Part shown: piece after piece, positions 1 through 64,000 of the stretch | How the letters are laid out: every line of letters starts with the position of its first letter | Numbering within the stretch: the stretch's first letter is position 1 | From: an uncultured bacterium | GTDB taxonomy: Bacteria; Actinomycetota; Acidimicrobiia; Spongiisociales; ZC4RG35 | DNA length: 64,000 nt | NCBI GenBank assembly: GCA_963785075.1 | Contig: CAWATW010000004.1 | Coordinates: 571,001-635,000 of the forward strand | Direction: 5' to 3' | The notes under the pieces: generated by a model | The model's input: the letters and a program-made list of their open reading frames with translations, nothing else | The model's database searches: none | What the model was told of the DNA's origin: nothing | Made by a program: the position numbers and the translations under genes

Positions 1-1014
1 GCCGGAGTGCGGCGTGAGCACGGTCGGTGAGTCGAACCTGTGCCCCTCCGGGATCAAGGCCAATGCATCGGCGTCGATCACGAGTGGGCGGCCGGCCGAC
101 AAGGCGGCCGACACGACGTCCGCGGCATCACCCAGACCGGGCCCCACGATCAGGACCTGGTACCGATCCGGGATCGTCTCGGCGGGATAGGCGAGTACCT
201 CTGGAGCCAGCAGCTGGACAGTCTCGACGGCGGCCGACGAGACGCCGACCGCGCCGGCGCCGAAGTGCAACGCCGATCGGGCAGCCATCACCGCTGCACC
301 TACCATCCCCGACGAGCCTCCCATCACCAACACCGACCCGGCCGACCACTTGTGATCGGTGCGTTCGTGACGGGGCCGTCGAGCGTCCGATTCCTCCACC
401 ATGACCAGAGACGGCTCCCCGCCGACCAGCCCGATGTCCACGACCGCGATCTCGCCGGCGTGATCCGGACCCGCTCCGAGGAGGTGACCCGGTTTCAAGG
501 AATGGAACGAGACCGTCAGGTCGGCGTGAAATGCCGGACCGGCCACCTGACCGGTGTCTGGATCGACGCCGGAGGGCATGTCGACGGCAAGCACGGGCAC
601 CCCGCGTTCGATCCAGGGCTCGATCACATCGGGAACACCGCCGCGAAAGCCACCACCGAACAGGGCGTCGACGATGAGATCCGGTGGACTTCCGGGCTCG
701 GTGACCGGACCGATCGGGACATGAGCTGCGCGTGCGGCATCGGCGGCGGCACGGGCGACACCGGTCTTGGGCGGGGCCAGGGCGAGCACCTGGACGGACA
801 CCCCACGTGCGCGCAGATGCTTGGCCGCCACGTAGCCGTCACCGCCGTTGTTCCCCGGACCGGCGAGCACAACCACCCGCTTCCCGTAGCCGGCACCCAT
901 ACGAGCGGCTTCGATCGCGACTGCGACTCCTGCGCGCTCCATCAGCGTCGAGACCGGGGTCGTCGAGTCCGAATCGAGACGGGCAGATTCCTCGGAGGAA
1001 AGAACCGGTTTCAT
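1..1014 (-). CDS. nnr: Bifunctional NAD(P)H-hydrate epimerase/dehydratase (YjeF), truncated at window start
   Basis: Not in the ORF track because it runs off the edge. Manual reverse translation from ATG at 1014 gives MKPVLSSEESARLD...MGAGYGKRVVVLAGPGNNGGDGYVAAKHL, the YjeF-N GNNGGDG motif. Confidence 0.9.
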   Translation of the reverse strand, partial: MKPVLSSEESARLDSDSTTPVSTLMERAGVAVAIEAARMGAGYGKRVVVLAGPGNNGGDGYVAAKHLRARGVSVQVLALAPPKTGVARAAADAARAAHVPIGPVTEPGSPPDLIVDALFGGGFRGGVPDVIEPWIERGVPVLAVDMPSGVDPDTGQVAGPAFHADLTVSFHSLKPGHLLGAGPDHAGEIAVVDIGLVGGEPSLVMVEESDARRPRHERTDHKWSAGSVLVMGGSSGMVGAAVMAARSALHFGAGAVGVSSAAVETVQLLAPEVLAYPAETIPDRYQVLIVGPGLGDAADVVSAALSAGRPLVIDADALALIPEGHRFDSPTVLTPHSG

Positions 1015-1172
1015 GATCCCGATCGTACGTGATTCGTCTCGAACACCTACACCACCGTCGGCGATGGTCGACCAGGGGTGGTGGGATCGCCCACCGAAGG
1101 TCAGACCCTCGATGCCACCAGGCGGAGGGGCAGCCGCCGCCCGGCCGGAGGTTGGTGATGAGTGAGGCACAT

Positions 1173-1205
1173 CGGATGGGGGACGGCTTCGGTCGTCCCC
1201 CATCC
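1173..1205. terminator. GC-rich hairpin with cUUCGg loop in the nnr-acpS intergenic region
   Basis: GGATGGGGGACGGC-TTCG-GTCGTCCCCCATCC, a 14-bp stem with one G-U pair; function unassigned. Confidence 0.5.
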
Positions 1206-1308
1206 ACCAAAGCCGACGAATACGGCCCACGCCGGCCTGACCCACGGCGACCCCAACACGAGCCATACGTCGTGCGCGCGCGATGCCACCCGCGTAGTCT
1301 CCCCACTC

Positions 1309-1686
1309 ATGAACATCCTGGGTCTCGGAGTCGATCTTGCCGACATCGATCGGGTCGAGGACGTGCTCGCCAAGTACCCGCGCTTCGCCGAACGCTGCTT
1401 CACCCGGCACGAACAGGAGTACGCGTCGAAGTTCGCCAAGCCCGGCAGGCGTTTCGCAGCACGCTTTGCCGGCAAGGAGGCCGTGATGAAGTCGCTCGGC
1501 ACCGGATGGCGACGTCTCCGCTGGACCGACGTCGAGATCACCGGAGGCGGCAAACCCACAGTCCGTCTCTACAACGATGCCGCACGTCGCGCCGAAATGA
1601 TGGGCGTGACCGAGATACTGGTGACCATCACCCACACCGACACCACTGCCCTCGTCATGGCCGTCGCCGTGGGTCACCACGACTGA
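1309..1686 (+). CDS. acpS: Holo-[acyl-carrier-protein] synthase
   Basis: MNILGLGVDLADIDR...FAARFAGKEAVMKSLGTG...VTITHT; AcpS GxD and AKEA-like motifs. Confidence 0.92.
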   Translation: MNILGLGVDLADIDRVEDVLAKYPRFAERCFTRHEQEYASKFAKPGRRFAARFAGKEAVMKSLGTGWRRLRWTDVEITGGGKPTVRLYNDAARRAEMMGVTEILVTITHTDTTALVMAVAVGHHD

Positions 1687-1706
1687 GCCCCCGGCCTTCC
1701 GCCACG

Positions 1707-1744
1707 GCAGTACTGAGTACCGAGTACCGAGTACTCAGTACTGC
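1707..1744. repeat. Palindromic heptamer array (GAGTAC[C/T])n between convergent acpS and glmS; possible bidirectional terminator
   Basis: GCAGTACTGAGTAC-CGAGTACCGA-GTACTCAGTACTGC, a perfect 14-bp stem built from 7-mers. Confidence 0.8.
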
Positions 1745-1756
1745 GAGCGCAGCGAG

Positions 1757-3586
1757 CTACTCGACCGTGACCGTTTTGGCCAGGTTTCGCGGCTTGTCGA
1801 CGTCGAGGCCTTTGGCTGTTGCCACGTGATAAGCGAGGAGCTGGAGCGGGACCACAGCGAGCACCGTGCATATGAGGTCGGGGCTGTCGGGCAGCACCAC
1901 GACATGGTCAGCCAGCTCTGCTGCCTCGGCTTCCACGCCGGGCTCTACCAGCATGAGGATCGTTCCGCCGCGGGCTTTCATCTCCTGCATGTTCGACATG
2001 GTTTTGGCCCGGATCTTGGTGTCCATCGCCACGCCGACCACGACGACGCCCGGTTCGATGAGCGCGATGGGACCGTGTTTCATCTCTCCGGCGGCGTAAC
2101 CCTCCGCCCGCACGTACGCAATCTCCTTGAGCTTCAACGCACCTTCCATGGCCACCGGGAAATCCCCGGACCGGCCCAGGAAGAAGAAGTCGCGGACGTC
2201 ACCCCACTGTGCGCTCATGTCGAGGATCTGCGCGTCCAGCTCGAGCGCAGTCCGCATCTTGTCGGGAAGCGCCGTGAGCTCTTCGATCATGTGGCCGATG
2301 GTCCCCGGATCGAGGGTGCCACGAACCTGGGCGATGTAGAGACCAAGCAGCTGCATCGCAACGAGCTGGGTGGTGAAGGTCTTGGTGGCGGCGACACCGA
2401 TCTCAGGTCCGGCACGCGTGTAGAGAACGGCATCGGACTCGCGGGCCAGCGCCGAGTCGACGACGTTGGTGACTCCGATCAAGGTCGATCCCTGCGCTCG
2501 GGCGTACCGGATCGCCGCCAGCGTGTCGAGGGTCTCACCCGACTGGCTGATGCCGATCACCAGGCTCCGACCGTCGAGCACGGGGTCCCGATATCGGAAC
2601 TCGGAGGCGATGTCGATCTCAACCGGCAGCCGGGTCCACCGTTCGATTGCGTACTTGGCCATCATCGCCGCGTGGTACGAGGTGCCACACGCGAGCACGA
2701 ACACCTTGTCGACCATGCGGAGGATCTGCTCGGGGAGCTCGAGCTCACGCAGCGTCACCGCTCCTCTCTCGTCCACCCGGCCACGCAAGGTGTCGGCGAT
2801 GGCTTGGGGCTGCTCGTGGATCTCCTTCAGCATGAACGTCGGATAGCCGCCCTTCTCGGCCGCCTCCAAGTCCCATTCGATCGTGCGCTCGACCGGCTCG
2901 ACAACCTCTCCAGAGAGATCGGACACCCTCACCTCGTCGGCACGGAGCTCGACGACGCGATCGTCGTCGATCACCACCATACGCCGAGTGTGCTCGAGGA
3001 AAGCCGGGATGTCGGAGGCCAGGAAGTTCTCACCGTCACCCTTGCCCACGACGAGTGGACTGCCGCGACGGGCTCCCACGAGCACCTCCGGCTCGTCGGC
3101 CCGGAGCACGCCGAGCGCCATGGCACCCTCGGCGATGACCATCACCTTGCGAACGGCGTCGACGAGCGACAGATCATCCATCTCTTCGATCAGGTGGGCT
3201 ATCACTTCGGTGTCCGTGTCGGACCCGAAGACATGGCCGCGGTCGAGTAGCCCCTGTTTCAGCTCCGCCCAGTTCTCGATGATCCCGTTGTGGACCACGG
3301 CCACCTTCGAGCTGCAGTCGAAGTGCGGATGTGCGTTCATGGTGTTCGGTGCGCCGTGGGTCGCCCAGCGGGTGTGACCGACGCCGGTATTGCCGACCGG
3401 CGCATCCGATTGCAGCGACTTCTCGAGTTCGGCGATCCTGCCTACCTGCTTGACGATGGCGATGCCGTCGGCGGTCTGCACGGAGACTCCCGCAGAGTCA
3501 TATCCACGGTATTCGAGTCGTTCCAGACCCGGAACCAGTATGTCCAGGACCGGACGCGGCCCCACATATCCAACGATGCCACACAT
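1757..3586 (-). CDS. glmS: Glutamine--fructose-6-phosphate aminotransferase
   Basis: MCGIVG N-terminal nucleophile, GHTRWATHG, C-terminal PRNLAKTVTVE. Confidence 0.98.
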   Translation of the reverse strand: MCGIVGYVGPRPVLDILVPGLERLEYRGYDSAGVSVQTADGIAIVKQVGRIAELEKSLQSDAPVGNTGVGHTRWATHGAPNTMNAHPHFDCSSKVAVVHNGIIENWAELKQGLLDRGHVFGSDTDTEVIAHLIEEMDDLSLVDAVRKVMVIAEGAMALGVLRADEPEVLVGARRGSPLVVGKGDGENFLASDIPAFLEHTRRMVVIDDDRVVELRADEVRVSDLSGEVVEPVERTIEWDLEAAEKGGYPTFMLKEIHEQPQAIADTLRGRVDERGAVTLRELELPEQILRMVDKVFVLACGTSYHAAMMAKYAIERWTRLPVEIDIASEFRYRDPVLDGRSLVIGISQSGETLDTLAAIRYARAQGSTLIGVTNVVDSALARESDAVLYTRAGPEIGVAATKTFTTQLVAMQLLGLYIAQVRGTLDPGTIGHMIEELTALPDKMRTALELDAQILDMSAQWGDVRDFFFLGRSGDFPVAMEGALKLKEIAYVRAEGYAAGEMKHGPIALIEPGVVVVGVAMDTKIRAKTMSNMQEMKARGGTILMLVEPGVEAEAAELADHVVVLPDSPDLICTVLAVVPLQLLAYHVATAKGLDVDKPRNLAKTVTVE

Positions 3587-3659
3587 GGTGTTCTCCCATT
3601 CTCAAAGGGCGCGGACAATCACATGTCCACATGCGGGCGGAATCGTCCAGGACCGGGCG

Positions 3660-3815
3660 GTCCTGCCCACCTCGTCGGGGCTTCTGTCGCCGGAGTCACC
3701 TCCGGGTTTTGGTCCCTGACGTCACGACCGTGGGAAGCCGGGAAGGTACCCGCCGAATAGTTCGATGACCTTCCTCCTCGTCACCTGAGCGGTGCTCAGG
3801 TCTGGCGCTGTGTCG
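3660..3815 (-). ncRNA. glmS ribozyme (GlcN6P-activated riboswitch)
   Basis: Minus strand reads AGCGCCAGACCTGAGC-ACC-GCTCAGGT-GACGAGG-AGGAAGGTCATCGAACTATTCGGCGGGTACCTTCCCGG...AAAACCCGGAGGTGACTCCGGCGACAGA, matching the glmS core (AGCGCC, GACGAGG, ATCGAA...TCGGCGG, GGTGAC) and lying directly 5' of glmS. Confidence 0.9.
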
Positions 3816-3835
3816 ATTGTCGATTCCGCCGTTGT

Positions 3836-5185
3836 TCAGTCGTTCGATTCCTCCTCTCCCAATTCCGCCGTCACGACTGCGGCGATCTCGTCAGCGTAGC
3901 GGTGAGCGAGCTCCTCGGAAGATGCTTCCACCATCACCCGCACCAGAGGTTCGGTGCCGGAAGCACGTACGAGCACCCGACCGTCGTCTCCGAGAGCCGA
4001 TTCGGTGTCGGCTACCGCGGCCCAGACCGCGGCGCACCCTTCGAGGCCGTCGCGGTCGGCAACCTTGATATTCAGAAGCACCTGTGGGTATTCGACCATG
4101 GCCTCCGCACGCAGGTCCCGCAGCTGACGGCCGGTGCCCGCCATCACCTCGAGCAACCTGATCCCGCTGAGAAGCCCATCGCCGGTCCGCGCCCGGTCGA
4201 GAAAGATGACATGACCGGACTGCTCGCCACCGAGCACCGCCCGATGCTCACGCATCGCCTCCATCACGTAACGATCGCCGACCTTGGTCTGGACGAGCGT
4301 GATCCCGGCCTCGGTGAGAGCCTTTCGAAATCCCAGGTTGGACATGACGGTTGCGACGACAGTGTCGTTCGAGAGCTTGCCGATGGCCTTCCAGTGGCGA
4401 GCGATGATCGCCATGACCACATCTCCGTTGGCGATCACGCCATCTTCGTCGACGGCGATCATCCGGTCGGCGTCGCCGTCGAACGCAAATCCCACGCGAC
4501 CCCGGACCTGCGCCGCCAAGGCCGCCGGGTGGGTCGCCCCACATCCCTCGTTGATGTTCATTCCGGACGGCTCGGCGAACGCCACGTCGACGTTGGCCTT
4601 GAGACGTTGGAAGAGCGTAGGCGCCGCCCGGTACGCAGCACCGTTGGCGCAGTCGAGAAGCAGGTCGATCCCATTGAACGAGTACGAGGCTCCGGCCACC
4701 ATTTCGCCGACGTACCGGTCCAGCGCATGATCGTCCCAGAATCTGGTTCCGACGTTCGCCCCGAACGGAACGGTCCGAGAGCCGCTGGACCGGAGCCTCG
4801 CTTCGATCCGATCCTCTTCGGAGTCTTTGAGTTTTCCGCCGGAGGCGCCGAGCAGCTTGATCCCGTTGTCGGGAGCCGGGTTGTGCGACGCGCTCACCAC
4901 GGCGCCCATCTCGGCCTCGGAGCGGGCAGTGAGGAGACTGATGCCGCCCGAAGGCATCACGCCCACGTCGATCGTGTCGACCCCGGCCGAGTGAAAACCT
5001 GCCTGGAGGGCTGCGGACAGCATCTCACCAGAGCGTCGGGTGTCGCGACCGACCAGCACGGATCCCCCGGAAAGGAGAGACCCGGCGGCTCGCCCGATAG
5101 ACAGGGCGAACTCCGGGGTCAGCTCCACGTTGGCGACACCTCGAACACCGTCGGTGCCGAAGAGACGTACGCCGTCTTTCAACAT
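3836..5185 (-). CDS. glmM: Phosphoglucosamine mutase
   Basis: LFGTDGVRG, SASHNP active site, DGDADR, GGEQSGH. Confidence 0.97.
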   Translation of the reverse strand: MLKDGVRLFGTDGVRGVANVELTPEFALSIGRAAGSLLSGGSVLVGRDTRRSGEMLSAALQAGFHSAGVDTIDVGVMPSGGISLLTARSEAEMGAVVSASHNPAPDNGIKLLGASGGKLKDSEEDRIEARLRSSGSRTVPFGANVGTRFWDDHALDRYVGEMVAGASYSFNGIDLLLDCANGAAYRAAPTLFQRLKANVDVAFAEPSGMNINEGCGATHPAALAAQVRGRVGFAFDGDADRMIAVDEDGVIANGDVVMAIIARHWKAIGKLSNDTVVATVMSNLGFRKALTEAGITLVQTKVGDRYVMEAMREHRAVLGGEQSGHVIFLDRARTGDGLLSGIRLLEVMAGTGRQLRDLRAEAMVEYPQVLLNIKVADRDGLEGCAAVWAAVADTESALGDDGRVLVRASGTEPLVRVMVEASSEELAHRYADEIAAVVTAELGEEESND

Positions 5186-5198
5186 CGACGGAGACGAC

Positions 5199-5591
5199 TC
5201 AGCGCTTGGTGAACTGCGGCGCCCTGCGCGCCTTGCGCAGACCGTACTTCTTGCGCTCGACCACCCGAGCGTCCCGGGTCAGCATGCCCGCCTTCTTGAG
5301 GGTGGGCCGAAGCTCGGGATCGAGTTCGATGAGCGCACGAGAGATGCCGAGACGGAGGGCATCGGCCTGTCCGGTGGTACCGCCCCCCTCGAGGGTGGCG
5401 TCGATGTCATACCGTCCTTGTGTACCGGTGAGTTGGAGCGGCTCTACGACACGGAGCCGGGCTGCCATGGTCGAGAAATAGCGCTCGAGGGGCTTGCCGT
5501 TGAGCGTCACCTGCCCGCTCCCGTCGCGCAGCCGCACGCGCGCGACCGACTCCTTGCGGCGGCCGGTGGCCTGTATGAGGGGCTTCGACAT
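5199..5591 (-). CDS. rpsI: 30S ribosomal protein S9
   Basis: TGRRKESVARV...ERKKYGLRKARRAPQFTKR. Confidence 0.98.
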   Translation of the reverse strand: MSKPLIQATGRRKESVARVRLRDGSGQVTLNGKPLERYFSTMAARLRVVEPLQLTGTQGRYDIDATLEGGGTTGQADALRLGISRALIELDPELRPTLKKAGMLTRDARVVERKKYGLRKARRAPQFTKR

Positions 5592-6049
5592 CAGGCATCA
5601 ACCTTTCGAATATCGAACGTCAGCGGCTGCGGCTTCTGGGCAGCATGGGGATGGTCCGGACCTGCGTACACCTTGATCTTGCGACCCATGTGACGGCCCA
5701 ACTTGTTCTTCGGCAGCATGCCCTTCACCGCCCGCTCCACGATTGCCTCGGGACGGCGATTGCGGAGGGCTTCGAAAGACTCGGCCTTGAGGCCGCCCGG
5801 GAAACCGGAGTGGCGGTAGTAGATCTTGTCCTGGCTCTTGCCCGACGTGACCGCGACACGGTCGGCGTTGACGACGATCACGAAGTCTCCGCCGTCCACG
5901 TGGGGGGCGAACGTCGGCTTGTGCTTGCCGCGAATGACCTTCGCCACTTCGGACGCGAGTCGTCCGAGCGGAAGATCGGCGGCGTCGACGACCCACCAAT
6001 CGTGGGAGAGGTCATCGGGCTTGGGGCTGTAGGTCTTGTTGTTGGTCAT
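5591..6049 (-). CDS. rplM: 50S ribosomal protein L13
   Basis: [37 protein letters not shown]; start taken at ATG 6049. Confidence 0.97.
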
Positions 6050-6217
6050 AGCAATCCAAACGGTCGTGGCAGACCGGGGTATCTCGGGTGGGAAACGAGA
6101 TGCTCGGAACGAGCAGCCGACAGGATACCGGTTACGCCTTCGGGACACAATCTCGGGTGTCGCCAGGTCGGTCGGACGCACCGAACCGCCGGAACGCAGA
6201 CACCGGGCAACGCCCGA

Positions 6218-7570
6218 TCACTCTGCCGGCTCAGGGAGCGGCAGCGGATCTCCACTCACGAAGGCGGCGATCGCAGGGCCCGCCTCCTCGGTGCGGACGA
6301 CGTAGGACACCCCACCCTCCGTGGAGATGACGACCGGCAACGCCATCGACTCGGACTCGGAGGCGAGAACGAAACGCGCACCGAAGAACCCGAGATTCCA
6401 CGAGTGCGTCGAATCGCCCACCCGGATCGCCGACGTCACCGCGGGGACCAGGCCTGGAACACGGATGACGCCCGCGGGGCTCAGAGCTTTGCCGATCACT
6501 GCCTCGAGCACCTCGCGCTGGCGGGAAGTCCGAACGACGTCGCCGCCGTCGGTGCCCCGCCAATCACCGTCTCGGAGCTCCTCTGTGCTCCTGGATCGAA
6601 CATAGGCAAGGGCGGTGGCCCCGTCGATGACCTGGGTCCCGGCCTCGACATCGAGCCCGGACTTGAGGTCGCGTGTCGGATGATCGAAGGTCAGCTCCAC
6701 ACCGCCAACGGCATCGACGATCGACGCAAACCCCCCGAACTCGACCTCGAGGTATTGGTGGATCGGAATCCCCAGATCTTCCTGGATGGTGGCTGCCAGG
6801 AGATCTCCGCCCCCGTATGCGTAGGCGGCATTGATCTTGTCCGTTCCCTGGCCGGGAACTCCCACCTTCAGGTCTCGAGGCAGGCTCAGCATCTGCACGG
6901 TCCCGCCGGAAACGTGGGCGAGGATGATCACGTCTGCCCTCTGGCCTTCGAACGTACCGAAGCGTCCTTCGAGGTCGTCGGGCAAGTTCTCGCGTGAGTC
7001 GCTTCCGACGATCAGGTAGGTCTCCGGCCCCGGCCCCCCGGCGATGGACGGCGTCTCGACGCGGGAGAGCTGACTCTCCACCCACACGAGTCCGAGTGCG
7101 GCGATTGCGACGAGGACGAAGAGAAGGAGCAGCAGACGTCGAAGGAAACGGCCGCGCCTGCGCCCGGCCTTCTTCTTCGGCGGCGTTGGTGAAGTCGGTG
7201 TGTCACGCACGGGAGGCACCGAGCCGCCACCAGACCGGTGCGGCGGCTGAAGAGGACTCGGGGCGGCCGGGACACCAGCCTGAACTTGTGACGGGGTCAC
7301 CACCGGCATCATCGCGGTGCGATCGGCCGGCGCCGGGAGGTCCTCCTCAGGTTTCACTTGTGGAGGGGGCGTCATCATCCGGGTCGCGGCATCGCCGTAG
7401 CGACGATCCTCCGAATCGGAATCGCCGGGCGCATCGTCGGGATGTTCTTTCGCCGGGTCGACGGTGGCGACGACCTCCCGCGGCGGCACGCCGGGAGAAG
7501 GCTCCGCCGTCGATCGAGCTTTCCACGGCTGTCCCGGCTGCCAATGATCTTCGTGTTGTTCGTCGGCCAT
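6218..7570 (-). CDS. LCP (LytR-CpsA-Psr) family cell-wall ligase with Pro-rich N-terminus
   Basis: TM helix, then LIVGSDSR, RADVIIL, SLPRD, KINAAYAYGG, ALAYVRSR, RTSRQR; start uncertain (7570-7633). Confidence 0.88.
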   Translation of the reverse strand: MADEQHEDHWQPGQPWKARSTAEPSPGVPPREVVATVDPAKEHPDDAPGDSDSEDRRYGDAATRMMTPPPQVKPEEDLPAPADRTAMMPVVTPSQVQAGVPAAPSPLQPPHRSGGGSVPPVRDTPTSPTPPKKKAGRRRGRFLRRLLLLLFVLVAIAALGLVWVESQLSRVETPSIAGGPGPETYLIVGSDSRENLPDDLEGRFGTFEGQRADVIILAHVSGGTVQMLSLPRDLKVGVPGQGTDKINAAYAYGGGDLLAATIQEDLGIPIHQYLEVEFGGFASIVDAVGGVELTFDHPTRDLKSGLDVEAGTQVIDGATALAYVRSRSTEELRDGDWRGTDGGDVVRTSRQREVLEAVIGKALSPAGVIRVPGLVPAVTSAIRVGDSTHSWNLGFFGARFVLASESESMALPVVISTEGGVSYVVRTEEAGPAIAAFVSGDPLPLPEPAE

Positions 7571-7863
7571 GGTGAAACCCCCTGCCCGAGTCTCGATGGG
7601 CACATCGGGCCCTGACATGAGAGAGCGACGCATTCAGCGCCGCGGCAGCTCACAAGCTACTCCACCGAGGAGCCTACTGGTCGGCCCCCTCAGAATCTGC
7701 TCCAGGGTGCGCTGACGGGCTTGCACCTGCTCGACGTCTTCGGCAAGGCTCGGTATCGGGTCGTGCAACGGCACGCTATCGGGCCGACAGACCGAGCCAT
7801 GTGGCGGCGGTATCGTCGACACCAGATGGTCCCGACCGCATTGTCGGCCCGGTCCCGACGCCC

Positions 7864-8502
7864 TCAGATGAGCGGCGGTAGGTCGGTGACCGAGTCGATA
7901 CGCCGTTCCGAGTCTCCGAGCCCAAGCGGATCGACCAGCCAGGCGACGTCGAATCCGGCGCCAAGGGCACCACCGACATCGTGATACTCGGAGTCGCCGA
8001 CATACCAACAGCGCGCCGGGTCGACGTCGAGCTCGCGGCACGCCAGTTCGAAGATCTGTCGGTCGGGCTTCGAGACCCCGACGATGGCCGAGTCGACGAT
8101 CGCTTCGAACAGGGAAGCCATCTCTGCGTCGACGAGCGACTGTTCCACCGAACCGTCGCTGTTGGAGATGACGGCGACCCTCACCCCCGACTCCCGGATG
8201 CGGTCGACCGCCTCCCGGACGCCGGGCAAGGCGAATCGCCAGAGACCCCGACCCTTGTCGATCGACGCTCCGGCGGTGGCCGGCGCAGGGTGGCCCAGCA
8301 ACTGGAAATACCGCTCCAGCCACCACTCCCACGACGCGGCGTTCCCTTCGGCCTTCATCGTCGAGAATTCGGCCATCGCTCGATAGTGCGCCTCGAATGC
8401 CATGTCCGGATCGATGGCGAAGTCGAGAAGGACGCCCAAGTCACCTGGATGCTGGAGCACGAGGGTTCCACCGGCGTCGAAGAAAATGGCCTCGGGTTTC
8501 AT
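7864..8502 (-). CDS. HAD-superfamily hydrolase
   Basis: IFFDAGGTLV motif I, VISN, KPDRQIF, YVGDSEYHDVGGA. Confidence 0.88.
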   Translation of the reverse strand: MKPEAIFFDAGGTLVLQHPGDLGVLLDFAIDPDMAFEAHYRAMAEFSTMKAEGNAASWEWWLERYFQLLGHPAPATAGASIDKGRGLWRFALPGVREAVDRIRESGVRVAVISNSDGSVEQSLVDAEMASLFEAIVDSAIVGVSKPDRQIFELACRELDVDPARCWYVGDSEYHDVGGALGAGFDVAWLVDPLGLGDSERRIDSVTDLPPLI

Positions 8503-8578
8503 GACAGCAGCGTACCGACGATGGCGGCGGGCGAATTCCGAGCGGGTATCGTCTCGGCTCCGGCCGGGGAGGGCATGC

Positions 8579-9490
8579 GTGAGGTTCAATCGACTGGTCA
8601 TCATCGCCATCGGCCTCTTCTCGATCGTCCTCGTGGCGGCTGCAGCCATCGAGGCAGGCGACACGCAGATGTCGGTCGCCGAAGCGTTGCTCATCGGTGT
8701 GGTCGAAGGTGTCACCGAGTTCCTCCCGATCAGCTCGACCGGACATCTCACGGTGACCGAGCAGTTGCTGGGACTGACGGCGACGCCCGACGCCGAGGCC
8801 GCCGCCGATGCCTACGCGATCGTCATCCAGGCCGGAGCGATCGTCGCAGTCCTCGGTATCTACCGCTCCCGGGTCACGACCGCCCTTGCGTCGATCTTCG
8901 GCCAGGGGCCGGACGTCGACGCCGGCCGTCGTCTGCTGGCGGCGTTGATCGGCGGATTCGCTCCGGCAGCCTTGATCGGGTTGGTACTGGACGACTGGAT
9001 CAAGGAGCGCCTCTTCGGGATCGTGCCCGTGGTGGTCGCATGGGTGATCGGCGGCGTGGTAATCCTCATGTGGAAACGGGCGGATGGTCATCGCCCGCTC
9101 GAGACCCTCGGCCTACGCCAGGGACTGGTCATCGGTGTGGCCCAGGCGTTGGCGATGTGGCCGGGCACGAGCCGCAGCCTCGTCACGATCCTCGCGGCAC
9201 TGGCACTGGGATACTCGATGTCGGCGGCGGTCGAGTTCTCGTTCCTTCTGGGGTTGGTGACGCTGGGCGCCGCCACCGTCTACGAAGCCCTCGGGTCAGG
9301 AGATCTGATCATCGAGGCGTTCGGATGGACGGCACCCATCGTCGGGTTCGTGGCGGCGTTTGCGTCGGCGGCGGTCGCGGTCAAGTGGATGGTGGCCTAC
9401 CTGAGGACCAGGAGTCTGGATGTCTTCGGGTGGTACCGGATCGCAATCGGAGTGGTGGTCGGCACCCTGGCCCTCACGGGCGTCGTATGA
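8579..9490 (+). CDS. uppP: Undecaprenyl-diphosphate phosphatase (BacA family)
   Basis: EGVTEFLPISSTGH and PGTSRS motifs; start uncertain. Confidence 0.93.
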   Translation: MRFNRLVIIAIGLFSIVLVAAAAIEAGDTQMSVAEALLIGVVEGVTEFLPISSTGHLTVTEQLLGLTATPDAEAAADAYAIVIQAGAIVAVLGIYRSRVTTALASIFGQGPDVDAGRRLLAALIGGFAPAALIGLVLDDWIKERLFGIVPVVVAWVIGGVVILMWKRADGHRPLETLGLRQGLVIGVAQALAMWPGTSRSLVTILAALALGYSMSAAVEFSFLLGLVTLGAATVYEALGSGDLIIEAFGWTAPIVGFVAAFASAAVAVKWMVAYLRTRSLDVFGWYRIAIGVVVGTLALTGVV

Positions 9491-9514
9491 CCCCAGCATC
9501 CCGAAAGGTCGGGA

Positions 9515-10246
9515 TCAGTAACCGACCTCCCAGAGGATGAGGCCCTGAGGAGGCGCTATGGGTCGGGCCGCAGCACGGTCCCTGGCCTCCAGCACGGCTC
9601 CGACCGCGGCCGGATCGACCCTCCCGCGGCCGGCATCGACGCAGAAGCCGACGATCGACCGAACCATCTGATGACAGAACGCCAGGGCCTTGATCGAGCA
9701 CACGACCAGTCCGTCCCTGTGCTCCCACCCGGCTTCGAGCACCGTTCGCACGGTCGTCTTGCCGTCGGCTCGGCGACAGAACGAAGCGAAGTCGTGTTCG
9801 CCCACGAAGCCTGCGGCCGCACGATTCATCGCCTCGAGGTCGAGAGGATCCGCCACATGCCAGGTGGACGCATGCAAGAGCGGGTCCGGATCCGGGGCGT
9901 TCATCACCCGGTACCGATAGCTCCGCCACGATGCCGAGAACCGGGCGTCGAAGCCGTCCTCGACCCGCCGACACTCCGACGCCACCACCCTGGGACCGAG
10001 CAGGCCGGTGACGGCCCGTTTGATTCGGTCGGGATCGACGTCCTGGTCGGTGACGAACGACATCACCTGACCTCGAGCATGGACTCCGGCGTCGGTGCGC
10101 CCGGCGCCGACCGTGTCAACGCGTCGCCCCAGAACCCGCTCGAGAACGGCCTCGATCTCGCCTTGCACGGTCTGTACCTCTGACTGACGGGCAAATCCGT
10201 GGAAGCCACCACCGTCGTAGCTGATGTCGAGCCGGTAGGTCGGCAC
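9515..10246 (-). CDS. truA: tRNA pseudouridine(38-40) synthase
   Basis: ISYDGGGFHGF, AGRTDAGVHARGQV, FCHQMVR; GTG start at 10246. Confidence 0.95.
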   Translation of the reverse strand: MPTYRLDISYDGGGFHGFARQSEVQTVQGEIEAVLERVLGRRVDTVGAGRTDAGVHARGQVMSFVTDQDVDPDRIKRAVTGLLGPRVVASECRRVEDGFDARFSASWRSYRYRVMNAPDPDPLLHASTWHVADPLDLEAMNRAAAGFVGEHDFASFCRRADGKTTVRTVLEAGWEHRDGLVVCSIKALAFCHQMVRSIVGFCVDAGRGRVDPAAVGAVLEARDRAAARPIAPPQGLILWEVGY

Positions 10247-10248
10247 GG

Positions 10249-10800
10249 TCAGAACAGCGCGCCGACCGCCGCCCCGACTCCGGTGAACGCGGCACCGATG
10301 AGCGTCTCGATGACGAAGAGGATGGCGGCCCCGATGGCCACCGCCAACACGGCGTTGCGACGGCTGAGCGACAACCCGACGGACGTACCGACGACAGCTG
10401 CGACCAGGAACCAGATGTAGCCGACGATGATCGACCAGGCACCGACCGTGCCGCCGACGATCGTCAGCACACCGAGGATGTTCGGGAGGTAGGCGAGGCC
10501 GTGCATCCTGAGCACCGTCTGCCAGTCGCCGACTCCTTCGAACAGCCGGGTCCCGACGAACCACGTGGCGACCGCCAGAAACACCCACCCGGCCAACGCG
10601 TTGATCGACGTGGTCACCAGACCCAGGACCAGCGCACCAAAAGCCCCTTGCGAGAAGACCTGCACGATGAACCGGGCTACGGCGACACCGATGACGATCA
10701 GCGCAGCATCGCCGGTGGCGTGCGACCCGAACAGCCACTCACCGAATGCGCTCCGATCGAGCGTGGCCGCGCGCCAGGCCTGTTGGAGAATCGGCTTCAC
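10249..10800 (-). CDS. Multi-pass membrane protein (Yip1-like)
   Basis: About five hydrophobic helices; tightly packed between NUDIX and truA. Confidence 0.6.
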   Translation of the reverse strand: MKPILQQAWRAATLDRSAFGEWLFGSHATGDAALIVIGVAVARFIVQVFSQGAFGALVLGLVTTSINALAGWVFLAVATWFVGTRLFEGVGDWQTVLRMHGLAYLPNILGVLTIVGGTVGAWSIIVGYIWFLVAAVVGTSVGLSLSRRNAVLAVAIGAAILFVIETLIGAAFTGVGAAVGALF

Positions 10801-10816
10801 GAGGGGTCAGAGTAGT

Positions 10817-11371
10817 TCACGGCGCGCCTTCTTCGAGTCGGAGCCTCGCCAGCTTCCTGGCGGTTCGCACCAGCCCTGCTTCGCCCATCTGTGCCATCTC
10901 TCCGAGGGGAACCCAGCGGACCGCCAGCGTGCCGTCGCCGGCGCCCATCTCGGTCCCACGGGCCACGAAAGCCCACCGGAGATCGAAATGCAGGTGGGCC
11001 GGCTCGCCACCCCGTGCGGGGAAACGGTGGACGTCGACGTCGATGGGACCCATCGCGTCGACCGAGTGGATCAGACACTCCTCGGCCACCTCGCGGCGGG
11101 CAGCGGACTCATGGCTCACATCGTCGTGTTCGACGTGCCCACCTGGTTGAAGCCACCGATCGAGCTTGGCGTGATGGATGAGAGCAACAGCCGACCCGTC
11201 CGGATGCACCACGAAGGCGCTAGCGGTGAGGTGGCCCGGCTCGAACCGATCCCGGTTCCACGGGTCCGGGAATCTGTCGAACAGATCCAACAGACCCTGG
11301 CGGTGGCTGCGTTCCAGTAAGTCGGCGGTGGCGTGCGCTTCGACGAGCGATCTGGTGTCGGCCCAATTCAT
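10817..11371 (-). CDS. NUDIX hydrolase
   Basis: HLTASAFV...WLQPGGHVE...AARREVAEE Nudix box. Confidence 0.9.
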
Positions 11372-12294
11372 CGGCGCCGGAGCCGAACCTGCTCGACGCT
11401 GTGATCGGAACCCTTCTCGAGAATCAGGGTCGCCCGTTCCCGGGTGTGGAGGATGTTCTCGTGCAGATTCGGTTCGTTGATCTCTTTCCAGATCCGTCGA
11501 GCCTCCGACTCGGCTTCCTCCTCGGACAGCGCCGCATACCGATGGAAGTAGGCGTCGGGATCCCGAAACGACGTCGCCTTCAGCGTCTGGAACCGCTCGA
11601 CGTACCAGGACTCGATGTGCTCCGGCTCGGCATCGACATAGATGGAGAAGTCGAAGAAGTCCGACACGTAGGTACCGGTCCCGCCACCCTGCAGCACATT
11701 GAGTCCTTCGAGGATGACGATGTCGGCCTGCTCCACCAGCCTTCGCTGCTGGGGCACGATGTCGTATGCCTGATGCGAGTACACGGGCACCGACACCCCG
11801 TCGACGCCGGCCTTCAGATCGCTCACGAAGTCGATGAGACCTCGACGATCGTAGGAATCGGGAAACCCCTTACGGTGCATGATCCCGCGTCGTTCGAGCT
11901 CGGCGTTGGAGAGAAGGAAGCCATCCGTCGTGACGAGATCGACTCGAGGATGGTCCGGCCAGCGGGCAAGGAGCGCCTGGAGGATACGGGCGATGGTCGA
12001 CTTCCCCACCGCCACCGAACCCGCCACCGCAATGACGTAAGGCACCGGGGTGCTGGGCTTGCCGAGGAACGTGTCGGTGACGCTGAACAACTGCTGTGAG
12101 GCGCGCACGTACAGGTTGAGAAGGCGCGACAGCGGCAGGTAGATCTGCTCGACCTCCGGCATCGACAGCTCGACGTTGATGCCCCGGATCCGTTCGAGAT
12201 CCTCTTCGCCAAGGGTCATCGGCGTGGAGGCACGCAGCGAGGCCCACTCGCCGCGTGAAAAATTCAAAAAGGGCGAAACCGTGCCGTCGGTCAT
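11368..12294 (-). CDS. coaA: Type I pantothenate kinase
   Basis: [20 protein letters not shown]-loop, [17 protein letters not shown]. Confidence 0.96.
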
Positions 12295-12302
12295 GAATTG
12301 TC

Positions 12303-12366
12303 CCCGGTCTCCAGTCTCCAGTCGCCCACAGGCAGCTGGCGACTGGTGACTGGTGACTGGTGACTC
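12303..12366. repeat. Inverted heptamer-array pair at the rplQ-coaA junction
   Basis: (CCAGTCT)n-CCAGTCGCC...GGCGACTGG-(TGACTGG)n. Confidence 0.85.
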
Positions 12367-12715
12367 AAACGAGTTCGATGATTGCCATCTCGGCGCCGTC
12401 GCCACGGCGCGGACCGAGCTTCACGATCCGGGTGTAGCCGCCGGGGCGTTCGGCGTACCGCGGCGCAACGTCGTCGAACAGCTTGGTGACGACTTCGTTG
12501 TCGGTGATCGTGCGGAGCACGGTGCGCCGATTGTGCAGCGAACCGCCGCGAGCCTTGGTGATCATCTTCTCGGCGAGAGGCCGGACCGCCTTGGCCTTGG
12601 CCAGCGTGGTCTCGACCCGCTCTTCCTTGATGAGCGACGTGGTCAAGTTCGAGAGAATCAACGCCTCGTTGGCCGGCGACCGACCGAGACGCGCACCCTT
12701 GCGCGGGCGAGGCAT
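12365..12715 (-). CDS. rplQ: 50S ribosomal protein L17
   Basis: [34 protein letters not shown]. Confidence 0.98.
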
Positions 12716-13653
12716 CAGGCACCTCCCCCGTCGGCGAGGCTCAGACCGAGCTCGTCGAGCTTGGCGCCGACTTCCTCGAGGCTCTTCTGACCGAAGTTCG
12801 TGATGTTGAGCAGGTCGTCGGCCGTCCGCTGTACCAGCTCGCCCACGGTCTTGATCTGTGCCCGTCGCAGGCAGTTGCGCGGCCGCTCGGACAGGTCGAG
12901 GGCCTCGATCGGCAGGTCGAGATCTGGAGAGCCCATGCCCTCCGCTTCCCGTTCGCCGAGCTCGAGACCGACGCCCTCACCCATGTCGGCGAAGAGTGAC
13001 ATGAGCTCGCGCAGGGTCTTTCCTGCAGACGAGATCGCCTCCGCCGGGCTGATGGAGCCGTTGGTCTCGACATCGATCACCAGACGGTCGAAGTTGGTCA
13101 TCTGCCCGACCTGGGTGTTCTCCACCTGATAGGCGACCTTGCGGACAGGCGAGAAGATCGAGTCGACCGGAATGACACCGATGGAACCGCTGCCCTTGTT
13201 CGAGTCGGCGGAGCGATATCCGACGCCAGGGGCGACGACGAGCTCCATCTCGAGCCGGCTGCTCGCCGACATGGTTGCGATGTGGAGATCGGGGTTGACG
13301 ATCTCGACGCCGGCCGGGACCTTGAGGTCACCCGCCGTGACACTGCCTGCACCCTTTGCGGACAGGTAGAGCGTCTGCTCGTCCACTCCGTCGAGCTTCA
13401 CGACGATGTTCTTGATGTTGAGGATGATGTCGACGACATCCTCCACCACCCCGGGGACGGTGGAGAACTCATGCTGGATGCCCTCGACCTGGATGGATGT
13501 GACGGCGGCCCCGGGAATCCGGGACAGCAAGGTACGACGCAGGGTGTTCCCCAGCGTGTAGCCGAATCCCGGCTCGAGGGGCTCGATCGCGAAGCGCGAG
13601 CGAGTATCGGCGATCTTCTCTTCCTCGATCTGGGGACGCTGAACGATCAACAC
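12715..13653 (-). CDS. rpoA: RNA polymerase subunit alpha
   Basis: [30 protein letters not shown]. Confidence 0.98.
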
Positions 13654-13674
13654 GATGACGGACCTCTCGCTGGA

Positions 13675-14280
13675 TTACTTGGAGTAGAGCTCAACGATGA
13701 GCTGCTCGTTGATTGCTGTATCGATCTGATGCCTGCTCGGAAGATCCCGAACGACCACCTTGCGGTCGCCGTGGTCCACATCGAGCCACTCGGGCGTGGG
13801 ACGGCCCAGCGTGTCCACGGAGTGCTGGACGACGATCAGGTCTTTCGAGCCTTCCTTCAGCGTGATCACGTCACCGGAGCGAACGCGATACGACGCGATG
13901 TCGACCTTCTTCCCATTCACGCGGAAATGGCCATGGTTCACGAGCTGACGAGCCTGGGGCCGGGTCTCTGCGAGACCGGCACGCCACACGACGTTGTCGA
14001 GACGGGACTCGAGCAGCCTGAGGAGGTTGTCGCCGGTGATGCCACCCTGGCGCGACGCCAACTCGTAGTAGTTCCTGAACTGGCGTTCGAGCACGCCGTA
14101 CATCGCGCGAAGCTTCTGCTTCTCGCGAAGCTGCACCAGGTAGTCGGACTCGCGAATCCGGCCGCGGCCGTGCTGGCCGGGAGGATACGGGCGACGATCA
14201 ACCGGGCATTTCTTCGACTGGCAGAGCGGCTGCCGGGCACGCCGGCAGGCCTTGTGACGAGGTCCTGTGTTACGAGCCAT
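13675..14280 (-). CDS. rpsD: 30S ribosomal protein S4
   Basis: PPGQHG, QLREKQK, LESRLDNVV, ARQLVNHGH, LIVELYSK. Confidence 0.98.
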   Translation of the reverse strand: MARNTGPRHKACRRARQPLCQSKKCPVDRRPYPPGQHGRGRIRESDYLVQLREKQKLRAMYGVLERQFRNYYELASRQGGITGDNLLRLLESRLDNVVWRAGLAETRPQARQLVNHGHFRVNGKKVDIASYRVRSGDVITLKEGSKDLIVVQHSVDTLGRPTPEWLDVDHGDRKVVVRDLPSRHQIDTAINEQLIVELYSK

Positions 14281-14281
14281 G

Positions 14282-14680
14282 TCAACCCCTCCGGCGCTTC
14301 TTGGGACGGCAGCCGTTGTGCGGGATCGGTGTCACGTCTTTGATGCCGGTGATCTCGAGACCCATGTTCTGGAGGGTCCGAACGGCGGTGTCACGACCGG
14401 AGCCGGTGCCGCTGACGATCACGTCGAGCTTGCGGATCCCGTGCTCTCCGGCTCGGCGGGCAGCCTCTTCGGCAGCCACCTGGGCGGCGTATGGGGTCGA
14501 CTTGCGCGAGCCCTTGAAACCGACCGAACCGCCAGAGGTCCACACGACGGAGTTACCGACCTGATCAGTGATGTTGATGATGGTGTTGTTGAAGCTGGCC
14601 TTGATGTGAGCCTGGCCGTGCGCGATGTTCTTGCGCTCGCGGCGGCGGACCCGCTTCGCACCTTGTTGAGGCTTTGCCAT
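14282..14680 (-). CDS. rpsK: 30S ribosomal protein S11
   Basis: [25 protein letters not shown]. Confidence 0.98.
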
Positions 14681-14689
14681 GCGGTACTC

Positions 14690-15070
14690 CTACTTCTTCC
14701 CGGCCTTCTTCTTACCGGCGATGGCCGAACGCTTGCCCTTGCGCCCTCGGGCGTTGGTGTGCGTGCGCTGACCACGGACGGGAAGCCCCCTGCGGTGGCG
14801 AATGCCCTGGTACGAGCCGATCTCGATCTTGCGCTTGATGTTCTGCTGAACCTCACGACGGAGGTCGCCTTCGACCCGGTAGTTCTGATCGATGAACCGG
14901 CGGATCTTCGCCGTCTCGTCGTCGGTGAGGTCGCGGACCCGGGTCCCGGGATCGAGACTCAGCTCTTCGCAGATCTGTTGACTCCGGGTCAACCCGATTC
15001 CGAAGATGTAGGTGAGGCCGATCTCCAGACGCTTGTCGCGTGGGAGGTCGACACCTGCGATACGTGCCAT
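14690..15070 (-). CDS. rpsM: 30S ribosomal protein S13
   Basis: [25 protein letters not shown]. Confidence 0.98.
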
Positions 15071-15071
15071 C

Positions 15072-15185
15072 TCAACCCTGCCGTTGCTTGTGTCGGGGGT
15101 TCGAGCAGATCACCCAGACCCGGCCTCGCCGGCGGATGATCCGACACTTCTCGCACATACGTTTTGTCGAAGGACGAACCTTCAT
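15072..15185 (-). CDS. rpmJ: 50S ribosomal protein L36 (Zn-binding C+ type)
   Basis: [37 protein letters not shown]. Confidence 0.97.
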
Positions 15186-15429
15186 GTCACTCTCCATTCG
15201 GCCGGGGTCTCCCCCGCCGCCGCCATCTCGACTGTGTGGCTCCTGAGCCCTGTCATTCTCGGACTCCCTGGGATCGGCCCGGCGGTAGGCGTGGATCGGG
15301 TACACCGGAACGTGCCGGGGACTCGATCCGGGACCTCGCCCGCGTGACACGCCGCGCCCCGGAACTCGACTCGAAGAGAGGGTTCGGAGAGGCTCGGTAG
15401 ACGCGCGGGCGCCCAGAGACCGGACCGCA

Positions 15430-15459
15430 ATGATACGCGCGATCTGGGGAGAACGCCAA
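15430..15459 (-). promoter_or_regulatory. Candidate sigmaA promoter for the alpha operon
   Basis: TTGGCG-N18-TATCAT on the minus strand, about 245 nt upstream of rpmJ. Confidence 0.5.
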
Positions 15460-15641
15460 ACTGGACAACCCGGCCAACGGCCGCCGGCCCACAGCCGACT
15501 GCCGCTGAAGGAATGGGCGAGATCCGAGCGGGCACCACCTCCCCTCGCCAAGCCCGTGAAGAGCGAGTTGGCCGTGGGCTGTCGGCCGTCTGCCGCCTGA
15601 CCCGACCGGCGTCCAGCGGCCAATCGAGGGCGGTCGCGTGG

Positions 15642-16424
15642 CTATCCGAGGGAGACGGGGATCTTGGCGTCTTCGGGTACGGTGGTGACGACCACGCCGT
15701 CGGGGGTGATGCAGACCGTGTGCTCCCAATGGGCGGAGAGGCTGCCGTCTGCGGTGCGGACCGTCCAATGGTCGTCGTCCACCTTGGTCTCGGCGCCTCC
15801 GAGGTTGAACATGGGTTCGATGCACACGGCCATTCCCGTTCGGAGCTTGGTTCCCTTGCCGCGAACGCCGTAGTTGGGGATCTGCGGTTCCTCGTGCATC
15901 TGGCGTCCGATGCCGTGGCCCACGTACTCACGGACGACGCCGTAGCCGTGGGGCTCGGCCACTGCAGAGACGGCGGCGCCGATGTCGCCGACACGGGCAC
16001 CGTGCTTGACCTGTGCGATCCCTGCCCACATGCCCTGTTCGGTCACGTCGATGAGAGACTGGGCCTCCGGGGAGATGTCACCGATCCCCATGGTGAAGGC
16101 GGCGTCGCCGTGATACCCCTCGAAGATGGCACCCGCATCGATCGACACGATGTCGCCTTCTTCGAGCCGATAGTCGCCGGGGATGCCATGCACGATCACA
16201 TCGTTGGGCGATGCGCAGATCACGCCGGGGAACGGTGGGTGGCTGTACCCGAGGAAGGAACCGACACACGAATGTGCTTCGAGCACGACGCGGGCCACCT
16301 CGTCGAGCCTGCGCATGCTCACCCCGGGAGCGGCCGCCTCGCGTATCGCCTCGTGCATCACCGCCACGCACCGACCGGCGAGCTCCATCTTTGCAAACTC
16401 CTTGCGGTTCTTGATGGTGATCAT
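15642..16424 (-). CDS. map: Methionine aminopeptidase type I
   Basis: HGIP, SIDAGA, GYHGDAA, GHGIG, IEPM, SAHWEHT. Confidence 0.96.
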   Translation of the reverse strand: MITIKNRKEFAKMELAGRCVAVMHEAIREAAAPGVSMRRLDEVARVVLEAHSCVGSFLGYSHPPFPGVICASPNDVIVHGIPGDYRLEEGDIVSIDAGAIFEGYHGDAAFTMGIGDISPEAQSLIDVTEQGMWAGIAQVKHGARVGDIGAAVSAVAEPHGYGVVREYVGHGIGRQMHEEPQIPNYGVRGKGTKLRTGMAVCIEPMFNLGGAETKVDDDHWTVRTADGSLSAHWEHTVCITPDGVVVTTVPEDAKIPVSLG

Positions 16425-16457
16425 CCGAGGCGCTCCTGCGGAGCGCCGTCCAGCGCA

Positions 16458-16516
16458 TTGCGTCTTGCGTCCGGCGCCATCGATGCGCATGACGCATGAC
16501 GCATGACGCATGACGT
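16458..16516. repeat. Heptamer-array pair at the adk-map junction
   Basis: TGCGTCTTGCGTC...(GCATGAC)x4. Confidence 0.8.
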
Positions 16517-16521
16517 GTCAC

Positions 16522-17070
16522 TCACGCCGAAGCCCCGAGCTGATCGAGGACCCTCGCCGTCACCGATTCGATCTCGCCCATTGCGTTCACCCGACGAATG
16601 AGGTGGCGACCGTCGTAGAGCTCGATCAGCGGAGCCGTCTGCTCGTTGTAGACCTCGAGACGGGTGCGAATCGTGTCTTCGTTGTCGTCTGCGCGACCAC
16701 GCGACAGCATGCGGCCGACGACCTCGTCCTCGTCCACTTCGAACAGCACCACGGCGTCGAGGCCGTTCTCGCCGAGCAGGTCGTCCAAGGCCTTCGCCTG
16801 CGGGAGGGTCCGCGGAAACCCATCCAGGATGTATCCATTGGCGGCATCGGGCTGGCCGATCCGGTCTTGGAGCATCTCGATGACGATGTCGTCGGACACG
16901 TATCCACCCGACTCCATGATGCTCTTCACCCGCCGACCGAGGTCGGTTTCGGGATCGAGCGCACGGAACATGTCGCCGGTAGACACATGAGCGATCCCCA
17001 GCGCCTCGGCCACCCGTTGCGCCTGAGTACCTTTGCCTGCTCCGGGAGGCCCCACGAACAGAAGCCTCAT
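16522..17070 (-). CDS. adk: Adenylate kinase (short LID)
   Basis: GPPGAGKGTQA, STGDMFR, LDGFPR, RGRADD. Confidence 0.97.
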   Translation of the reverse strand: MRLLFVGPPGAGKGTQAQRVAEALGIAHVSTGDMFRALDPETDLGRRVKSIMESGGYVSDDIVIEMLQDRIGQPDAANGYILDGFPRTLPQAKALDDLLGENGLDAVVLFEVDEDEVVGRMLSRGRADDNEDTIRTRLEVYNEQTAPLIELYDGRHLIRRVNAMGEIESVTARVLDQLGASA

Positions 17071-17076
17071 GGGAAC

Positions 17077-17150
17077 AGTCTCCAGTCTCCAGTCTCCAGT
17101 CTCCAGCCAGACCCCGCCGTGCCGGCGACTGGTGACCGGTGACCGGTGAC
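17077..17150. repeat. Inverted heptamer-array pair at the secY-adk junction
   Basis: (CAGTCTC)x4...GGCGACTGG(TGACCGG)x2 TGAC. Confidence 0.85.
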
Positions 17151-17167
17151 GAGCGAGCGAAGCGAGC

Positions 17168-18493
17168 TCATGTGAGGAACCCTTCGTAGTTCCGCATCGT
17201 CAGCTGGCTCTCGATCTGCTTCATCGTTTCGAGCGCCACGCCGACGACGATCAGGATCGACACGCCCGAGAAACTGATGTTGATGCCCCAGATGAGCCCG
17301 GCGAGGATCGGAGCAATGGAGATGAAGGCCAGGAACAGCGATCCGGGGAGCGTGATCCGGTTCAGGATGTGACTCAGGTACCCGGCGGTCTGCTTGCCAG
17401 GTCGTTGACCGGGAATGAACCCTCCCTGTCGCTGGATCATGTCGGCCTGCCGCACGGGATCGAACTGGATGGCGGTGTAGAAGTACGTGAAGAACACCAC
17501 GAGCCCGAACAGGATCAGCACGTACCACCAGCTGATGGCTCCCCCGGCCCCGCCACCGAGGTTGCGGTCGACCCAGTTCCGAATGCTCGTCATCCACAGC
17601 CCGTCGCTGGGAATGGCGGTGGCGAGCAGGGCTGGGAAGAGCATCACCGAGGTCGCAAAGATCACAGGGATCACGCCGGCGGTGTTGACCTTCAGCGGGA
17701 TGTAGGTGGCGTTGCCGCCCATCATCCGTCGACCGCGGACGCGCTTCGCGAACTGGATCGGTATCCGGCGCTGGCCCTGATCGATGAAGATGATGGCGGC
17801 GATCATCAGCAGGAAGACCAGCATGATCACCGCAAAACCGACGTAATTCTGGTTGCCGGCGGTCTGAAGCCAGATCTGACCGAACACCGATGGGAACTGG
17901 CTGAGGATCGACAGGAAGATCAGCAGCGACATGCCGTTGCCCACGCCGCGTTGGGTGATCAATTCCCCGAGCCACATGACGAAGGCCGTACCGGCCGTCA
18001 TCGTGAGCACGATCAAACCGACGTTCCACCACACATAGTTCGGGATGAACACGATGCCATTGGTCAGGGTGCTCCCCCGTCCGAACGCCCAGGTGAACCC
18101 GGTCGACTGGATGAGGGCAAGGACCACCGTCAGATAGCGGGTCCACTGCGTGATGACTTTCTGGCCGGATTGGCCCTCCTCCTGGAGTGCCTGGAGCTTG
18201 GGGATCACCACCGTCAGCAACTGCATGATGATGGATGCCGTGATGTACGGCAGGATTCCCAACGCGAACACGGAGAACTGTTCGAGCGCACCACCGGAAA
18301 AGAGGTTGAGGAGTCCATAGATTCCTCCTTGCTCGTTCAGGTTGGCGAACTGCTCGATCGCCTGGAGGTCGGTGCCCGGCACGGGAATGTTGGCTCCCAG
18401 CCGGTACACGGCGAACATCGCCAGCGTGAAGAGGATCTTCTTGCGAAGATCCGGTATGGCGAACATGTGTCGATAGATCGACAGAACACTCAT
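17168..18493 (-). CDS. secY: Preprotein translocase SecY
   Basis: FALGILPYITASII, GNGMSLLIF, IPLKVNTAGVIPVIFA, GGFIPG. Confidence 0.98.
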   Translation of the reverse strand: MSVLSIYRHMFAIPDLRKKILFTLAMFAVYRLGANIPVPGTDLQAIEQFANLNEQGGIYGLLNLFSGGALEQFSVFALGILPYITASIIMQLLTVVIPKLQALQEEGQSGQKVITQWTRYLTVVLALIQSTGFTWAFGRGSTLTNGIVFIPNYVWWNVGLIVLTMTAGTAFVMWLGELITQRGVGNGMSLLIFLSILSQFPSVFGQIWLQTAGNQNYVGFAVIMLVFLLMIAAIIFIDQGQRRIPIQFAKRVRGRRMMGGNATYIPLKVNTAGVIPVIFATSVMLFPALLATAIPSDGLWMTSIRNWVDRNLGGGAGGAISWWYVLILFGLVVFFTYFYTAIQFDPVRQADMIQRQGGFIPGQRPGKQTAGYLSHILNRITLPGSLFLAFISIAPILAGLIWGINISFSGVSILIVVGVALETMKQIESQLTMRNYEGFLT

Positions 18494-18553
18494 CGGCCAC
18501 GTCCTCCCAGGGCGCTCACAGGCTACCGGCCTCCCACATTTGTGGGACCGGCC

Positions 18554-19018
18554 TCATTTGACCAGTTCGACCGAGCCGCCTGCAGCTTCGATCTTCTTCT
18601 GCGCCGCCTGGCTGATGGCGTGCGTCGTGACAGCGATGGCATGGGTGATCTCGCCCTCGGCGAGCACCTTGATACGTCCCCTGTGCTTCACGAGACCCCG
18701 GTCACGCAGCACGTCCGGGGTGACGTCGGAGCCGGCACCGAACGACTCGGCGAGCACGCCGACGTTCACGACGGTGAAGGTCTCCTTGTTCGGGTTCGTG
18801 AACCCTGGCAACTTGGGGAGACGCCGAGACAGCGGGGTCTGCCCACCTTCGAATCCGGGGCGCAGCGTGTTGCGGGCCTTGAGACCCTTCGTGCCGCGAC
18901 CGGCGGTCTTGCCGCGACGGCCGCCTTCTCCGCGCCCCACCCGGATCTTGGCCTTCTTGGACCCCGGAGCAGGAGCAAGATGGTGCAGTTTGAGTTGTTC
19001 CTTTTCAGCGTCAGCCAT
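18554..19018 (-). CDS. rplO: 50S ribosomal protein L15
   Basis: RVGRG...GKTAGRGTKG...FEGGQTPL. Confidence 0.97.
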   Translation of the reverse strand: MADAEKEQLKLHHLAPAPGSKKAKIRVGRGEGGRRGKTAGRGTKGLKARNTLRPGFEGGQTPLSRRLPKLPGFTNPNKETFTVVNVGVLAESFGAGSDVTPDVLRDRGLVKHRGRIKVLAEGEITHAIAVTTHAISQAAQKKIEAAGGSVELVK

Positions 19019-19032
19019 GTTGTGAACCCTCC

Positions 19033-19093
19033 GTCATGCGCTTTGCGTCATGCGTCGTCTTGCGCAGGACGCAAGACGCAAGACACAAGACGT
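19033..19093. repeat. Inverted heptamer-array pair at the rpmD-rplO junction
   Basis: GTCATGCG..TGCGTCATGCGTC...GGACGCAAGACGCAAGACACAAGACG. Confidence 0.75.
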
Positions 19094-19279
19094 CTACTTC
19101 TTCTCTTCCACCTCGATGAGGTGGCGCACCTTGTGCAGCATTCCTCGCACATCGGGCGTGTCATTGTGTTCTACGGTCTGGTGGAGCTTGCGGAGCCCGA
19201 GACCACGCACGGTTGCGCGGGTCTTTGGCTTTTCCCCGATCGTGCTTCGCTTCAATGTCACCAGCAGCTTGTCGGCCAT
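19094..19279 (-). CDS. rpmD: 50S ribosomal protein L30
   Basis: TLKRSTIG...LGLRK...[11 protein letters not shown]. Confidence 0.97.
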
Positions 19280-19289
19280 GATCCCTCCG

Positions 19290-19850
19290 TCAACTGTGAG
19301 CCCGGACGGACTCGGTCGAGCGGTAGGCGGCCAGCAGCGCCGGCGGCACGAAATCTTCGGCCTGCTTCCCGCGAAGCTTGGCGACCTCGTCCGGGCGACG
19401 CTGCCCCTTCAGGGCGTTGACGGTCGCCCGAGCCACGTTGAGGTGCGTCGGAGAGCCCAGCGACTTGGCCAGGACATCCTTCACACCAGCGGCCTCGAGG
19501 ATCTGACGGGCGGCTCCGCCGGCGATCACACCGGTACCGGGAGCAGCGGGCTTCACCATCACGCGGGAGGCATCGTGTTCACCCACCGTCTCGTGGATGA
19601 TGGTCTGGCCGGCCATCGGCACCATGAACATCGAACGACGTGCGATCTCCATGCCCTTCTGGATGGCGGCCGGGACTTCCTTGGCCTTCCCGTAGCCCAC
19701 GCCGACCTTGCCGCTGCCGTCGCCGACCACGCACAGGGCCGTGAAGGAGAACCGCCGGCCACCCTTGACGACCTTCGCCACGCGGTTGATCTGCACGACT
19801 CGCTCGTCGAACTGACTTTCTTGTTGATCTCGATCTCGTGGTCCAGCCAT
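19290..19850 (-). CDS. rpsE: 30S ribosomal protein S5
   Basis: [24 protein letters not shown]. Confidence 0.98.
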
Positions 19851-20203
19851 CAGAACTCCAATCCCGCCTCACGGGCGGCGTCTGCCAGGGCCTTGACACG
19901 ACCGTGGAACTTGTAGCCGCCTCGGTCGAACACCACCGTGGAGACACCGGCCGTCTTGGCCCGCTCCGCCAGCAGCTTCCCGACCTCGGAGGCGGTGCCC
20001 ACGCTCAACGTCTTCGAGCGTAGATCCTTCTCCTGCGACGATGCGGCGGCCACCGTGTGTCCGCTGGCATCGTCGATCACCTGGGCATAGATGTACCGGT
20101 TCGACCGATACACAGCCAGCCTCGGACGCGCTGTTGTCCCGGCCAACGCTCTTCGCACCCGGGCATGCCGGCGCACACGAGCGGACTGTCGTGACTTCGA
20201 CAT
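19850..20203 (-). CDS. rplR: 50S ribosomal protein L18
   Basis: [37 protein letters not shown]. Confidence 0.97.
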
Positions 20204-20739
20204 CACCTACCTGCCTTTCCGGCCTTGCGCCGCACGTACTCGCCGGAATAGCGGATGCCCTTGCCCTTGTACGGCTCCGGCGGGCGGATCTTGCGGATGT
20301 TGGCGGCCACCTGGCCGACCTGCTCCTTGTCGATGCCCGAAACGACGATCTTGTTCTGATCGACCACCTCGAAGGTGATCCCGTCAGGGGCGGGGAACGG
20401 GACCGAATGACTGAAGCCGAGTTGCATCTCGAGGTCGCTCCCCTTGAGCGCGGCGCGGTAGCCGACCCCGATGATCTCGAGCTCGCGCTTGTAGCCCTCA
20501 GAGACACCAGTCACCATGTTGGCGAGCAGGGCCCGGGACAAACCGTGGAGGGCCTTCGCCTCGCGTGAGTCGTCATCGCGGCTCACCGTGACCTGCTCGC
20601 CCTCGACCGAGAGACCCACACGATCCGGGAAGGTGCGTTCCAGCGTCCCCTTGGGACCCTTGACCGTCACATCCTGACCGGACACCGACACCTCGACCCC
20701 GGAGGGCACGGGCACCGGCATCTTTCCGATTCGGCTCAT
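20203..20739 (-). CDS. rplF: 50S ribosomal protein L6
   Basis: [20 protein letters not shown]. Confidence 0.97.
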
Positions 20740-20740
20740 G

Positions 20741-21136
20741 TCACCACACCTCACACATGACTTCGCCGCCCAGCTTGCGTCGTCGAGCCTCACGGTCGGA
20801 CAGCAGTCCTTGGGAGGTCGAAACGATCGCGACTCCGAGGCCACCCTGGACCCGCTTGAGCTCGGCAGCACCCCTGTACACGCGGTGACCCGGCTTGGAG
20901 ATGCGCTTCAGCCCCTCGATCGCAGGCTTGCGACGATCTCCATAGCGGAGCACGAGCTTCAGCTCGGCGCCGGGATCTGCCGGCTTCACCTCGTAGCGGT
21001 CGATGAAACCCTCGGAGGCGAGGATGCGGGCGACCGCCTCCTTTTGCTTCGACGAAGGCAGTAGAACTTCCGCATGCCCAACCGCAACGGCGTTGCGGAT
21101 GCGGGTGAGCATGTCGGCGATTGGATCGGTCATCAT
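20741..21136 (-). CDS. rpsH: 30S ribosomal protein S8
   Basis: MTDPIADMLTRIRNA, ISKPGHRVY, STSQG. Confidence 0.97.
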   Translation of the reverse strand: MMTDPIADMLTRIRNAVAVGHAEVLLPSSKQKEAVARILASEGFIDRYEVKPADPGAELKLVLRYGDRRKPAIEGLKRISKPGHRVYRGAAELKRVQGGLGVAIVSTSQGLLSDREARRRKLGGEVMCEVW

Positions 21137-21138
21137 GA

Positions 21139-21324
21139 TTACCACGACGCCTTTCTGACACCTGGCAGCTCTCCGCGGCTGGCGAGCTCGCGGACGCAGA
21201 TACGGCACATCCCGAAGTCACGGAGATATGCGCGCGAACGTCCACAGCGCTTGCAGCGGTTGTAGCCACGTACCTTGAACTTTGGCTTCCTATTTGCCTT
21301 GGCGATCAGCGATTTCTTGGCCAT
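21139..21324 (-). CDS. rpsZ: 30S ribosomal protein S14 type Z (C+)
   Basis: 61 aa, RCKRCGR...[14 protein letters not shown]. Confidence 0.96.
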
Positions 21325-21339
21325 CTCAAACTCTCCTCG

Positions 21340-21900
21340 TCAGACCTGGGCGCCCTGCTTGCGGAACGGGAACCCGAAGGCGTCGAGCAGCGCTTTGCCG
21401 GCCTCGTCGTCGGTCGCAGTGGTGCAGATGGTGATGTTCATGCCCCGGGTGGAGATGACACTGTCGAAGTCGACCTCTGGAAAGATCAACTGCTCGGTCA
21501 CCCCGAACGAGTAATTCCCGTTGCCGTCGAATCCCTTGGGATTGAGCCCACGGAAGTCTCGGATACGGGGGATCGCAACCGACAGCAGCCGGTCGAAGAA
21601 CTCCCACATGCGGTCACCACGCAGGGTCACGGAGGCTCCGATCGGCATGCCGGCACGGATCTTGAATCCGGCGATCGACTTGCGGGCAGCGTTCACGCGA
21701 GGCTTCTGCCCCGTGATCGTCGCCAGCTCGTCGATGGCAGACTCCATCTGCTTGCGGTCGCCGACCGCCTCTCCGATGCCCATGTTCACGACGATCTTCT
21801 GAAGCCGTGGAACCTGCATCGGATTCTCGAAACCGAGCTGGTCCGCCAGCTGGGCGGCCACCGTCTCGTTGTACTTCGCTTTGAGTCGAGGCGTGTTCAC
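21340..21900 (-). CDS. rplE: 50S ribosomal protein L5
   Basis: [32 protein letters not shown]; GTG start. Confidence 0.97.
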
Positions 21901-22202
21901 AGCCCACCTCCACACTTGGCGCACACCCGATGCTTTCCCTTGGCGTCGATCTTTGCGCCGATACGGGTAGGTCCGCACTTCGAGCAGACGATCATCACGT
22001 TGGACGCATCGATCGGCATGTCGCGATCGAGGATGCCTCCTGAGTTCGGCTGCTGCGGGTTCGTCTTCTGATGCTTCTTGGCGGTGTTGACACCCTCGAC
22101 CAGAACCTTGTTCGAGCTGGGGTAGACACGCTCGATGCGTGACTCCTTGCCGCGGTCCTTACCCGAGACCACAACGACCTTGTCGCCTTGTCGGAGCTTC
22201 AT
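21897..22202 (-). CDS. rplX: 50S ribosomal protein L24
   Basis: [16 protein letters not shown] motif, VEGVN, IDASNV. Confidence 0.96.
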
Positions 22203-22203
22203 G

Positions 22204-22572
22204 TCAGATCACCTCCGGCGCGAGCGACACGATCCGCATGAAGCGCTTGTCGCGCAGCTCACGGGCCACCGGCCCGAAGATGCGAGTGCCGCGGGGCTGT
22301 TGGTTGTTGTCGATGATGACGCAGGCGTTGTCGTCGAAGCGGATGTAGGTGCCGTCCGGGCGACGACGTCCCTTGGCGGTGCGGACCACCACGGCCTTCA
22401 CCACCTCGCCCTTCTTGACGTTGCCACCCGGGGTTGCGTCCTTGACGGCCGCCACGATGACATCACCGACGCCGGCATAGCGTCGCTTCGACCCGCCGAG
22501 CACGCGGATGCAGAGCACCTCACGAGCTCCCGAGTTGTCGGCGACCCGAAGTCGGGATTCCTGCTGGATCAT
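22204..22572 (-). CDS. rplN: 50S ribosomal protein L14
   Basis: [16 protein letters not shown]...SLAPEVI. Confidence 0.98.
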
Positions 22573-22826
22573 CGGGCACGCTCCACGACGTCCACCACCC
22601 GCCAGCGCTTCTGCTTCGACAGTGGCTTGGTCTCCATGATCCGAACGGTGTCACCCGTGCGGGCCTCGTTCGCCTCATCGTGTGCGTGGAACTTGGTGCT
22701 CCGCCTGACGACTTTGTCGTACCGGGGGTGCTTGAACGACGAGGGAACCTCGACCGTCACCGTCTTGTCCCGCGCGTCGGAGACGACGACACCCACGCGC
22801 ACCTTGCGTCGCGAACGCTCCTCCAT
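22569..22826 (-). CDS. rpsQ: 30S ribosomal protein S17
   Basis: [28 protein letters not shown]. Confidence 0.96.
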
Positions 22827-23050
22827 CACGAGTCCTTTCCGGCGGTCGTGGCCCGCCACGCCGCGATCTCCTGCTCGCGCATCACGGTCAGGATGCGGGC
22901 GATATCTTTCTTGACGTCCCGGATCCGGGCCGTGTTGTCGAGCTGGTTCGTGGCGAGCTGAAACCTCAGGTTGAACAGCTCTTCCTTCGCCTCGCCGAGT
23001 TTGACCTCGAGCTCCTCGATGTTCATCTCACGAAGGTCGGCGACACTCAT
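22826..23050 (-). CDS. rpmC: 50S ribosomal protein L29
   Basis: [16 protein letters not shown]. Confidence 0.96.
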
Positions 23051-23460
23051 GAGTCCTCCCGGGTCACGAAACGAGTCTTGATCGGGAGCTTGTGGCCGGC
23101 GCGGCGCATGGCCTCACGGGCCAGGTCCTCGGGGACACCGGCGAGCTCGAACATCACACGACCCGGCTTGACGACCGCCACCCAGAACTCCGGATTTCCC
23201 TTCCCAGAGCCCATCCGGGTTTCCGCAGGCTTTGCGGTGACCGACTTGTCGGGGAAGATCGTGATCCAGACCTTCCCGCCACGGCGGATGGTTCGGGTGA
23301 TGGCGACACGAGCAGACTCGATCTGACGAGAGGTGATCCAAGCCGATTCGAGGGCCTGGATCCCGTACTCACCGAAGTTGACGCTAGTGCCGCCTTTGGC
23401 AACGCCAGATCTGCGACCGCGATGCACCTTCCGGTGCTTCACGCGCTTTGGCATCAACAT
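23047..23460 (-). CDS. rplP: 50S ribosomal protein L16
   Basis: [20 protein letters not shown]. Confidence 0.98.
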
Positions 23461-23466
23461 GTCGGA

Positions 23467-24648
23467 CTACTCCTCTTCCTCGGTGCTCGAGTCCTCGGTC
23501 TCGACGGCTTCGCCGGCCGGGGCCTCACTCGTTTCGACTGCCGCCTCGGCCTCGGCGGGGGCGGCTGCTTCCTGGGCCGCCTCCTCGGCGGGGGCGGCTG
23601 TCTCTTCGGCCGCCTCCTCGGCGGGGGCGGCTGGCACCACCGTCGTCTCGTCGGAAACGCCCTCGGCCATCGCCGTCTCCGGCGCTACCGGTGTGGTGTC
23701 TGAGGCTGTAGCGTCGGTCGAGGCAACCGTCTCCGATTCATCGACCACCTGACGCTCTTCGCGATATTGAGCCTCGGCTTCTTCCGCAGCGATGCGTCGC
23801 TTGCCGCCGCCGGCCTCGATGAGACGCCGGCCACCCTCACGCTTGCCACCTCCGGCCTCGATGAGACGCTTACCGCCTCCGGCCTCGATGAGCCTGGGAA
23901 CTCTATCACCTCCGGCGGCCTGTTCCGCCCGGGCTTTGGCCGGTGCAGCACGGCCACGAGTGGCAGGGCCACCGGTGGCGAGCGCCGCCTCTGCGGCGAT
24001 CTTCTCGCGGTCGCCGCCGGCCCCACGGAGCACATCGCCCTTGTAGACCCACACCTTCACACCGATGGTGCCCACCGTGGTGTGTGCGGTCGCAATTCCG
24101 AAGTCGACATCGGCACGAAGCGTGTGAAGCGGGACCCGGCCCTCGCGGTACCACTCACGGCGTCCCATCTCGGCACCACCGAGCCGTCCTTTCGCCTCGA
24201 CGCGGACGCCTTCGGCGCCGGCCTTCATGGCGGTGGCGACGGCACGCTTCATGGCACGTCGGAAAGCAACACGGTTCTCGAGCTGGTCGGCAATGCCTTG
24301 CGACAGCAGCTGAGCGTCGGTGTCGGCATCCTTCACCTCGATGATGTTCAACTTCACCGGCTTGGAGGCCATCTTCTCGAGCTCGCCCCGAAGCCGCTCT
24401 GCCTCGGATCCCTTGCGTCCGATCACCACACCCGGCCGGGCAGTATGGATCTCGACCACCACGCGGTCGCGAGTGCGCTCGATGTCGATCCTCGACACCG
24501 CACCACGACGCAACTGGCCACGCAGATAGTCGCGCAGCTTCCAGTCCTCGTTCACCAACTCCACGTAGTTGTTGTCCGAGTACCACTTGGATTTCCAGTC
24601 ATTGACGACCCCAATCCGGAATGCGTAGGGGTGTGTCTTCTGACCCAT
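23467..24648 (-). CDS. rpsC: 30S ribosomal protein S3 with long repeat-containing C-terminal extension
   Basis: [32 protein letters not shown]; about 180 extra residues after the core. Confidence 0.97.
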
Positions 24649-24995
24649 CAGATCACCTCCCTGTTCCGGTCTGCCACCACGATGGTGATGTGACTCGTCC
24701 GCTTCCGAATGCGAGTGGCGCGACCACGAGCCCTTGGTCGGAATCGCTTGAGGGTCGGACCCTCATCGGCGTACGCCTCCGCCACGATGAGATCGTCGGC
24801 GTCGAGCGAATGGTTGTGCTCGGCGTTGGCGACGGCCGACTTCAGGACCTTGGCGATCGGCTCGGATGCACGCCGGCTGAGATGATCCAGGACGTGACCC
24901 GCTTCCTCGACGGGAAGCCCGCGCACGAGGTCGAGCACAACCCGGACCTTGTCGGGCGACTGCCTGATGTATTTGGCTTGAGCTCGTACCTTCAT
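24648..24995 (-). CDS. rplV: 50S ribosomal protein L22
   Basis: [26 protein letters not shown]. Confidence 0.97.
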
Positions 24996-25276
24996 CGCCG
25001 CTTGGCGCCCTTCTCTCTCTTGTCCGCATGACCGCGGAACGTCCGGGTCGGGGCGAACTCACCGAGTTTGTGCCCGACCATCGACTCGGTGATGTACACG
25101 GGAACGTGCTTGCGCCCATCGTGAACCGCCAACGTGTGCCCGATCATCTCGGGAACGATCGTCGAGCGCCGGCTCCATGTCCGAACCACGCGCTTCTCGT
25201 TCCGAGAGTTCAGGGCTTCGATCTTCTCGAGCAGGTGATCGTCGACGAAAGGGCCCTTCTTCAAACTACGCGCCAT
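24992..25276 (-). CDS. rpsS: 30S ribosomal protein S19
   Basis: [23 protein letters not shown]. Confidence 0.98.
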
Positions 25277-25279
25277 CGC

Positions 25280-26116
25280 TTACCTCCGACCCTTCGTGTT
25301 CCGACGGCGCACGATGTCCTTGTTCGACGCCTTTTTCTTCGACCGGGTCCGACCCTCCGGCTTGCCCCAAGGGCTGACGGGATGACGGCCACCAGAGCTC
25401 TTCCCTTCACCACCGCCGAGCGGATGATCGACGGGGTTCATGGCCACGCCCCGGGTTTGGGGTCGAACGCCCTTCCAGCGGTTGCGCCCGGCCTTGCCGA
25501 GCTTCACCAGTTCCGACTCGGTGTTCCCCACCTGACCGACGGTGGCCCGGCAGTCGAGCGGCACCGTGCGCATCTCGCCGGAAGGCAACCGGAGCAGCGC
25601 CCGGTCGTTCTCCTTCGACATGAGCTGAACCGACGACCCAGCAGAGCGTGCCAGCTTCGCACCGCCACCCGGGCGCATCTCGATCGCGTGCACGTTGGTA
25701 CCGGCCGGGATGTTCCGCAGCGGCAGAGCGTTCCCAGGGCGGATGTCGGCGCCCGAACCGGACTCCAACATGTCCCCGACCTTGATTCCGACCGGGGCGA
25801 GGATGTATCGCTTCTCGCCGTCCACGTAGTGGAGCAGCGCAATGCGGGCATTTCGGTTGGGGTCGTACTCGATCGAGGCGACCTTGGCCGGCACAGAGTC
25901 CTTGGTCCGACGGAAGTCGATGATACGGTACTTCTGCTTGTGGCCACCGCCCCGATGCCGCGACGTGACCCGCCCGTAGACGTTGCGGCCGCCCGACGAG
26001 GGCTTCTTCGCCAGCAACGACTTCTCGGGCTCGTTCTTCTTCGTGACCTCGGCGAAGTCGGAGACGGTCTGGAACCGTCGCCCCGCCGAAGTCGGCTTGC
26101 GCTTGTTCACTGCCAT
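25280..26116 (-). CDS. rplB: 50S ribosomal protein L2
   Basis: [23 protein letters not shown]. Confidence 0.98.
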
Positions 26117-26117
26117 C

Positions 26118-26405
26118 TCAGACTCCGAACAATTCGATCGATTGGCCCTCATCCAGTGTGACGAGGGCTCGTTTCACGTTCTTGCGCTTTCCCGTCACCC
26201 AGCCGGTGCGCTTCACCTTGCCTTGGCGATTCTGGGTGTTCACCGAGGTGACCTTCACATCGAAGATCTCCTGGATCGCCTGCTTGATCTCGGTCTTGTT
26301 GGAGCGGGGATCGACCATGAAGGTGTAGGTGTTCGAGTTCTCGATGAGGTCGTACGACTTCTCCGAGATCACCGGCGCAAAAATGATGTCGCGTGGGTCC
26401 TTCAT
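26118..26405 (-). CDS. rplW: 50S ribosomal protein L23
   Basis: [22 protein letters not shown]. Confidence 0.96.
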
Positions 26406-27106
26406 CACCCCTCACCTCCTTCGACGGCCGCAGACTCCTTGGATTCCTTCACGAAGTCGTCGGCCGCCACCTCGTAACGCTTGCCCGGGCGACCGACCGC
26501 CTCGACCGTGTCCGTCGTGAACACGACACGATCGGACCACAACACGTCGTAGGTGGTGACGTGGCCCGGCTCGACGACGACCACGTCTTGAAGGTTGCGG
26601 AAGGCACGATGGGCGATGACGTCGCCTCGATCGACGACCAGGAGCGTCTTGCGACCGGCCCCGATCTTGTCGAGGAACTCCACGGCGCGCTTCGTCTTGG
26701 CCGTGTCCCAGTCAAGGGTGTCGATCACGAGAACCGCATCCTCCGAGGCGCGGGCCGAGAGCGCCGATCGGAGTGCAAGGCGCTTCATCTTCTTGGGCGT
26801 GCGCTGGCTGTAGTCACGCGGCTTGGGCCCATGGGCGACACCGCCGCCGGCCCAATGTGGTGCACGGATCGAACCTTGCCGAGCACGACCGAGACCCTTC
26901 TGGCGCCATGGCTTCCGACCGCCACCGCGAACCTCTGCACGGGTCTTGGTCGACGCCGTGCCCGATCGGGCGCCCGCCAGCTGGGCGGTGACGACCTGAT
27001 GCATGACGGCGTGATTCGGCTCGATCCCGAAGATCTCGGCATCGAGCGTGACATCGCCCTTGGCGGAGCCGTCGGTGCCGAAATGTGTCGCTTTGATCTC
27101 AGACAT
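26405..27106 (-). CDS. rplD: 50S ribosomal protein L4
   Basis: [27 protein letters not shown]. Confidence 0.97.
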
Positions 27107-27758
27107 CGCTCGCGCTCCTCGCCTTCACGGCTTCACGAACGAGCACGATCGAGCCGTTTGGTCCTGGCACCGGACCACCGAGCAGCAAGAGGCCTCGCTC
27201 TGCGTCGACCTCGACGATCTCGAGGTTGAGAATGGTGGTCTTGTCGCCACCCATCCGCCCAGCCATGCGAGTGCCCTTGAACACCCGTGCAGGAGTCGCG
27301 CATGCGCCGATCGACCCGGGCGCACGATGCTTTTTGTGGTTTCCGTGGCTGGCGCCCTGACCTGAGAAGTTGTGACGCTTCATCACGCCGGCGAAGCCCT
27401 TGCCCTTGGAGATCCCGGTGACGTCGGCCTTTCCGCCCTTGGCCAGCACGTCGCCGATGCCGATCTCCTGGCCTATCTCGAAGCCGGCGGCGTCGTCGAC
27501 GCGAACTTCCACCAGGTTCGCCACCGGTGCGACTCCGGCCTTGGCGAAGTGCCCGGCGTCCGGCTTGTTGACACGATTCGGCTTCACGTCCCCAAATCCG
27601 ATCTGGACGGCTGAGTAGCCATCGGTCTCGGGCCGCTTCACCTGCACGATGTGGCAAGGCCCGGCCTTGATCACGGTCACCGGGATCGCCCTGGCGTCCG
27701 CGTCGAAGATCTGCGTCATCCCCAGCTTCTCGCCGAGAATCGCATTCAATGAACTCAT
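27099..27758 (-). CDS. rplC: 50S ribosomal protein L3
   Basis: [27 protein letters not shown]. Confidence 0.97.
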
Positions 27759-27784
27759 GCCTGCACCTCCGAGTTCTCAGATCC

Positions 27785-27815
27785 ACGCAAGGCGCAGGAC
27801 GCAAGACGCAAGACG
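27785..27815. repeat. Single-arm heptamer array (ACGCAAG)n at the rpsJ-rplC junction
   Basis: ACGCAAG GCGCAGG ACGCAAG ACGCAAG ACG. Confidence 0.7.
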
Positions 27816-27816
27816 G

Positions 27817-28125
27817 TCACAGCTTGATCTCCACTTCCACACCTGCCGGCAAGTCGAGCCGCATCAGCGAGTCCACCGTCTTCGGCGTCGGCTCGAGGAT
27901 GTCGATCAGACGCTTGTGAATGCGCAGCTCGAAGTGCTCGCGAGACGTCTTGTGAACATGGGGTCCACGAATCACGCAGTACCGATGGATCTCGGTCGGT
28001 AGCGGCACCGGTCCCTTGATCTTTGCCTGGGTGCGGACCACGGTTTCGGCGATCTTCTTCGACGATTCGTCGACGACCTGATGGTCGTACGCCTTCAACC
28101 TGATCCTGATCTTCTGATCTGACAT
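27817..28125 (-). CDS. rpsJ: 30S ribosomal protein S10
   Basis: [25 protein letters not shown]. Confidence 0.98.
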
Positions 28126-28132
28126 CTTTCCT

Positions 28133-28212
28133 CAGTCTCCAGTCTCGGGTCTCCAGTCTCCAGTTCCACGCTCAGCCACCGACTGGTGACCGGGGACTGG
28201 GGACTCGGGACT
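28133..28212. repeat. Inverted heptamer-array pair at the tuf-rpsJ junction
   Basis: CAGTCTC CAGTCTC GGGTCTC CAGTCTC CAG...GACTGGT GACCGGG GACTGGG GACTCGG GACT. Confidence 0.8.
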
Positions 28213-28217
28213 CTTCA

Positions 28218-29408
28218 CTACTTGTTGATCTTGGTGACCCGGCCGGCGCCAACCGTCCGACCACCCTCACGAATCGCAAACCGCTGCCCCTCATCCATCG
28301 CAATCGGAGTGATCAACTCAACCGTCATCTCCGTATTGTCACCAGGCATCACCATCTGCGTCCCCTCCGGCAACGTCACCGCACCCGTCACATCCGTCGT
28401 CCGGAAATAAAACTGCGGCCGATACCCCGAGAAAAACGGATTATGACGGCCACCCTCCTCACGAGTCAGAATATAAACCTGAGCCTCAAAATCGGTATGC
28501 GGAGTGATCGAACCCGGCTTGGCCAACACCTGACCACGCTCAACCTCATCCTTCCCCACCCCACGAAGAAGAACCCCAACATTGTCCCCAGCCTGACCCT
28601 GATCCAACAACTTCCGGAACATCTCAATCCCAGTAGCCACCGTCTTACGAGTATCCCGAATCCCAACGATCTCAACCTCTTCGTTCACATTCAAAACACC
28701 CTGCTCGATCTTCCCAGTCACCACCGTCCCCCGACCCGTGATACTGAACACATCCTCAATCGGCATCAAAAACGGCTTATCCGTATCCCGATCAGGCTCA
28801 GGAACAAACGAATCCACCGCCTCCATCAACTCCATCACCTGATCCTGCGACGCCTCATCACCCTCCAACGCCTTCAACGCAGAACCACGCACCACCGGAA
28901 TGTCATCACCCGGAAACTCATACTCGGTCAACAGATCACGAACCTCCAACTCGACCAAATCGAGCAGCTCCTCATCATCCACCATGTCAACCTTGTTCAA
29001 AAACACCACAATCGACGGCACACCCACCTGACGCGCCAACAACACATGCTCCCGCGTCTGCGGCATCGGCCCATCCGTAGCCGACACCACCAAAATCGCA
29101 CCATCCACCTGCGCAGCACCCGTAATCATGTTCTTGATATAATCAGCATGACCCGGCATATCCACATGCGCATAATGCCGAGCCGCCGTCTCATACTCCA
29201 CATGAGCGATCTGAATCGTGATCCCCCGCTCACGCTCCTCAGGCGCCTTATCAATATTCTCAAAATCCGTGAACGCGTTGTTCCCACCCACACGCTCAAA
29301 CAAAGTCTTCGTAATCGCAGCCGTCAACGTCGTCTTCCCATGATCAATATGACCCATCGTCCCAACATTCACATGCGGCTTCGTACGCTCAAACTTCGCC
29401 TTCGCCAT
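28218..29408 (-). CDS. tuf: Elongation factor Tu
   Basis: [34 protein letters not shown]. Confidence 0.99.
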
Positions 29409-29445
29409 GATGACTTCTCCTGGTCTCTCTCTCGACTGGGTGTGT

Positions 29446-31554
29446 TCAGGAACCGCGCCTGCTCGCCACGATCTCTTCGGCGAGGGTGTTCGGCACGTCT
29501 TGATATGAATGGAACTGCATCGAATACGAGGCACGACCCTGGGTCTTCGACCGCAGGTCTCCCACGTACCCGAACATCTCTGACAGCGGCACCAGCGCCT
29601 TCACGACTCGTGCGTTGCCGCGCTGGTTCATCGACTCGACCTGGCCTCGCCTCGAGTTGAGGTCGCCGATCACATCGCCCATGTAGTCCTCGGGCGTCGT
29701 CACCTCGACTTCCATCATCGGTTCCAGGAGCTTGACGCCGGCCTTGCGGGCCGCCTCCTGCAACGCCATGGAGCCGGCGATGCGGAACGCCATCTCCGAC
29801 GAGTCCACATCGTGGTACGAGCCGTCGACCAGCACCGCCCTGACGTCGACCAGCGGGTAGCCCGCCAACACTCCGTTGTCGAGCGCCTGCTCGATGCCGG
29901 AGTCGACCGCCGGGATGTACTCGCGGGGCACCTTGCCGCCCTTGATCTCGTCGACGAACTCGTATCCGCCTCCAGGACCAGTGGGTTCGAGGTTGATGAT
30001 CACATGGGCGTATTGGCCTTTGCCACCGGTCTGCTTGGCGTACTTGAGGTCCACCCGCTCGACGGGAGCCTTGATCGTCTCGCGATAGGCCACCTGGGGG
30101 CGTCCGACGTTTGCCGCCACTCTGAACTCCCGCACCAAGCGGTCGACCAGGATCTCGAGGTGGAGTTCGCCCATGCCGGCGATGATCGTCTGACCGGTCT
30201 CGTCGTCGGTACGCACCAAGAACGTGGGATCTTCCTCGGCGAGCTTCTGCAGCGACTCCGAGAGCTTCTCCTCGTCGGACTTGGTCTTCGGCTCGATCGC
30301 CACCGAGATCACCGGCGCCGGGAAGGTCATCGACTCCAGCTGAACCTCGGCGCCCTGCGCTGCGAGCGTGTCACCGGTCTTCACGTTCTTGAGGCCGACT
30401 GCGGCCACGATGTCACCGGTGAAGACATCGTCGATGTCCTCGCGATGGTTGGCGTGCATCCTCAGGATGCGGCCCAGTCGCTCCTTGTTTCCGCTCGTGG
30501 TGTTGATCACGGTCTCGCCCTTGGCGGCGTGTCCCGAGTAGACCCGGAAGTACGTGAGCTTGCCCACGTGCGGGTCGCTCATGATCTTGAAGGCGAGCGC
30601 CGAGAACGGCTCTGAGTCGTCCGCCTTGCGCACGATCTCGATCTCTTCGTCACCTGGCTTGTGCCCCTTCGTGGGCAGGACGTCGACCGGGCTCGGGAGG
30701 TACGTGACGATGGCATCGAGCAGGAGCTGAACACCCTTGTTCTTGAACGCCGAGCCGCAGAACACGGGAGTGAACAGATGATCCAGCGTGCCCTTTCGGA
30801 CACCGGACTTGATCTCGTCGACCGAAAGATCGCCGTTCTCGAGATACCTCTCGAGCAACGTCTCGTCGGTCTCGGCCACCGCCTCCACGAGGGCATGCCG
30901 GTAGCTGCCGGCACGCTCGGCGAGTTCGGCAGGGACGTCGGTGGTGTCCCACTGCTTGCCGTCGTCGCCTCTCCACACGTGGGCCCGCATCTCGACGAGG
31001 TCGATCACGCCGAGGAAATCGGACTCGGCTCCGATGGGAAGCTGCATCACGAGCGGCTTGGCGTTGAGACGCTCGACGATCGAGTCGACATCGAAATAGA
31101 AGTCGGCTCCGGTTCGGTCGAGCTTGTTGATGAAGCAGATTCGCGGGACGCCGTAGCGATCGGCCTGGCGCCAGACGGTCTCAGACTGGGGCTCGACACC
31201 GGCGACGCCATCGAAGACGGCGACCGCACCGTCGAGAACCCGGAGGCTGCGCTCCACTTCCACGGTGAAGTCGACGTGGCCAGGGGTATCGATGATGTTG
31301 ATGTTGTGATCGTGCCAGATGCAGGTGGTGGCGGCGGAGGTGATGGTGATGCCTCGCTCCTGCTCCTGCTCCATCCAATCCATGGTGGCGGCACCCTCGT
31401 GCACTTCACCGATCTTGTAGTTCTTGCCGGTGTAGTAGAGGATGCGCTCGGTGAGCGTGGTCTTACCTGCGTCGATGTGCGCCATGATCCCGATGTTGCG
31501 AGTTCGGGTAAGCGGCACCTGTCGCAAGTGTGACAGCGCGTTTCCATTGCTCAT
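29446..31554 (-). CDS. fusA: Elongation factor G
   Basis: [34 protein letters not shown]. Confidence 0.99.
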
Positions 31555-31632
31555 GATCTCTTCTACTCCGGTCGTTATGGACTTGTGGGTGTGCCTGGCG
31601 AGTACCGGCAGGCGAAGCGTCTCGGCTTCAGC

Positions 31633-32100
31633 TCACCAGCGGTAGTGGGCGAAGGCTCGGTTCGACTCCGCCATCTTGTGGACGTCTTCTTTGCGCTTGA
31701 TCGCTGCCCCCGAGTTGTTGGAGGCATCGAGAATCTCATTTGCGAGCCGGGCGGCCATCGTCGGCTCCTTGCGGCGGCGAGCGAAGCCCACCAGCCAACG
31801 GATGGCCAGCGTGTTCGACCTCCGTGCGGACACCTCGACCGGGACCTGATACGAAGACCCGCCTACGCGGCGAGACCGGACCTCGACCTGAGGCCGAATG
31901 TTGTCGACTGCCCGCTTGAGGACGTTCACAGGATCCTGATTGGAGCGACGCTCGACCAGCTCGAGTGCGTCATAGACGATCGAGCGGGCGACGTCCTTCT
32001 TCCCCTTCAGCAGGACCTTGTTGATGACCTGGCTGACGAGGACACTCCGGAACACCGGATCAGGTGCGATCTTCCTCTTCTGGGCGGGGGCTCGACGCAT
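31633..32100 (-). CDS. rpsG: 30S ribosomal protein S7
   Basis: [28 protein letters not shown]. Confidence 0.98.
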
Positions 32101-32471
32101 CAGCTCTCCTTCTTGGCCCCGTATCGGGAGCGGGCCTGCTTGCGGTCCTTGACGCCGGAAGCATCCAGGGTCCCGCGAATGACCTTGTAGCGAACGCCGG
32201 GAAGGTCGCGGACGCGTCCTCCGCGAACGAGCACGATGGAGTGCTCCTGGAGGTTGTGGCCTTCTCCGGGGATGTAGGCAGTGATCTCATACCCGGTCGA
32301 CAGTCGCACGCGGGCGACCTTGCGCAGGGCAGAATTCGGCTTCTTGGGAGTGACGGTGTAGACGCGGGTGCACACACCTCGCGCCTGCGGAGCGCCGGCG
32401 AGACCCGCCGTCTTGGCCTTCTTCTTCTTCTTTTGCCTGCCCTCGCGAACGAGTTGCTGGATTGTCGGCAT
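32100..32471 (-). CDS. rpsL: 30S ribosomal protein S12
   Basis: [30 protein letters not shown]. Confidence 0.99.
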
Positions 32472-32688
32472 GTCACTCCTAACGCGGACGAGAAAACCCT
32501 CGGATCGGATGGGCGTCTCGTGTCTTCTGACCCGTCTCCCGGGGGCACCTCAGCGCAGGTCACGCCACCAGGAACCAGTCAGGAGTTGGGGTGGGATACC
32601 GGCGCCCGGCGCCAGAAACCCTCGGTCCACAACCGTCGGCTGACGCCGGGCGGCGGTGCACACCCGTGGTACTCGACCACGGCCCGCC

Positions 32689-32717
32689 AGTATACGGACG
32701 CGGTCTGCACGGGTCAA
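32689..32717 (-). promoter_or_regulatory. sigmaA-type promoter of the str operon
   Basis: TTGACC-N17-TATACT on the minus strand, about 215 nt upstream of rpsL. Confidence 0.75.
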
Positions 32718-33358
32718 AACCCGGGTCGACGCCCCGAGATCGGGCAGAGTAGCCGCATTCGGCACAAACCCAAGGAACTGCTCGGCGTCGAGGGCGATTC
32801 CTCAAAAGATCCCGGAACTCCACCACTTGTGATGGGTCATGTCATCGGTTGCGTCGGAAGCCAACGGCGCAACGGAGATGCAGGAGGCAGGAGGGACCAC
32901 GCATCTCCAAGTCGTCGGGGCTCTCGGAGGGGACGCCTCGATGACGACTCCGGCACGATCGCCGGCCGAGGATCTTCCGAGAACTCGGGAACTCTCGGCC
33001 GGCGGCGGTGTCGTATGACCGGGACTGCCCGTTGCACCCACGGGCGGTCTCGTGAGATACCCGGATCGGGCGCCGGACCAACCCCCATCGCCGGCGTCGG
33101 AGGGGACCGGGTATCTCGTTCGAGCCGGACCGGGGAGGGGACCACCCCATGGCCCTCCCCGCCGGCGACTCTTCAGACGCAGCTGCCGGTCGGATGGCCG
33201 GCACACGTTCGCCCGGTTCCAGGTCGCCCTCGCGCAGTGCATGCCGGGTGCCGTCTGCGGTCCGTCGACGGCGGGGGTTCGATTCGAGAGCGATCGCGAC
33301 GATCGTCGGCGCCGCTGCCACGCGCAGAATGAATGGCACCCACCGGGCCAAAGCGTGT

Positions 33359-33793
33359 TCACAACCTCCAGGAGAGAATGCCCGACTCTTCGACAGCTCC
33401 TGCCCCTGCCGAGCGATAGGTTGCGATCGCGACGGCGTCACCGGACTCGACCGGCACCCACATCTCACGGCAGCCCTCCTGTCGGGCGAGTTCGGCGAGG
33501 TGGCGAACCAGGGCTCGCCCGACGCCGCGACGACGATGGCTTCCTTGGACGCCCAACTCGTAGAGGAGCATCTCCGGGCCTTTGTCTGGGTGTGCGATCT
33601 CGATCCCGGTGACAAAACCGACCACCACCCCGGCATCGATCGCGAACACGAGGTGGTGACCGGTTCGCTGTAGAAAGTCCACGGTCCACGAGCGACTCGC
33701 GGGATGGTCGAAGACGTCGGCCGTCAGAACCAGATCGACGTCGTCGGATGTGACGGCTCGGATCACCACGCCGCTGTGGCCCAGGCTGGTCAC
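33359..33793 (-). CDS. GNAT N-acetyltransferase
   Basis: LYELGVQGSHRRRGVGRAL acetyl-CoA motif, AIATYRSAG. Confidence 0.85.
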   Translation of the reverse strand: MTSLGHSGVVIRAVTSDDVDLVLTADVFDHPASRSWTVDFLQRTGHHLVFAIDAGVVVGFVTGIEIAHPDKGPEMLLYELGVQGSHRRRGVGRALVRHLAELARQEGCREMWVPVESGDAVAIATYRSAGAGAVEESGILSWRL

Positions 33794-33842
33794 GTACGCA
33801 TGATGCCATCACGGCGCCGATGGTTTCAACCGGCCCATCCAC

Positions 33843-33881
33843 GAACAGGATCCTCCTGGGCTGGCCAGGAGGATCCTGTTC
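33843..33881. terminator. Stem-loop downstream of rpoC
   Basis: GAACAGGATCCTCCTGG-GCTGG-CCAGGAGGATCCTGTTC, a perfect 17-bp stem. Confidence 0.75.
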
Positions 33882-33919
33882 TTCACTCGACGCCGAACCC
33901 GGGGTTCAGCTGCGCGGGC

Positions 33920-36900
33920 TCACTCGTCGCCTTCGGCATCGCCGTCTTCGACGTCATCGGCACCCCGTTGGGCACCCAACGAGGCGAGCCACTCGGCCGG
34001 GTTCTCGGGCAGACCCTCGTCGGCGGAGCCGGAGCCCTCGCCACCGAGGATGCCAAGCGCCGACACGGTCGCTGCACCAGGAAGCGCCGGCTGGAGCACC
34101 TGGTACTCGTCGGAGCCGGTCCCAGCCGGGATCAGCTTGCCGATGATGACGTTCTCCTTCAGACCACGCATGAAGTCGGACTTGCCCTGGATGGCCGCAT
34201 CCGTCAGCACCCTCGTGGTCTCCTGGAACGAGGCGGCAGACAGCCACGAATCCGTGGCCAGCGACGCCTTGGTGATACCCATGAGCTCGGGCCGGCCCTC
34301 GGCCGGACGCTTGCCGTCCTGAACGAGGGCCTTGTTGGTCTCACGGAACAGCTGATCGTCGACCAGCTCGGCAGGCAGGAAGTCGGCATCGTTGGCCGAC
34401 ACCACCCGAATGCGCTTGAGCATCTGACGCACGACCAGCTCGATGTGCTTGTCGTGGATCTCCACACCCTGGCTCCGGTAAACCTCCTGCACCTGGTCCA
34501 CCAGGTACTGCTGGGCGGAACGGACGCCGCGGATCTCGAGCACTTCCTTGGGATCCAACGGACCTTCGGTGAGCTGGGCACCGGGTTCGATCACGTCACC
34601 GTCGGCGACGCGGAGACGGGCACGACGGCTCACCGGGTACTCCAGATCGCCTTCCTTGGTTTCGACGACCACCCGACGTCCGGCATCGTCTTCGATCACG
34701 CGAACCGGCCCGCCGTCTTCGGACAAGGATGCCTTGCCCTTCGGTGCACGAGCCTCGAACAGCTCGACGACGCGGGGCAAACCGTGCGTGATGTCTTCAC
34801 CCGCCACACCTCCCGTGTGGAAGGTACGCATCGTGAGCTGCGTACCGGGCTCACCGATCGACTGAGCAGCCATGATTCCCACGGCCTCGCCCAGCTCCAC
34901 GATCTTCCCGGTCGCCAGCGACAATCCGTAGCACGCCTGGCAGACACCGAGCTTGGCGTCGCAGGTGAGCACGGACCGGACCCGGACACTCTCGACGTCT
35001 GCACCCTGTGCCTCGAGCGCCAGCAGAGCCTTGGTGCCGATGATGGTGCCGGCCTTCAGCTTCACGCCATCGGCGCCTTCGACGAGTTTGCGCTCGATCT
35101 TGACGTCATCGGCCAGCATGCGGCCATAGACCCGGGAGCGGAGGTTGCGGATGACCTTGCCCCGCTCGTCCGTGATCGCGATCTTGATGCCCTTGTCGGT
35201 TTCGCAGTCCTCGATGTTGACGATCAGTTCCTGACTGACGTCCACGAGACGCCGTGTCAGGTATCCCGAGTCGGCAGTGCGCAACGCCGTGTCGGCGAGT
35301 CCCTTGCGCGCACCGTGCGTCGAGATGAAGTATTCGAGCACCGACAGGCCTTCACGGAAGTTCGAGATGATCGGACGCGGGATGATGTCACCCTTGGGGT
35401 TGGCCACCAGCCCACGCATACCGGCGATCTGCCGGACCTGCATGATGTTCCCTCGGGCACCCGAGCCGACCATCATGTCGATCGAGTTGAACTTCTCTTT
35501 CTTCATGTTGGCTTCCATCGCGTCCTTCACGCGATCGGTCGCCTCGGTCCAGATCTCGATGAGCTCCTGGCGACGTTCGTCGTCGGTCACGACACCCTTC
35601 TGGTAGAGCGACTGCACTTTGTCGGCGCGAGCCTCGTACTCCTCCAGGATCTGTGGCTTGTTGGGCGGCGTCTTCACATCGTCCAGCGCGATCGTGAGTC
35701 CGGCCTTCGTGGCGTACCGGAAGCCCAGGCTCTTGATGGCGTCGAGGGTCTCGGCGACCTCGGTGCGGCGATACCGCTCGATGATCAGCTCGATCAGCTT
35801 GCCGATGTCCGACTTGATCACCACCGAGTTCACATACGGGAACGACGCCGGCAGAGCCGTGTTGATCAGTGCCCTGCCCAGGGTGGTATCGGTGAGCTTG
35901 GCGCCGTCGACCGGTTCGTCCGTGAGCAGTGCCCCCAGTGAGTCGTGCAGGTCGGCATGGATCTCCGGATCGCCCGCCAACTCACCGACACGAAGCCTGA
36001 TCGGGGCGTGAAGCGAGAGCTCACCCATGTCGTAGGCCATCATCGCTTCTTCCAGCGAACCGAACGTGCGTCCCGCTCCCTTGGCGTCCTCGACGAACTC
36101 CGATAGGTAGTAGACACCGATCACCATGTCCTGGGAAGGAGTGACGATCGGACGTCCCGATGCCGGCCGCAGCACGTTGTTCGTCGAGAGCATCAACACC
36201 CGCGCCTCGGCCTGTGCCTCTGCCGACAGCGGAAGGTGCACGGCCATCTGGTCTCCGTCGAAGTCGGCGTTGAACGCCTCGCACACGAGCGGATGGATCT
36301 GGATCGCCTTGCCCTCGACCAGCACTGGCTCGAAGGCCTGGATGCCGAGCCGGTGGAGCGTCGGGGCACGGTTCAAGAGCACGGGATGCTCCTGGATCAC
36401 CTCGCCGAGCACGTCCCAGACCTGCGGGCGCTGGCGTTCCACCATGCGCTTGGCAGACTTGATGTTCTGCGCCAGGTCGAGATCCACGAGACGCTTCATC
36501 ACGAACGGCTTGAAGAGCTCGAGCGCCATGACCTTGGGCAATCCGCATTGGTTCAGCTTCAATTGGGGACCCACGACGATGACGGAACGACCCGAGTAGT
36601 CCACGCGCTTGCCGAGCAGGTTCTGGCGGAACCGGCCCTGCTTGCCCTTCAGCATGTCGGAAAGCGACTTGAGCGCACGATTGCCGGGGCCTGTGACCGC
36701 ACGGCCGCGGCGGCCGTTGTCGAACAACGCGTCGACGGCCTCCTGCAGCATCCGCTTCTCGTTGTTCACGATGATCTCGGGAGCACCGAGGTCGAGAAGC
36801 CGCTTCAGACGGTTGTTCCGGTTGATGACGCGGCGATACAGGTCATTGAGGTCGGACGTGGCGAAGCGACCACCGTCGAGCTGCACCATGGGCCGGAGAT

Positions 36901-37864
36901 CCGGCGGGATGACGGGGATGGTCTCCATGATCAGATCTGTGGGGTGGTTCTTGCCCTCGAAGAACGGTTTGACCACCTTCAGGCGCTGCGTGGCACGCTG
37001 ACGCTTCTGAGCCGAATTTGCATCGAGGTCTTCGTTGAGGCGCTCCATCTCGGCATCGAGGTCGAGCCGTCCCAGGAGGTCCTTGATGGCTTCTGCACCC
37101 ATGCCGCCGTGGAAATACATCGAGTAGCGCTCGAAGATCTCACGCCAGAGCTGCTCTGAGTCCACGAGGGTCTTCGGCGTGAATCCCTTGAATGAATCGA
37201 ACGCCTCTTCGACCAACTCGGCCTCACGATCGGCACGATCCTTGCGAGCCGCGACCTCCTTCTCGACTTCGCGCCGTCGAGCGGAGATCTCCTGGGGCTT
37301 GGCACCGCCCTCTTCCATCCGCGCGAGTTCGTCCTCGAGCGCCTCGAGCCGGATCGCCTTCCAGTCCTCGAAGTCCTCGGCGACGACCTGGAGCTCGGCG
37401 CGCATGTTGTCTTCGAGTTCGGGCAGATCCGTCTGACGCTTCTCCTCGTCGACCGAGGTGATGAGATAGGCAGCGAAGTAGATGACCTTCTCGAGGTCCT
37501 TGGGTGACATGTCGAGCAGGTAGCCGAGCCGGCTGGGCACACCCTTGAAGAACCAGATGTGGGTGACCGGGGCGGCGAGCTCGATGTGACCCATGCGCTC
37601 GCGACGAACCTTCGACCGCGTGACTTCCACGCCGCAGCGCTCGCAGACGATGCCCTTGTACCGGATGCGCTTGTACTTGCCGCAGTAGCACTCCCAGTCC
37701 CGCTGCGGCCCGAAGATGCGCTCGTCGAAGAGGCCCTCCTTCTCGGGCTTGAGGGTCCGGTAGTTGATCGTCTCGGGCTTCTTGACCTCACCGTAGGACC
37801 AGGCGCGAATCTGGTCGGTGGAGGCGAGGCCGATCTTCAGTTCATCGAAGACTTGACGTGCCAC
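33920..37864 (-). CDS. rpoC: RNA polymerase subunit beta'
   Basis: NADFDGD catalytic motif, N-terminal Zn finger, actinobacterial-type coiled-coil insertion. Confidence 0.99.
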
Positions 37865-37874
37865 TTTGCTCCTT

Positions 37875-37976
37875 TGAGTACTGAGTACTTGATACGGAGT
37901 ACTGAGAACCGAGCGCTTGCACCGAACCGTGACCCGTGAGTCCTGTCTCGATACTCAGTACTCGGTACTCAGTACT
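37875..37976. repeat. Inverted heptamer-array pair at the rpoB-rpoC junction
   Basis: TGAGTAC TGAGTAC...GGAGTAC TGAGAAC...ATACTCA GTACTCG GTACTCA GTACT. Confidence 0.8.
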
Positions 37977-37979
37977 TCT

Positions 37980-40900
37980 CTATACGTCTGCTTCCGGGCG
38001 TTCCGGACGTGACAGGTCGATGCCGAGGCTCTCGGTCGGCCGATACATGTCGTCCTCGAGCTCACGGAGCTCGACTTCCTCACCAGCCGAGAGCATCTCG
38101 ACGTTGAGGCACAGACTCTGCATCTCCTTGACCAACACCCGGAACGACTCGGGAATGCCCGGTTCGGGGATGTTGTCACCCTTGACGATGGCCTCGTACA
38201 CCTTGACACGACCCTGGACGTCGTCCGACTTGATGGTGAGAAGCTCCTGGAGCGCATAGGCGGCGCCGTAGGCCTCGAGGGCCCACACCTCCATCTCTCC
38301 GAAGCGCTGGCCACCGAACTGGGCCTTGCCACCGAGCGGCTGCTGGGTGATCATCGAATACGGGCCCGTCGACCGGGCATGGATCTTGTCGTCGACCAGG
38401 TGCACCAGTTTGAGGATGTAGATGTACCCCACGGTGACCCCGGTATCGAACGGCTCCCCGGTCCGGCCGTCGTAGAGCTGGGCCTTTCCGTCGTCCCCGA
38501 CGAGCCTGACGCCGTCGCGGTTCGCACGAGCGTTCTTGATCACCTGGGCGATCTCGTCCTCACGGGCGCCGTCGAACACCGGCGTCGCCGTGCGGGTCCA
38601 AGGCTCGGCGCCGACCACCGCAGGACTGTCGCCCTCGAACGGCTCCCAACCCTGGGCTGCCGCCCATCCGAGGTGGGTTTCGAGCACTTGGCCCAAGTTC
38701 ATCCGGGACGGCACACCGAGTGGGGACAGGATGATGTCGACCGGCGTTCCGTCCTCGAGGAACGGCATGTCCTCTTCGGGCAGGATCTTCGCCACGATTC
38801 CCTTGTTTCCGTGGCGGCCGGCGAGCTTGTCACCTTCGGAGATCTTGCGCTGCTGGGCGACGTACACCCGAACGAGCTCGTTGACTCCCGGTGGAAGGTC
38901 GTATCCCTCGGCTCGTTTGAAGACCTTGACGGCGATGACCTTGCCCTGCTCTCCGTGGGGCACCTTCAGCGACGTGTCACGGACTTCGCGAGCCTTCTCA
39001 CCGAAGATCGCACGGAGCAGGCGCTCTTCAGGCGTCAGCTCGGTCTCACCCTTGGGTGTGACCTTGCCGACGAGGTAGTCGCCGGGTCCGACCTCGGCTC
39101 CGATCCGGATGATTCCGTCCTCGTCGAGATCGGCGAGAACCTCATCGGCGACATTCGGGATGTCTCGTGTGATCTCCTCGGCACCGAGCTTGGTGTCCCG
39201 AGCGTCGATCTCGTGCTCCTCGATGTGGATCGAAGTGAGCACGTCGTCCTTGACGAGGCGCTCCGAGAGGATGATGGCATCCTCGAAGTTGTGGCCGTTC
39301 CAAGGCATGAAGGCGACCATGAGGTTGCGACCGAGGGCGAGCTCACCCTTGTCGGTCGAAGGGCCGTCTGCGAGAACGCTGCCGACCTCGACCTTGTCAC
39401 CTTCACGAACCAACGGCTTGTGATTCATGCACGTGCCCTGGTTCGAACGCTCGAACTTGTCGAGCGGATAGGTGTGCTTCTTGTTGGTGCCCTTTTCCTT
39501 CACGAGGATCTCGTCGCCCGTGACCTCCACGACCTCGCCTTCGACCCCGCAGATGAGCATGTCACCTGAGTCCTGGGCGGCGCGGCGCTCGACACCGGTT
39601 CCGACGAGCGGTGCATCGGAGGTGAGCAGTGGCACCGCCTGACGCTGCATGTTCGAGCCCATCAGGGCACGGTTTGCGTCGTCGTGCTCCAGGAACGGGA
39701 TGAGAGCGGTCGAGACCGAGACCAACTGCTTGGGAGAAACGTCCATGTAGTCGACCTTGTCGGGTGACACGTAGTCCACTTCTCCGCCCGCCGTCCGGAC
39801 AAGCACACGATCGTTCTGGAACGCCCCGCTCTCCTGCAGCGGCGCGTTCGCCTGCGCGATGACGTACCGCTCCTCCTCGGTGGCGGTGAGGTAGTCGATC
39901 TGCTCGGTCACGACTCCGTCGCGAGCCTTGCGGTACGGCGTCTCGATGAAGCCGAACCGGTTGACCCGGGCGTAGCAGGCGAGCGACCCGATGAGACCGA
40001 TGTTCGGGCCTTCAGGAGTCTCGATCGGGCACATCCGGCCGTAATGGGACGGGTGAACGTCTCGCACCTCGAACCCGGCTCGCTCACGGCTGAGACCACC
40101 CGGGCCGAGCGCCGAGAGCCGGCGGCGATGGGTGAGCCCGGCCAGAGGGTTGGGCTGATCCATGAACTGACTCAGCTGGCTGGTGCCGAAGAACTCCTTG
40201 ATGGAGGCTGTGACCGGACGGATGTTGATCAGGCTCTGGGGCGTGATCGACTCCGGATCCTGCGTCGTCATCCGCTCCTTCACCACCCGCTCCAGCCGGG
40301 TGAGCCCCACCCGAACCTGGTTCTGAATCAGCTCTCCGACCGTCCGGATACGGCGATTGCCGAAGTGGTCGATGTCGTCGGTGACGACAGGGATCTCGAC
40401 GCCCTGATGAGTCGTCATGGTGGGGTTGCCGGCGTGCAGCGCAACCAGGTACTTGATGCAGTCCACGATGTCTTCGTCACGCAGCATCGACAGGTTGGCG
40501 GCCCGGTAGTCATCCGGGACGGCCTCGTCGAACTTCTGGCTCAGCTTGTAGCGGCCAACGCGCGTGAGGTCGTAACGCTTGGGATTTCGGAACAAGGTCT
40601 GGATCAGGTTGCGGGCCGACTCCACCGTCGTGGGCTCGCCCGGGCGAAGCTTGCGGTACAGATCGACGAGAGCTTCCTCCCGATCGGTGGCCGTGTCGCG
40701 CTCGATCGAATTCCGGATCGACTCGGCGCCATCGAACAGGTCGAGGATCTCTTCGTCGGTTTCGGCGATGCCGAGCGCACGGAGGAAGGCCGAGATGTAC
40801 TGACGGCGCTTGCGATCGACGCGAACGCCGATCGTGTCGCGCTTGTCGGTGTCGAACTCGAGCCAAGCACCACGACCGGGGATCAACTTGCCCGAGTAGA

Positions 40901-41354
40901 TCAGACGGTCCGAAGTCTTGTCGGGTGTGTAGTCGAAATAGACACCCGGCGACCGGACGAGCTGGGACACGACGACACGCTCGGTGCCGTTGATGATGAA
41001 GACGCCGTTTTCGGTCATCATCGGGAAATCCCCCAGGAAGACCTGCTGCTCCTTGATCTCACCGGTCTGCTTGTTCATGAAGCGGGCGGTGACGAACAGG
41101 GGCTTGGCGAAGTTGGCGTCGCGCTCTTTGGCCTCTTCGATCGAATACGGCGGTTCGCCGAAACGATGATCGGTCAGTTCGAGTGCGAGAGTGCCCGTGA
41201 AATCCTCGATCGGGCTGATCTCTTCGAATATCTCTTTGAGTCCCTCATCGAGGAACCACGTGAACGATTCTTGTTGTACAGCAAGAAGATCGGGGAGAGG
41301 GAGGACCTCCGGGATCTTTCCAAACGAAAAGCGCTCGGCGACGCGCGACGACAA
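37980..41354 (-). CDS. rpoB: RNA polymerase subunit beta
   Basis: [39 protein letters not shown]. Confidence 0.99.
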
Positions 41355-41509
41355 GGGAGCCTCCTTGGAGTCCAGACAACCAGAAAGGGCACACTACCAG
41401 GACTGGCAATGCCTCGCAAATGCGTGCACCGCAACACACACCCCTTCGCTTGGTGCACCTGTTCGGTTGTCTGCCGAAGTCGCTCGCAACGAGCACCACG
41501 ACTCGCTGC

Positions 41510-41539
41510 ATCCTACGCCGAAGTGCCCGAAGGTGTCAA
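41510..41539 (-). promoter_or_regulatory. sigmaA-type promoter of rpoBC
   Basis: TTGACA-N18-TAGGAT, about 155 nt upstream of rpoB. Confidence 0.7.
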
Positions 41540-41573
41540 CGGTTCTCGCGACCCAACCGGTCACCGGTCCCCA

Positions 41574-41750
41574 GCGTCGTGCGTCGTGCGTCATGCGTCG
41601 TGCGTCATGCGTCGTGCGTCATGCGTCGTGCGTCGTGCGTCGTGCGTCGTGCGTCGTGCGTCGTGCGTCGTGCGTTGTGCGTCGTGCGACGTGCGCCATG
41701 CGTCATGCGTCATGCGTCATGCGTCATGCGTCGTGCGTTGTGCGTCATGC
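41574..41750. repeat. Tandem heptamer array (TGCGTC[G/A]), about 25 copies
   Basis: About 177 bp of near-perfect 7-mer periodicity. Confidence 0.95.
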
Positions 41751-41760
41751 GCGGCCGAGC

Positions 41761-42118
41761 ACGCGAACCACGGCTTCACCGTGCATCGTGGCCAGAAGCC
41801 GCCCAACCCCAGCACACCCGCCGTCAGCACGGCACTCGGGGGTCTGGGGATTGCCCCCCAGACATCATCAACCCGCCCAACCCGCGAACCACGGCTTGCC
41901 GATGCATCGTGACCTGACGCCGCCCGATCCGGAGACACCCGCCATCAGGACGGCACTCGGGGGTCTGGGGGTCGCCCCAGTGGGGCTCGCTTTGCTCGCC
42001 CCGTCTCGGGTCTCCGGTCTCCAGTCTCCAGTCTCCAGTCTGGTGACAACGCGAACCACGGCTTCACCGTGGATCCTGACCTGAAGCCGCCCGAACCGGA
42101 AACACCCGCCATCAGGAC
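41761..42118 (+). repeat. ~115-bp REP/MITE-like repeat, units 1-3 (unit 3 interrupted by IS3), with a (CCAGTCT)n array at about 42002-42040
   Basis: Shared CGCGAACCACGGCTT...GCCGCCC...ACACCCGCC(G/A)TCAG(C/G)ACGGCACTCGGGGGTCTGGGG...CCCCAG. Confidence 0.88.
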
Positions 42119-42430
42119 TGGCCTTCCCCCCGGTTGCCTGACACCGTTCTTACGCGGCTTGGTCGTGTGTCTTGGTTTGACGGTACTGGTCCTCCCATCC
42201 GATCGGGGTCTGGTAGCCGAGGCTGGAGTGGAGCCGTCGGGTGTTGTATCGGTTGATCCAGGCGAAGATCGCCCGACGGGCCTCGGCTCGTGTCGTGAAG
42301 CTGATGCGCGAGACGAGTTCTCGTTTGAGGGTCCCGAACCAGGCTTCGGCCACGGCGTTATCCCAGCACACCCCGGTCCGTCCCACCGACTGGACCATCC
42401 CGGCCTGGTCCAAGACGGCGGCTGTCTCTC
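42119..42430 (-). mobile_element. Partial IS3-family copy (312-bp right end), tandem duplicate of 42431-42742
   Basis: Both copies begin TGGCCTTCCCCCGGTTGCCTGACACC and appear identical through GCTGTCTCTC. Confidence 0.9.
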
Positions 42431-42461
42431 TGGCCTTCCCCCCGGTTGCCTGACACCGTTC

Positions 42462-43357
42462 TTACGCGGCTTGGTCGTGTGTCTTGGTTTGACGGTACTG
42501 GTCCTCCCATCCGATCGGGGTCTGGTAGCCGAGGCTGGAGTGGAGCCGTCGGGTGTTGTATCGGTTGATCCAGGCGAAGATCGCCCGACGGGCCTCGGCT
42601 CGTGTCGTGAAGCTGATGCGCGAGACGAGTTCTCGTTTGAGGGTCCCGAACCAGGCTTCGGCCACGGCGTTATCCCAGCACACCCCGGTCCGTCCCACCG
42701 ACTGGACCATCCCGGCCTGGTCCAAGACGGCGGCTGTCTCTCCTGCCAGGTATTGGGATCCACGATCCGAATGCAAGATGATCCCTTCCACGTCGCCGGC
42801 TCGGATCCCGACGGCCATGTCTATCGCCGACGTGACCAGACTGGCTCGCATGTGGTCGGCCATTGAGTAGCCGAGCAGCCGTCTCGAGCCGATGTCCACG
42901 ACGGAGGCCAGATACAGCCAGCCTTCCCAGGTCGGGATGTAGGTGATGTCCGAACACCACGCCCAATCCGGGGCGCCCGGGGTGAACCGGCGGGCCACCA
43001 GGTCGGGGACCTTGGGACGCTCCTCTGTCGAGACCGTGGTCCGCACGAACCGCTTCTTCGGGATCCCCACGATGCCATGTTCCCGCATGAGCCGTTCCAC
43101 CCGCTTGTGGTTCACGTCCCAGCCTGGTTCCCCAGCTCCACGATCATCCTGGGCGACCCCACCGTGTCGTCTTCCCGATGGATCTCCCGCATCGTCTCGA
43201 CCAACCGAACCTCCGCCAGTTCGGTGGTGGTCGGCCCGGCCGCCACCCGGGTCTTCCACTCGTAGAAGGCTTGGCGGGACACCCCCGCCACTCGACACGC
43301 CTGCCTGGTCGGGAATCCATCGGCCTTCCGGGCAGCCACCCACCGATAGCGGGTCAC
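42462..43357 (-). pseudogene. IS3 OrfB integrase-core transposase, frameshifted near 43120
   Basis: WCSDITY, HSDRGSQY, DNAVAEAW DDE motifs; the N-terminal part (43112-43357) is in another frame. Confidence 0.85.
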
Positions 43358-43659
43358 TGTCCCGACTCCTTCACCCAGAAGGCCGTCGCTCGTTTGAGTA
43401 GGTCTCGTTCCATCCGCAACCGGGCGTTCTCCCGGCGCAGCTCGGCCAACTCCGCCCTCTCAGACGTCGTCAACCCCTCGCGCTCGCCCCGATCGATCCG
43501 GGCCTGCTTAACCCAGTTCCCCAGCGACGTCTCCCCGATCCCAAGACTCCGGGCCACGTCGGCGATTGACCTGCCCTCATCGAGCACCATCGCCACCGCG
43601 TCCTTCTTGAACTCGGGAGAGAACGATCGCCGTCTCCTCACCGGCTGATCCTCAGTCAT
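43354..43659 (-). CDS. IS3 OrfA (HTH) transposase
   Basis: RRSFSPEFKKDAV..SIADVARSLGI..LRRENARLRMERDLLKRATAF; GTGA overlap with orfB. Confidence 0.9.
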   Translation of the reverse strand: MTEDQPVRRRRSFSPEFKKDAVAMVLDEGRSIADVARSLGIGETSLGNWVKQARIDRGEREGLTTSERAELAELRRENARLRMERDLLKRATAFWVKESGQ

Positions 43660-43749
43660 GATCCCCATCATCTACCACCTCTCTATCGAGGTGTCCGGTC
43701 AATGGGGGGAGGCCCAGGGGTCTGAGGGTCGCCCCCAGTTGTGGCTTCG

Positions 43750-44761
43750 AGCTGCGGATTCCGAAGGTGCGGGAGGGTGCGGTCTTCCCGTCGTTGTTGG
43801 AACCTCGCCGTCGGGTGGATCGGGCGTTGTGGGCGGTGATCATGACCGCCTACGTGACCGGCACCTCAACGAGGAAGGTCGACGACCTGGTCAAAGCACT
43901 CGGAGTGGACTCGGGGATCTCCAAGTCGACCGTGTCGAGGATCTGTGAACAGCTCGACGAGGAGGTGGCAGCGTTCCTGGATCGGAGCCTGGATCACATC
44001 GCCTTCCCGTATGTGTTCGTTGACGCCACCTACCTGCACGGCCGCAAAGACCACCGGGTCGTCTCTCGGGCGGTGGTGGTGGCCACCGGTGTCGCCGCTG
44101 ACGGCAACCGAGAAGTCCTCGATCTGGACGTCGGGGACACCGAAGACGAGGTGTTCTGGACCACCTCTCTGCGCCGACTCCGCAAACGAGGACTGTCAGG
44201 GGTGGTGTTGGTGATCTCTGACGCTCACACGGGTTGAAAGCAGCCATCCGCAAGACCATGTCCGGATGCAGCTGGCAGAGGTGCAGAGTGCATTTCATGC
44301 GCAACCTGCTGTCCAGGGTTCCCAAGGGTCACGCCGAGATGGTGGCCGCCACCGTCAGAACCATTTTCGCTCAACCCGACCCGGCATCGACCCGGGACCA
44401 CCTGCGGCTCGTCGCCGACATGCTCAGAGAACGCCACCCCGCCGTCTCCGACCTGCTGTTGGAGGCCGAGGCAGACGTCACTGCCTACGCCGGATTCCCA
44501 CCATCGCATTGGAAGAAGGTGTGGTCGACCAACCCGCTCGAACGGCTCATGCGAGAAATCAAACGCAGAGCAGACGTGGTCGGGATCTTCCCCGACGACA
44601 ACTCCATCCTCCGCCTCGTCGGAGCCGTCCTCTCAGAACAACACGATGAGTGGCAGGTCACCGACCGCCGATACCTGTCCGAAGAATCAATGGCACTCAT
44701 CGGAACCATGCACCAAACTCACACCGACAAGGAGGTGAACCAACTCCCCGCCACCGGATAG
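43750..44761 (+). pseudogene. IS256-family transposase, 5'-truncated and frameshifted near 44234
   Basis: VFVDATY, VISDAH, WQRCRVHF, STNPLERLMREIKRR, IFPD. Confidence 0.9.
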
Positions 44762-44819
44762 GCGGGACAACGCTGAGGGTTCACCTACTTACACCACGCC
44801 GCTCAGTGTGATGATTCCT

Positions 44820-44990
44820 CGGGTCAGCGCGATGCTGATGATCGTGTTGCTGGCTCGCTCAACCACTCCATGCCCTTCGGTGGCCTGGTCCCGTCTTGCG
44901 GCCAGCAGCACGATGTGGACCGGCCGGCGTGGCTTGATAGGAGCGTGGCGTCGCCCCCACTGAGGTGTGCCCACCGACCGGTCCTGTCAC
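44820..44990 (+). ncRNA. Predicted IS110 bridge RNA
   Basis: 5' hairpin 44824-44838; stem 44841-44858/44898-44914 enclosing target guides; stem 44917-44933/44969-44984 enclosing donor guides; guides match the element junctions. Confidence 0.8.
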
Positions 44991-45015
44991 CGTTCAACAG
45001 AAGGGCAACAGGACC

Positions 45016-46064
45016 ATGATCATGCTTGGTATCGATGCGCACAAGCGCACCCATACCGTGGTCGCTGTCGACCACCTTGGCCGTCAGCTCGGCTCGAGAC
45101 CACGACTGCGACCACCACTGCGGAGCATCTGGCGATCATCCGTTGGGCCGACCAGTTCGGCGCCGAGCGCTGTTGGGCGGTCGAGGACTGTCGGCACCTG
45201 TCTCGTCGGCTTGAACGCGACATGCTCGCAGCGGGGGAACGGATCGTGCGGGTGCCACCCAAGCTGATGGCACACTCACGCGACTCGGTCCGTACCTACG
45301 GCAAGTCCGATCCGATCGACGCCCTCGCCGTTGCACGGGCCGCGCTCCGCGAACCGGACCTCCCGACAGCCCATGTCAACAATCAGGCTCGCGAGCTTCG
45401 ACTGCTCGTCGATCACCGAGAAGACCTGGTAGCGGAACGGACCAGGCACATCAACCGGCTCCGCTGGCACCTCCATGACATCGACCCCACATGGGAACCA
45501 GACCTGCGTGCGCTCACCACGTTCAAGCACCTCGACATCGCCGCCGGCAGGCTCGCCGGGCTCGACAGCGTGATCGCTCGCATCGCAGCCGATCTCGTCA
45601 TTCGTATCCGCCAACTCACCATCGACATCAACAACATGCGCGCCGAACTCGAAACCCGAACCAAGACCACAGCACCGAATCTGCGCCGCATCCACGGCGT
45701 GGGACCTCTGGCCGCCGCGAAACTGATCGGCGAGGTCGCCGGTATCGAACGCTTCAAATCCCGCCACGCATTCGCCCGTCACAACGGCACCGCCCCGACA
45801 CCGGTCTGGTCTGGCAACACCGACCGTCAACGGCTCAGCCGCGCCGGGAACCGACAACTCAACGCCGCCATCCACCGGATCGCACTCACCCAGGCCCGAT
45901 CACACCCAGACGCCATCGCCCTTCTCGCCCGAAGAACCGATGCTGGCGCCACCCGCAAAGAGGCGCTCCGATCACTGAAACGGCGACTCTCCGATGTCGT
46001 GTTCCGAGCCATGCTCGCCGACGCTGCGCTCACCCAACACCACGCCACCCCACACGCCGCTTGA
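45016..46064 (+). pseudogene. IS110 DEDD recombinase/transposase, frameshift near 45095
   Basis: MIMLGIDAHK (first frame), WAVED, KSDPIDA, GVGPLAAA, APTPVWSG, GNRQLNAAIH. Confidence 0.88.
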
Positions 46065-46267
46065 CATAGGAGAGAGGGGACGTTCCCCGCGTCGGTCGTA
46101 GCGATCGGAGCAAGGGCGAATCGAAGGCGGCTGGATCCGTCACGAAGCCGCGACGAGCGCGTTGCAGAGCCGAGCAAGCGTCGGTGATCCGGCTGGCCCG
46201 TCAGGCGTACGTCGGCTGACGGGGTGGTCCCGAGAGGTCTCTGCAAGACGTGTGGCAGGCTGGGTGC

Positions 46268-46500
46268 GTGCGGCTCACGATCATCGGCTCCAACCTGCCC
46301 GGCCGCGCCTTCTGTCGACCCGATGGCACCCCGATGGACAACGTCCACGTCAAGTACAAGTCCGGTGCGGGCCATCCCATCTCGTCCCCGCCGACACCGC
46401 CCAGGCGAAGTGGGAAGTCGAGGTCGACGTCTTCGATCGTGACGGCAACGAACGACTTCCGCGGCCCCGCCGTGCAGGGCCAGCCAGGGGAGCGCGATCC
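46268..46500 (+). pseudogene. Degenerate DUF5990-like fragment
   Basis: RLTIIGSNLPGR..NVHV / VQVR..VPADTAQAKW / DFRGPAVQG spread over frames; family call is from memory. Confidence 0.45.
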
Positions 46501-46512
46501 GGGACAGGCGAG

Positions 46513-46746
46513 ATGCTCAATCCTCGAGAGGTGGAGATCCTGAGCGAGATCGCAGGCGGCAGTTCTCGACGCGAGGCAGCCCGCTCCCTTCACCTCTCCA
46601 TGAACACGGTCAAGTCCTACCTGAGGACCGCATACCGCAAGCTGGGTGCGACCGACCGCTCAGAAGCCTTGCGCCGAGCGCGCGAGCTCGGCATCGTCAC
46701 CCCTTGCCAACCATTCTTTCGAATCGCAAGCCTCCCCAGAACCTGA
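46513..46746 (+). CDS. Stand-alone LuxR-type HTH domain (possibly a remnant)
   Basis: LNPREVEILSEIAGG..AARSLHLSMNTVKSYLRTAYRKLG..R.EA. Confidence 0.75.
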   Translation: MLNPREVEILSEIAGGSSRREAARSLHLSMNTVKSYLRTAYRKLGATDRSEALRRARELGIVTPCQPFFRIASLPRT

Positions 46747-46982
46747 GCTGCGGCGAGACCCCTCCCAAGCGAACCCGAACCTGTCGTCCTCGATAGGACC
46801 AAGACGGGTGACGTCGCCACGTCGCAGCTCACCCGCGACGATACCGCCCGCAGCACCTTCTGAGTCGACGGAGGCGAGCCCGGCAGCCAATAGCGTCGAA
46901 CTCGTCGCTGGAGGCGAGACAATGAAGACGTAGGATTCATCAGGCATCGGACGGCAACCGGCCGTGGCGAGCTCTATCACCT

Positions 46983-47234
46983 CTACCGGCGGCCGCGACG
47001 GCGCACGACCCCGATCCCGAACCAGACCAGTGCGCCCACCAACGCCGTCGTGAGCGTCATGACCCAGACCGGCGAAGACAGGTCCCAGAAGAGAAGTTTC
47101 ACGGTCACCCGCCCGGTGTTCTGGAACATGAAGACGACGAGCAACACCAGCCCGGAAAGCGCAGCGATGGCCCCAGCGCTCATCCGGGCGGTGTCTTCGC
47201 TGCCCTGCTGTGCAGTGACCTGATCTTGTGGCAT
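46983..47234 (-). CDS. LapA/DUF1049-like small two-TM membrane protein
   Basis: LLVVFMFQNT..VTVKLLFW...second TM, basic tail. Confidence 0.7.
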   Translation of the reverse strand: MPQDQVTAQQGSEDTARMSAGAIAALSGLVLLVVFMFQNTGRVTVKLLFWDLSSPVWVMTLTTALVGALVWFGIGVVRRRGRR

Positions 47235-47509
47235 GTGCGGGTCCTATCAGTCGGGCAGGTCGGCGTGGGTGTGGTTGACGACCACGGGTTAGCGCTTGAC
47301 CGGCGTCAGGTCGGACACCTGGAGCATAGCTTGCGGATGTCCCACTGCGAGCCTGCAAGCGGGGTGAATCTCGCTCTCACCCCAGGGGAAGATCTGCGGC
47401 ACCGCTCGGAGCGGGTGCCGGCTCGCTCGGCCAAAGGTGAGGTCTCTCGGCGTACGAAGGGCCGATGCCAGGAACCCTAGTGCGTCGACGGCCTGGACTA
47501 CGCCACCGT

Positions 47510-47805
47510 TGGAGTTGACCCCGGTTTGGTGGACAGTTTGATGTTCCCCCGGTTCGGTGGATTCGGGATAGTTGAATCTGGTGTGCTCTGACCCACGAGG
47601 AGGGTCCGAACATGCCGAAGAGATATCCGTCGGAGTTCCGTCGTAGGGTCCTTGACCTGATCGCTGCCGGGAGGCCGGTGGCATCGGTCGCCGACGACCT
47701 CGGGGTGTCCGCACAGGCATCTACCACTGGCGGAGACAGGACGCCATCGACCGGGGCGAGGTGGCGGGGCTGAGCAGCGGAGAGCAGGCCGAGTTGAGGG
47801 CGGCT
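47510..47805 (+). mobile_element. Remnant of a second IS3-family left end and orfA
   Basis: TGGAGTTGACCCCGGTTTGGTGGACA IR-like end; ATG 47612 gives MPKRYPSEFRRRVLDLI..VASVADDLGVS / IYHWRRQDAIDRGE. Confidence 0.75.
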
Positions 47806-48461
47806 CTCGCCATCGGTCACACGCTGCTCGGATGGAACCGGTTCATCAGCTCTGGCATGGTCACCATCAGCCTGTTCGCCGGAGCGTCCACCGGGGCGAT
47901 GGCAGTTCGGGCGATGTTCGGCACCGCCGGCATTCCCGTTTCGGAGCGGCCGCCGGCGCTCGTGCAGTGGCTGTTCCTCGTCCTGTTGATGGTCGGTCTG
48001 GCCGTCGTGTTCCAGGTGTCGCCCCGGCAAGCGCCATGGGCCATCACCGCCGGGCTGCTTGCGTACGGCGGTCTCGAAGTCGGCGGCCGAGCAGGCGTCT
48101 GGCAGGGCCCGTTTCTCGGAGCGCTCGCCCTCGGCTGTTCGCCGGGCTGTTCGTTCGACTCCGAGCCCGCACGAGCCCGCTCATCGTGGTCCTCCCAGGG
48201 ATCTTGATCCTGGTCCCCGGTGTCGCCGCCTACGCATCGTTGCGGGCACTCGACTCTGGTCCCACCACAGGCGTAACTGGTTCCGTCGAGGGGGTCGTCT
48301 TTCAGATCTTTGCCATTCTCGCCGGTCTGTACGTCGCCGGCTCGGTGATGGCCCTCCCCGGTATCAAGCTCGAACCGGCAGTGCCGGCCGCAAACGAGTG
48401 CTTCGTCATCGCCCCAGGGCCGAGCAGCGCGCGTTTCCGTCACACCCCTGCGATTGAATGA
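47806..48461 (+). pseudogene. C-terminal fragment of a ThrE-family threonine/serine exporter
   Basis: Hydrophobic helices, LAVVFQV..WA, IVVLPGILILVPG..AY; 5' end replaced by the IS3 remnant, with an internal frameshift. Confidence 0.65.
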
Positions 48462-48494
48462 GGAGGTCTCGACCACGAAGGAGAGGAGGACACG

Positions 48495-49277
48495 ATGATT
48501 ATGTTGCCGCTCTACCTTCTCTGCCTTGCGCTCGAGCTGGTCCACGTCCTCGCCCGGTTCCTCGTGGCGTACGGGATCGCCCGGGCATTAGGAGTTGGCG
48601 AGGACCCCGCCGCCTGGATTGCCGGCGTAGTCGCCTTCCTGCCGCGGCTCCGCTCTTTGACTACCTACTTCTTCCCGCTGCCCGGAGGTTGGGGCTTGCT
48701 CTGGGAACTCGGTGCTCGCCGGCCGAGCCCTTGCGAGAAGGAGACCGTGAAGCCGGTGCTGGATGAGCTCCGCCGGCGAGGCGCCAAGACCCCGGTCACA
48801 TGGTTCGTGATCGACGACCCCCTTTCCGAACGCCCAGACGCTCCGAAGAACGATCTACATCAACAGCGGAATGATCGGCCATCCATCACTGGATGCAACC
48901 CTTGCGCACGAGTGCGGTCACATTGCCACCCGCATCGGCGACCGGCTGCTCGCCCTGGTCCGTCTCAAGTTCCCGGGCTTCGATTGCTCCGGATCTATCT
49001 CGAAACCGAAGGATGGCCGATCACAGCGAAGAACGCACGAGTCATCTCGGGCGGCGCCTCCTGGGAGTTGCCAATCATACGGTCACTCTGGGCGGCCTAT
49101 CTGCGTCGAGCTGAACATGCCGCGGACCGATACGCCAAGAAGCTCGGCTACTCCTACGAGTTGGTCGAGTATCTCGACGTGTACGAACGATCGCTCGACG
49201 GGGCGAGTCCTTTCCGCCGAGGTCGCTCGCACCCTTACGCCGAGCAGCGGATCGGGCGGCTGATGCGCGAACCCTGA
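48495..49277 (+). pseudogene. M48 (HtpX-like) metalloprotease, internally frameshifted
   Basis: TLAHECGH (HExxH) lies in an alternative frame at about 48900, while EHAADRYA and SHP..EQRI lie in the main frame. Confidence 0.65.
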
Positions 49278-49302
49278 TTGACTGACGAGCGTTGGCCTGC
49301 AA

Positions 49303-49932
49303 TCAGTCGCTGACCAGCGATCTGGAGAGCCGGTAGATGTAGATGCCAACGCCAGCAACGGACACCAGGAAGGCCGAGACCATCGCCCAGCGCCATGGAG
49401 CGGACAGTTCAGTCCATCGCATTGCCATGACGATGACCGGAAACGCGATTCCCGCGAGAACGACCCCTGAGCGGGGCTTGGCGAGCTTGCGAAGCAAGGC
49501 CTCGGCCACTGATTCGAACATCGGCTCGACCTCCAATCCGGCTGCTCGAAGATCCTCGGCTGTTCGGGCCGCATGTTCTCCATCGTGAAGGTCGCGGATG
49601 GCTACTTCGTTGGCGCTAACCCAAGCTAGAAAGACATCCGCGAACTGTTGGCGTTCCTTGCGACTCGCTCCGTGTTGAATCTGATCTGCCAGCTCGTTGG
49701 CCTCTCGAACCCCATCGTCGCAGTAGAGGCGCGCTGCGGATTCCAGGAAATCGCCCAGATCCCAACCAGCGCGACGGCTTACCAAATCACGGTGGTGGGC
49801 CTTGACCGACTTGAGCTGATCGTCTATCTCAGCGACACGCTGAACAAGACTCGCCCGCTCGGACGCCATGCTGACGAGTCGGGCAACAAGAAGCCCGCCG
49901 ACGATCGCAACGATTGCGGCCGAGGACTGCAC
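49303..49932 (-). CDS. Hypothetical membrane-anchored coiled-coil protein
   Basis: N-terminal TM, coiled coil, two C-terminal TM helices; start uncertain. Confidence 0.55.
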   Translation of the reverse strand: MQSSAAIVAIVGGLLVARLVSMASERASLVQRVAEIDDQLKSVKAHHRDLVSRRAGWDLGDFLESAARLYCDDGVREANELADQIQHGASRKERQQFADVFLAWVSANEVAIRDLHDGEHAARTAEDLRAAGLEVEPMFESVAEALLRKLAKPRSGVVLAGIAFPVIVMAMRWTELSAPWRWAMVSAFLVSVAGVGIYIYRLSRSLVSD

Positions 49933-50100
49933 GATGGTGGAGGGGAGCCATTTGGGTCACTCGCTGCCAGAATCTCAATCGCCATAGGAGGAGACTAGGA
50001 GCTCCGGTCACGATCTGTCTGGCGGCTGACTTCGTCCGCTCAACCTCGGGGCGTCGATACCAACGATCGGACGCTTTGTAGGAGGCGGCCGGTCTCGGCG

Positions 50101-51876
50101 CTAGCGCGAAAGAGCCTGACAGATGATTCCTGCAACCGAGGCGATGGTCGAGGCTACGGAGTCGTAGATCGTGTCCACGGCATCGTCGAAGCCGCCGACG
50201 GTTCCCATTGGGTCGATTCCGAGATCTCGGACGACGTTCTCGAGTCTCGCATCCACGTTGGCGACGGCATGGCTATCAAGTTGTCGGAGGTCGTTGAGTT
50301 TGAATAGCGCCGAGATGTGCGGTGCTTCCAATCCTTCGGAAACGCGCTGAGCGACTTCGTGCTTGTCGGCAACGATGTCGAGGCCGGCCTCATCCGCAAC
50401 AACGGCGGCCTTCGTGATGAGCTCAAGCAGCTTGAGGCTGCGGTAGCCGGCCGTCTCATCAGGATCGAAGCCCATCTCGTGAACCATGGACCGAAGGTGC
50501 CGCTCTCCGAGGCGATCCACGGTGCTCTGATATATGGCACCGCATCGGTCGATGAAGGCATCCCGATTGAGTCCCGGAGGGATGTGCCTTGCGATTGCTT
50601 CGAACGGCGGATCAGACCACCAACCCCGGTATTCGAGATCACCGCGAGCCACAGCAACAACGTCGTTCGCGGTTATGCGTAGACCGAGGTCATGAGCAAG
50701 AGCCTCCAAGCACGCCCGGAGGTCGGCCCACAAATAGGCGATCGCTCGTGCTCGGGTAGCGACGTTCGGGTGATCCCAACGTCGGTCGTTGAGAGGAGGA
50801 GGCTCCACCGCGTGCTCGTGGTAGAGACGGACGATCTCGGGTCGAGTGCCCTCGTAGAGCTTCTTCAGATCGATTTGGATGAGATCCCGTCCGTAGCGCT
50901 GGCACCAGCTGACCCCCCACTGGTTCTTGTATGACGCAGCGCCGGACTCGGGGTGAATCTCAATGTCTTGCTGTCCTTCGAACCGGCCGAGAACCGTGTC
51001 TCGAACGAACACTTCAGAAGCATGGTCGGCGATGCCGGCCATCCGGGCGTCGTCTCTCGAGACTGTCCCGGCGCCTGGCCATTCGAGTTCCTGGTAGTCC
51101 CATCGTCCTTCGGTCATGGGCATGCCTCCTGGCTCGACGATCAATCGAATGCCCCAGCACTCGGCCAGGACGTCCCCATCCGTCATGCGCCGTAGCGATA
51201 CGGATCTGCCAGGTAGCTCGACATCCACCTGAGTCTCCTCCCCGAGCAGTGCAGCCACGTGGTCGTCAGGGGGCGCTGAGTCTTGAACGTAGAAGACCTG
51301 AACGACGGTTAGCCCTCGTAGAGACGCGTAGTCCTGGATGAGGCCGGCATCAGCATCAACAAAGGCCGTCCCCGGCTCGTCGAATAGGTTCGAGGTCGAA
51401 CAATCTGCGATGAGGCGGTCATAGCTCGGTTGCTCGAGGTCATCCCAATGAGCGACTTGGCCATCCGTGTACCGCGGGACCAGTCCGTAGGTCATGAGGA
51501 GGCCCTGGTCGGGGATCACTACATCCATAGCTCCCGATTCTCAACGGACCGCGAGCGGCTCGAAGTCAACGGTTCCGTCGGTGAAGACCCAGAACCGGGG
51601 CTCGTACTCTCCGATGCCTGCGAAGGGGTGAGGGCCGTTTGAGTCGGGATCGTGGCCTTTGAAGCCCAGGGTCTCGCTGAGCCGAAGCGCCTCTTCCGGA
51701 TCGCCTAGCGCTGCGTAGACATGACGGTGTTCCAGCGGCTCTTCGTAGTTCTCGATAAGAGCGAGCTTCATACGACTGCCAACTACGGGCTCCTCGCTGG
51801 CGTGCCAGGCGAGTGATTCCGGCCACCACTCCGGACCGAGGCCAAGCTCATCGAAGGAATGCGTCGACATCGCCAA
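50101..51876 (-). pseudogene. ~590-aa hypothetical protein split by an in-frame TGA (51541-51543); C-terminal Rx4H HEPN-like motif
   Basis: ORFs 51541-51876 and 50101-51528 are in the same frame, four codons apart; LNDLRQLDSH near the C-terminus. Confidence 0.6.
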
Positions 51877-52192
51877 GAGGGATCTGTTGGACTCTGAGCG
51901 AGGTAGGTCTCCCGGATTCTCGCTAGCTCTGTCGGGCCTTCCGGCCGGTTCACGCGCCAGAACTCCCAGCCGTTGTTCGACTTGCCTGTCAACGTGTCGG
52001 CAGCTCCTGACAGCGTGTCGAACTCGACTCCGTTGTCAGTGCGGATCCTGCCGTCGGGCAGGACGGTCGCTCGGTATTCGACGCTCGACCTAGAGCCGGT
52101 GAGCGTCGTTCCCGGTGCCAGAAGACCAGCAGAGATCAGGTCCAACAGGCTTACGCCGAATAACGCCTGTCTCTTCTGCTGGGTGGTGTCTT
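51783..52192 (-). pseudogene. RAMA (restriction/adenine-methylase-associated) domain fragment
   Basis: SLLDLISAGLLAPG..ATVLPDGRI...FDTLSGAA...NGWEFWRV; 5' end abuts the IS110 fragment. Confidence 0.75.
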
Positions 52193-52468
52193 CACCGGTC
52201 TGGTCTGGCAACACCGACCGTCACCGGCTCAGCCGCGCCGGGAACCGACAACTCAACGCCGCCATCCACCGGATCGCACTCACCCAGGCCCGATCACACC
52301 CAGACGCCATCGCCCTTCTCGCCCGAAGAACCGATGCTGGCGCCACCCGCAAAGAGGCGCTCCGATCACTGAAACGGCGACTCTCCGATGTCGTGTTCCG
52401 AGCCATGCTCGCCGACGCTGGGCTCACCCAACACCACGCCACCCCACACGCCGCTTGACATAGGAAAG
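52193..52468 (+). mobile_element. 3' fragment of a second copy of the same IS110
   Basis: Near-identical to about 45799-46074; ends TTGACATAGGAAAG followed by AGGGGAC. Confidence 0.9.
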
Positions 52469-52482
52469 AGGGGACACGATCC

Positions 52483-52670
52483 AAGCCGCCCGATCCGGAG
52501 ACACCCGCCGTCAGCACGGCACTCGGGGGTCTGGGGGTCGCCCCCCAGACATCATCAACCCGCGAGCCACGGCTTGCCTATGCATCGTGACCTGAAGCCG
52601 CCCGATCCGGAGACACCCGCCGTCAGGACGGCACTCGGGGGTCTGGGGGTCGCCCCCCAGACATCACAGC
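52483..52670 (+). repeat. ~115-bp REP/MITE-like repeat, units 4 (partial) and 5
   Basis: Same consensus as 41761-42118. Confidence 0.88.
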
Positions 52671-52680
52671 CCCCCAGGCA

Positions 52681-53226
52681 TCAGGGAATCGAGGGCTCGA
52701 TTCGCATCACCGTGTCTTCGTTCCAGCGGGATGAGCCGGTGAACCAGAGGAAGTCGGTCTGCCAGTGGTGGTCGAAGATGACGCGAACCCCCACCCAGTC
52801 GCGGTTGGCTGCTCCGTCATTGCGGTCGGCCGCCGGCCAACCGTTCTGGATGAGATACCAGTTGTTGACGCAGGACAGGGAGACCGGGTCGGAATCTCGA
52901 ACCGTGCGGTAGCGCTGGGCTCGGCCGATTGCGCCGTTGACGTCGGACTTGTAGATCATCACCTCTACGACGTCTTCGCTCGCGATGTTCTGGAGGGCAC
53001 TGGCGGTGGCCTCGAGTATGCGACAGTCCGCGCTAGAGATGCTGCCGGCCGAGGCGGCGGCCCGCGCTCCCTCACGAGTCGAAGATGAAACCGTCATCCA
53101 ATCGCGCAGGGCGATGCCCCATTCGAAGGATCCGAGGACGAGCATGAGGAGCAGCCCGACGACCATCGCCGCTTCTATGGCTGCTGCCCCGCGTTCCGAT
53201 GGTTTTCCTGCAGTTGATCGCGACAT
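52681..53226 (-). CDS. TadE/TadG-like pseudopilin
   Basis: ERGAAAIEAAMV prepilin motif, TM segment, REGARAAA. Confidence 0.85.
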   Translation of the reverse strand: MSRSTAGKPSERGAAAIEAAMVVGLLLMLVLGSFEWGIALRDWMTVSSSTREGARAAASAGSISSADCRILEATASALQNIASEDVVEVMIYKSDVNGAIGRAQRYRTVRDSDPVSLSCVNNWYLIQNGWPAADRNDGAANRDWVGVRVIFDHHWQTDFLWFTGSSRWNEDTVMRIEPSIP

Positions 53227-53295
53227 CCGCATCCCCGTACTTGCCCCAGCGACAATGTACCCGGGCAGACGCGTGCCGCTACCCCTCCGCTGTCT

Positions 53296-54480
53296 TCAGG
53301 GCACCTCGAAGAGCCCGGCTGCTCCCATCCCGCCGCCGACGCACATCGTGACCACGGCATACCGCTCCTTGCGACGACGCGCTTCGAGCAGCGCATGTCC
53401 GACCATTCGAGCCCCGCTCATCCCGTAGGGGTGACCGATGGATATGGCGCCGCCGTTGACATTGAAGATCTCGTTGTCGATGCCGAGCTTGTCGCGGCAG
53501 TAGATGGTCTGAACTGCGAACGCCTCGTTCAGCTCCCACACACCGATGTCTTCTATCGCCAGACCTGTCCGCGCCAACAGCTTTGGAACGGCGAAGACCG
53601 GACCGATTCCCATCTCGTCGGGATCGACGCCGGCCACGACCATGCCCCGGTAGTAACCGAGTGGTGCCAGACCTCGCTTCTCGGCTTCGGAAGCTTCCAT
53701 GATCACGAGCGCGGCGGCACCGTCGGACAGTTGACTGGCGTTTCCTGCGGTGACGTTCTTGTCGTAGCCTCTGACCGGGGCAAGCTGACCGAGTCCTTCC
53801 ATGGTCGTGGAAGGTCGGTTGCCTTCGTCGAGCCGGAGCTTCACCTCTTCCGATGTGGATTCCCCCGTCTCCCGATCGACGACGACCTTGGTGGTCGTGG
53901 TCTGGATGATCTCGTCGTCGAAGACACCCCGCTCTTGCGCCGAAGCAGTGCGCTGCTGCGATTGGTACGCGTACCGGTCGCAATCCTCCCGACTCACGCC
54001 GTATCTCTCGGCGACCACCTCGGCGGTGTCGATCATGGGCATGTACATGCTCGGTTCGCGTTCGAGCACTCGAGGATCCGCTGCTCGATACATGTTCATG
54101 TTCTCGTTCTGCACGAGGCTGATGGACTCGACCCCGCCGGCGACGACCACCGGGGCGCCATCGATCATCACCTGCTTGGCGCCGGTCGCCACGGCCATGA
54201 GCCCGGAGGAACACTGACGATCGATCGTCATCCCCGACACCGAGGTCGGGAGCCCTGCAGCGATGGCGGACACCCGTGCCATGTTGATCCCCTGGGTTCC
54301 TTGTTGCATCGCGCAGCCGAGGATCACGTCGTCGACTTCTGCGGGATCGACCTTGGCACGATCGACGGCGGCGCGTATCGCCATGCCGGCGAGTGTGGGT
54401 GCCTCGGTGTCGTTGAACGCTCCCCGATAGGCCCTCCCGATCGGGGTGCGGGCGGTCGAGACGATCACGGCTTCACGCAT
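53296..54480 (-). CDS. Acetyl-CoA C-acyltransferase (thiolase)
   Basis: [28 protein letters not shown]. Confidence 0.95.
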
Positions 54481-54509
54481 GTCAGGCTCCAGAACTGGGA
54501 ATCCGGGGG

Positions 54510-54626
54510 TCACCCGCCGGCGATGGTGGGGTCGTCACCCGCACCGAAGACGACGTAGAGCACCGCGGTCACGATGATGGCCAGCAGGAGCCCGATCAGC
54601 CAGTCGGGGATGCGGGGGAACTTCAC
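54510..54626 (-). CDS. Putative 38-aa single-TM small protein
   Basis: GTG start, [37 protein letters not shown]; GC3-rich codons. Confidence 0.5.
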
Positions 54627-54743
54627 GTGCCGCACTCTAGAAGGCCAGGTCATCGGGCGTGTCCGACCAGCGTGCGGGCCCGGCCGGGGCGAGCCCACGA
54701 CTAAACGCTTCTGCCGTGGCCTCGGCGTGCCGATCATGCGTCG

Positions 54744-56375
54744 GTGGCATTGACCAGACGCGCCTTCTTGCGCTCGGCTGGGGCGCTCGGGTTGCTCCTG
54801 GCCGGGGGATGCAGAATCGGGATCAGCAGTCCTGAAACGACCTCGCCTGCCCTCGTGGAGCCACCGAAGCTCGACCCCCCGGTCAGCACGGCTCCAACCG
54901 CCGTACCTGCGCCACCGTCGTCGTCGGCGCCTGCTCCCATCGCCCCGCCGATCCACGTCCGGGTGATGGCACCAAGTTCACCCATTCCCAACCTCGACCC
55001 CGTGAAGTGGGCAGAGCCGGACATCCAACGTCTCTACCGCCCGTGTGTCGAATCCTTGTACGGGTGGACTACGGAGGGTGAATTGGCTCCCGTGCTCGCC
55101 GCAGAGCCGTGGCAGGCCAGCCGGGACCAACTGGTCTACACCGTGCGGGTGAAGGACGGCGTCACGTTCCACGATGGTTCCCCGCTGACTGCGGAATCCG
55201 TGGTCACGTCGTACCGTTCCGCGCTCGATCCCGCCAACGCTTCTCAATGGTCGCCTCGCCTGGCGGCAGGCCTGGAGTCCGTTGAGCCTGCAGGATCGGA
55301 CACCGTGACGTTTCGACTTGCACGACCATTCTCGCCGTTCGAGACACTGCTGGCCCTCATCCCCATCGTGCCCTCGACGATCGTCTACCGACCCCAGGAG
55401 ACGTACGCTCGAGCCCTCGTCGGGACCGGCCCCTTCCGCCTCGACTCGTGGGGGGAGGACGGCGTCCTCAGATATCGATCCTTCGACGAATATCGAGGAC
55501 GGTCGGGCCACGTGCAGGAGCTCGAGGTGTGGTTCGGCGATGCGGAAGCCGCATCCGAAGAGCTCGCGACGGGCACGACGCAGCTCGCCGTGGCGATAGG
55601 GCCGGACTGGGACGGGCAAGCCGTGACTGTCGCCCCTCGCTCAATCGTGCGATACAGGGCGCTGGCCAATCTCGACCCGACGCGTCCAACATCCTCCCTG
55701 GCCTTTCGGCGAACACTGTCGGCAACGATCGACCGCGCCGCTGTCGTCTCCGAAGCGTTGGGGGACAAAGGGCTGCCGATGTACTCGTTGCTCTCACCCA
55801 CCACTTCTCACGCACTCGACGAGGGCGCCCTCCTGGCCGCCACCGGCGAGACCGTGCCCGACACCGCCGTCGCTCCACCGGTGGACAGGCCTCTGATAAT
55901 CGTCTCGGTGGACGACCCGACGGTGCGATCGGTGGCGGCGGGCGTACAGGACGCACTCGACGAGATGGGCATCGACTCTCAGCTGTCGGTGGTGAGCGGC
56001 GGTGCGATCGCCGACACCCTCCGGCTGGGTGAACCCGACAGATTCGGGGACTTCGACCTTCTCGTGGCGGGGTCCTTCGCACAGCCGCTGACCGGGTTCG
56101 CACCCGACTACGCCTACTTCGAACGCCACAGTGGGATGGTCACGAACGTCACCAAGGTGGTCGACGCCGAATTCGACCGACTGCTGGATGAGGCGGTGGC
56201 GGCGCCCCCGGATGAGCGGGCGTTTCGCTGGGGCGCCGTCCAGCGCTACGACGTCACGTCTTCGCTGGTCGAGATACCCATCGTCGAGGGGCGATATGGG
56301 GAAGTGATCGGTGAAGACCTCGGCGACTACGAACCCTCACCGATGGGAACGCTCGACGGGCTTGCCGAGATCTGA
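54744..56375 (+). CDS. ABC transporter substrate-binding lipoprotein, family 5 (peptide/nickel), Tat-exported
   Basis: TRRAFL twin-arginine, LAGGC lipobox, GVTFHDGSPLTAESV, VGTGPF. Confidence 0.88.
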   Translation: MALTRRAFLRSAGALGLLLAGGCRIGISSPETTSPALVEPPKLDPPVSTAPTAVPAPPSSSAPAPIAPPIHVRVMAPSSPIPNLDPVKWAEPDIQRLYRPCVESLYGWTTEGELAPVLAAEPWQASRDQLVYTVRVKDGVTFHDGSPLTAESVVTSYRSALDPANASQWSPRLAAGLESVEPAGSDTVTFRLARPFSPFETLLALIPIVPSTIVYRPQETYARALVGTGPFRLDSWGEDGVLRYRSFDEYRGRSGHVQELEVWFGDAEAASEELATGTTQLAVAIGPDWDGQAVTVAPRSIVRYRALANLDPTRPTSSLAFRRTLSATIDRAAVVSEALGDKGLPMYSLLSPTTSHALDEGALLAATGETVPDTAVAPPVDRPLIIVSVDDPTVRSVAAGVQDALDEMGIDSQLSVVSGGAIADTLRLGEPDRFGDFDLLVAGSFAQPLTGFAPDYAYFERHSGMVTNVTKVVDAEFDRLLDEAVAAPPDERAFRWGAVQRYDVTSSLVEIPIVEGRYGEVIGEDLGDYEPSPMGTLDGLAEI

Positions 56376-56422
56376 GGGGGGCGCACTCCGAAGTGGCACC
56401 GGTTCACTCCTAGGCTGCGCCC

Positions 56423-58453
56423 ATGCACGTACCCCAGGCCAAGAAGATACCAGTGGTTCGCGAAATCCACGGCGAGACATTCGTCGACGAGTACGCCTGG
56501 TTGCGCAACCGCGACGATCCCGACACGCTGGCGTACCTCGAAGCCGAAAACGAGCACACGGAAGCCAGCATGGCCCATCTCCGACCGCTCCAAGATCAGA
56601 TCTTCGACGAGATCAAGAGCCGCATCCAGGAGACCGACCTCTCGGCACCGGCGCGCCGCGGCGACTGGTGGTACGCCACCCGGACCGAGGAAGGACGTCA
56701 GTACCCGATCTTCGTTCGAACCCATGGCGGGCCGGAGGGTCTTGAGCAGCTGATCATCGACGTGAACGCCCTGGCCGAAGGCCATGAGTTCTGCCAGCTC
56801 GGCGCGCTCGCTGTCTCCCCCGATCAGCGGCTCGTGGCATATTCGGTGAACACAGACGGGTCCGAGGAGTTCGTGCTCCGGATCCGAGACATCGAGTCGG
56901 GCGTGGACCTTCCCGATGTGCTCGAGGCCACCTACTACTCACTGGCGTGGTCCTCGGATGCCCGTCACCTCTTCTACACGACCCTCGACCACGCACACCG
57001 ACCCGACAAGATCTGGCGGCACGAACTCGGCACCGCTCAGACCGCCGACGTGACGATGGTCCACGAGCCAGACGAGCGCCTGTTCCTGGGTGTCGGCACC
57101 ACACAAGACCGTCTCTTCGTTCTAGCCGTTGCAGAGAGCAAGACGACCAGCGAGGTGAAGTTCCTTCCGGCAGACGAGCCCGAAGGGTCGTTCTCCGTGG
57201 TGGTACCGCGTGTACACGGTGTCGAGTATTCGTTGGACCACAAGGATGGCCGGTGGCTCATCGTCACCAATGCCGACGCCGTGAATGGGAAGCTGCTCTC
57301 CATCTCAGTCGATGACCCGGACGATGTCATCGAGGTGATCTCCCACGACGACGGGCGCAAGGTGGCCGGCGTCCTCGCGCTGGCGGATCATGTCGTCGTC
57401 GGTGGGCGACGGGACGGCCTCACGTCGATCACGATCCTCCCGGGCGAGGGTGAGCACTTCCACCTCGAATTCGACGAACCCGTCTACACGGTCGGAATCG
57501 GGCAGAACCTCGAGTACGACACCTACACGCTGCGCATCGGCTACCAGTCCCTGGTCACGCCGGCCCGGGTGATCGACGTCGACCTCGTCACGGGTGACCA
57601 GCTCATCGTCAAGGAGACGCCAGTCCTCGGCGGATACGAGCCGACCGACTACGTGTCTCGTCGCCTGTGGGCCACTGCGGCCGATGGCCAACGTGTCCCG
57701 ATGTCGGTGGTGCATCGTGCCGACCTGGACCTGAGCGCCCCGGTACCGGTGCTCCTGTACGGCTACGGGTCGTACGAGATCACGATCGACCCGTGGTTTT
57801 CGGCCGCTCGACTCTCACTTCTCGATCGCGGGGCAGTGTTCGTGCTCGCCCACATCAGAGGTGGGGGTGAGATGGGTCGACGCTGGTACGAGGAGGGGAA
57901 GATGGCAGCCAAAGCCAACACGTTCACCGACTTCATAGCCTGCGCCCGACATATGATCGACGCGGGTTGGACCACGAGCGATAGGCTGATCATCAGAGGC
58001 GGCTCCGCCGGAGGGCTCCTGATGGGTGCCGTGACGACGATGCGGCCGGACCTCTTCAAGGCGGTGGTCGCCGAGGTGCCCTTCGTCGACGTCATCAACA
58101 CGATGCTCGACGAAACCATCCCCCTCACGGTGATCGAATGGGAAGAGTGGGGCAACCCCAAACAGGCCGACGACTACGGCTGGATGCGCGCATATTCACC
58201 GTACGACAACACAACCGACGCCGAGTATCCGGCGATGCTCGTGACTGCCGGCCTCAACGACCCGCGCGTCGCCTACTGGGAGCCGGCGAAATGGGTGGCA
58301 CGTATGCGTGCGATCGCCCGTCATCGTGGGCCGCTCCTGCTCAAAACCGAGCTCGGGGCAGGACACTCTGGTCCTTCCGGCAGGTACGACGCCTGGAAAG
58401 ACGAGGCTTTCGTTCTCTCATTCGTCCTGGACCAAATGGGTCTCGCGGCGTGA
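56423..58453 (+). CDS. ptrB: Oligopeptidase B (S9A)
   Basis: GGSAGG, VPFVDV, EWEEWGNP, DPRVAYWEPAKW, AGH. Confidence 0.93.
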   Translation: MHVPQAKKIPVVREIHGETFVDEYAWLRNRDDPDTLAYLEAENEHTEASMAHLRPLQDQIFDEIKSRIQETDLSAPARRGDWWYATRTEEGRQYPIFVRTHGGPEGLEQLIIDVNALAEGHEFCQLGALAVSPDQRLVAYSVNTDGSEEFVLRIRDIESGVDLPDVLEATYYSLAWSSDARHLFYTTLDHAHRPDKIWRHELGTAQTADVTMVHEPDERLFLGVGTTQDRLFVLAVAESKTTSEVKFLPADEPEGSFSVVVPRVHGVEYSLDHKDGRWLIVTNADAVNGKLLSISVDDPDDVIEVISHDDGRKVAGVLALADHVVVGGRRDGLTSITILPGEGEHFHLEFDEPVYTVGIGQNLEYDTYTLRIGYQSLVTPARVIDVDLVTGDQLIVKETPVLGGYEPTDYVSRRLWATAADGQRVPMSVVHRADLDLSAPVPVLLYGYGSYEITIDPWFSAARLSLLDRGAVFVLAHIRGGGEMGRRWYEEGKMAAKANTFTDFIACARHMIDAGWTTSDRLIIRGGSAGGLLMGAVTTMRPDLFKAVVAEVPFVDVINTMLDETIPLTVIEWEEWGNPKQADDYGWMRAYSPYDNTTDAEYPAMLVTAGLNDPRVAYWEPAKWVARMRAIARHRGPLLLKTELGAGHSGPSGRYDAWKDEAFVLSFVLDQMGLAA

Positions 58454-58980
58454 CGGCGACCGTCCAGAACAGGGAGGTGGTCATTCGTCCCTTGACCCCC
58501 AGTGACGAACTCGAAACGTTCGGCCGCATCCTGTTGACCTCGTACCGCGCCCTGTCGGGCCATGTACCGGAGCCCGACTACGAAGCCGAGCTCGTGGACA
58601 TCCGTACGCGCGTCGCCACCAACACCGTCTTCGGGGCAATCGCCAACACCCGGCCTCTCGGCTGTGTGACGTTCGTACCGGATGCCTCCGATCCCCACGC
58701 CGAGCGTCTCGAGGCGGACGAGGCGAGCTTTCGGATGCTCGGCGTGGCCCCCGAGGCGCAGGGATCCGGCATTGGTGAGCAATTGGTTCACCGATGCATT
58801 CGCGAGGCGACGGACACGGGCAAGGCTGCCGTGTTCATCTACTCCGGTCATTGGATGACAGGTGCCCACCGCCTGTACGCCCGGCTCGGGTTCATCCGAA
58901 TGGCCGACCGCGACTGGCCGCTCGTCGATCCACCCGTGACACTCTTGGGATTCCGGTACGACCTGAGAGGTCTCCGATGA
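58450..58980 (+). CDS. GNAT N-acetyltransferase
   Basis: RMLGVAPEAQGSGIGEQL, AHRLYARLGF; GTGA overlap with ptrB. Confidence 0.85.
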   Translation: MTATVQNREVVIRPLTPSDELETFGRILLTSYRALSGHVPEPDYEAELVDIRTRVATNTVFGAIANTRPLGCVTFVPDASDPHAERLEADEASFRMLGVAPEAQGSGIGEQLVHRCIREATDTGKAAVFIYSGHWMTGAHRLYARLGFIRMADRDWPLVDPPVTLLGFRYDLRGLR

Positions 58981-59252
58981 CAGATGTCGAGCGACCACCA
59001 CATCGCTGGGTGGGCATGGTGTCCCTGGCGTTGTATGTCGTCACAGGAGTCTTCCCGTACCTCGTCTCTGGCCTGGTGGTGCCGGTCTGGGCGTTGGTCG
59101 TTCTGATGCTGTGTTGGGGGGTCGGGCTCGTGGTCACCGCTCAGCTGGCTCTCCGCCGACCGGTCTTCAGCCTGTTGGCCCTGCCCGGCGCGTTGCTGTT
59201 CTGGTGGGTGTACGTCTCGGGAGGGGCGGCCCTGTTCGGATGGACTGCCTGA
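58977..59252 (+). CDS. Small three-TM hypothetical membrane protein
   Basis: ATGA overlap with the GNAT gene; hydrophobic throughout. Confidence 0.65.
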   Translation: MTDVERPPHRWVGMVSLALYVVTGVFPYLVSGLVVPVWALVVLMLCWGVGLVVTAQLALRRPVFSLLALPGALLFWWVYVSGGAALFGWTA

Positions 59253-59265
59253 CCGGTGAACGAGT

Positions 59266-59320
59266 CGGGTTTTCGCGCACAGAAGGTGCGCTATTCACGC
59301 ACTTTGTGCGCGAAAACCCG
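59266..59320. terminator. Long palindrome between convergent genes
   Basis: CGGGTTTTCGCGCACA..GTGCG-N7-CGCAC..TGTGCGCGAAAACCCG. Confidence 0.7.
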
Positions 59321-59323
59321 GTC

Positions 59324-60931
59324 TCAGTCCATCAGCAGTTCGGCGTACTGGTCGCGCACGACCTTCTTGTCGAATTTGCCGGTACCGGTCTTGGGTATGG
59401 CATCGATGAAGACCACCGCGTCGGGCAGCCACCAGTGCGCCACCCGAGGTTCGAGCCAGGCGAGCAGCTCCTCTTCGGAGAGCTCGGAACCTGGGCGCCG
59501 GACGACGAAGGCGGCCGGCCGCTCCTGCCACTTCGGGTGTTTCAACCCGACCACCGTCGCCTCCGCCACCTCGGAATGAGCCATCAGCTCGTTCTCGAGG
59601 TCCAGCGACGAGATCCACTCGCCTCCGGATTTGATGACGTCCTTCGCGCGGTCGGTGATCCGGATGTACCCCTCGGGCGTGACCTTGCACACGTCGCCGG
59701 TGCGCATCCATCCGTCGACGAATGACTGGGGGCTCCGGCTGTCCTTGTAATACTCGGCGGCGATCCACGGCCCCCGGATGAGGAGCTCCCCGAACGCCTC
59801 TCCGTCGTGGGGCAGGGCCTCGCCCAGCTCGTCGACGATCTTGTACTGGAGGCCCGGCACGATTCGACCCGCCGACTCCAGGATGTCGAGTTGCCGTTCG
59901 AAGGGGTCGTCTTCCATCCACGGTGCGAGCTGGGCGACCGACGCGACCGGGTTGGTCTCGGTCATTCCCCAGCCCTGGACGACTCTGATCTGTCGTTCGT
60001 TCCAGAACCACTCGATCAACGCCCGCGGCACCGCCGAGCCACCGCACAGGAAGGCCCGAAGGCTCGAGGTGTCGATCTCGGGATGGTCCATCAGGCGATG
60101 CTGGACGCCGAGCCACACGGTGGGGACACCGGCCGAGAACGTGATCCGCTCTCGTTCGATCAGGCCGAGGATGCCCTCCGGGCTCAGGTCTGGTCCGGGA
60201 TATGTGAGCTTGGCGCCCATCGGGACTGCCTGGAAGGGATACCCCCACGCCGCGGCGTGGAACATAGGCACCACCGGGAGCAGGCTGTCCGAGGCCGAGA
60301 TCGGGAAGTTGGCGAGATTGGACACGGTGTGGAGGTATGTGGAGCGCTGTGTGTAGGCGACTCCCTTGGGATTGCCGGTGGTCCCCGACGTGTAGCAGAA
60401 CATCATCGGAGACCGCTCTTCGAGGAGCGGCCAGGCGCCATGCGGTTCCACGCCGTCGATGAGATCCTCGTAGGCGATGGCGCCGGGCAGACCGGAGGCG
60501 TCTTCACCCATGACCACCAGATGCTCGACCGTCTCGAACCGGTCGACGATGGGGCCGATGAGCGGCACGAGGTCGGGATCGACGAAGATCGCCTTGTCCG
60601 CGCCGTGATTGACGATGTAGACGAGTTGGTCGGGGAACAGCCGGATGTTGAGCGTGTGGCAGATCCGCCCGGTGTTGGCGGTCGCCCAATACAACTCGTG
60701 ATGACGGAGGTTGTTCCAGGCAAACGTGCCGATCGGATCTCCCTGCCGGATGCCCAATCTGCTGCCCATGGCGGTGGCCAGGCGGCGAACCCGACCATCG
60801 GTCTCGCCGTAGGTGGTGCGCAAGACGCTCTTGTCGTGCTCGACCGAGACGATCTCGCGATTCGGATAGTGCCGTACACCGTGGTCGTACAGCGTCGACA
60901 TCAACAGCGGGAAGTCGTCCTGCATGTGCAT
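59324..60931 (-). CDS. Long/medium-chain fatty-acid--CoA ligase
   Basis: [38 protein letters not shown]; start uncertain. Confidence 0.92.
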
Positions 60932-61115
60932 GATGCCCCGAGGGTAAGACGTCGCCTCGAGCTGCGGCGGCGGGAACCGGGGAAATCGAGCCATGGCCGG
61001 CCCCGACACGATGGGCTTCGCCCGGCGACCGGGTAGCCTGAGGGTTCCACGCCGACCTTTCGACGCCGCCAGCGAGGCGGCGTCGCTCGCGACACAGCAT
61101 CTCCTACTGGACCAC

Positions 61116-62696
61116 ATGACGACCTCTTCAGATCCGATCTCCCAAGCACGGCGCCGGCGTACCTTTGCGATCATTTCGCACCCGGACGCCGGCAAGACGA
61201 CCGTCACCGAGAAGCTCCTCCTGTACTCGGGCGCCATCGAGCAGGCAGGCGCTGTCAAAGCTCGCGCCGGCCGACAGAAGGACGTGACGTCCGACTGGAT
61301 GGAGCTCGAACGCGAGCGCGGGATCTCGATCACATCCACCGCCCTGCAGTTCAACCACACCGACCTCGTATTCAATCTTCTCGACACGCCCGGCCATCGC
61401 GACTTCTCGGAGGACACCTACCGGGTGTTGTCGGCGGTCGATTCGGCCATCATCGTGCTCGACGCGGCTCGTGGCATCCAGGAACAGACGCTCAAGCTGT
61501 TCCACGTCGCCCAGGCTCGAGGCATCCCGCTCATCACCTTCATCAACAAATGCGACCGACCGGGGCTCGCCCCCCTCGAGCTCATCGACGACATCGAGTC
61601 CAAACTCGGCATCGTCGCCACACCCGTGACCTGGCCCGTCGGGGGCGGCGTGGACTTCGAAGGCGTGATCGATCGCCGCAACCGCCAACTGTGGGAGTTC
61701 GATCGGACTCCTCACGGCGGGACGCGGGGGGCCGAACGTGTGCGGTCGATCGAACCGCGCACCGATGACGACGAAGTTCGCACCCACGCCTGGCACGACG
61801 TCGAGCTTCTCGACGAGATCGGCGCACGCCACGACCAGGAGAGCTTCGAAGCCGGAGCCTCCACTCCGGTCTTCTTCGGATCGGCGCTGTGGAACTTCGG
61901 GATCCGGCTACTTCTCGACGCCATCGCAGAGATGGCACCGCCGCCGGCGCCACAGGCCGATGCCGCGGGCCGAGAGCGTGCGCTCGATGGGCCGGTGTCG
62001 GGAACGGTCTTCAAGGTGCAGGCAAATCTCGACCCCCGGCACCGCGACAGGATCGCCTACGTGCGGATCTGCTCCGGACGCTTCGAGCGCGGCATGTCGC
62101 TGATCAACCATCGAACGGGCAAGAGTCTCACGACCAAGCACGCTCACAGCGTGTTCGGCCGGGAACGGGACACCGTCGAGGAGGCATTCCCGGGCGACAT
62201 CGTGGGGCTCATCAATGCCACCGATGTGACCGTGGGCGACAGCCTCAGCTTCGACGGCGACGTCGAGTTTCCGCCGATGCCGGTGTTCGCCCCTGAACTC
62301 TTCCGGACCGCGCGCAGCCTCGACACCTCGAAGGCGAAGCGCTTCCGGACCGGGATCGACCACCTGGACCAAGAGGGAGTGATCCAGGTGCTGCGAACGA
62401 ACACCGGCGGGGATCGTGAGCCGATTCTCGGTGCGGTCGGCCAGATGCAATTCGATGTGGCGCTCCATCGACTCGAGAGCGAGTTCGGCGCCAAAGTGAT
62501 CTTCGAGGCGACGCCATACACCGTCGCCCGGCGCACCACGGCGGGGGACGTGGATCTGCTCGGCCGCCTCCGTGATGTTGCCGTGGCACGCCGATCCAAC
62601 GGTGAGATACTCGCGCTCTTCACGTCGCGGCACCGCGTCGAATCGACCCTTCGAACACATCCGGACCTCACCCTCGAGCCGATCCTCGGGCCGTGA
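61116..62696 (+). CDS. prfC: Peptide chain release factor 3
   Basis: RRTFAIISHPDAGKTT, SDWMELERERGISI, DTPGHRDFSEDTYR, HRDRIA. Confidence 0.95.
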   Translation: MTTSSDPISQARRRRTFAIISHPDAGKTTVTEKLLLYSGAIEQAGAVKARAGRQKDVTSDWMELERERGISITSTALQFNHTDLVFNLLDTPGHRDFSEDTYRVLSAVDSAIIVLDAARGIQEQTLKLFHVAQARGIPLITFINKCDRPGLAPLELIDDIESKLGIVATPVTWPVGGGVDFEGVIDRRNRQLWEFDRTPHGGTRGAERVRSIEPRTDDDEVRTHAWHDVELLDEIGARHDQESFEAGASTPVFFGSALWNFGIRLLLDAIAEMAPPPAPQADAAGRERALDGPVSGTVFKVQANLDPRHRDRIAYVRICSGRFERGMSLINHRTGKSLTTKHAHSVFGRERDTVEEAFPGDIVGLINATDVTVGDSLSFDGDVEFPPMPVFAPELFRTARSLDTSKAKRFRTGIDHLDQEGVIQVLRTNTGGDREPILGAVGQMQFDVALHRLESEFGAKVIFEATPYTVARRTTAGDVDLLGRLRDVAVARRSNGEILALFTSRHRVESTLRTHPDLTLEPILGP

Positions 62697-62829
62697 CCCA
62701 CGGATACGAAGCGGGACCGGTCCCGACGTCGGGACCACGCGACAGAGACCTAGCCTGAGGTTCCGGGAGGACCGAAGGGGCGGCACCTCTTCTGAGGTCA
62801 CCGACGACGAGCACATACCAGGAGGAGCG

Positions 62830-63813
62830 ATGAGGGCACAGGTGGTTCATGATCTCGGCGGCATCGAGGCCCTCCGTTTCGAAGACGTCCCCGATCCCTC
62901 GACACCACCGGGCCACGTGAAGATCGGGGTGAAAGCGGCTGCTCTGAACTTCCCCGACCTGCTCATCATCCAGGGGATGTATCAGATCCGCCCCGAGCTG
63001 CCGTTCTCCCCGGGCGCCGAGGCGGCCGGGATCGTCCTCGAAGCGGCAGACGATGTGGCCGGGTTCGCAACCGGCGACCGTGTCATCGGATTCGCCGCCC
63101 ACGGAGCGATGGCCGAGCAGTTCGTGGTGCCTGAATCGAACGTGATGCACTTCCCCGACGGGCTCTCATACGAAAAGGCCGCCGGCATCGCGATGATCTA
63201 CGGCACCTCGTATCACGCCCTCTTCGACCGGGCGAAACTCCAGTCGGGTCAGACGTTGCTGGTCACCGGAGCCACCGGAGGCGTCGGATCGGCCGCCGTT
63301 CAACTCGGGAAGGCTGCCGGCGCCCAGGTGATAGCGGCGGTCGGCTCCCGGGCGAAGATCGACGCCGCCCGCAACTTCGGCGCCGACGAGGTGATCGTGT
63401 ACGGCGAGGAGTCCTTGAGAGATCGGATCAAGCAGCTGACCGGAGGCACAGGCGTCGATGTGGTCTACGACCCGGTGGGCGGCGACATCTTCCTGGAGAC
63501 GCTGCGGTGCGTCGGGTGGGGAGGAAGGGTTCTCGTCGTGGGTTTCGCATCGGGATCCATTCCCCAGGCTCCGATGAACCTGCCACTCCTGAAGGGCAGC
63601 TCGATCGTGGGTGTGTTCTGGGGTGACTTCGCACGACGGGACCCCGCAGCCAACCGGGCGAACTTCGATCACATCTTCCGGTTGATGGAGGAGGGCTCGA
63701 TCGATCCCCCGGTGTCCGCATCGTTCCCGCTGGCGGACGCTGCGGACGCGCTTGCCACCCTCGCCGACCGCACCGCCATCGGGAAGGTCATCCTCCGCGT
63801 CGGCGCCGGATGA
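62830..63813 (+). CDS. NADPH:quinone oxidoreductase (MDR, zeta-crystallin-like)
   Basis: LNFPDLL..G.YQ, PFSPGAEAAG, GATGGVG, VVGFASG; GGAGG RBS. Confidence 0.92.
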   Translation: MRAQVVHDLGGIEALRFEDVPDPSTPPGHVKIGVKAAALNFPDLLIIQGMYQIRPELPFSPGAEAAGIVLEAADDVAGFATGDRVIGFAAHGAMAEQFVVPESNVMHFPDGLSYEKAAGIAMIYGTSYHALFDRAKLQSGQTLLVTGATGGVGSAAVQLGKAAGAQVIAAVGSRAKIDAARNFGADEVIVYGEESLRDRIKQLTGGTGVDVVYDPVGGDIFLETLRCVGWGGRVLVVGFASGSIPQAPMNLPLLKGSSIVGVFWGDFARRDPAANRANFDHIFRLMEEGSIDPPVSASFPLADAADALATLADRTAIGKVILRVGAG

Positions 63814-64000
63814 TGCTCCGCCGGCAGGCGAGCTTCGGGGACTAGTCATGTCACGCGGATAAAGGTTGCTTCTTGGAGTACGGGGGTCCCGTGCCGATAT
63901 TCGAGATGTGCGTCTCGGAATCGCCTCTGCAGGTCATCGTCGGTCGGACTGGTCTGATCTCGATCAGGCCGTCGACTGGATGAAATCGCACGAGGCATCG

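Follow-up and report, generated by a model that had tools for sequence, protein, structure and literature searches.

Inverted heptamer arrays between operon genes of an Acidimicrobiia genome and their likeness to the arms of PF05635/TIGR02436 cassettes

Inverted arrays of 7-nt tandem repeats lie between the genes of ribosomal protein and RNA polymerase operons in the window studied here, a stretch of 64,000 nucleotides from an uncultured bacterium of the Acidimicrobiia. On balance, we favour the view, with slightly more confidence than doubt, that these arrays are ORF-less members of a class of intercistronic hairpins of the IVS/STRR type, the arms of which are short-unit tandem arrays. The same architecture brackets PF05635/TIGR02436 genes both in this genome and its congeners and across many phyla, and it recurs in the stem of the Coxiella intervening sequence (IVS) and in STRR hairpins as far as the accounts drawn on here describe them. 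Whole hairpins and whole cassettes are swapped at fixed junctions between close relatives, and copy number changes by whole units.

The window arrays were located by a TRF run combined with direct reading of the sequence. A sequence-only reading had reported heptamer arrays in intergenic gaps at ten places, and every one of them carries period-7 arrays in such a gap. No gene call overlaps any of the 13 period-7 TRF rows that reach 3.4 copies. Inverted arms were found in six gaps (12303, 16458, 17077, 19033, 28133 and 37875), single arms at three sites (27785, 41574 and 42010) and one array whose unit has a palindromic core at the remaining site (1709). The arrays, all identified by TRF and reading, are as follows:

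1709–1743, minus strand: array of five units (5.0 copies), AGTACTG/AGTACCG, with the palindromic core AGTACT, in the gap 1681–1756 between glmS and an Nnr-like gene; self-folding, z −4.16.
12303–12365, minus strand: inverted pair separating the genes of L17 and a PRK-family kinase; arms 12307–12323 (GGTCTCC/AGTCTCC/AGTCGCC) and 12336–12365 ((CTGGTGA)x4.3), 10-nt loop, an A/T difference once per unit; fold z −6.40.
16459–16515, minus strand: inverted pair in the gap between Adk and Met aminopeptidase; arms 16459–16472 ((TGCGTCT)(TGCGTCC)) and, after a loop, 16486–16515 ((CGCATGA)x4.3); fold z −4.07.
17076–17150, minus strand: inverted pair in the SecY/Adk gap; arms 17076–17106 ((CAGTCTC)x4.4) and, after a loop, 17122–17150 ((CCGGTGA)x4.1); periodic stem, z −1.96.
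19033–19092, minus strand: inverted pair filling the whole L30/L15 gap from stop codon to ribosome-binding site; left arm 19033–19057 of the TGCGTCA type, right arm 19063–19092 ((CGCAAGA)x4.3); fold z −3.70.
27785–27815, minus strand: single arm (ACGCAAG)x4.4 in the S10/L3 gap; no stem predicted here, z +0.15.
28133–28212, minus strand: inverted pair in the EF-Tu/S10 gap; arms 28133–28168 ((CAGTCTC)x5.3) and, after a loop, 28181–28212 ((GACTGGG)x4.6); fold z −3.09; a duplicate lies beside the second tuf copy of this genome (G000:C4:550407-550494).
37875–37976, minus strand: inverted pair in the RpoB/RpoC gap; arms 37875–37906 ((TGAGTAC)x4.6) and 37952–37976 ((TACTCAG)x3.6), 45-nt loop; fold z −4.84.
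41574–41751, no strand assigned: long single array upstream of rpoB, 25.4 copies of GCGTCGT/GCGTCAT.
42010–42041, no strand assigned: single arm (GTCTCCA)x4.6 followed by one GGTGAC, amid copies of a 120-nt repeat; z −1.08.

The genes flanking these arrays are glmS and those of L17, the PRK-family kinase, Met aminopeptidase, Adk, SecY, L15, L30, L3, S10, EF-Tu, RpoC and RpoB. The neighbour of glmS had been named acpS; it proved to be a YjeF_N/carbohydrate-kinase (Nnr-like) ORF with no AcpS domain at E 1e-5. The two arms differ at one base per unit at 12303, 17077, 16458 and 19033, as the sequence-only reading had stated. A contig from a public run matches positions 16301–16579 with one mismatch and arrays of like kind occur in two congeneric genomes, which together exclude an assembly artefact. 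A separate GC hairpin adjoins the pair at 16459, at about 16429–16447.

The genome as a whole (4.3 Mb, 88% coding, 95.6% complete) is rich in such repeats. Period 7 accounts for 84 exact arrays of at least three copies, and periods 5, 6, 8 and 9 for 7, 18, 0 and 2, respectively; TRF arrays of at least four copies number 146 for period 7 versus 1 for period 8; the expected enrichment of period 7 in a genome-wide scan was thus borne out. Of 230 TRF period-7 arrays, 215 are intergenic. They form about 165 sites, 106 of them single, and inverted pairs number 23, with 5–6 of these in the window. Inverted arms occur at six of the ten window sites, but in the genome as a whole 31/198 arrays have an inverted partner, no more than the 32/198 with a direct one. 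Beyond the three unit families first described, the genome has more than 12 families with at least five arrays each, and some of them intergrade, one unit passing into another by single substitutions. Divergent gaps, which account for 557 of the 2271 gaps that reach 40 nt, contain only 19/165 sites, and co-directional and convergent gaps are enriched, a pattern that suggests transcribed spacers. The window holds eight clustered sites versus 2.6 per 64 kb on average, a density equalled by 13/232 windows; it is one dense region among others and is not unique.

This census bears on the view that the arrays are DNA-level binding sites, at which a repeat-recognising regulator or nucleoid protein would tune transcription of the ribosomal and RNA polymerase operons. 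Tandem heptamers are described as protein-binding elsewhere, for instance with SARP regulators and with ToxR at ctx in the accounts drawn on here, and the codon-adaptation score of array-flanking genes is slightly higher (0.653 vs 0.638). The latter link with expression is weak, and with about 165 sites in the genome the arrays are not the system of highly expressed operons that had been supposed. We regard a binding-site role as very improbable: more than 12 unrelated unit sequences coexist in one genome, units are swapped at the same junction between close relatives, the divergent gaps that contain promoters are depleted of sites, and arrays stand within operons, immediately between the stop codon of one gene and the start codon of the next.

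In 6/9 window gaps, the transcribed strand was predicted to fold into long stems of periodic build (z −3.1 to −6.4), with 20–35 bp and a mismatch at each seventh position, which fits the mRNA-level element that had been suggested from the sequence. Throughout the genome, z was below −3 at 27/171 sites vs 3/171 control gaps; the median z of sites was −0.8, and most sites are single arrays without significant structure, so the reading as hairpin elements fits only a minority of them. On the hairpin reading, the elements would be co-transcribed with the operon and would fold in the mRNA. The folded stems may then either be cut by RNase III, by analogy with the Coxiella IVS stem, or act as stabilising or translation-coupling structures, and a stem of either sort would make insertion between essential cistrons tolerable; the RNase III gene (rnc) is present in the genome. 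Slippage would homogenise the units within an arm, a single difference between two founder units would come to be repeated along the stem, and whole elements would be gained, lost or exchanged as units.

The link with a protein family was found outside the window. This genome has three PF05635/TIGR02436 four-helix-bundle genes. Inverted heptamer arrays enclose every one of them, and the arms of each are built from a different abundant unit family, drawn from the commonest of the genome. In a survey of 80 PF05635/TIGR02436 loci from many phyla, in which arrays were sought within 350 nt, period-7 arrays were found at 55 loci and no array of that period at 25. Arrays stood on both sides at 40 loci, of which 37 were inverted, 0 direct only and 3 ties. 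These counts and the three genes here agree with the earlier idea of a small mobile cassette between the arms. Near the homologues, TRF gave 104 rows for period 7, 22 for period 8 and at most 7 for any other period, and arms of period 8, 9 or 10 flank some of these cassettes; the period is therefore less rigid than the sequence-only reading had assumed. Among 26 TIGR02436 loci with Pfam-supported neighbours on both sides, a count in which 109 of 154 flanking ORFs were scanned, 24 were co-oriented within operons, and the host operons include grpE-dnaK, carA-carB, hisA-hisF and rmlB-rmlA.

The single differences between the arms of a pair (n = 28) comprised 15 transitions, 4 A<->T, 3 C<->G and 6 A<->C/G<->T. 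A systematic A/T mismatch, considered as a general rule or as a DGR-like signature, was rejected, with 4/28 differences A<->T. Among cassettes with a transition-type arm difference, the gene sense strand carries G-U rather than A-C in only 3/9, which gives no sign of selection for sense-RNA pairing. Other cargo was sought between arrays, and the genes found were ordinary (nuoK, three flagellins, argininosuccinate lyase, a LiaF-like protein and HTH proteins); three small ORFs between arrays in this genome had no family match. GxxExxY (TIGR04256) is absent from this genome, and among 4 loci in 3 other genomes, a small sample judged by eye, 2 have inverted arrays with a period of about 8–9. Full-text searches, which covered papers and not the curators' notes of NCBIfam and InterPro or supplementary files, found no paper in which inverted heptamer arrays are described as a general feature of the flanks of PF05635/TIGR02436 genes.

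Turnover at fixed junctions was seen by comparison with related genomes (G000 denotes this genome). At map/adk and at L15/L30, G000 and G003 have different unit families, both arms being replaced by an unrelated yet complementary unit between flanks that are 91–96% identical, and the map/adk junction is empty in G002. In contigs of related strains, the 96-nt hairpin of SecY/Adk is exchanged for 66 other letters, and one related strain's contig has a 7-nt deletion, that is, one unit, at L30/L15. Three cassette junctions are common to G000 and G003 with flanks of 91–94% DNA identity; the proteins at two of them are only 57% and 48% identical, and one cassette is inverted.

The same comparisons weigh on a further possibility, that the window hairpins are empty footprints left by the excision or decay of TIGR02436-type cassettes at these very junctions. 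One nuo-operon junction holds a cassette in G004 and a bare inverted hairpin in G000, as such a history would have it, and cassette arms and bare hairpins have unit families in common; in G003, the unit GGCCGTG occurs both around a cassette and in a bare hairpin adjoining glmS. Yet the arms of the G004 cassette and of the G000 hairpin at the nuo junction belong to different unit families, and at another junction, where G001, G002 and G004 each have a cassette, G000 has no arrays, from which it follows that hairpins are not obligatory footprints. The orthologous junctions had been expected to reveal a small ORF between the arms, but no TIGR02436 homologue was found at the window junctions of relatives in 116 loci, which comprised tuf-rpsJ-rplC of about 110 relatives and the syntenic regions of 54–60 kb in G002 and G003. 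The loops of the window pairs, 10–45 nt long, contain no ORF and no conserved remnant. We consider the footprint idea unlikely for the window hairpins.

Genomes with arrays near rpsJ more often contain TIGR02436. In one set, comprising related genomes and incomplete MAGs as did the second, the family was present in 7/12 genomes with such arrays vs 1/12 without (Fisher p 0.027), and in the second set in 8/9 vs 6/20 (p 0.005). Breaks in the contigs of many relatives about 140–250 nt upstream of rpsJ were considered as array-caused and rejected, as the ends lie within the duplicated tuf and not in arrays.

Plain microsatellites would need neither element identity nor function: slippage with a 7-nt preference set by the polymerase would produce arrays that are tolerated only outside reading frames, and local template switching would produce the inverted pairs. 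The predominance of single, unstructured sites, the difference of one copy in a related strain, the grading of units into one another by single substitutions and the lack of orientation bias relative to transcription all agree with this account, as does the slippage proposed for heptanucleotide repeats, the top LSSR class in several phyla including Actinobacteria (Mrazek 2007, as reported in PMC4679880). It does not account for the replacement of both arms by an unrelated complementary unit, the reappearance of GTCTCCA paired with GTCACCA at several different junctions, the bracketing of one small gene family by inverted arrays in 37/40 two-sided cases across phyla, or the co-occurrence of arrays with TIGR02436 among genomes. 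We give the microsatellite account a minor share of credence and retain the reading of the window pairs as ORF-less intercistronic hairpins.

Several known systems resemble these hairpins in part. The cyanobacterial STRR repeats are likewise tandem 7-bp units that occur in several families per genome in intergenic positions, and their inverted sets form hairpins between co-transcribed genes, as is predicted for the window pairs; those between hupS and hupL were proposed to act in transcript stability or translational coupling (PMC2670836), and STRRs also lie inside a structured RNA gene (Vioque 1997). The STRR host is a filamentous heterocystous cyanobacterium, unlike the present bacterium, which belongs to the Acidimicrobiia and whose closest rpsJ relatives are Acidimicrobiia MAGs. 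The unit CCCCAGT of this genome is probably identical to a classic STRR unit. The cassette link with PF05635 and the turnover at fixed junctions go beyond the part of the STRR account drawn on here (PMC2670836).

The IVS of the Coxiella burnetii 23S gene has tandem heptameric repeats, variable in number between strains, in a 28-bp terminal stem within which RNase III cuts (PMC4990558). Terminal inverted repeats and a long stem with heptameric repeats are thus common to that IVS, which encodes an S23p/PF05635 ORF, and to the present elements, and its ORF and the three array-flanked genes of this genome belong to one family, going by that description. Unlike the IVS, the window elements have no ORF and lie in spacers between protein-coding genes and not in a 23S helix. 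This assembly lacks a 23S gene. An IVS in the 23S genes of relatives was sought and rejected for G001 and G002, whose genes are of near-normal length, and for G026, in which the 1.2-kb insertion proved to be an array-free group I intron.

An excess of 7-nt tandem repeats that avoid reading frames also characterises the heptanucleotide LSSR (Mrazek 2007, in PMC4679880); that account, in the form cited there, treats the repeats as such, and inverted arm pairs, cassette bracketing and element turnover lie beyond it. The supposition that heptamers were undescribed for this lineage therefore has to be narrowed, with heptanucleotide repeats of Actinobacteria already in print, but for heptamer hairpins in Acidimicrobiia the full-text searches found no description, nor did they yield anything to contradict the statement that such hairpins are not known outside the cyanobacteria. 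The TAACTGA heptamers of Beggiatoaceae, Cyanobacteria and Bacteroidetes, for which a post-transcriptional role was proposed (MacGregor 2015, PMC4679880), are similarly abundant intergenic direct repeats, ribosomal protein operons included. They consist of one unit in 169 direct sets vs 1 indirect set, placed just upstream of start codons according to that source, whereas many units occur here, often as inverted arms.

Mobile and diversity-generating elements offer further parallels. REP/BIME, like the present elements, are palindromes that stand between cistrons in highly transcribed operons and are believed to stabilise mRNA; unlike them, the present elements have no conserved consensus, units are unrelated between sites, and the arms are tandem arrays. 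No match to the Y1 transposase/RAYT (PF01797) was found in the genome, which is 95.6% complete. In contrast to MITEs, sites of one arm family have no loop sequence in common. PF05635/TIGR02436 proteins resemble Avd of diversity-generating retroelements (PMC10053308, in the part drawn on), and one TIGR02436 protein matched NF033474 weakly (E 2e-5, below the cut-off). In contrast to DGRs, the TIGR02436 genes have no adjacent reverse transcriptase, and no adenine-specific pattern is present between the arms; the sole RVT_1 gene lies elsewhere in the genome and has an in-frame TAG.

A wider proposal, which is speculative and in our judgement probably not right, would unite STRR hairpins, ORF-bearing 23S IVS and the operon hairpins of Acidimicrobiia in one pan-bacterial class. 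The Avd-like PF05635/TIGR02436 cassettes would be its autonomous members, whose protein would create, maintain or move the short-period arrays in trans, and bare hairpins and single arrays would be non-autonomous derivatives, as MITEs are relative to transposons. The arms, in this view, would not be inherited but synthesised at the element ends, by templated or slippage-type addition.

Heptamer repeats, as STRR and heptanucleotide LSSR, and rRNA intervening sequences have been puzzles for more than 30 years and have been treated as separate curiosities. The present data link them, and the link is testable. Four-helix-bundle genes have been reported inside cas loci (PMC3936711, in the part drawn on). 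If the proposed explanation is true, many operon-internal 'hypothetical' four-helix-bundle genes, those of cas loci included, would be insertions and not operon members, and heptamer hairpins would constitute a widespread, unrecognised layer of mRNA architecture.

The assembly carrying the window (contig C4:571001-635000) comprises 4.30 Mb at 65% G+C in 11 contigs, and the nearest relatives of its rpsJ belong to Acidimicrobiia MAGs. The minus strand of the window encodes glmS with its ribozyme, the alpha, spc and S10 ribosomal protein operons, tuf, fusA and rpoBC. Thirteen period-7 rows (3.4 to 25.4 copies) were obtained with TRF, all 13 lying between called genes, and every array listed by the sequence-only reading was recovered by TRF and by direct reading. 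The arrays and neighbouring features are as follows.

Heptamer arrays and other features of the window (window positions)
12303, 16458, 17077, 19033, 28133 and 37875: six gaps with two inverted arms
1709: one array whose unit has the palindromic core AGTACT
27785, 41574 (178-nt array) and 42010: three single arms
3664-3820, minus strand: glmS ribozyme (RF00234, 96 bits), upstream of glmS
16429-16447: perfect small GC hairpin adjoining the map start codon
23550-23633: 33-nt tandem repeat within coding sequence of the ribosomal protein cluster, 2.5 copies, 92% matches
41757-42122 and 52483-52676: copies of a repeat of about 120 nt
42118-43671: IS3-family transposase (HTH_Tnp_1 and rve domains), directly upstream of rpoB
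42118-42742: 312-nt tandem duplication at this transposase, 100% identical, either real or an assembly artefact

The GC hairpin near map has a counterpart of other sequence (compensatory changes) in the congeneric genome G003, and a likely ribosome-binding site lies within its 3' half. A near-identical copy of the tuf/rpsJ heptamer hairpin accompanies a second tuf outside the window (contig C4:550407-551690), and relatives' contigs often end inside tuf because the gene is duplicated.

Period 7 was enriched and intergenic across the genome, as the sequence-only reading had proposed. Exact tandem arrays (primitive unit, at least three copies) numbered 84 for period 7, compared with 7, 18, 0 and 2 for periods 5, 6, 8 and 9 and none for periods 10-11; TRF arrays of at least four copies numbered 146, 53, 20 and 1 for periods 7, 6, 9 and 8, respectively. 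By a crude codon-usage gene caller written for the analysis, whose calls cover 88% of the genome, 215 of 230 period-7 arrays were intergenic, versus 6/125 for period 6 and 6/69 for period 9. The arrays formed approximately 165 sites, 106 of them a lone array, and represented more than 12 unit families; some arrays pass stepwise from one family to another by single substitutions, e.g. AGACCGG to AGACCCG to AGACGCA at C6:770351-770441. Comparison with all gaps of at least 40 nt revealed depletion of sites in divergent gaps.

Array sites and all gaps of at least 40 nt, by gap type
Co-directional, minus strand: 64 sites, 707 gaps
Co-directional, plus strand: 44 sites, 644 gaps
Convergent: 38 sites, 363 gaps
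Divergent: 19 sites, 557 gaps

The accompanying expectation of inverted-pair enrichment failed at the genome scale: among 198 non-overlapping arrays, partners within 300 nt were inverted for 31, direct for 32 and of both kinds for 7. Inverted partners were mostly less than 100 nt apart, and direct partners peaked at 100-150 nt, the arrays being spaced by a 120-nt repeat family. This repeat has 26 copies in head-to-tail clusters, often with heptamer arrays between them, including copies at C10:405153-406083, C10:461531-462311, C4:565206-565847 and C8:129268-129640; it carries a GC-rich hairpin at its end and matched no Rfam family at gathering score. At C4:328016-334746 (locus L210), heptamer arrays of two families lie between and on either side of three tandem flagellin genes.

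The window is rich in hairpin-type sites, since it holds five or six of the 23 inverted sites of the genome: five by the criterion used, and the adk/secY gap as a sixth that this criterion missed. Another of the 23 is the duplicate next to the second tuf. The total site number of the window was matched or exceeded in 13 of 232 sliding 64-kb windows. The proposed link to highly expressed operons was reduced to a weak tendency, not a rule: mean codon adaptation was slightly higher in site-flanking genes outside the window than in other genes (0.653 vs 0.638; Mann-Whitney p 1e-8), and the top decile held 18% of these flanking genes.

The genome has three genes of TIGR02436/PF05635 (four-helix-bundle, '23S rRNA intervening sequence protein'), and inverted heptamer arrays bracket every one of them. 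The arm families of these cassettes differ (GTCTCCR/GGAGACC, ACGTTSW and GTCCGAG) and rank among the commonest in the genome. The three proteins were aligned, and 80 homologue loci were retrieved from public genomes of Acidobacteriota, Chloroflexota, Gemmatimonadota, Planctomycetota, Bacteroidota, several proteobacterial classes, Desulfobacterota, Verrucomicrobiota and others. A period-7 array occurred within 350 nt of the gene at 55/80 loci, on both sides at 40 and on one side at 15; 25 loci had none. The two-sided arrays were reverse-complementary at 37 loci, direct only at 0 and tied at 3, and the 37 inverted unit pairs were exact in 17 cases, with one mismatch in 15 and two in 5. TRF rows close to the genes comprised 104 of period 7, 22 of period 8 and at most 7 of every other period; the rest of the loci, approximately three-fold larger, had only 25 period-7 rows. 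A Pfam scan of 109 of 154 flanking ORFs gave 26 loci with a family-supported gene on each side, and both neighbours were co-oriented with the cassette gene in 24 of them. The neighbours were often classic operon partners, namely, grpE-dnaK (four loci), carA-carB, hisA-hisF, rmlB-rmlA, hisS-aspS, metH-MTHFR, HlyD-AcrB and oppA-oppB.

Nine of the 14 TIGR02436 loci of the congeneric genomes G001-G004 had inverted TRF arrays of the same period (at most one mismatch) on both sides, with period 7 at five loci, period 8 at two and periods 9 and 10 at one each; the other five had partial arrays. Period 7 thus predominates without being obligatory. TIGR02436 was present in 7/12 genomes with arrays near rpsJ and 1/12 without (Fisher p 0.027), and in 8/9 versus 6/20 among the 29 relatives of a second set (p 0.005), where the unpublished relative G021 counts as lacking both; these p-values overstate the case because kin are non-independent and MAGs incomplete. 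Three small ORFs of the studied genome, lying between heptamer arrays (L205:600-890, 97 aa; L206:270-671, 134 aa; L212:352-579, 76 aa) may be further cassette cargo; none matched a Pfam family, and the 97- and 134-aa ORFs matched no NCBIfam family.

Arrays turned over at fixed junctions, as revealed by the syntenic regions of G003 (flank identity 90-100%) and G002 (78-91%).

Arrays at syntenic junctions
map/adk: window TGCGTCT/TGACGCA hairpin; G003 (GTACTGA)x4.5; G002 1-nt gap
L15/L30: window TGCGTCA/GACGCAA; G003 CAGTCTC/GACTGGN; G002 CCGTTCA/CGGTGAA
adk/secY: window hairpin; G003 same family; G002 single (GCGTTCT)x4
S10/L3: window array; G003 same family; G002 different
tuf/S10: window hairpin; G003 same family; G002 different
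rpoB/rpoC: window hairpin; G003 same family; G002 33-nt gap

The L15/L30 junction has an inverted pair in each of the three genomes, every time of a different family. Related-strain contigs from public runs carry 66 other letters instead of the 96-nt adk/secY hairpin and lack 7 nt of the L15/L30 array; run X1, possibly the source sample, has a contig that spans 16301-16579 with one mismatch. At the rpsJ loci of other Acidimicrobiia, period-7 arrays were found in 12/80, with units all different. The three TIGR02436 genes of the studied genome and of G003 occupy identical junctions, with protein identities of 57% (gene inverted; flanking DNA 92-94% identical), 48% (flanks 91-94%) and 77%; paralogues within the studied genome share 41-44%. 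Where the studied genome has a 115-nt interval (C6:765083-765197) containing a bare inverted hairpin with AGAACGT-family arms, G004 has a 528-nt cassette whose arms are CCCCAGT/GACTGGG. The interval C6:113704-113766 of the studied genome is array-free, and the same junction holds a cassette in G004 and G002 (period-8 arms) and in G001 (period-9 arms, gene broken). The suggestion that the hairpins are footprints of excised cassettes was not supported for the window junctions.

Folding of the transcribed strand predicted one long stem in 6/9 window gaps (z -3.1 to -6.4), consisting of 6-bp helices broken by 1x1 mismatches, and a similarly built stem in the adk/secY gap (z -1.96); no such structure was predicted in the two single-arm-only gaps folded (27750-27816 and 41985-42060). 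Genome-wide, with mononucleotide shuffles and only the plus strand considered, z was below -3 at 27/171 sites versus 3/171 array-free gaps matched in length. The Coxiella 23S IVS bears an S23p ORF together with tandem GACAGAT heptamers, two or three depending on the strain, and RNase III cleaves its 28-bp terminal stem where the first repeat begins (PMC4990558). The genome studied here encodes RNase III (C10:428878-429519), and we infer, by analogy with this Coxiella case only, that the stems may be processed by it. RNA-level constraint is counted against by the absence of orientation bias relative to transcription in this genome, by transition differences between arms giving G-U on the sense strand in 3/9 cases only, and by arrays being mostly single and unstructured.

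The arms of four of the six window pairs differ at one unit position, as had been noticed (GTCTCCA vs GTCACCA, TGCGTCT vs TGCGTCA). Across 28 one-difference arm pairs no base change was preferred (15 transitions, 4 A<->T, 3 C<->G and 6 A<->C/G<->T). Slippage would homogenise each arm separately, and a single founder-unit difference would then recur along the stem; no special design is needed for the once-per-unit mismatch. Heptanucleotides are described as the commonest long simple-sequence repeats in several phyla, including Actinobacteria, with polymerase slippage proposed (Mrazek 2007, as summarised in PMC4679880).

No Y1/RAYT transposase was found in the genome, and its sole reverse transcriptase gene (RVT_1, C11:98738-99427, with an in-frame TAG) lies elsewhere. 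The 23S rRNA gene of G026, a same-order relative, has a group I intron (RF00028, 55 bits; L119:1436-1722). Published work notes a resemblance of PF05635 to Avd, a DGR protein (PMC10053308), and the occurrence of 23S_rRNA_IVP genes between cas genes (PMC3936711), the latter fitting intercistronic insertion. No paper on a general association of TIGR02436/PF05635 genes with inverted heptamer flanks was found, curators' notes and supplements lying outside the search. The STRR hairpins of filamentous cyanobacteria, which have 7-bp repeats in the hupS-hupL spacer and for which a part in transcript stability or in translational coupling has been suggested (PMC2670836), equal the window hairpins in architecture. 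The preferred reading places the window hairpins, as ORF-less members, in an element class that also includes ORF-bearing TIGR02436 cassettes and 23S IVSs.

Follow-up and report, generated by a model that had tools for sequence, protein, structure and literature searches.

An IS110-group element with a predicted bridge RNA that is probably programmed for the terminal inverted repeat of IS256-family insertion sequences

In the window, that is, the whole stretch of 64,000 nucleotides analyzed here, an IS110 element lies inside the remains of an IS256-family element. This arrangement raises the question of whether the IS110 landed there by accident, was carried along with the IS256 or was directed to the site, and by which component. 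The initial annotation had proposed that the element is programmed to insert into IS256 terminal inverted repeats (IRs). The sequence of the locus was as described in that annotation, and the comparisons reported below make it probable that the window element is an IS110 with a bridge RNA programmed for the IS256 terminal IR.

The IS110-group element (1274 bp, 44803-46076) lies in a decayed IS256-family element, whose right terminal IR (IRR) it splits 11 bp from the tip (Table 1). The interrupted element encoded a Mutator-type DDE transposase (Pfam PF00872, E-values of 4e-55 and 3e-42; NCBIfam transpos_IS256, NF033543), an assignment also seen in the family scan of the same genome. The Pfam Transposase_mut profile matched at 43767-44237 and 44234-44761 (profile positions 84-236 and 238-377, respectively), with a 1-base frame break near 44234-44237, where TT was present in place of an expected TTT run. 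In place of the 5' part of the IS256 there is now a minus-strand IS3-family element; the left end is lost, only the right IR survives, and the inner half of the latter begins 24 nt past the transposase stop codon. Remnants of IS3, IS256 and IS110 elements and repeat arrays occur together in this region of the window.

Uninterrupted IS256 IRs and six homologous copies served as references in setting the ends of the IS110. An insertion spanning 44802-46074 had been proposed; the insertion stands, and its ends, which were off by 1 and 2 bases, were corrected to 44803-46076. With these ends, the IR halves abut at the exact length of the IRR of the intact relative L037 (87% amino acid identity) and contain the same CGC triplet; the previous ends would leave one surplus base in the restored IR. 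In the reported flank AGGGGAC, GGGAC belongs to the IS256 and AG to the IS110. A second AGGGGAC (52469-52475) followed by ACGATCC was present as reported, but what had been called a second copy is a 3' fragment only, detected as a 283-nt match (52193-52475) by a repeat search of the window and by blastn. The second tip is followed downstream by an array repeat with a 101-nt unit, here truncated.

Table 1. Coordinates of the nested elements, the predicted RNA and the second IS110 junction in the window.
Feature	Position	Strand	Remarks
IS3-family element	42462..43671	-	OrfA 43354-43671, OrfB 42462-43343; Pfam HTH_Tnp_1 and rve/rve_3/rve_2/HTH_21
IS256-family transposase gene remnant	43701..44761	+	starts at about profile position 62; TAG stop 44759-44761
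Inner IS256 right IR (bp 12-29 from tip)	44785..44802	+	ends CACCAC GC CGC; matches IRR of intact relatives, e.g. L037
IS110-group insertion sequence	44803..46076	+	1274 bp; without terminal inverted repeats; target bases not duplicated
Predicted first (target) loop	44843..44912	+	basal stem, two strands, distal hairpin; RNAalifold on 14 sequences
Target loop 5' strand	44859-44871	+	left target guide 44862-44871
Target loop distal hairpin	44872-44884	+	
Target loop 3' strand	44885-44897	+	right target guide 44888-44892; core-pairing 44893-44894; handshake bases 44895-44896
Predicted donor-binding loop	44917..44984	+	5' strand 44928-44946 resembles element right end; 3' strand 44956-44973
IS110 transposase gene	45016..46064	+	1-base deletion near 45096-45097; N-terminal 27 codons in one frame, rest in another
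TTGACA in right end	46061..46066	+	candidate -35 box, formed only when ends are joined in a circle
IS256 right IR tip, outer 11 bp, GGGAC GTTCCC	46077..46087	+	form GGGAC + 6 nt ending in C
3' fragment of second IS110 copy	52193..52470	+	99% identical to first copy; remainder of copy deleted
Tip of different IS256-type IR, GGGAC ACGATC	52471..52481	+	tip form as in relatives, e.g. L040 GGGAC ACGACC

Within the IS110 family of RNA-guided DEDD recombinases, the window element falls into the IS110 group. Both the DEDD (RuvC-like) N-terminal and the C-terminal Tnp domains were present (PF01548, E-value of 6e-17; PF02371, E-value of 7e-18), the Pfam DEDD_Tnp_IS110 and Transposase_20 matches covering 45102-46064, and the NCBIfam profile NF033542 (transpos_IS110) scored 150.1 bits for a cut-off of 140. 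The motifs GIDAHK, AVEDC, SDPIDA and VWSGN of the translation were assigned by eye to residues of IS621, for which the available text of PMC11208158 gives D11, E60, D102, D105 and S241 as catalytic. The first D lies upstream of a frame break that became apparent when the DNA was aligned to that of six relatives; in five of these, the ORF is intact (349-353 aa). The window copy itself may thus now be inert, and the frame break is possibly an assembly error. Non-coding DNA amounts to 213 nt upstream of the gene (44803-45015) and 12 nt downstream of the stop codon. No end-to-end inverted repeat of the IS110 was seen by eye or detected by a repeat search with a minimum of 60 nt, which is insensitive.

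Blastn revealed no further copy of the window IS256 or IS110 in the genome of origin, so that a flank logo could not be built from it, and the flanks were compared with those in other genomes. A scan of the same genome for empty sites with a loose regular expression returned noise only, and a pattern scan of a viral contig collection for the right-end junction returned 0 matches. Intact IS256 relatives were sought in 301 genomes of the same order. Their ends read ...CACCAC nC nnn GGGAC followed by 6 nt and by an 8-9-bp duplication (L037, CCTCTGACG; L039, GATTTTTT). The window reads CACCAC GC CGC, the IS110, and then GGGAC GTTCCC, with length and triplet equal to those of the IRR of L037. The tip form, GGGAC plus 6 nt ending in C and followed by the target duplication, was common to intact relatives and to the interrupted L029; target duplications of 8-9 bp and terminal IRs of about 25-30 bp were present in L029, L037, L039, L114 and L115. 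Thus, uninterrupted relatives in other genomes carry the restored site as contiguous sequence, as the initial annotation had anticipated. The 15-mer predicted from the guides described below was found exactly in 1 of 25 uninterrupted IR ends, with at most one mismatch in 9 and with at most two in 19, counts that are partly circular since the regular expression used to gather these ends fixes GGGAC and most of CACCAC. Two of the 25 ends and one duplication example are from L039 (genome G050, flagged unpublished), and no conclusion rests on them. The lone match to this 15-mer with one mismatch in the genome of origin (C10:352085) was the start of an ordinary gene.

The window IS110 and six relatives (L029 to L034; 70-86% amino acid identity) form a clade. 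The left junction was the inner IS256 IR in five of seven cases (window, L029, L030, L032 and L033). The two others were, in L031, an unrelated sequence that is not IR-like and, in L034, the end of an IS3-family element, the IS110 sitting 2 nt outside the IS3-family tip. The right junction was GGG[A/G]C plus 6 nt ending in C in all seven cases (window copy 1, window fragment and L029 to L033). Insertion was into the IRR in the window, L029, L030 and probably L033, whose upstream region contains C-terminal-like sequence only, and into the left IR (IRL) in L032, with the transposase gene on the other strand. The IS256 hosts in the clade were 46-76% identical (aa) to the window IS256. The IS256 of L029 is still bordered on either side by its 8-bp duplication GCACTCAC, and the IS110 lies within these borders. 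The two window IS110 copies, 99% alike, abut different IS256-type tips. The sample is small, seven left and seven right junctions in MAGs or metagenome contigs amounting to perhaps five or six independent events. Recurrence at the same IR position excludes chance. The clade thus displays the pattern of mobile-element targeting, that is, a recurrent position and orientation in a conserved transposon sequence with known empty sites.

The untranslated left end (44803-45015) would encode a bridge RNA with two internal loops. The predicted structure contained 40 pairs, 14 of which had changes on both sides, and 95.3% of cells were paired. This value was reached by none of 500 shuffles, and slid controls gave 32.5-50.3%. 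An Rfam E-value search of 41000-54000 returned no RNA family match. Guides were located in the first loop with the geometry described in the available text of PMC11208160 and PMC11208158. The 5' strand of this loop (ACCACUCCAU) has the sense of the left IR half and is thus predicted to pair with the bottom strand. The two target matches overlap by the dinucleotide AC when the IR is uninterrupted, in keeping with the published geometry of the left and right target guides. The recognized site would comprise bp 7-21 of the IS256 IR from its tip, with entry between bp 11 and 12.

Guides and flanks varied together. In all 12 elements compared, 7-8 of 9 positions of the 3' loop strand matched the right junction of the same element; against junctions of other elements (126 pairs), the mean was 3.5 and the highest value 7. 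With the register fixed, the 5' loop strand matched its own left flank at 6-7 of 7 positions in 9 of 14 elements; in the window, guide and flank differed at one position (CCACTCC versus CCACGCC). In L032, both guides were changed at the first core position (CCGU; GC), the handshake bases were UU and the right end read AA GG. In L034, at the IS3-family tip, the guide read ...CUCAUU and the flank ...CTCATC. Relatives at 50-67% amino acid identity shared the end sequences and had different flanks, with guides matching those flanks. The second loop would recognize the element's own joined ends. The sequence CACTGAG (44958-44964) in its 3' strand is complementary to the first bases of the element, and the loop covaried with these bases in L070 (TGAGT with ACUCA) and L082 (CCAGT with ACUGG); agreement between the left donor guide, in the 5' strand, and the right end was limited to about 7 of 9 positions.

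The core dinucleotide was not duplicated in the window clade: the left junction was AC, GC or TC and the right junction AG (GG in L032), the right guide facing a G that cannot pair. A core shared by donor and target at both junctions was therefore not found in this clade, whereas it was found (AG) in the Rhodococcus relative described below. An AG core inside TCAGTG and inside CATAGGAG was rejected since it needs about 11 nt between the guide matches. In the relative L066, for which orthologous empty sites are available, 2-3 nt separate the two guide matches. By eye, a CT, CA or one-base-shifted core each failed at one junction of the window clade. ISEc21 also inserts without duplication according to section 12 of PMC11187229, and a copy-out, top-strand-insertion model has been proposed in the accessible text of two preprints (10.1101/2025.10.25.684509 and 10.64898/2026.08.31.748434). 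Transfer of the top strand only would leave the target core on the left and the donor-type AG on the right, as in the window clade. If real, the left/right mismatch bears on one- versus two-strand movement of IS110 elements.

A Rhodococcus plasmid IS110 (WP_125053188.1 in NZ_CP034156 and NZ_CP088909), whose annotation goes no further than "IS110 family transposase", is 60% identical (aa) to the window transposase and interrupts an IS256 IRR at a distance of 12 bp from the tip. It shares the end motifs (CCAGTGT at the start of the left end, TTGACAGAGGAG in the right end) and the two-loop left end with the window element. Its IS256 host is 25-31% identical to the window IS256 and has a different IR sequence. 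Uninterrupted copies were found at 99.8-100% identity (H29 to H33), and the sequences L114 and L115 were read. The empty site reads ...TTAA AG AGATAGACCC and the occupied site ...TTAA AG, the IS, and AG AGATAGACCC; the AG core is therefore duplicated, in contrast to the core of the window clade. This relative was found in cultured soil strains beside empty target copies. The composites L082 and L111 are flanked by different 8-bp duplications. They show seven differences, all within the 1375-bp IS256 part, and the 1258-bp IS110 part is identical in both; the chance of this distribution is (1375/2633)^7, about 0.011, if differences are spread evenly. Literature searches retrieved no published description of the targeting by this IS110.

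The main competing explanation is that of inheritance: a single ancient IS110 insertion, after which the composite spread by IS256 transposition or by descent. The two elements are indeed adjacent in every well-resolved case, and the 8-bp duplications of the Rhodococcus composite at two sites are what a composite hop would give. Against this, L032 is in the IRL and the window, L029, L030 and probably L033 elements are in the IRR, the nearly identical window copies have different tips, and the IS256 hosts (46-76%) are more diverged than the IS110s (70-86%). In addition, the differences between L082 and L111 are confined to the IS256 part, and the loop strands match the uninterrupted IR. We thus regard a single insertion as improbable. 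Of the proposal that the element is an RNA-guided hyperparasite disabling or hitchhiking on IS256, guidance gained support from the RNA, and hitchhiking did not; in Rhodococcus, the single case that allowed the question to be addressed, the SNP pattern favors separate insertions. An even smaller probability is given to choice of the site by protein or DNA shape, through the structure of the IS256 end or bound IS256 transposase, with incidental RNA matches. RNA guidance is deduced here from sequence and the matches to the target are short (10 and 7 nt), but covariation of guides and flanks was seen in L032, in L034 and in nine relatives that have other targets, and non-own guide/junction pairs score far lower. 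Moreover, RNA guidance is experimental for IS621 and ISEc21 in the available text of PMC11208160 and PMC11187229.

Nesting by chance in a mobile-element graveyard, since insertion sequences pile up in dispensable DNA, would account for the mixture of IS3, IS256 and IS110 remnants and repeat arrays around the locus, and, in this genome, additional IS110 pieces lie at other positions between pieces of IS256. This explanation is nevertheless very unlikely given that the same base position of the IR and the same orientation relative to the IR were found in five sequences besides the window. The conserved flanks could also belong to a longer IS110 whose ends merely resemble IS256 IRs, since the blastn homology between copies extends 10-15 nt beyond the left junction and 5 nt beyond the right one. 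To this we give the least weight of all: the same flanks are contiguous in IS256 copies lacking the IS110, they vary with the IS256 lineage, and the duplication of the L029 IS256 lies outside them. Programmed insertion into IS256 terminal IRs therefore draws support from the empty sites, the recurrence, the covarying two-loop RNA and the Rhodococcus sites. The contrary outcomes named in the initial annotation, unrelated flanks elsewhere and a restored sequence that is not an IS256 IR, did not occur.

Position, recurrence, empty sites, RNA fold and covarying guide-to-flank matches were established by sequence analysis; we infer RNA guidance in vivo, a circular intermediate and IS256 inactivation. 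Joining of the ends, computed from slices of the window, places TTGACA 17 nt from GATGAT of the left end and would assemble a promoter. The same arrangement was found in L029, L031, L032 and L033, with GATGAT, CATGTT, CATCGT and CACTCT as variants after the 17-nt spacer. Such a junction promoter, described for ISEc21 in section 12 of PMC11187229, would imply a circular intermediate, as in IS621 and ISEc21. In the transpososome of ISCth4, an IS256-family element, the transposase contacts bp 7-11 and 14-25 of the end (available text of PMC7780238). In an IS256 with contacts of this type, the IS110 would part the two regions by 1.27 kb, with the result that the interrupted end most likely no longer serves IS256 transposition. 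The previously proposed disabling of IS256 would follow from this end-binding structure. The IS110 would gain a multi-copy, dispensable and horizontally travelling landing site.

More tentatively, and with less than even confidence, these elements may represent an Actinomycetota IS110 lineage specialized on the transposase-binding part of IS ends. Its two branches (60% identical) would each use their own IS256 subfamily (25-31% aa identity), with one member at an IS3-family tip and guides tracking the host IRs, and would act as hyperparasites knocking out IS256 ends. The window-clade junctions, which retain the target core at the left end and show a donor-type AG at the right end, would at the same time provide in vivo support for top-strand-only transfer. 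The IS256 transposase has to bind the part of the IR that is targeted, and the host IS cannot easily escape from it by mutation. The locus offers a clear case of one transposon parasitizing another, in which the guide can be read directly against its target and natural guide variants exist. Rhodococcus strains with empty targets would permit direct tests of insertion, of circle formation and of how IS256 mobility is affected.

Literature searches retrieved no report of IS110 insertion into an IS256 IR, and IS256 is not mentioned in preprint 10.64898/2026.08.14.744561. The precedent given in the initial annotation, IS4321 in Tn21-type IRs, is cited in the available text of PMC11187229, with reference to Partridge and Hall (2003), for entry of IS4321/IS5075 (IS1111 group) into the 38-bp terminal IRs of Tn21-family transposons. 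As in the window, a terminal IR of one transposable element is entered by an element with a DEDD transposase, always at the same position and in the same orientation. IS4321/IS5075 differ in belonging to the IS1111 group, with subterminal inverted repeats and a guide RNA downstream of the gene, whereas the window element has no such repeats and its non-coding region is upstream; their target is a Tn3-family transposon rather than an IS256-family IS. ISEc21 (IS110 group; Siddiquee et al., 2024, PMC11187229, as available) resembles the window element in that the upstream non-coding region gives the guide RNA, the bottom-strand match lies 5' of the top-strand match, no target duplication is visible and the natural target is inside another IS, of the IS3 family. 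It also forms a circle with a junction promoter, as predicted from sequence for the window element. The ISEc21 target consists of conserved codons in the IS3 transposase gene rather than a terminal IR, and the host phylum and sequence of ISEc21 are unrelated. With IS621 (Durrant et al., 2024, PMC11208160; Hiraizumi et al., 2024, PMC11208158; available text), the window element shares the two-loop RNA, the DEDD and Tnp domains, left guides on the bottom strand and right guides on the top strand with a 2-nt core overlap, and handshake bases 3' of the right target guide. IS621 differs by its REP targets and by a CT core identical in donor and target, versus an IS256 IR with AC (GC, TC) on the left and AG on the right. 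IS-targeting IS110/IS1111 elements are thus already known (IS4321/IS5075 and ISEc21); the IS256 IR is a new target, and IS256-family terminal IRs join the short list of mobile-element landing sites for RNA-guided IS110/IS1111 elements.

The genome that carries the IS110/IS256 site (4.3 Mb, 65% G+C, 11 contigs) holds it within a cluster of mobile elements, and blastn against the whole genome detected no further copies of this IS110 or of its IS256. The IS110 transposase frame contains a one-base deletion near 45096 (AA to A), and the frame break in the IS256 gene is also a one-base deletion (TTT to TT). Because both fall in short homopolymers, they also fit long-read assembly errors; intact frames of 349-353 aa were found in five complete IS110 relatives.

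Features of the IS110/IS256 locus (window positions)
Feature	Position	Strand	Description
IS3-family element	42462-43671	minus	Pfam HTH_Tnp_1 and rve; stands in place of the IS256 5' part
IS256-family transposase gene remnant	43701-44761		Transposase_mut; 1-base frame break near 44234; stop at 44759-44761
Inner IS256 IR half	44785-44802		CTACTTACACCACGCCGC; starts 24 nt past the transposase stop
IS110-family element	44803-46076		1274 bp; DEDD_Tnp_IS110 and Transposase_20 (Pfam); NF033542 above cut-off
Outer IS256 IR tip	46077-46087		GGGAC GTTCCC; 3' of IS110
Second IS110 copy, 3' fragment only	52193-52475		283 nt; 99% identical to the first; ends AGGGGAC then ACGATCC

Several repeats surround the locus. 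A 7-nt unit (GCGTCGT or GCGTCAT) is repeated about 35 times at 41532-41776, with a repeat-family spacing of 14 nt. A tandem-array repeat of about 100-120 nt (41757-42145 and 52483-52656) had 26 blastn matches in the genome, including C4:565207-565830, C10:405158-406082, C10:461536-462170, C8:129267-129630, and C6:365031. Its 3' part (GGGGTCTGGGGGTCGCCCC) is similar to the terminal sequence of the IS3-family element near 43715-43745, and an incomplete unit adjoins the second IS256 tip, beside the IS110 fragment. Two 300-nt copies, 100% identical and 312 nt apart (42118-42417 and 42430-42729), overlap the 3' portion of OrfB in the IS3-family element and stem from tandem duplication or from faulty assembly.

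Searching the proteins of 301 genomes from the order of the source organism yielded intact IS256 relatives. Both of their ends read ...CACCAC nC nnn GGGAC followed by 6 nt, the last being C, and direct target duplications lie outside (CCTCTGACG in relative L037 and GATTTTTT in relative L039). In the closest of them, L037 (87% aa identity), the right IR (IRR) is contiguous and reads CTACTTACACCACACCGC GGGAC GCCATC. The inner half in the window is that of L037, including the CGC triplet, and is followed by IS110 and then by GGGAC and 6 nt. The halves meet at natural length only if the 1274 bp of IS110 are taken out, and, counting from the tip, IS110 has entered the IR between bp 11 and 12. By sequence comparison, the restored sequence is an IS256 IR. 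The feature is real and was at first read correctly, as an IS110 apparently programmed to insert into IS256 terminal IRs. The initial annotation rightly saw an insertion and placed its ends at 44802-46074, which leaves one base too many; of the right flank that it gave as AGGGGAC, GGGAC is indeed IS256, and AG belongs to IS110. It had also correctly read the end of the second IS110, which is a fragment rather than a full copy.

The same insertion recurs among relatives. Junctions were defined by end alignment and mapping of IS256 proteins at two genome loci, L029 (86% aa identity) and L030 (70%), and four metagenome loci, L031 to L034 (73-85%). At left junctions, the inner IS256 IR ends at the identical base in five of seven cases (window, L029, L030, L032, and L033); L031 has a sequence unrelated to the IR, and L034 the right tip of an IS3-family element (HTH_Tnp_1 and rve), the left IR of which matches at 18/20 positions. 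All seven right junctions (window, window fragment, and L029 to L033) read GGG[A/G]C followed by 6 nt ending in C, the right flank of L034 being missing because its contig ends. L032 has its IS256 gene on the opposite strand, so that IS110 sits in the left IR (IRL), in unchanged orientation relative to the IR. In L029, the 8-bp IS256 duplication GCACTCAC lies beyond both tips, with IS110 (2699-3975) within. As a separate observation, IS110 of L034 (73% aa) is 2 nt away from the IS3-family tip, on its outer side (…CTCA; L034:786-805 and 1935-1984), and its left guide is altered at two positions, fitting that tip.

These recurrences could reflect a single inherited composite or repeated insertion. 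Since the IS256 hosts are more diverged from that of the window (46-76% identity) than the IS110s (70-86%), and since the two window copies of IS110 are 99% identical yet adjoin different IS256 tips, sequence comparison argues for repeated insertion. A related choice arises in Rhodococcus plasmids, found by searching PLSDB, the IS110 elements of which are about 60% identical in protein to that of the window. In NZ_CP034156 (same locus as NZ_CP088910) and NZ_CP088909, the IS110 gene directly follows an annotated IS256 transposase gene, and the plasmids share a block of 2633 bp, from the IS256 left tip to 12 bp beyond IS110, bordered by differing 8-bp duplications (AACAGGCT and TGCGTCCG). All seven differences between the two composites are confined to the IS256 part, with none in the 1258-bp IS110 part (chance of about 0.011 if evenly distributed), which makes it more likely that the same IS110 entered two slightly different IS256 copies on separate occasions than that the composite moved as a unit. 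No evidence that IS110 hitchhikes on IS256 was found. The same IS256 lacks IS110 in five plasmids (99.8-100% identity). In the two inspected, the empty site reads ...CACCGTTAA AG AGATAGACCC followed by the duplication; the occupied site reads ...TTAA AG [CCAGTG...GGAGCT] AG AGATAGACCC. AG, the core, is present twice at the occupied site, in keeping with what the published model demands. Between the Rhodococcus IS256 and that of the window, identity is only 25-31%, and the IRs differ as well. A third plasmid (NZ_CP130482.1, 1040-3720) carries a Rhodococcus-type IS110 with the same IRR-like flanks and an ISL3-family transposase gene immediately upstream, pointing to nesting or replacement at one more level.

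The left end of IS110 is predicted to fold into two stem-internal loop-hairpin modules (183 nt from 44802, aligned with 13 relatives). Of 40 pairs, 14 have changes in both bases, with 95.3% of cells paired, values reached by 0/500 shuffles and compared with 32.5-50.3% paired in slid controls, the fold being tested on the alignment from which it was derived. In published bridge RNAs, both target guides include the 2-nt core (Durrant et al., PMC11208160, section 7); DNA positions are numbered 1-7 (left arm), 8-9 (core), and 10-14 (right arm), and the right target guide is followed on its 3' side by two handshake bases, which pair with positions 6-7 of the donor once strands have been exchanged (Hiraizumi et al., PMC11208158, sections 11-12). 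The 5' strand of the window's target-binding loop ends in ACCACUCC-AU (44862-44871), and the 3' strand reads GUCCC-GU-CU (44888-44896). The predicted target, ACCACTCC-AC-GGGAC, equals the consensus of uninterrupted IS256 IRs and has an exact match in the IRL of relative L043; at one position the guide specifies T where the window's own flank has G. Among 25 IR ends, the match was exact in one, with at most one mismatch in nine and at most two in 19, counts that are partly circular because the regular expression used for collection fixed GGGAC and most of CACCAC. L039 (genome G050, unpublished) supplied two of these ends and one duplication example, and no conclusion depends on it alone.

At positions 6-7 of its right end, IS110 has AG, which the handshake bases CU match. 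The nine bases of handshake, core, and right arm matched the element's own right junction at 7-8 positions in 12/12 elements, as opposed to a mean of 3.5 (maximum 7) for other elements' junctions (126 pairs). The 7-nt left-arm guide matched its own flank at 6-7 positions in fixed register in 9/14 elements and, by eye, in four more after a one-base slide; L031 had no match. Guides covary with flanks: L032 has CCGU with GC at the first core position and UU facing AA at its right end, and L034 has ...CUCAUU with flank ...CTCATC. In the donor-binding loop, CACUGAG faces the first bases of IS110 and covaries with them in the relatives L070 and L082; the 5' strand and the right end are alike at only about 7/9 positions. 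The predicted matches and covariation support RNA-guided targeting of IS256 IRs, as initially proposed.

No duplicated core is present at the junctions of the window clade. The dinucleotide kept at left junctions is that of the target (AC, or GC in the window and TC in L034). On the right it is AG, or GG in L032, opposite a guide base complementary to C, and none of the single-core models tried fits. A core inside TCAGTG was ruled out by orthologous empty sites of the relative L066. As a lead, from about five independent events, the pattern is the remnant expected of top-strand transfer alone if the donor has a different core (AG) from the target (AC); top-strand or single-strand pathways are proposed in two preprints (10.1101/2025.10.25.684509; 10.64898/2026.08.31.748434).

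IS110 relatives at 50-67% aa identity share end motifs (T[C/G]AGTGT ... GCTTGACATAGGAG) and have other insertion sites, which their guides match; several lie just 5' of ATG codons. In five of these (L066, L068, L070, L071, and L072; 53-67%), the right end is 5-6 nt upstream of ATG, with its GGAG positioned like a ribosome-binding site of the downstream gene. L066 and L078 are two copies in one genome (G603); an internal deletion in one joins the left end to mid-gene, and there is a two-base difference between the left junctions (…GGTCG TCG and …GGTCG G). In the window's own genome, other IS110-family genes or pieces (minus strand at C6:545700-546857; C1:17139-17303) are flanked by pieces of other IS256-family genes (C6:545118-548808 and C1:15292-17843), broken at differing profile positions (about 240-252 and 335). 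The CACCAC..GGGAC motif is absent from the 8-kb C6 stretch.

In the transpososome of ISCth4, an IS256-family element, the transposase touches the end in two places, bp 7-11 close to the tip and bp 14-25 deeper inside (PMC7780238). The IS110 target spans bp 7-21, and since insertion parts two regions of this type by 1.27 kb, an IS256 end hit by IS110 would be disabled. Full-text literature searches for an IS256 IR as target found none; one may be listed in ISfinder or in the supplementary target lists accompanying PMC11187229 and PMC11208160. In its protein domains, the long non-coding region upstream of the gene and the predicted two-loop RNA, the window IS110 agrees with its family; the shared core is the exception. 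The IS1111-group elements IS4321 and IS5075 insert into the IRs of Tn21-family transposons (reference list of PMC11187229), and ISEc21 (IS110 group) targets conserved codons within IS3-family transposase genes, inserting without visible duplication (PMC11187229, section 12). Joining the window IS110 ends creates a predicted junction promoter (TTGACA-17 nt-GATGAT) of the kind described for ISEc21. In its predicted mode of action, the window IS110 resembles IS4321/IS5075, ISEc21, and IS621.

What the first reader, a model, noticed from the sequence alone, without database searches (positions are those of the whole stretch)
44802..45015. Readable IS110 bridge RNA with four guides matching the element's own junctions
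Seen: the left non-coding end pairs by eye into a 5' hairpin (44824-44838) and two stems, each enclosing a large internal loop with a small hairpin. Loop 1 has ACCACTC (44862-68), 6/7 to the left flank ACCACGC (44793-99), and GTCCCGT (44888-94), whose reverse complement ACGGGAC is 6/7 to the right flank AGGGGAC (46075-81). Loop 2 has ATAGGAG (44937-43), 7/7 to the element right end (46066-72), and CACTGAG (44958-64), the exact reverse complement of the left end CTCAGTG (44802-08). A 2-nt core separates the arms (CG at the left junction, AG at the right). Known: this is the target-loop/donor-loop layout of the IS621 bridge RNA. Inference: an actinobacterial programmable recombinase with symmetric 7+2+7 sites and a non-CT core.
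Basis: partly seen in the sequence, partly recalled or inferred. Interest (0 to 1): 0.88.

Follow-up and report, generated by a model that had tools for sequence, protein, structure and literature searches.

The report
Bridge RNA of a broken IS110
This stretch encodes the guide ("bridge") RNA of an IS110-type jumping gene that landed in the tip of another jumping gene; it is a genuine but fairly ordinary member of a system described in 2024, and this copy's enzyme gene is broken.

Summary
It is a real IS110-group bridge RNA. A covariance model built from 14 homologous left ends finds the same two-loop RNA upstream of the transposase in 39 loci. Its stems show compensatory changes in 35 of 43 pairs. 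The loop-1 guides track the flanking DNA across 16 guide lineages (0 of 100,000 permutations reach the observed match), while the loop-2 guides and the element ends stay constant.

The site geometry needed correcting. Eleven uninterrupted IS256-family right ends show a 15-nt target, ACCAC-N4-C|GGGAC, in the IS256 terminal repeat, with no duplicated core. The element is 44803-46076. The AG AG after ATAGGAG belongs to the element. The real partner of GTCCCGT is GC (44801-02) plus GGGAC (46077-81). No CT core exists, and the dinucleotides 5' of the crossover differ between donor (AG) and target (GC/AC). A -35 box in the right end and a -10-like box in the left end would form a promoter only on a circle.

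This copy has a one-base deletion in the transposase, and the genome holds no intact copy. Verdict: a new member of a known kind, of moderate interest.

The parts
43767..44761 (+). Remnant of an IS256-family (Mutator-type) transposase gene, in two overlapping ORFs and lacking its first ~83 profile positions
   Evidence: Pfam PF00872, profile positions 84-236 and 238-377 of 379. Only one copy in the genome.
44793..44802 (+). Left half of the target: inner part of the IS256 right terminal repeat (ACCACGCCGC), ending at the crossover
   Evidence: Homologous uninterrupted IS256 ends read ACCA[C/A]-N4-C directly followed by GGGAC (10 of 11) or GCGAC (1 of 11). LTG matches 7 of 9.
44803..46076 (+). 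IS110-group insertion sequence, 1,274 bp: TCAGTG...ATAGGAGAGAG
   Evidence: Boundaries from empty sites and from the point where 14 right junctions and 12 left junctions diverge.
44803..44808 (+). Left terminus TCAGTG (right donor half), partner of the RDG
   Evidence: Conserved as TCAGT[G/A]T in 31 of 31 loci tabulated. Reverse complement of 44959-64.
44810..44815 (+). -10-like hexamer GATGAT, preceded by TGT; it lies 17 nt from the -35 box only when right and left ends are joined
   Evidence: 30 of 31 loci have A at position 2 and T at position 6 of this hexamer at a 17-nt spacing. No promoter-like site was found in the integrated arrangement.
44823..44839 (+). 5' hairpin; part of a ~20-nt tandem duplication of the left end that is absent from some lineages
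   Evidence: Fold. L043, L045, L046 and L047 lack it, and L038 and L041 carry TCAGTGT twice.
44841..44914 (+). Target-binding loop module: stem 44841-58 / 44898-914 closing the loop 44859-97
   Evidence: In 39 sequences, 16 of 17 pairs of this helix show changes on both sides and 94.5% of cells are paired.
44862..44871 (+). Left target guide (ACCACTCCA plus U), same sense as the left flank
   Evidence: 7 of 9 to 44793-801. Across 16 guide lineages the own-flank match is 8.31 of 10 against 4.12 for other flanks, 0 of 100,000 permutations.
44872..44884 (+). Small hairpin inside the target loop
   Evidence: Pairs 44872-74 / 44882-84. 98.3% of cells paired (helix 3).
44888..44896 (+). Right target guide GTCCCGT (44888-94) followed by CU (44895-96, handshake-like)
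   Evidence: The reverse complement ACGGGAC matches the pre-insertion target GC (44801-02) plus GGGAC (46077-81) at 6 of 7, and 7 of 7 where the target has A. The reverse complement of CU is AG, as at 46073-74. Lineage test.
44917..44984 (+). Donor-binding loop module: stem 44917-33 / 44969-84 closing the loop 44934-68
   Evidence: Helices 4-6 have 12 of 13 pairs with changes on both sides.
44937..44944 (+). Left donor guide ATAGGAG(C), same sense as the right end
   Evidence: 7 of 7 to 46066-72; shuffle frequency 0.0049. Conserved across the clade.
44958..44964 (+). Right donor guide (C)ACTGAG, complementary to the left terminus
   Evidence: Reverse complement of 44802/03-08; shuffle frequency 0.011.
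45016..46064 (+). IS110-family DEDD/Tnp transposase gene, broken by a one-base deletion between 45096 and 45097
   Evidence: Pfam PF01548 and PF02371. NCBIfam NF033542 at 150.8 bits against a cut-off of 140. Gap relative to 8 of 8 orthologs. Intact orthologs are 349 aa.
46061..46066 (+). -35 box TTGACA, overlapping the stop codon
   Evidence: Present in 31 of 31 loci.
46066..46076 (+). Right terminus: left donor half ATAGGAG plus four element-borne bases AGAG
   Evidence: Absent from empty sites. The homologous four bases are constant within multi-copy elements while the flanks differ and are absent from the orthologous empty site.
46077..46081 (+). Right half of the target (GGGAC) from the IS256 terminal repeat
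52193..52470 (+). 5'-truncated second copy of the same element (last 278 bp), again followed by GGGAC and ACGATCC, an IS256 tip
   Evidence: 99% identity to 45799-46081. Sequence. Pfam PF02371 on the fused ORF.

Best explanation
44803-46076 is an IS110-group insertion sequence. Its left non-coding end (about 44822-44985) encodes a bridge RNA of the IS621 type.

Shown by comparison:
- The RNA has two stem-closed internal loops.
- Loop 1 carries a 9-10-nt guide in the sense of the left target half and a 7-nt guide complementary to the right target half.
- Loop 2 carries guides for the element's own right and left termini.
- The natural target of this lineage is a 15-nt site, ACCAC-N4-C|GGGAC, inside the terminal inverted repeat of IS256-family elements, 11-12 bp from their tip.
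- Insertion occurs at the bar and duplicates nothing.

Inferred from the IS621 mechanism:
- The element leaves as a circle, or as one strand of one. The joint puts the -35 box of the right end 17 nt from a -10-like box in the left end, which switches on the bridge RNA.
- Recombinase tetramers hold one RNA loop on the joint and one on the target.
- The top strands are cut just 5' of TCAGTG and of GGGAC, then swapped.
- The two to four RNA bases 3' of the right target guide then pair with the incoming donor end (AGAG).

This particular copy is most likely dead. Its transposase has a one-base deletion, its IS256 host is itself a wreck, and the only other copy is a 278-bp stump.
For: Family:
- Pfam PF01548 and PF02371.
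- NCBIfam 'IS110 family RNA-guided transposase' above its cut-off.
- Tnp domain related to ISCro4 and IS621 chains.

Structure:
- The consensus fold of 14 left ends has 11 pairs with compensatory change.
- Model R1 finds the RNA upstream of the transposase in 39 loci at E<=1e-4.
- On these, 92.7% of cells pair, against 75.9% in shuffles (0 of 500) and at most 45.8% when slid. 35 of 43 pairs change on both sides.

Guides:
- LTG against own left flank scores 8.31 of 10, against 4.12 for other lineages' flanks (16 lineages, 0 of 100,000 permutations).
- RTG against own right junction scores 8.44 against 4.47 (16 lineages, 0 of 100,000). This also holds for the six purely target-derived positions (4.94 of 6 against 2.19, 0 of 20,000).
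- Over all rows extracted, 28 of 32 LTG rows and 27 of 31 RTG rows match at 7 of 10 or better.

Boundaries:
- 11 of 11 empty IS256 ends.
- An orthologous empty site for a second lineage.

Promoter halves: 31 of 31 and 30 of 31 loci.

Decay.
Against: - No RNA or recombination was observed for this element.
- The only expression hint comes from relatives in metatranscriptome contigs, which cannot show ends or strand.
- Within the window alone, the two target-guide matches are no better than chance (0.32 and 0.44).
- Four LTG rows fit poorly without gaps: L008 4/10, L041 4/10, L044 4/10, L048 5/10.
- Two RTG rows reach only 6/10 (L115, L098). Two more (L010, L009) were mis-extracted by my pattern.
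- Rfam has no matching family.
- The four guide 'core' positions do not name one common dinucleotide, unlike IS621. The last steps of the mechanism are therefore inference.
- The alignment used for pair counts was fitted to the model, which favours the structure.
Confidence: 0.93

Rival explanations
1. The left end is only a structured 5' leader or a set of transposase-binding subterminal repeats, and the guide-like matches are coincidence.
For: Within the window the two target matches are at chance level. Loop-2 motifs are invariant, so by themselves they could be protein-binding sites. A possible alternative pairing of 44980-84 with 45011-15 next to the start codon hints at a leader function as well.
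Against: Loop-1 segments change together with DNA that lies outside the element, in 16 lineages. They also match the six target-only positions. A leader or protein site has no reason to track the flanks.
Confidence: 0.02
2. The copy in the window is still active. The one-base gap would then be an assembly error, or be bypassed by ribosomal frameshifting.
For: The break is a single base in an otherwise well-conserved gene (84% identity to P0001 in alignment A1; 86% by tblastn). The bridge RNA scores highest of all hits (178.8 bits). No read evidence covers the site: the DNA run laid has no depth at 45057-45107.
Against: 8 of 8 orthologs have the extra base. The neighbourhood is a graveyard of broken insertion sequences. 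IS110 transposases are not known to me to use programmed frameshifting (recalled, not searched).
Confidence: 0.12
3. Recombination here is the conservative IS621 type around a shared 2-nt core. The apparent lack of a common core would come from my placing the crossover wrongly, or from directional repair of a mismatched heteroduplex.
For: In about half of the other lineages, the base just 5' of the crossover is C in both donor and target (for example CAAC with ...GC or ...AC). This resembles IS621, where the second core base is the conserved one (PMC11208158, passages). Two registers of LTG against flank occur, so boundaries may be off by one base in some loci.
Against: In the two lineages with true empty sites, the two bases on either side of the crossover share nothing. 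Donor AG|TC against target GC|GG; donor AC|TC against target GG|CC. All 14 main-clade right junctions and 10 of 12 left junctions show the same arrangement.
Confidence: 0.3

Closest known systems
IS621 (E. coli) recombinase with its bridge RNA (Durrant et al. 2024, PMC11208160; Hiraizumi et al. 2024, PMC11208158; passages and one section read)
   Same: - DEDD plus Tnp recombinase, with the RNA in the left end.
- 5' stem-loop, then target loop, then donor loop.
[quoted passage not shown]
- RNA bases 3' of the right target guide match the donor's last bases (handshake).
- The crossover lies immediately 5' of the right half-sites.
- The promoter is split between the right and left ends.
   Different: - Only a remote protein relative (E 8e-7, Tnp domain only).
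- No CT at either junction.
- The donor and target dinucleotides 5' of the crossover differ.
- Four donor bases between ATAGGAG and the crossover are covered by the target loop's 3' extension rather than clearly by the donor guide.
- The target is another insertion sequence's terminal repeat rather than a REP element.
ISCro4 / IS622 bridge recombinase (bioRxiv 10.1101/2025.05.14.653916, passages read; PDB 9t56)
   Same: Best solved relative by sequence (E 3.4e-8). Same guide and handshake logic.
   Different: The engineering rules there require matching CT or GT cores in donor and target. The natural sites here do not match.
[quoted passage not shown]
   Same: An IS110-family element whose natural target is the terminal repeat of another mobile element.
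   Different: IS1111 group: RNA in the right end and long subterminal repeats. Here the right end is 12 nt past the stop codon and the RNA is in the left end.
CazIS110-1 and IS621 single-strand pathways (bioRxiv 10.1101/2025.10.25.684509 and 10.64898/2026.08.31.748434, abstracts read)
   Same: They report copy-out and predominantly top-strand insertion. The junctions here are what top-strand products of unlike cores would look like.
   Different: Those are experiments on other elements. Here there is only the sequence record.
Mycobacterial IS900/IS901/IS902-type IS110 elements
   Same: Actinobacterial IS110 members with strict site and orientation preference near start codons. Several sister lineages here sit between TAG... 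and CATG.
   Different: The window's lineage targets IS256 ends. No comparison of sequences was made.

Membership tests
IS110 family transposase | N-terminal RuvC-like DEDD domain | tested here: met
   PF01548 on both pieces: profile 1-23 on 45016-45096 (17.4 bits, below the cut-off on its own) and profile 26-153 on 45093-46061 (63.1 bits, cut-off 29).
IS110 family transposase | C-terminal Tnp domain (Transposase_20) and whole-protein family model | tested here: met
   PF02371 at 65.3 bits. NCBIfam NF033542 at 150.8 bits for the window's fragment and 188.7 for ortholog P0001, cut-off 140.
IS110 family transposase | Catalytic D-E-D-D and serine residues in place | tested here: inconclusive
   The alignment to ISCro4 pairs GID, SDPIDA and WSGN stretches with the corresponding ISCro4 stretches. 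I did not map each residue to the published catalytic numbers.
IS110 family transposase | Uninterrupted reading frame | tested here: not met
   One-base gap at 45096/97 relative to 8 of 8 orthologs.
IS110-group bridge RNA (IS621 type) | Non-coding RNA in the long left end, upstream of the recombinase gene | tested here: met
   The left end is 213 nt and the right end is 12 nt past the stop. Model hits lie upstream of the gene in 39 loci.
IS110-group bridge RNA (IS621 type) | Two internal loops closed by stems that are kept by compensatory change | tested here: met
   35 of 43 pairs change on both sides; 0 of 500 shuffles reach any of the five measures.
IS110-group bridge RNA (IS621 type) | First-loop guides covary with the target flanks | tested here: met
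IS110-group bridge RNA (IS621 type) | Second-loop guides match the element's own ends (donor) | tested here: met
   7/7 and 7/7, with shuffle frequencies 0.0049 and 0.011. Both are conserved across the clade, so no covariation could be seen.
IS110-group bridge RNA (IS621 type) | The same core dinucleotide (CT in IS621) in donor and target, repeated at both junctions | tested here: not met
   Empty sites against occupied sites in two lineages: nothing is duplicated. The bases 5' of the crossover are AG (donor) against GC/AC (target), and AC against GG.
IS110-group bridge RNA (IS621 type) | Handshake bases: the 3' extension of the right target guide complements the donor's last bases | tested here: met
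   Positions 1-4 after ATAGGAG match the RTG extension at 3.50 of 4 in the own lineage against 2.28 in others (0 of 20,000). In the window, CU (44895-96) faces AG (46073-74).
IS110-group bridge RNA (IS621 type) | [quoted passage not shown] | tested here: met
   By sequence only: TTGACA, a 17-nt spacer, then [C/G]ANNNT in 30 of 31 loci.
IS110-group bridge RNA (IS621 type) | The RNA is made and directs recombination | not testable with these tools
   Only contigs of relatives in three RNA libraries. No assay.
IS1111 group / seekRNA | RNA in a long right end and 7-17-bp subterminal inverted repeats | tested here: not met
   The right end is 12 nt and the structured RNA lies in the left end. Only a 5-bp repeat TGACA/TGT[C/G]A flanks the donor.

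The most novel reading that the evidence does not exclude
In this Actinomycetota clade of IS110 elements, donor and target need no common core. The two bases 5' of the crossover differ (AG against GC/AC; AC against GG in a second lineage). Every natural junction seen is the product expected from exchanging the top strands alone.

If so, the sequence record of wild insertions supports top-strand-only (copy-out, paste-in) transposition. It would also point to bridge recombinases free of the matching-core rule that now restricts site choice in genome engineering.
Probability: 0.3. Interest if true: 0.6.

Novelty: new member of a known kind. Interest (0 to 1): 0.4.

Why it matters
Bridge RNAs have been known since 2024 and were predicted in most IS110 elements, so finding one more is not news, and this copy is dead. 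The surrounding analysis has some value.
- It gives a compact, well-resolved natural series: one constant donor (ATAGGAG...TCAGTG) with at least 16 different target guide sets.
- It gives true empty sites for two lineages.
- It shows a clear habit of landing in other insertion sequences (IS256 terminal repeats; the end of IS3-type orfA).
- Its junctions lack a shared core.

If the missing core reflects the chemistry rather than my boundary calls, intact orthologs such as the 349-aa proteins of L031 or L032 would be worth testing as recombinases without the CT/GT core constraint.

Tried and rejected
- **Rfam at E<=1 over 44000-47000:** no family.
- **Empty site in the own genome:** neither flank, nor the IS256 gene, has another copy.
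- **Genomes holding L031 and L032:** only the interrupted IS256 copies.
- **Guessed pattern for the IS256 left repeat in the window:** one match at chance level, far away.
- **IS256 relatives on plasmids:** too distant to align at the tip. They did show the same repeat design and another IS110 beside an IS256 on a Rhodococcus plasmid, with only a weak model hit (21.4 bits, E 0.054).
- **A CT core read as ATAGGAG-CT-CAGTG:** rejected, because no CT stands at the right junction.
- **A 16- or 18-nt target containing both junction dinucleotides:** rejected by the empty sites.
- **Dinucleotide-preserving shuffle script:** timed out and was replaced by mononucleotide shuffles.
- **Read laying:**
  - The DNA run has no cover at the frameshift, so the gap could not be checked.
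  - RNA-library contigs of 208-238 nt from three studies cover relatives' left ends (44783 or 44821 to 44991 or 44998) and stop before the start codon.
  - Contigs cannot show RNA ends, and the conserved donor loop attracts many fragments, so I count this as a weak hint only.
- **Paper search for IS110 + IS256 + inverted repeat + target site:** 25 papers hold all four terms and 15 were listed. By title and abstract start, none addresses IS110 insertion into IS256 ends. None was read, so I cannot say it is not in print.
- **Supplementary tables of Durrant 2024 and Perry 2025:** these list predicted elements, boundaries and cores and could not be seen. They may already include this clade.

Full report
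**1. The observation.** All ten motifs stand at the stated coordinates. Folding 44802-45016 alone gives -98 kcal/mol (z = -2.46; 4 of 200 shuffles fold as well). It shows a 5' hairpin at 44823-39 and two long stems, each closing a large loop with a small hairpin. In 20,000 mononucleotide shuffles of 44809-45015:
- the two perfect donor matches recur with frequency 0.0049 and 0.011;
- the two 6/7 target matches recur with frequency 0.32 and 0.44;
- all four recur together once.

By itself the window therefore makes a case for the donor loop only.

**2. The element.** The ORF starting at 45016 carries the DEDD domain and the Transposase_20 domain of IS110. It passes NCBI's model for 'IS110 family RNA-guided transposase'. 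Its closest solved relatives are ISCro4 and IS621, over the Tnp domain only. The frame breaks because one base is missing between 45096 and 45097, relative to 8 of 8 orthologs aligned. Intact orthologs are 349 aa. The genome (95.6% complete) holds this copy, a 278-bp stump at 52193-52470, and only distant IS110 relatives. Upstream lies a broken IS256-family transposase gene. Beyond that lies an IS3-type orfA.

**3. Homologs and structure.**
- Relatives came from one scan of genome contigs (2 loci), one scan of metagenome contigs (14 loci) and a protein search of 401 genomes of the phylum (25 genomes with a match, 30 loci).
- Fourteen left ends align well. Their consensus fold has the two stems, and 11 pairs are kept through changes on both sides.
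- A covariance model of the 148-nt core (window 44839-44986) finds one strong hit per element, upstream of and on the strand of the transposase gene, in 39 loci at E<=1e-4. E-values from this model are rough.
- On that alignment, 92.7% of cells pair, against 75.9% in shuffles (0 of 500) and at most 45.8% when partners are slid. 35 of 43 pairs change on both sides.
- The alignment is fitted to the model, which favours it. The short helix that pairs the two donor guides with each other shows no change on both sides and is unsupported.

**4. Guides and flanks.**
- Most close relatives share the window's guides. L046 and L047 do not, and their flanks change with them.
- From 45 element rows I extracted by pattern the 10 nt before UG[C/U]C in loop 1, the 11 nt before the closing stem, and the junctions.
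- Of all rows where both could be read, 28 of 32 left-guide rows and 27 of 31 right-guide rows match at 7 of 10 or more. The misses are L008, L041, L044 and L048 on the left, and L115, L098, L010 and L009 on the right. In L010 and L009 my pattern took the wrong segment.
- Taking one row per distinct guide set, the left guide matches its own flank at 8.31 of 10 against 4.12 for other lineages' flanks (16 lineages, L008 included; 0 of 100,000 permutations).
- The right guide matches at 8.44 against 4.47 (16 lineages; 0 of 100,000).
- Rows left out of these sets were further copies of a guide set already represented, and rows in which a guide or a junction could not be extracted.
- The signal holds for the six positions that are purely target DNA (4.94 of 6 against 2.19; 0 of 20,000).
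- The loop-2 guides and the termini hardly vary across the clade. For them there is identity but no covariation.

**5. Boundaries and target.**
- In six loci (window, L031, L032, L039, L040, L048) an IS256-family transposase gene ends about 40-75 nt before the IS110 left end. In L043 the IS256 gene lies on the other strand, as expected for insertion in the left repeat.
- A search of 401 genomes of the same order gave 11 uninterrupted right ends of related IS256 elements. One of these, L068, comes from a genome flagged as unpublished (G050); the result stands on the other ten.
- All 11 read ACCA[C/A]-N4-C followed at once by GGGAC (10 of 11) or GCGAC (1 of 11), then about six more bases of IS256.
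- Occupied sites read ACCA[C/A]-N4-C|TCAGTG (10 of 12 left junctions) and ATAGGAG-AGAG|GGGAC (11 of 14 right junctions, with three near variants).
- So the target is 15 nt, nothing is duplicated, and the element is 44803-46076. 44800-02 is target and 46073-76 is element.
- The window's pre-insertion site was 44793-44802 followed by 46077-81. The left guide matches it at 7 of 9. The reverse complement of GTCCCGT matches GC+GGGAC at 6 of 7.
- A second lineage confirms the rule with true orthologous empty sites. L092 reads ...TAGTATCGGG|TCAGTG...ATAGGAGAAAC|CCATGCC, and two sister genomes read TAGGATCGGG|CCATGCC.

**6. Core, handshake, promoter.**
- In IS621 all four guides include a CT core present in donor and target. 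The top strands are cut just after it. The two RNA bases beyond each 3'-side guide pair with the other DNA after exchange (PMC11208160 and PMC11208158, passages).
- Here the left and right target guides overlap on the target's last two bases before the crossover (GC or AC), as in IS621. The bases after the right guide complement the donor's last bases (3.50 of 4 in the own lineage against 2.28 in others).
- However, the donor's last two bases (AG here; AC, TC, AT, AA or CA in other lineages) are not the target's. The left junction always keeps the target's pair and the right junction the donor's.
- That is the outcome of exchanging top strands at one point. Two preprints report predominantly top-strand insertion and single-strand excision for other IS110 elements (abstracts). 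Engineering work still selects sites with matching cores (passages).
- I hold this reading at about 0.3. The crossover register is uncertain by one base in some lineages, and in about half of them the base before the crossover is C on both sides.
- The right end carries TTGACA over the stop codon in 31 of 31 loci. Seventeen bases on, across the joint, the left end carries [C/G]ANNNT in 30 of 31. No promoter-like site is found in the integrated state.

**7. Expression.** Contigs of 208-238 nt from three metatranscriptome runs of three studies cover relatives' left ends and end before the start codon. This is a weak hint at most.

**8. Verdict.** This is a genuine bridge RNA of a remote, actinobacterial branch of the IS110 group, sitting in a decayed copy.
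- It meets every structural and comparative criterion of the IS621-type RNA that I could test, except the shared CT core.
- Bridge RNAs were predicted in 85.7% of catalogued IS110s (PMC11208160, section read), so the kind is known.
- The IS256-repeat target, the constant donor with many guide sets, and the unlike cores are the new details.
- One row of the 39-sequence alignment (L107) comes from a genome flagged as unpublished (G528). No claim depends on it.

Noticed in passing
L003 (own genome, contig C10, 2044-2343 on the minus strand) and L094 2707-3006: A sister IS110 lineage with different loop-1 guides sits exactly at the end of an IS3-type orfA (Pfam HTH_Tnp_1; the peptide ends ...NEILKAAAAFF). 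This clade therefore repeatedly targets other insertion sequences.
   Followed up: partly
L091, L092, L095, L097, L098, L101, L111, L112, L114, L007, L046, L047 junctions: Many other lineages have targets of the form TA[G/A/C]NNTC...|...CATG. They appear to sit between a stop codon and a start codon of neighbouring genes. This recalls the mycobacterial IS900 group (recalled, not checked).
   Followed up: no
window 44803-44839; L038 129-170; L041 479-520: The main clade's left end begins with a ~20-nt tandem duplication of itself (TCAGTGT occurs twice in L038 and L041). Lineages L043, L045, L046 and L047 lack it, and with it the 5' hairpin.
   Followed up: partly
window 46062-46066 and 44807-44811: A 5-bp subterminal inverted repeat brackets the donor site: TGACA in the right end and TGTCA in most left ends (TGTGA in the window). 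It resembles the short STIR described for IS110-group elements.
   Followed up: no
window 44980-44984 with 45011-45015: In the single-sequence fold, the 3' strand of the donor-loop stem (GGTCC) can instead pair with GGACC just before the transposase start codon. This is a possible switch between RNA folding and translation. It is not conserved in all relatives.
   Followed up: no
L052 (NZ_CP063451.1, Rhodococcus pyridinivorans plasmid pNAPH) 1614-1874: Another, more distant IS110 family transposase starts 260 bp after an IS256 family transposase gene. Its left end contains CTTGATAGGAGCC. The model hit is weak (21.4 bits, E 0.054).
   Followed up: partly
window 46077-46095: After GGGAC the window lacks the GCGATC tip that ends IS256 in the empty sites and in other occupied sites. 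The IS256 tip here has been lost or replaced.
   Followed up: no
window 43357-43671 (minus strand) and 46162-46743: An IS3-type orfA (HTH_Tnp_1, 68 bits) abuts the truncated start of the IS256 remnant. A LuxR/GerE-type regulator ORF follows the IS110.
   Followed up: partly
L039 and L040: Two metagenome contigs carry the same IS256-plus-IS110 pair, with identical junctions but different DNA beyond the IS256 tip. The composite may have moved or been inherited as a unit, so occupied sites are not all independent insertions.
   Followed up: no
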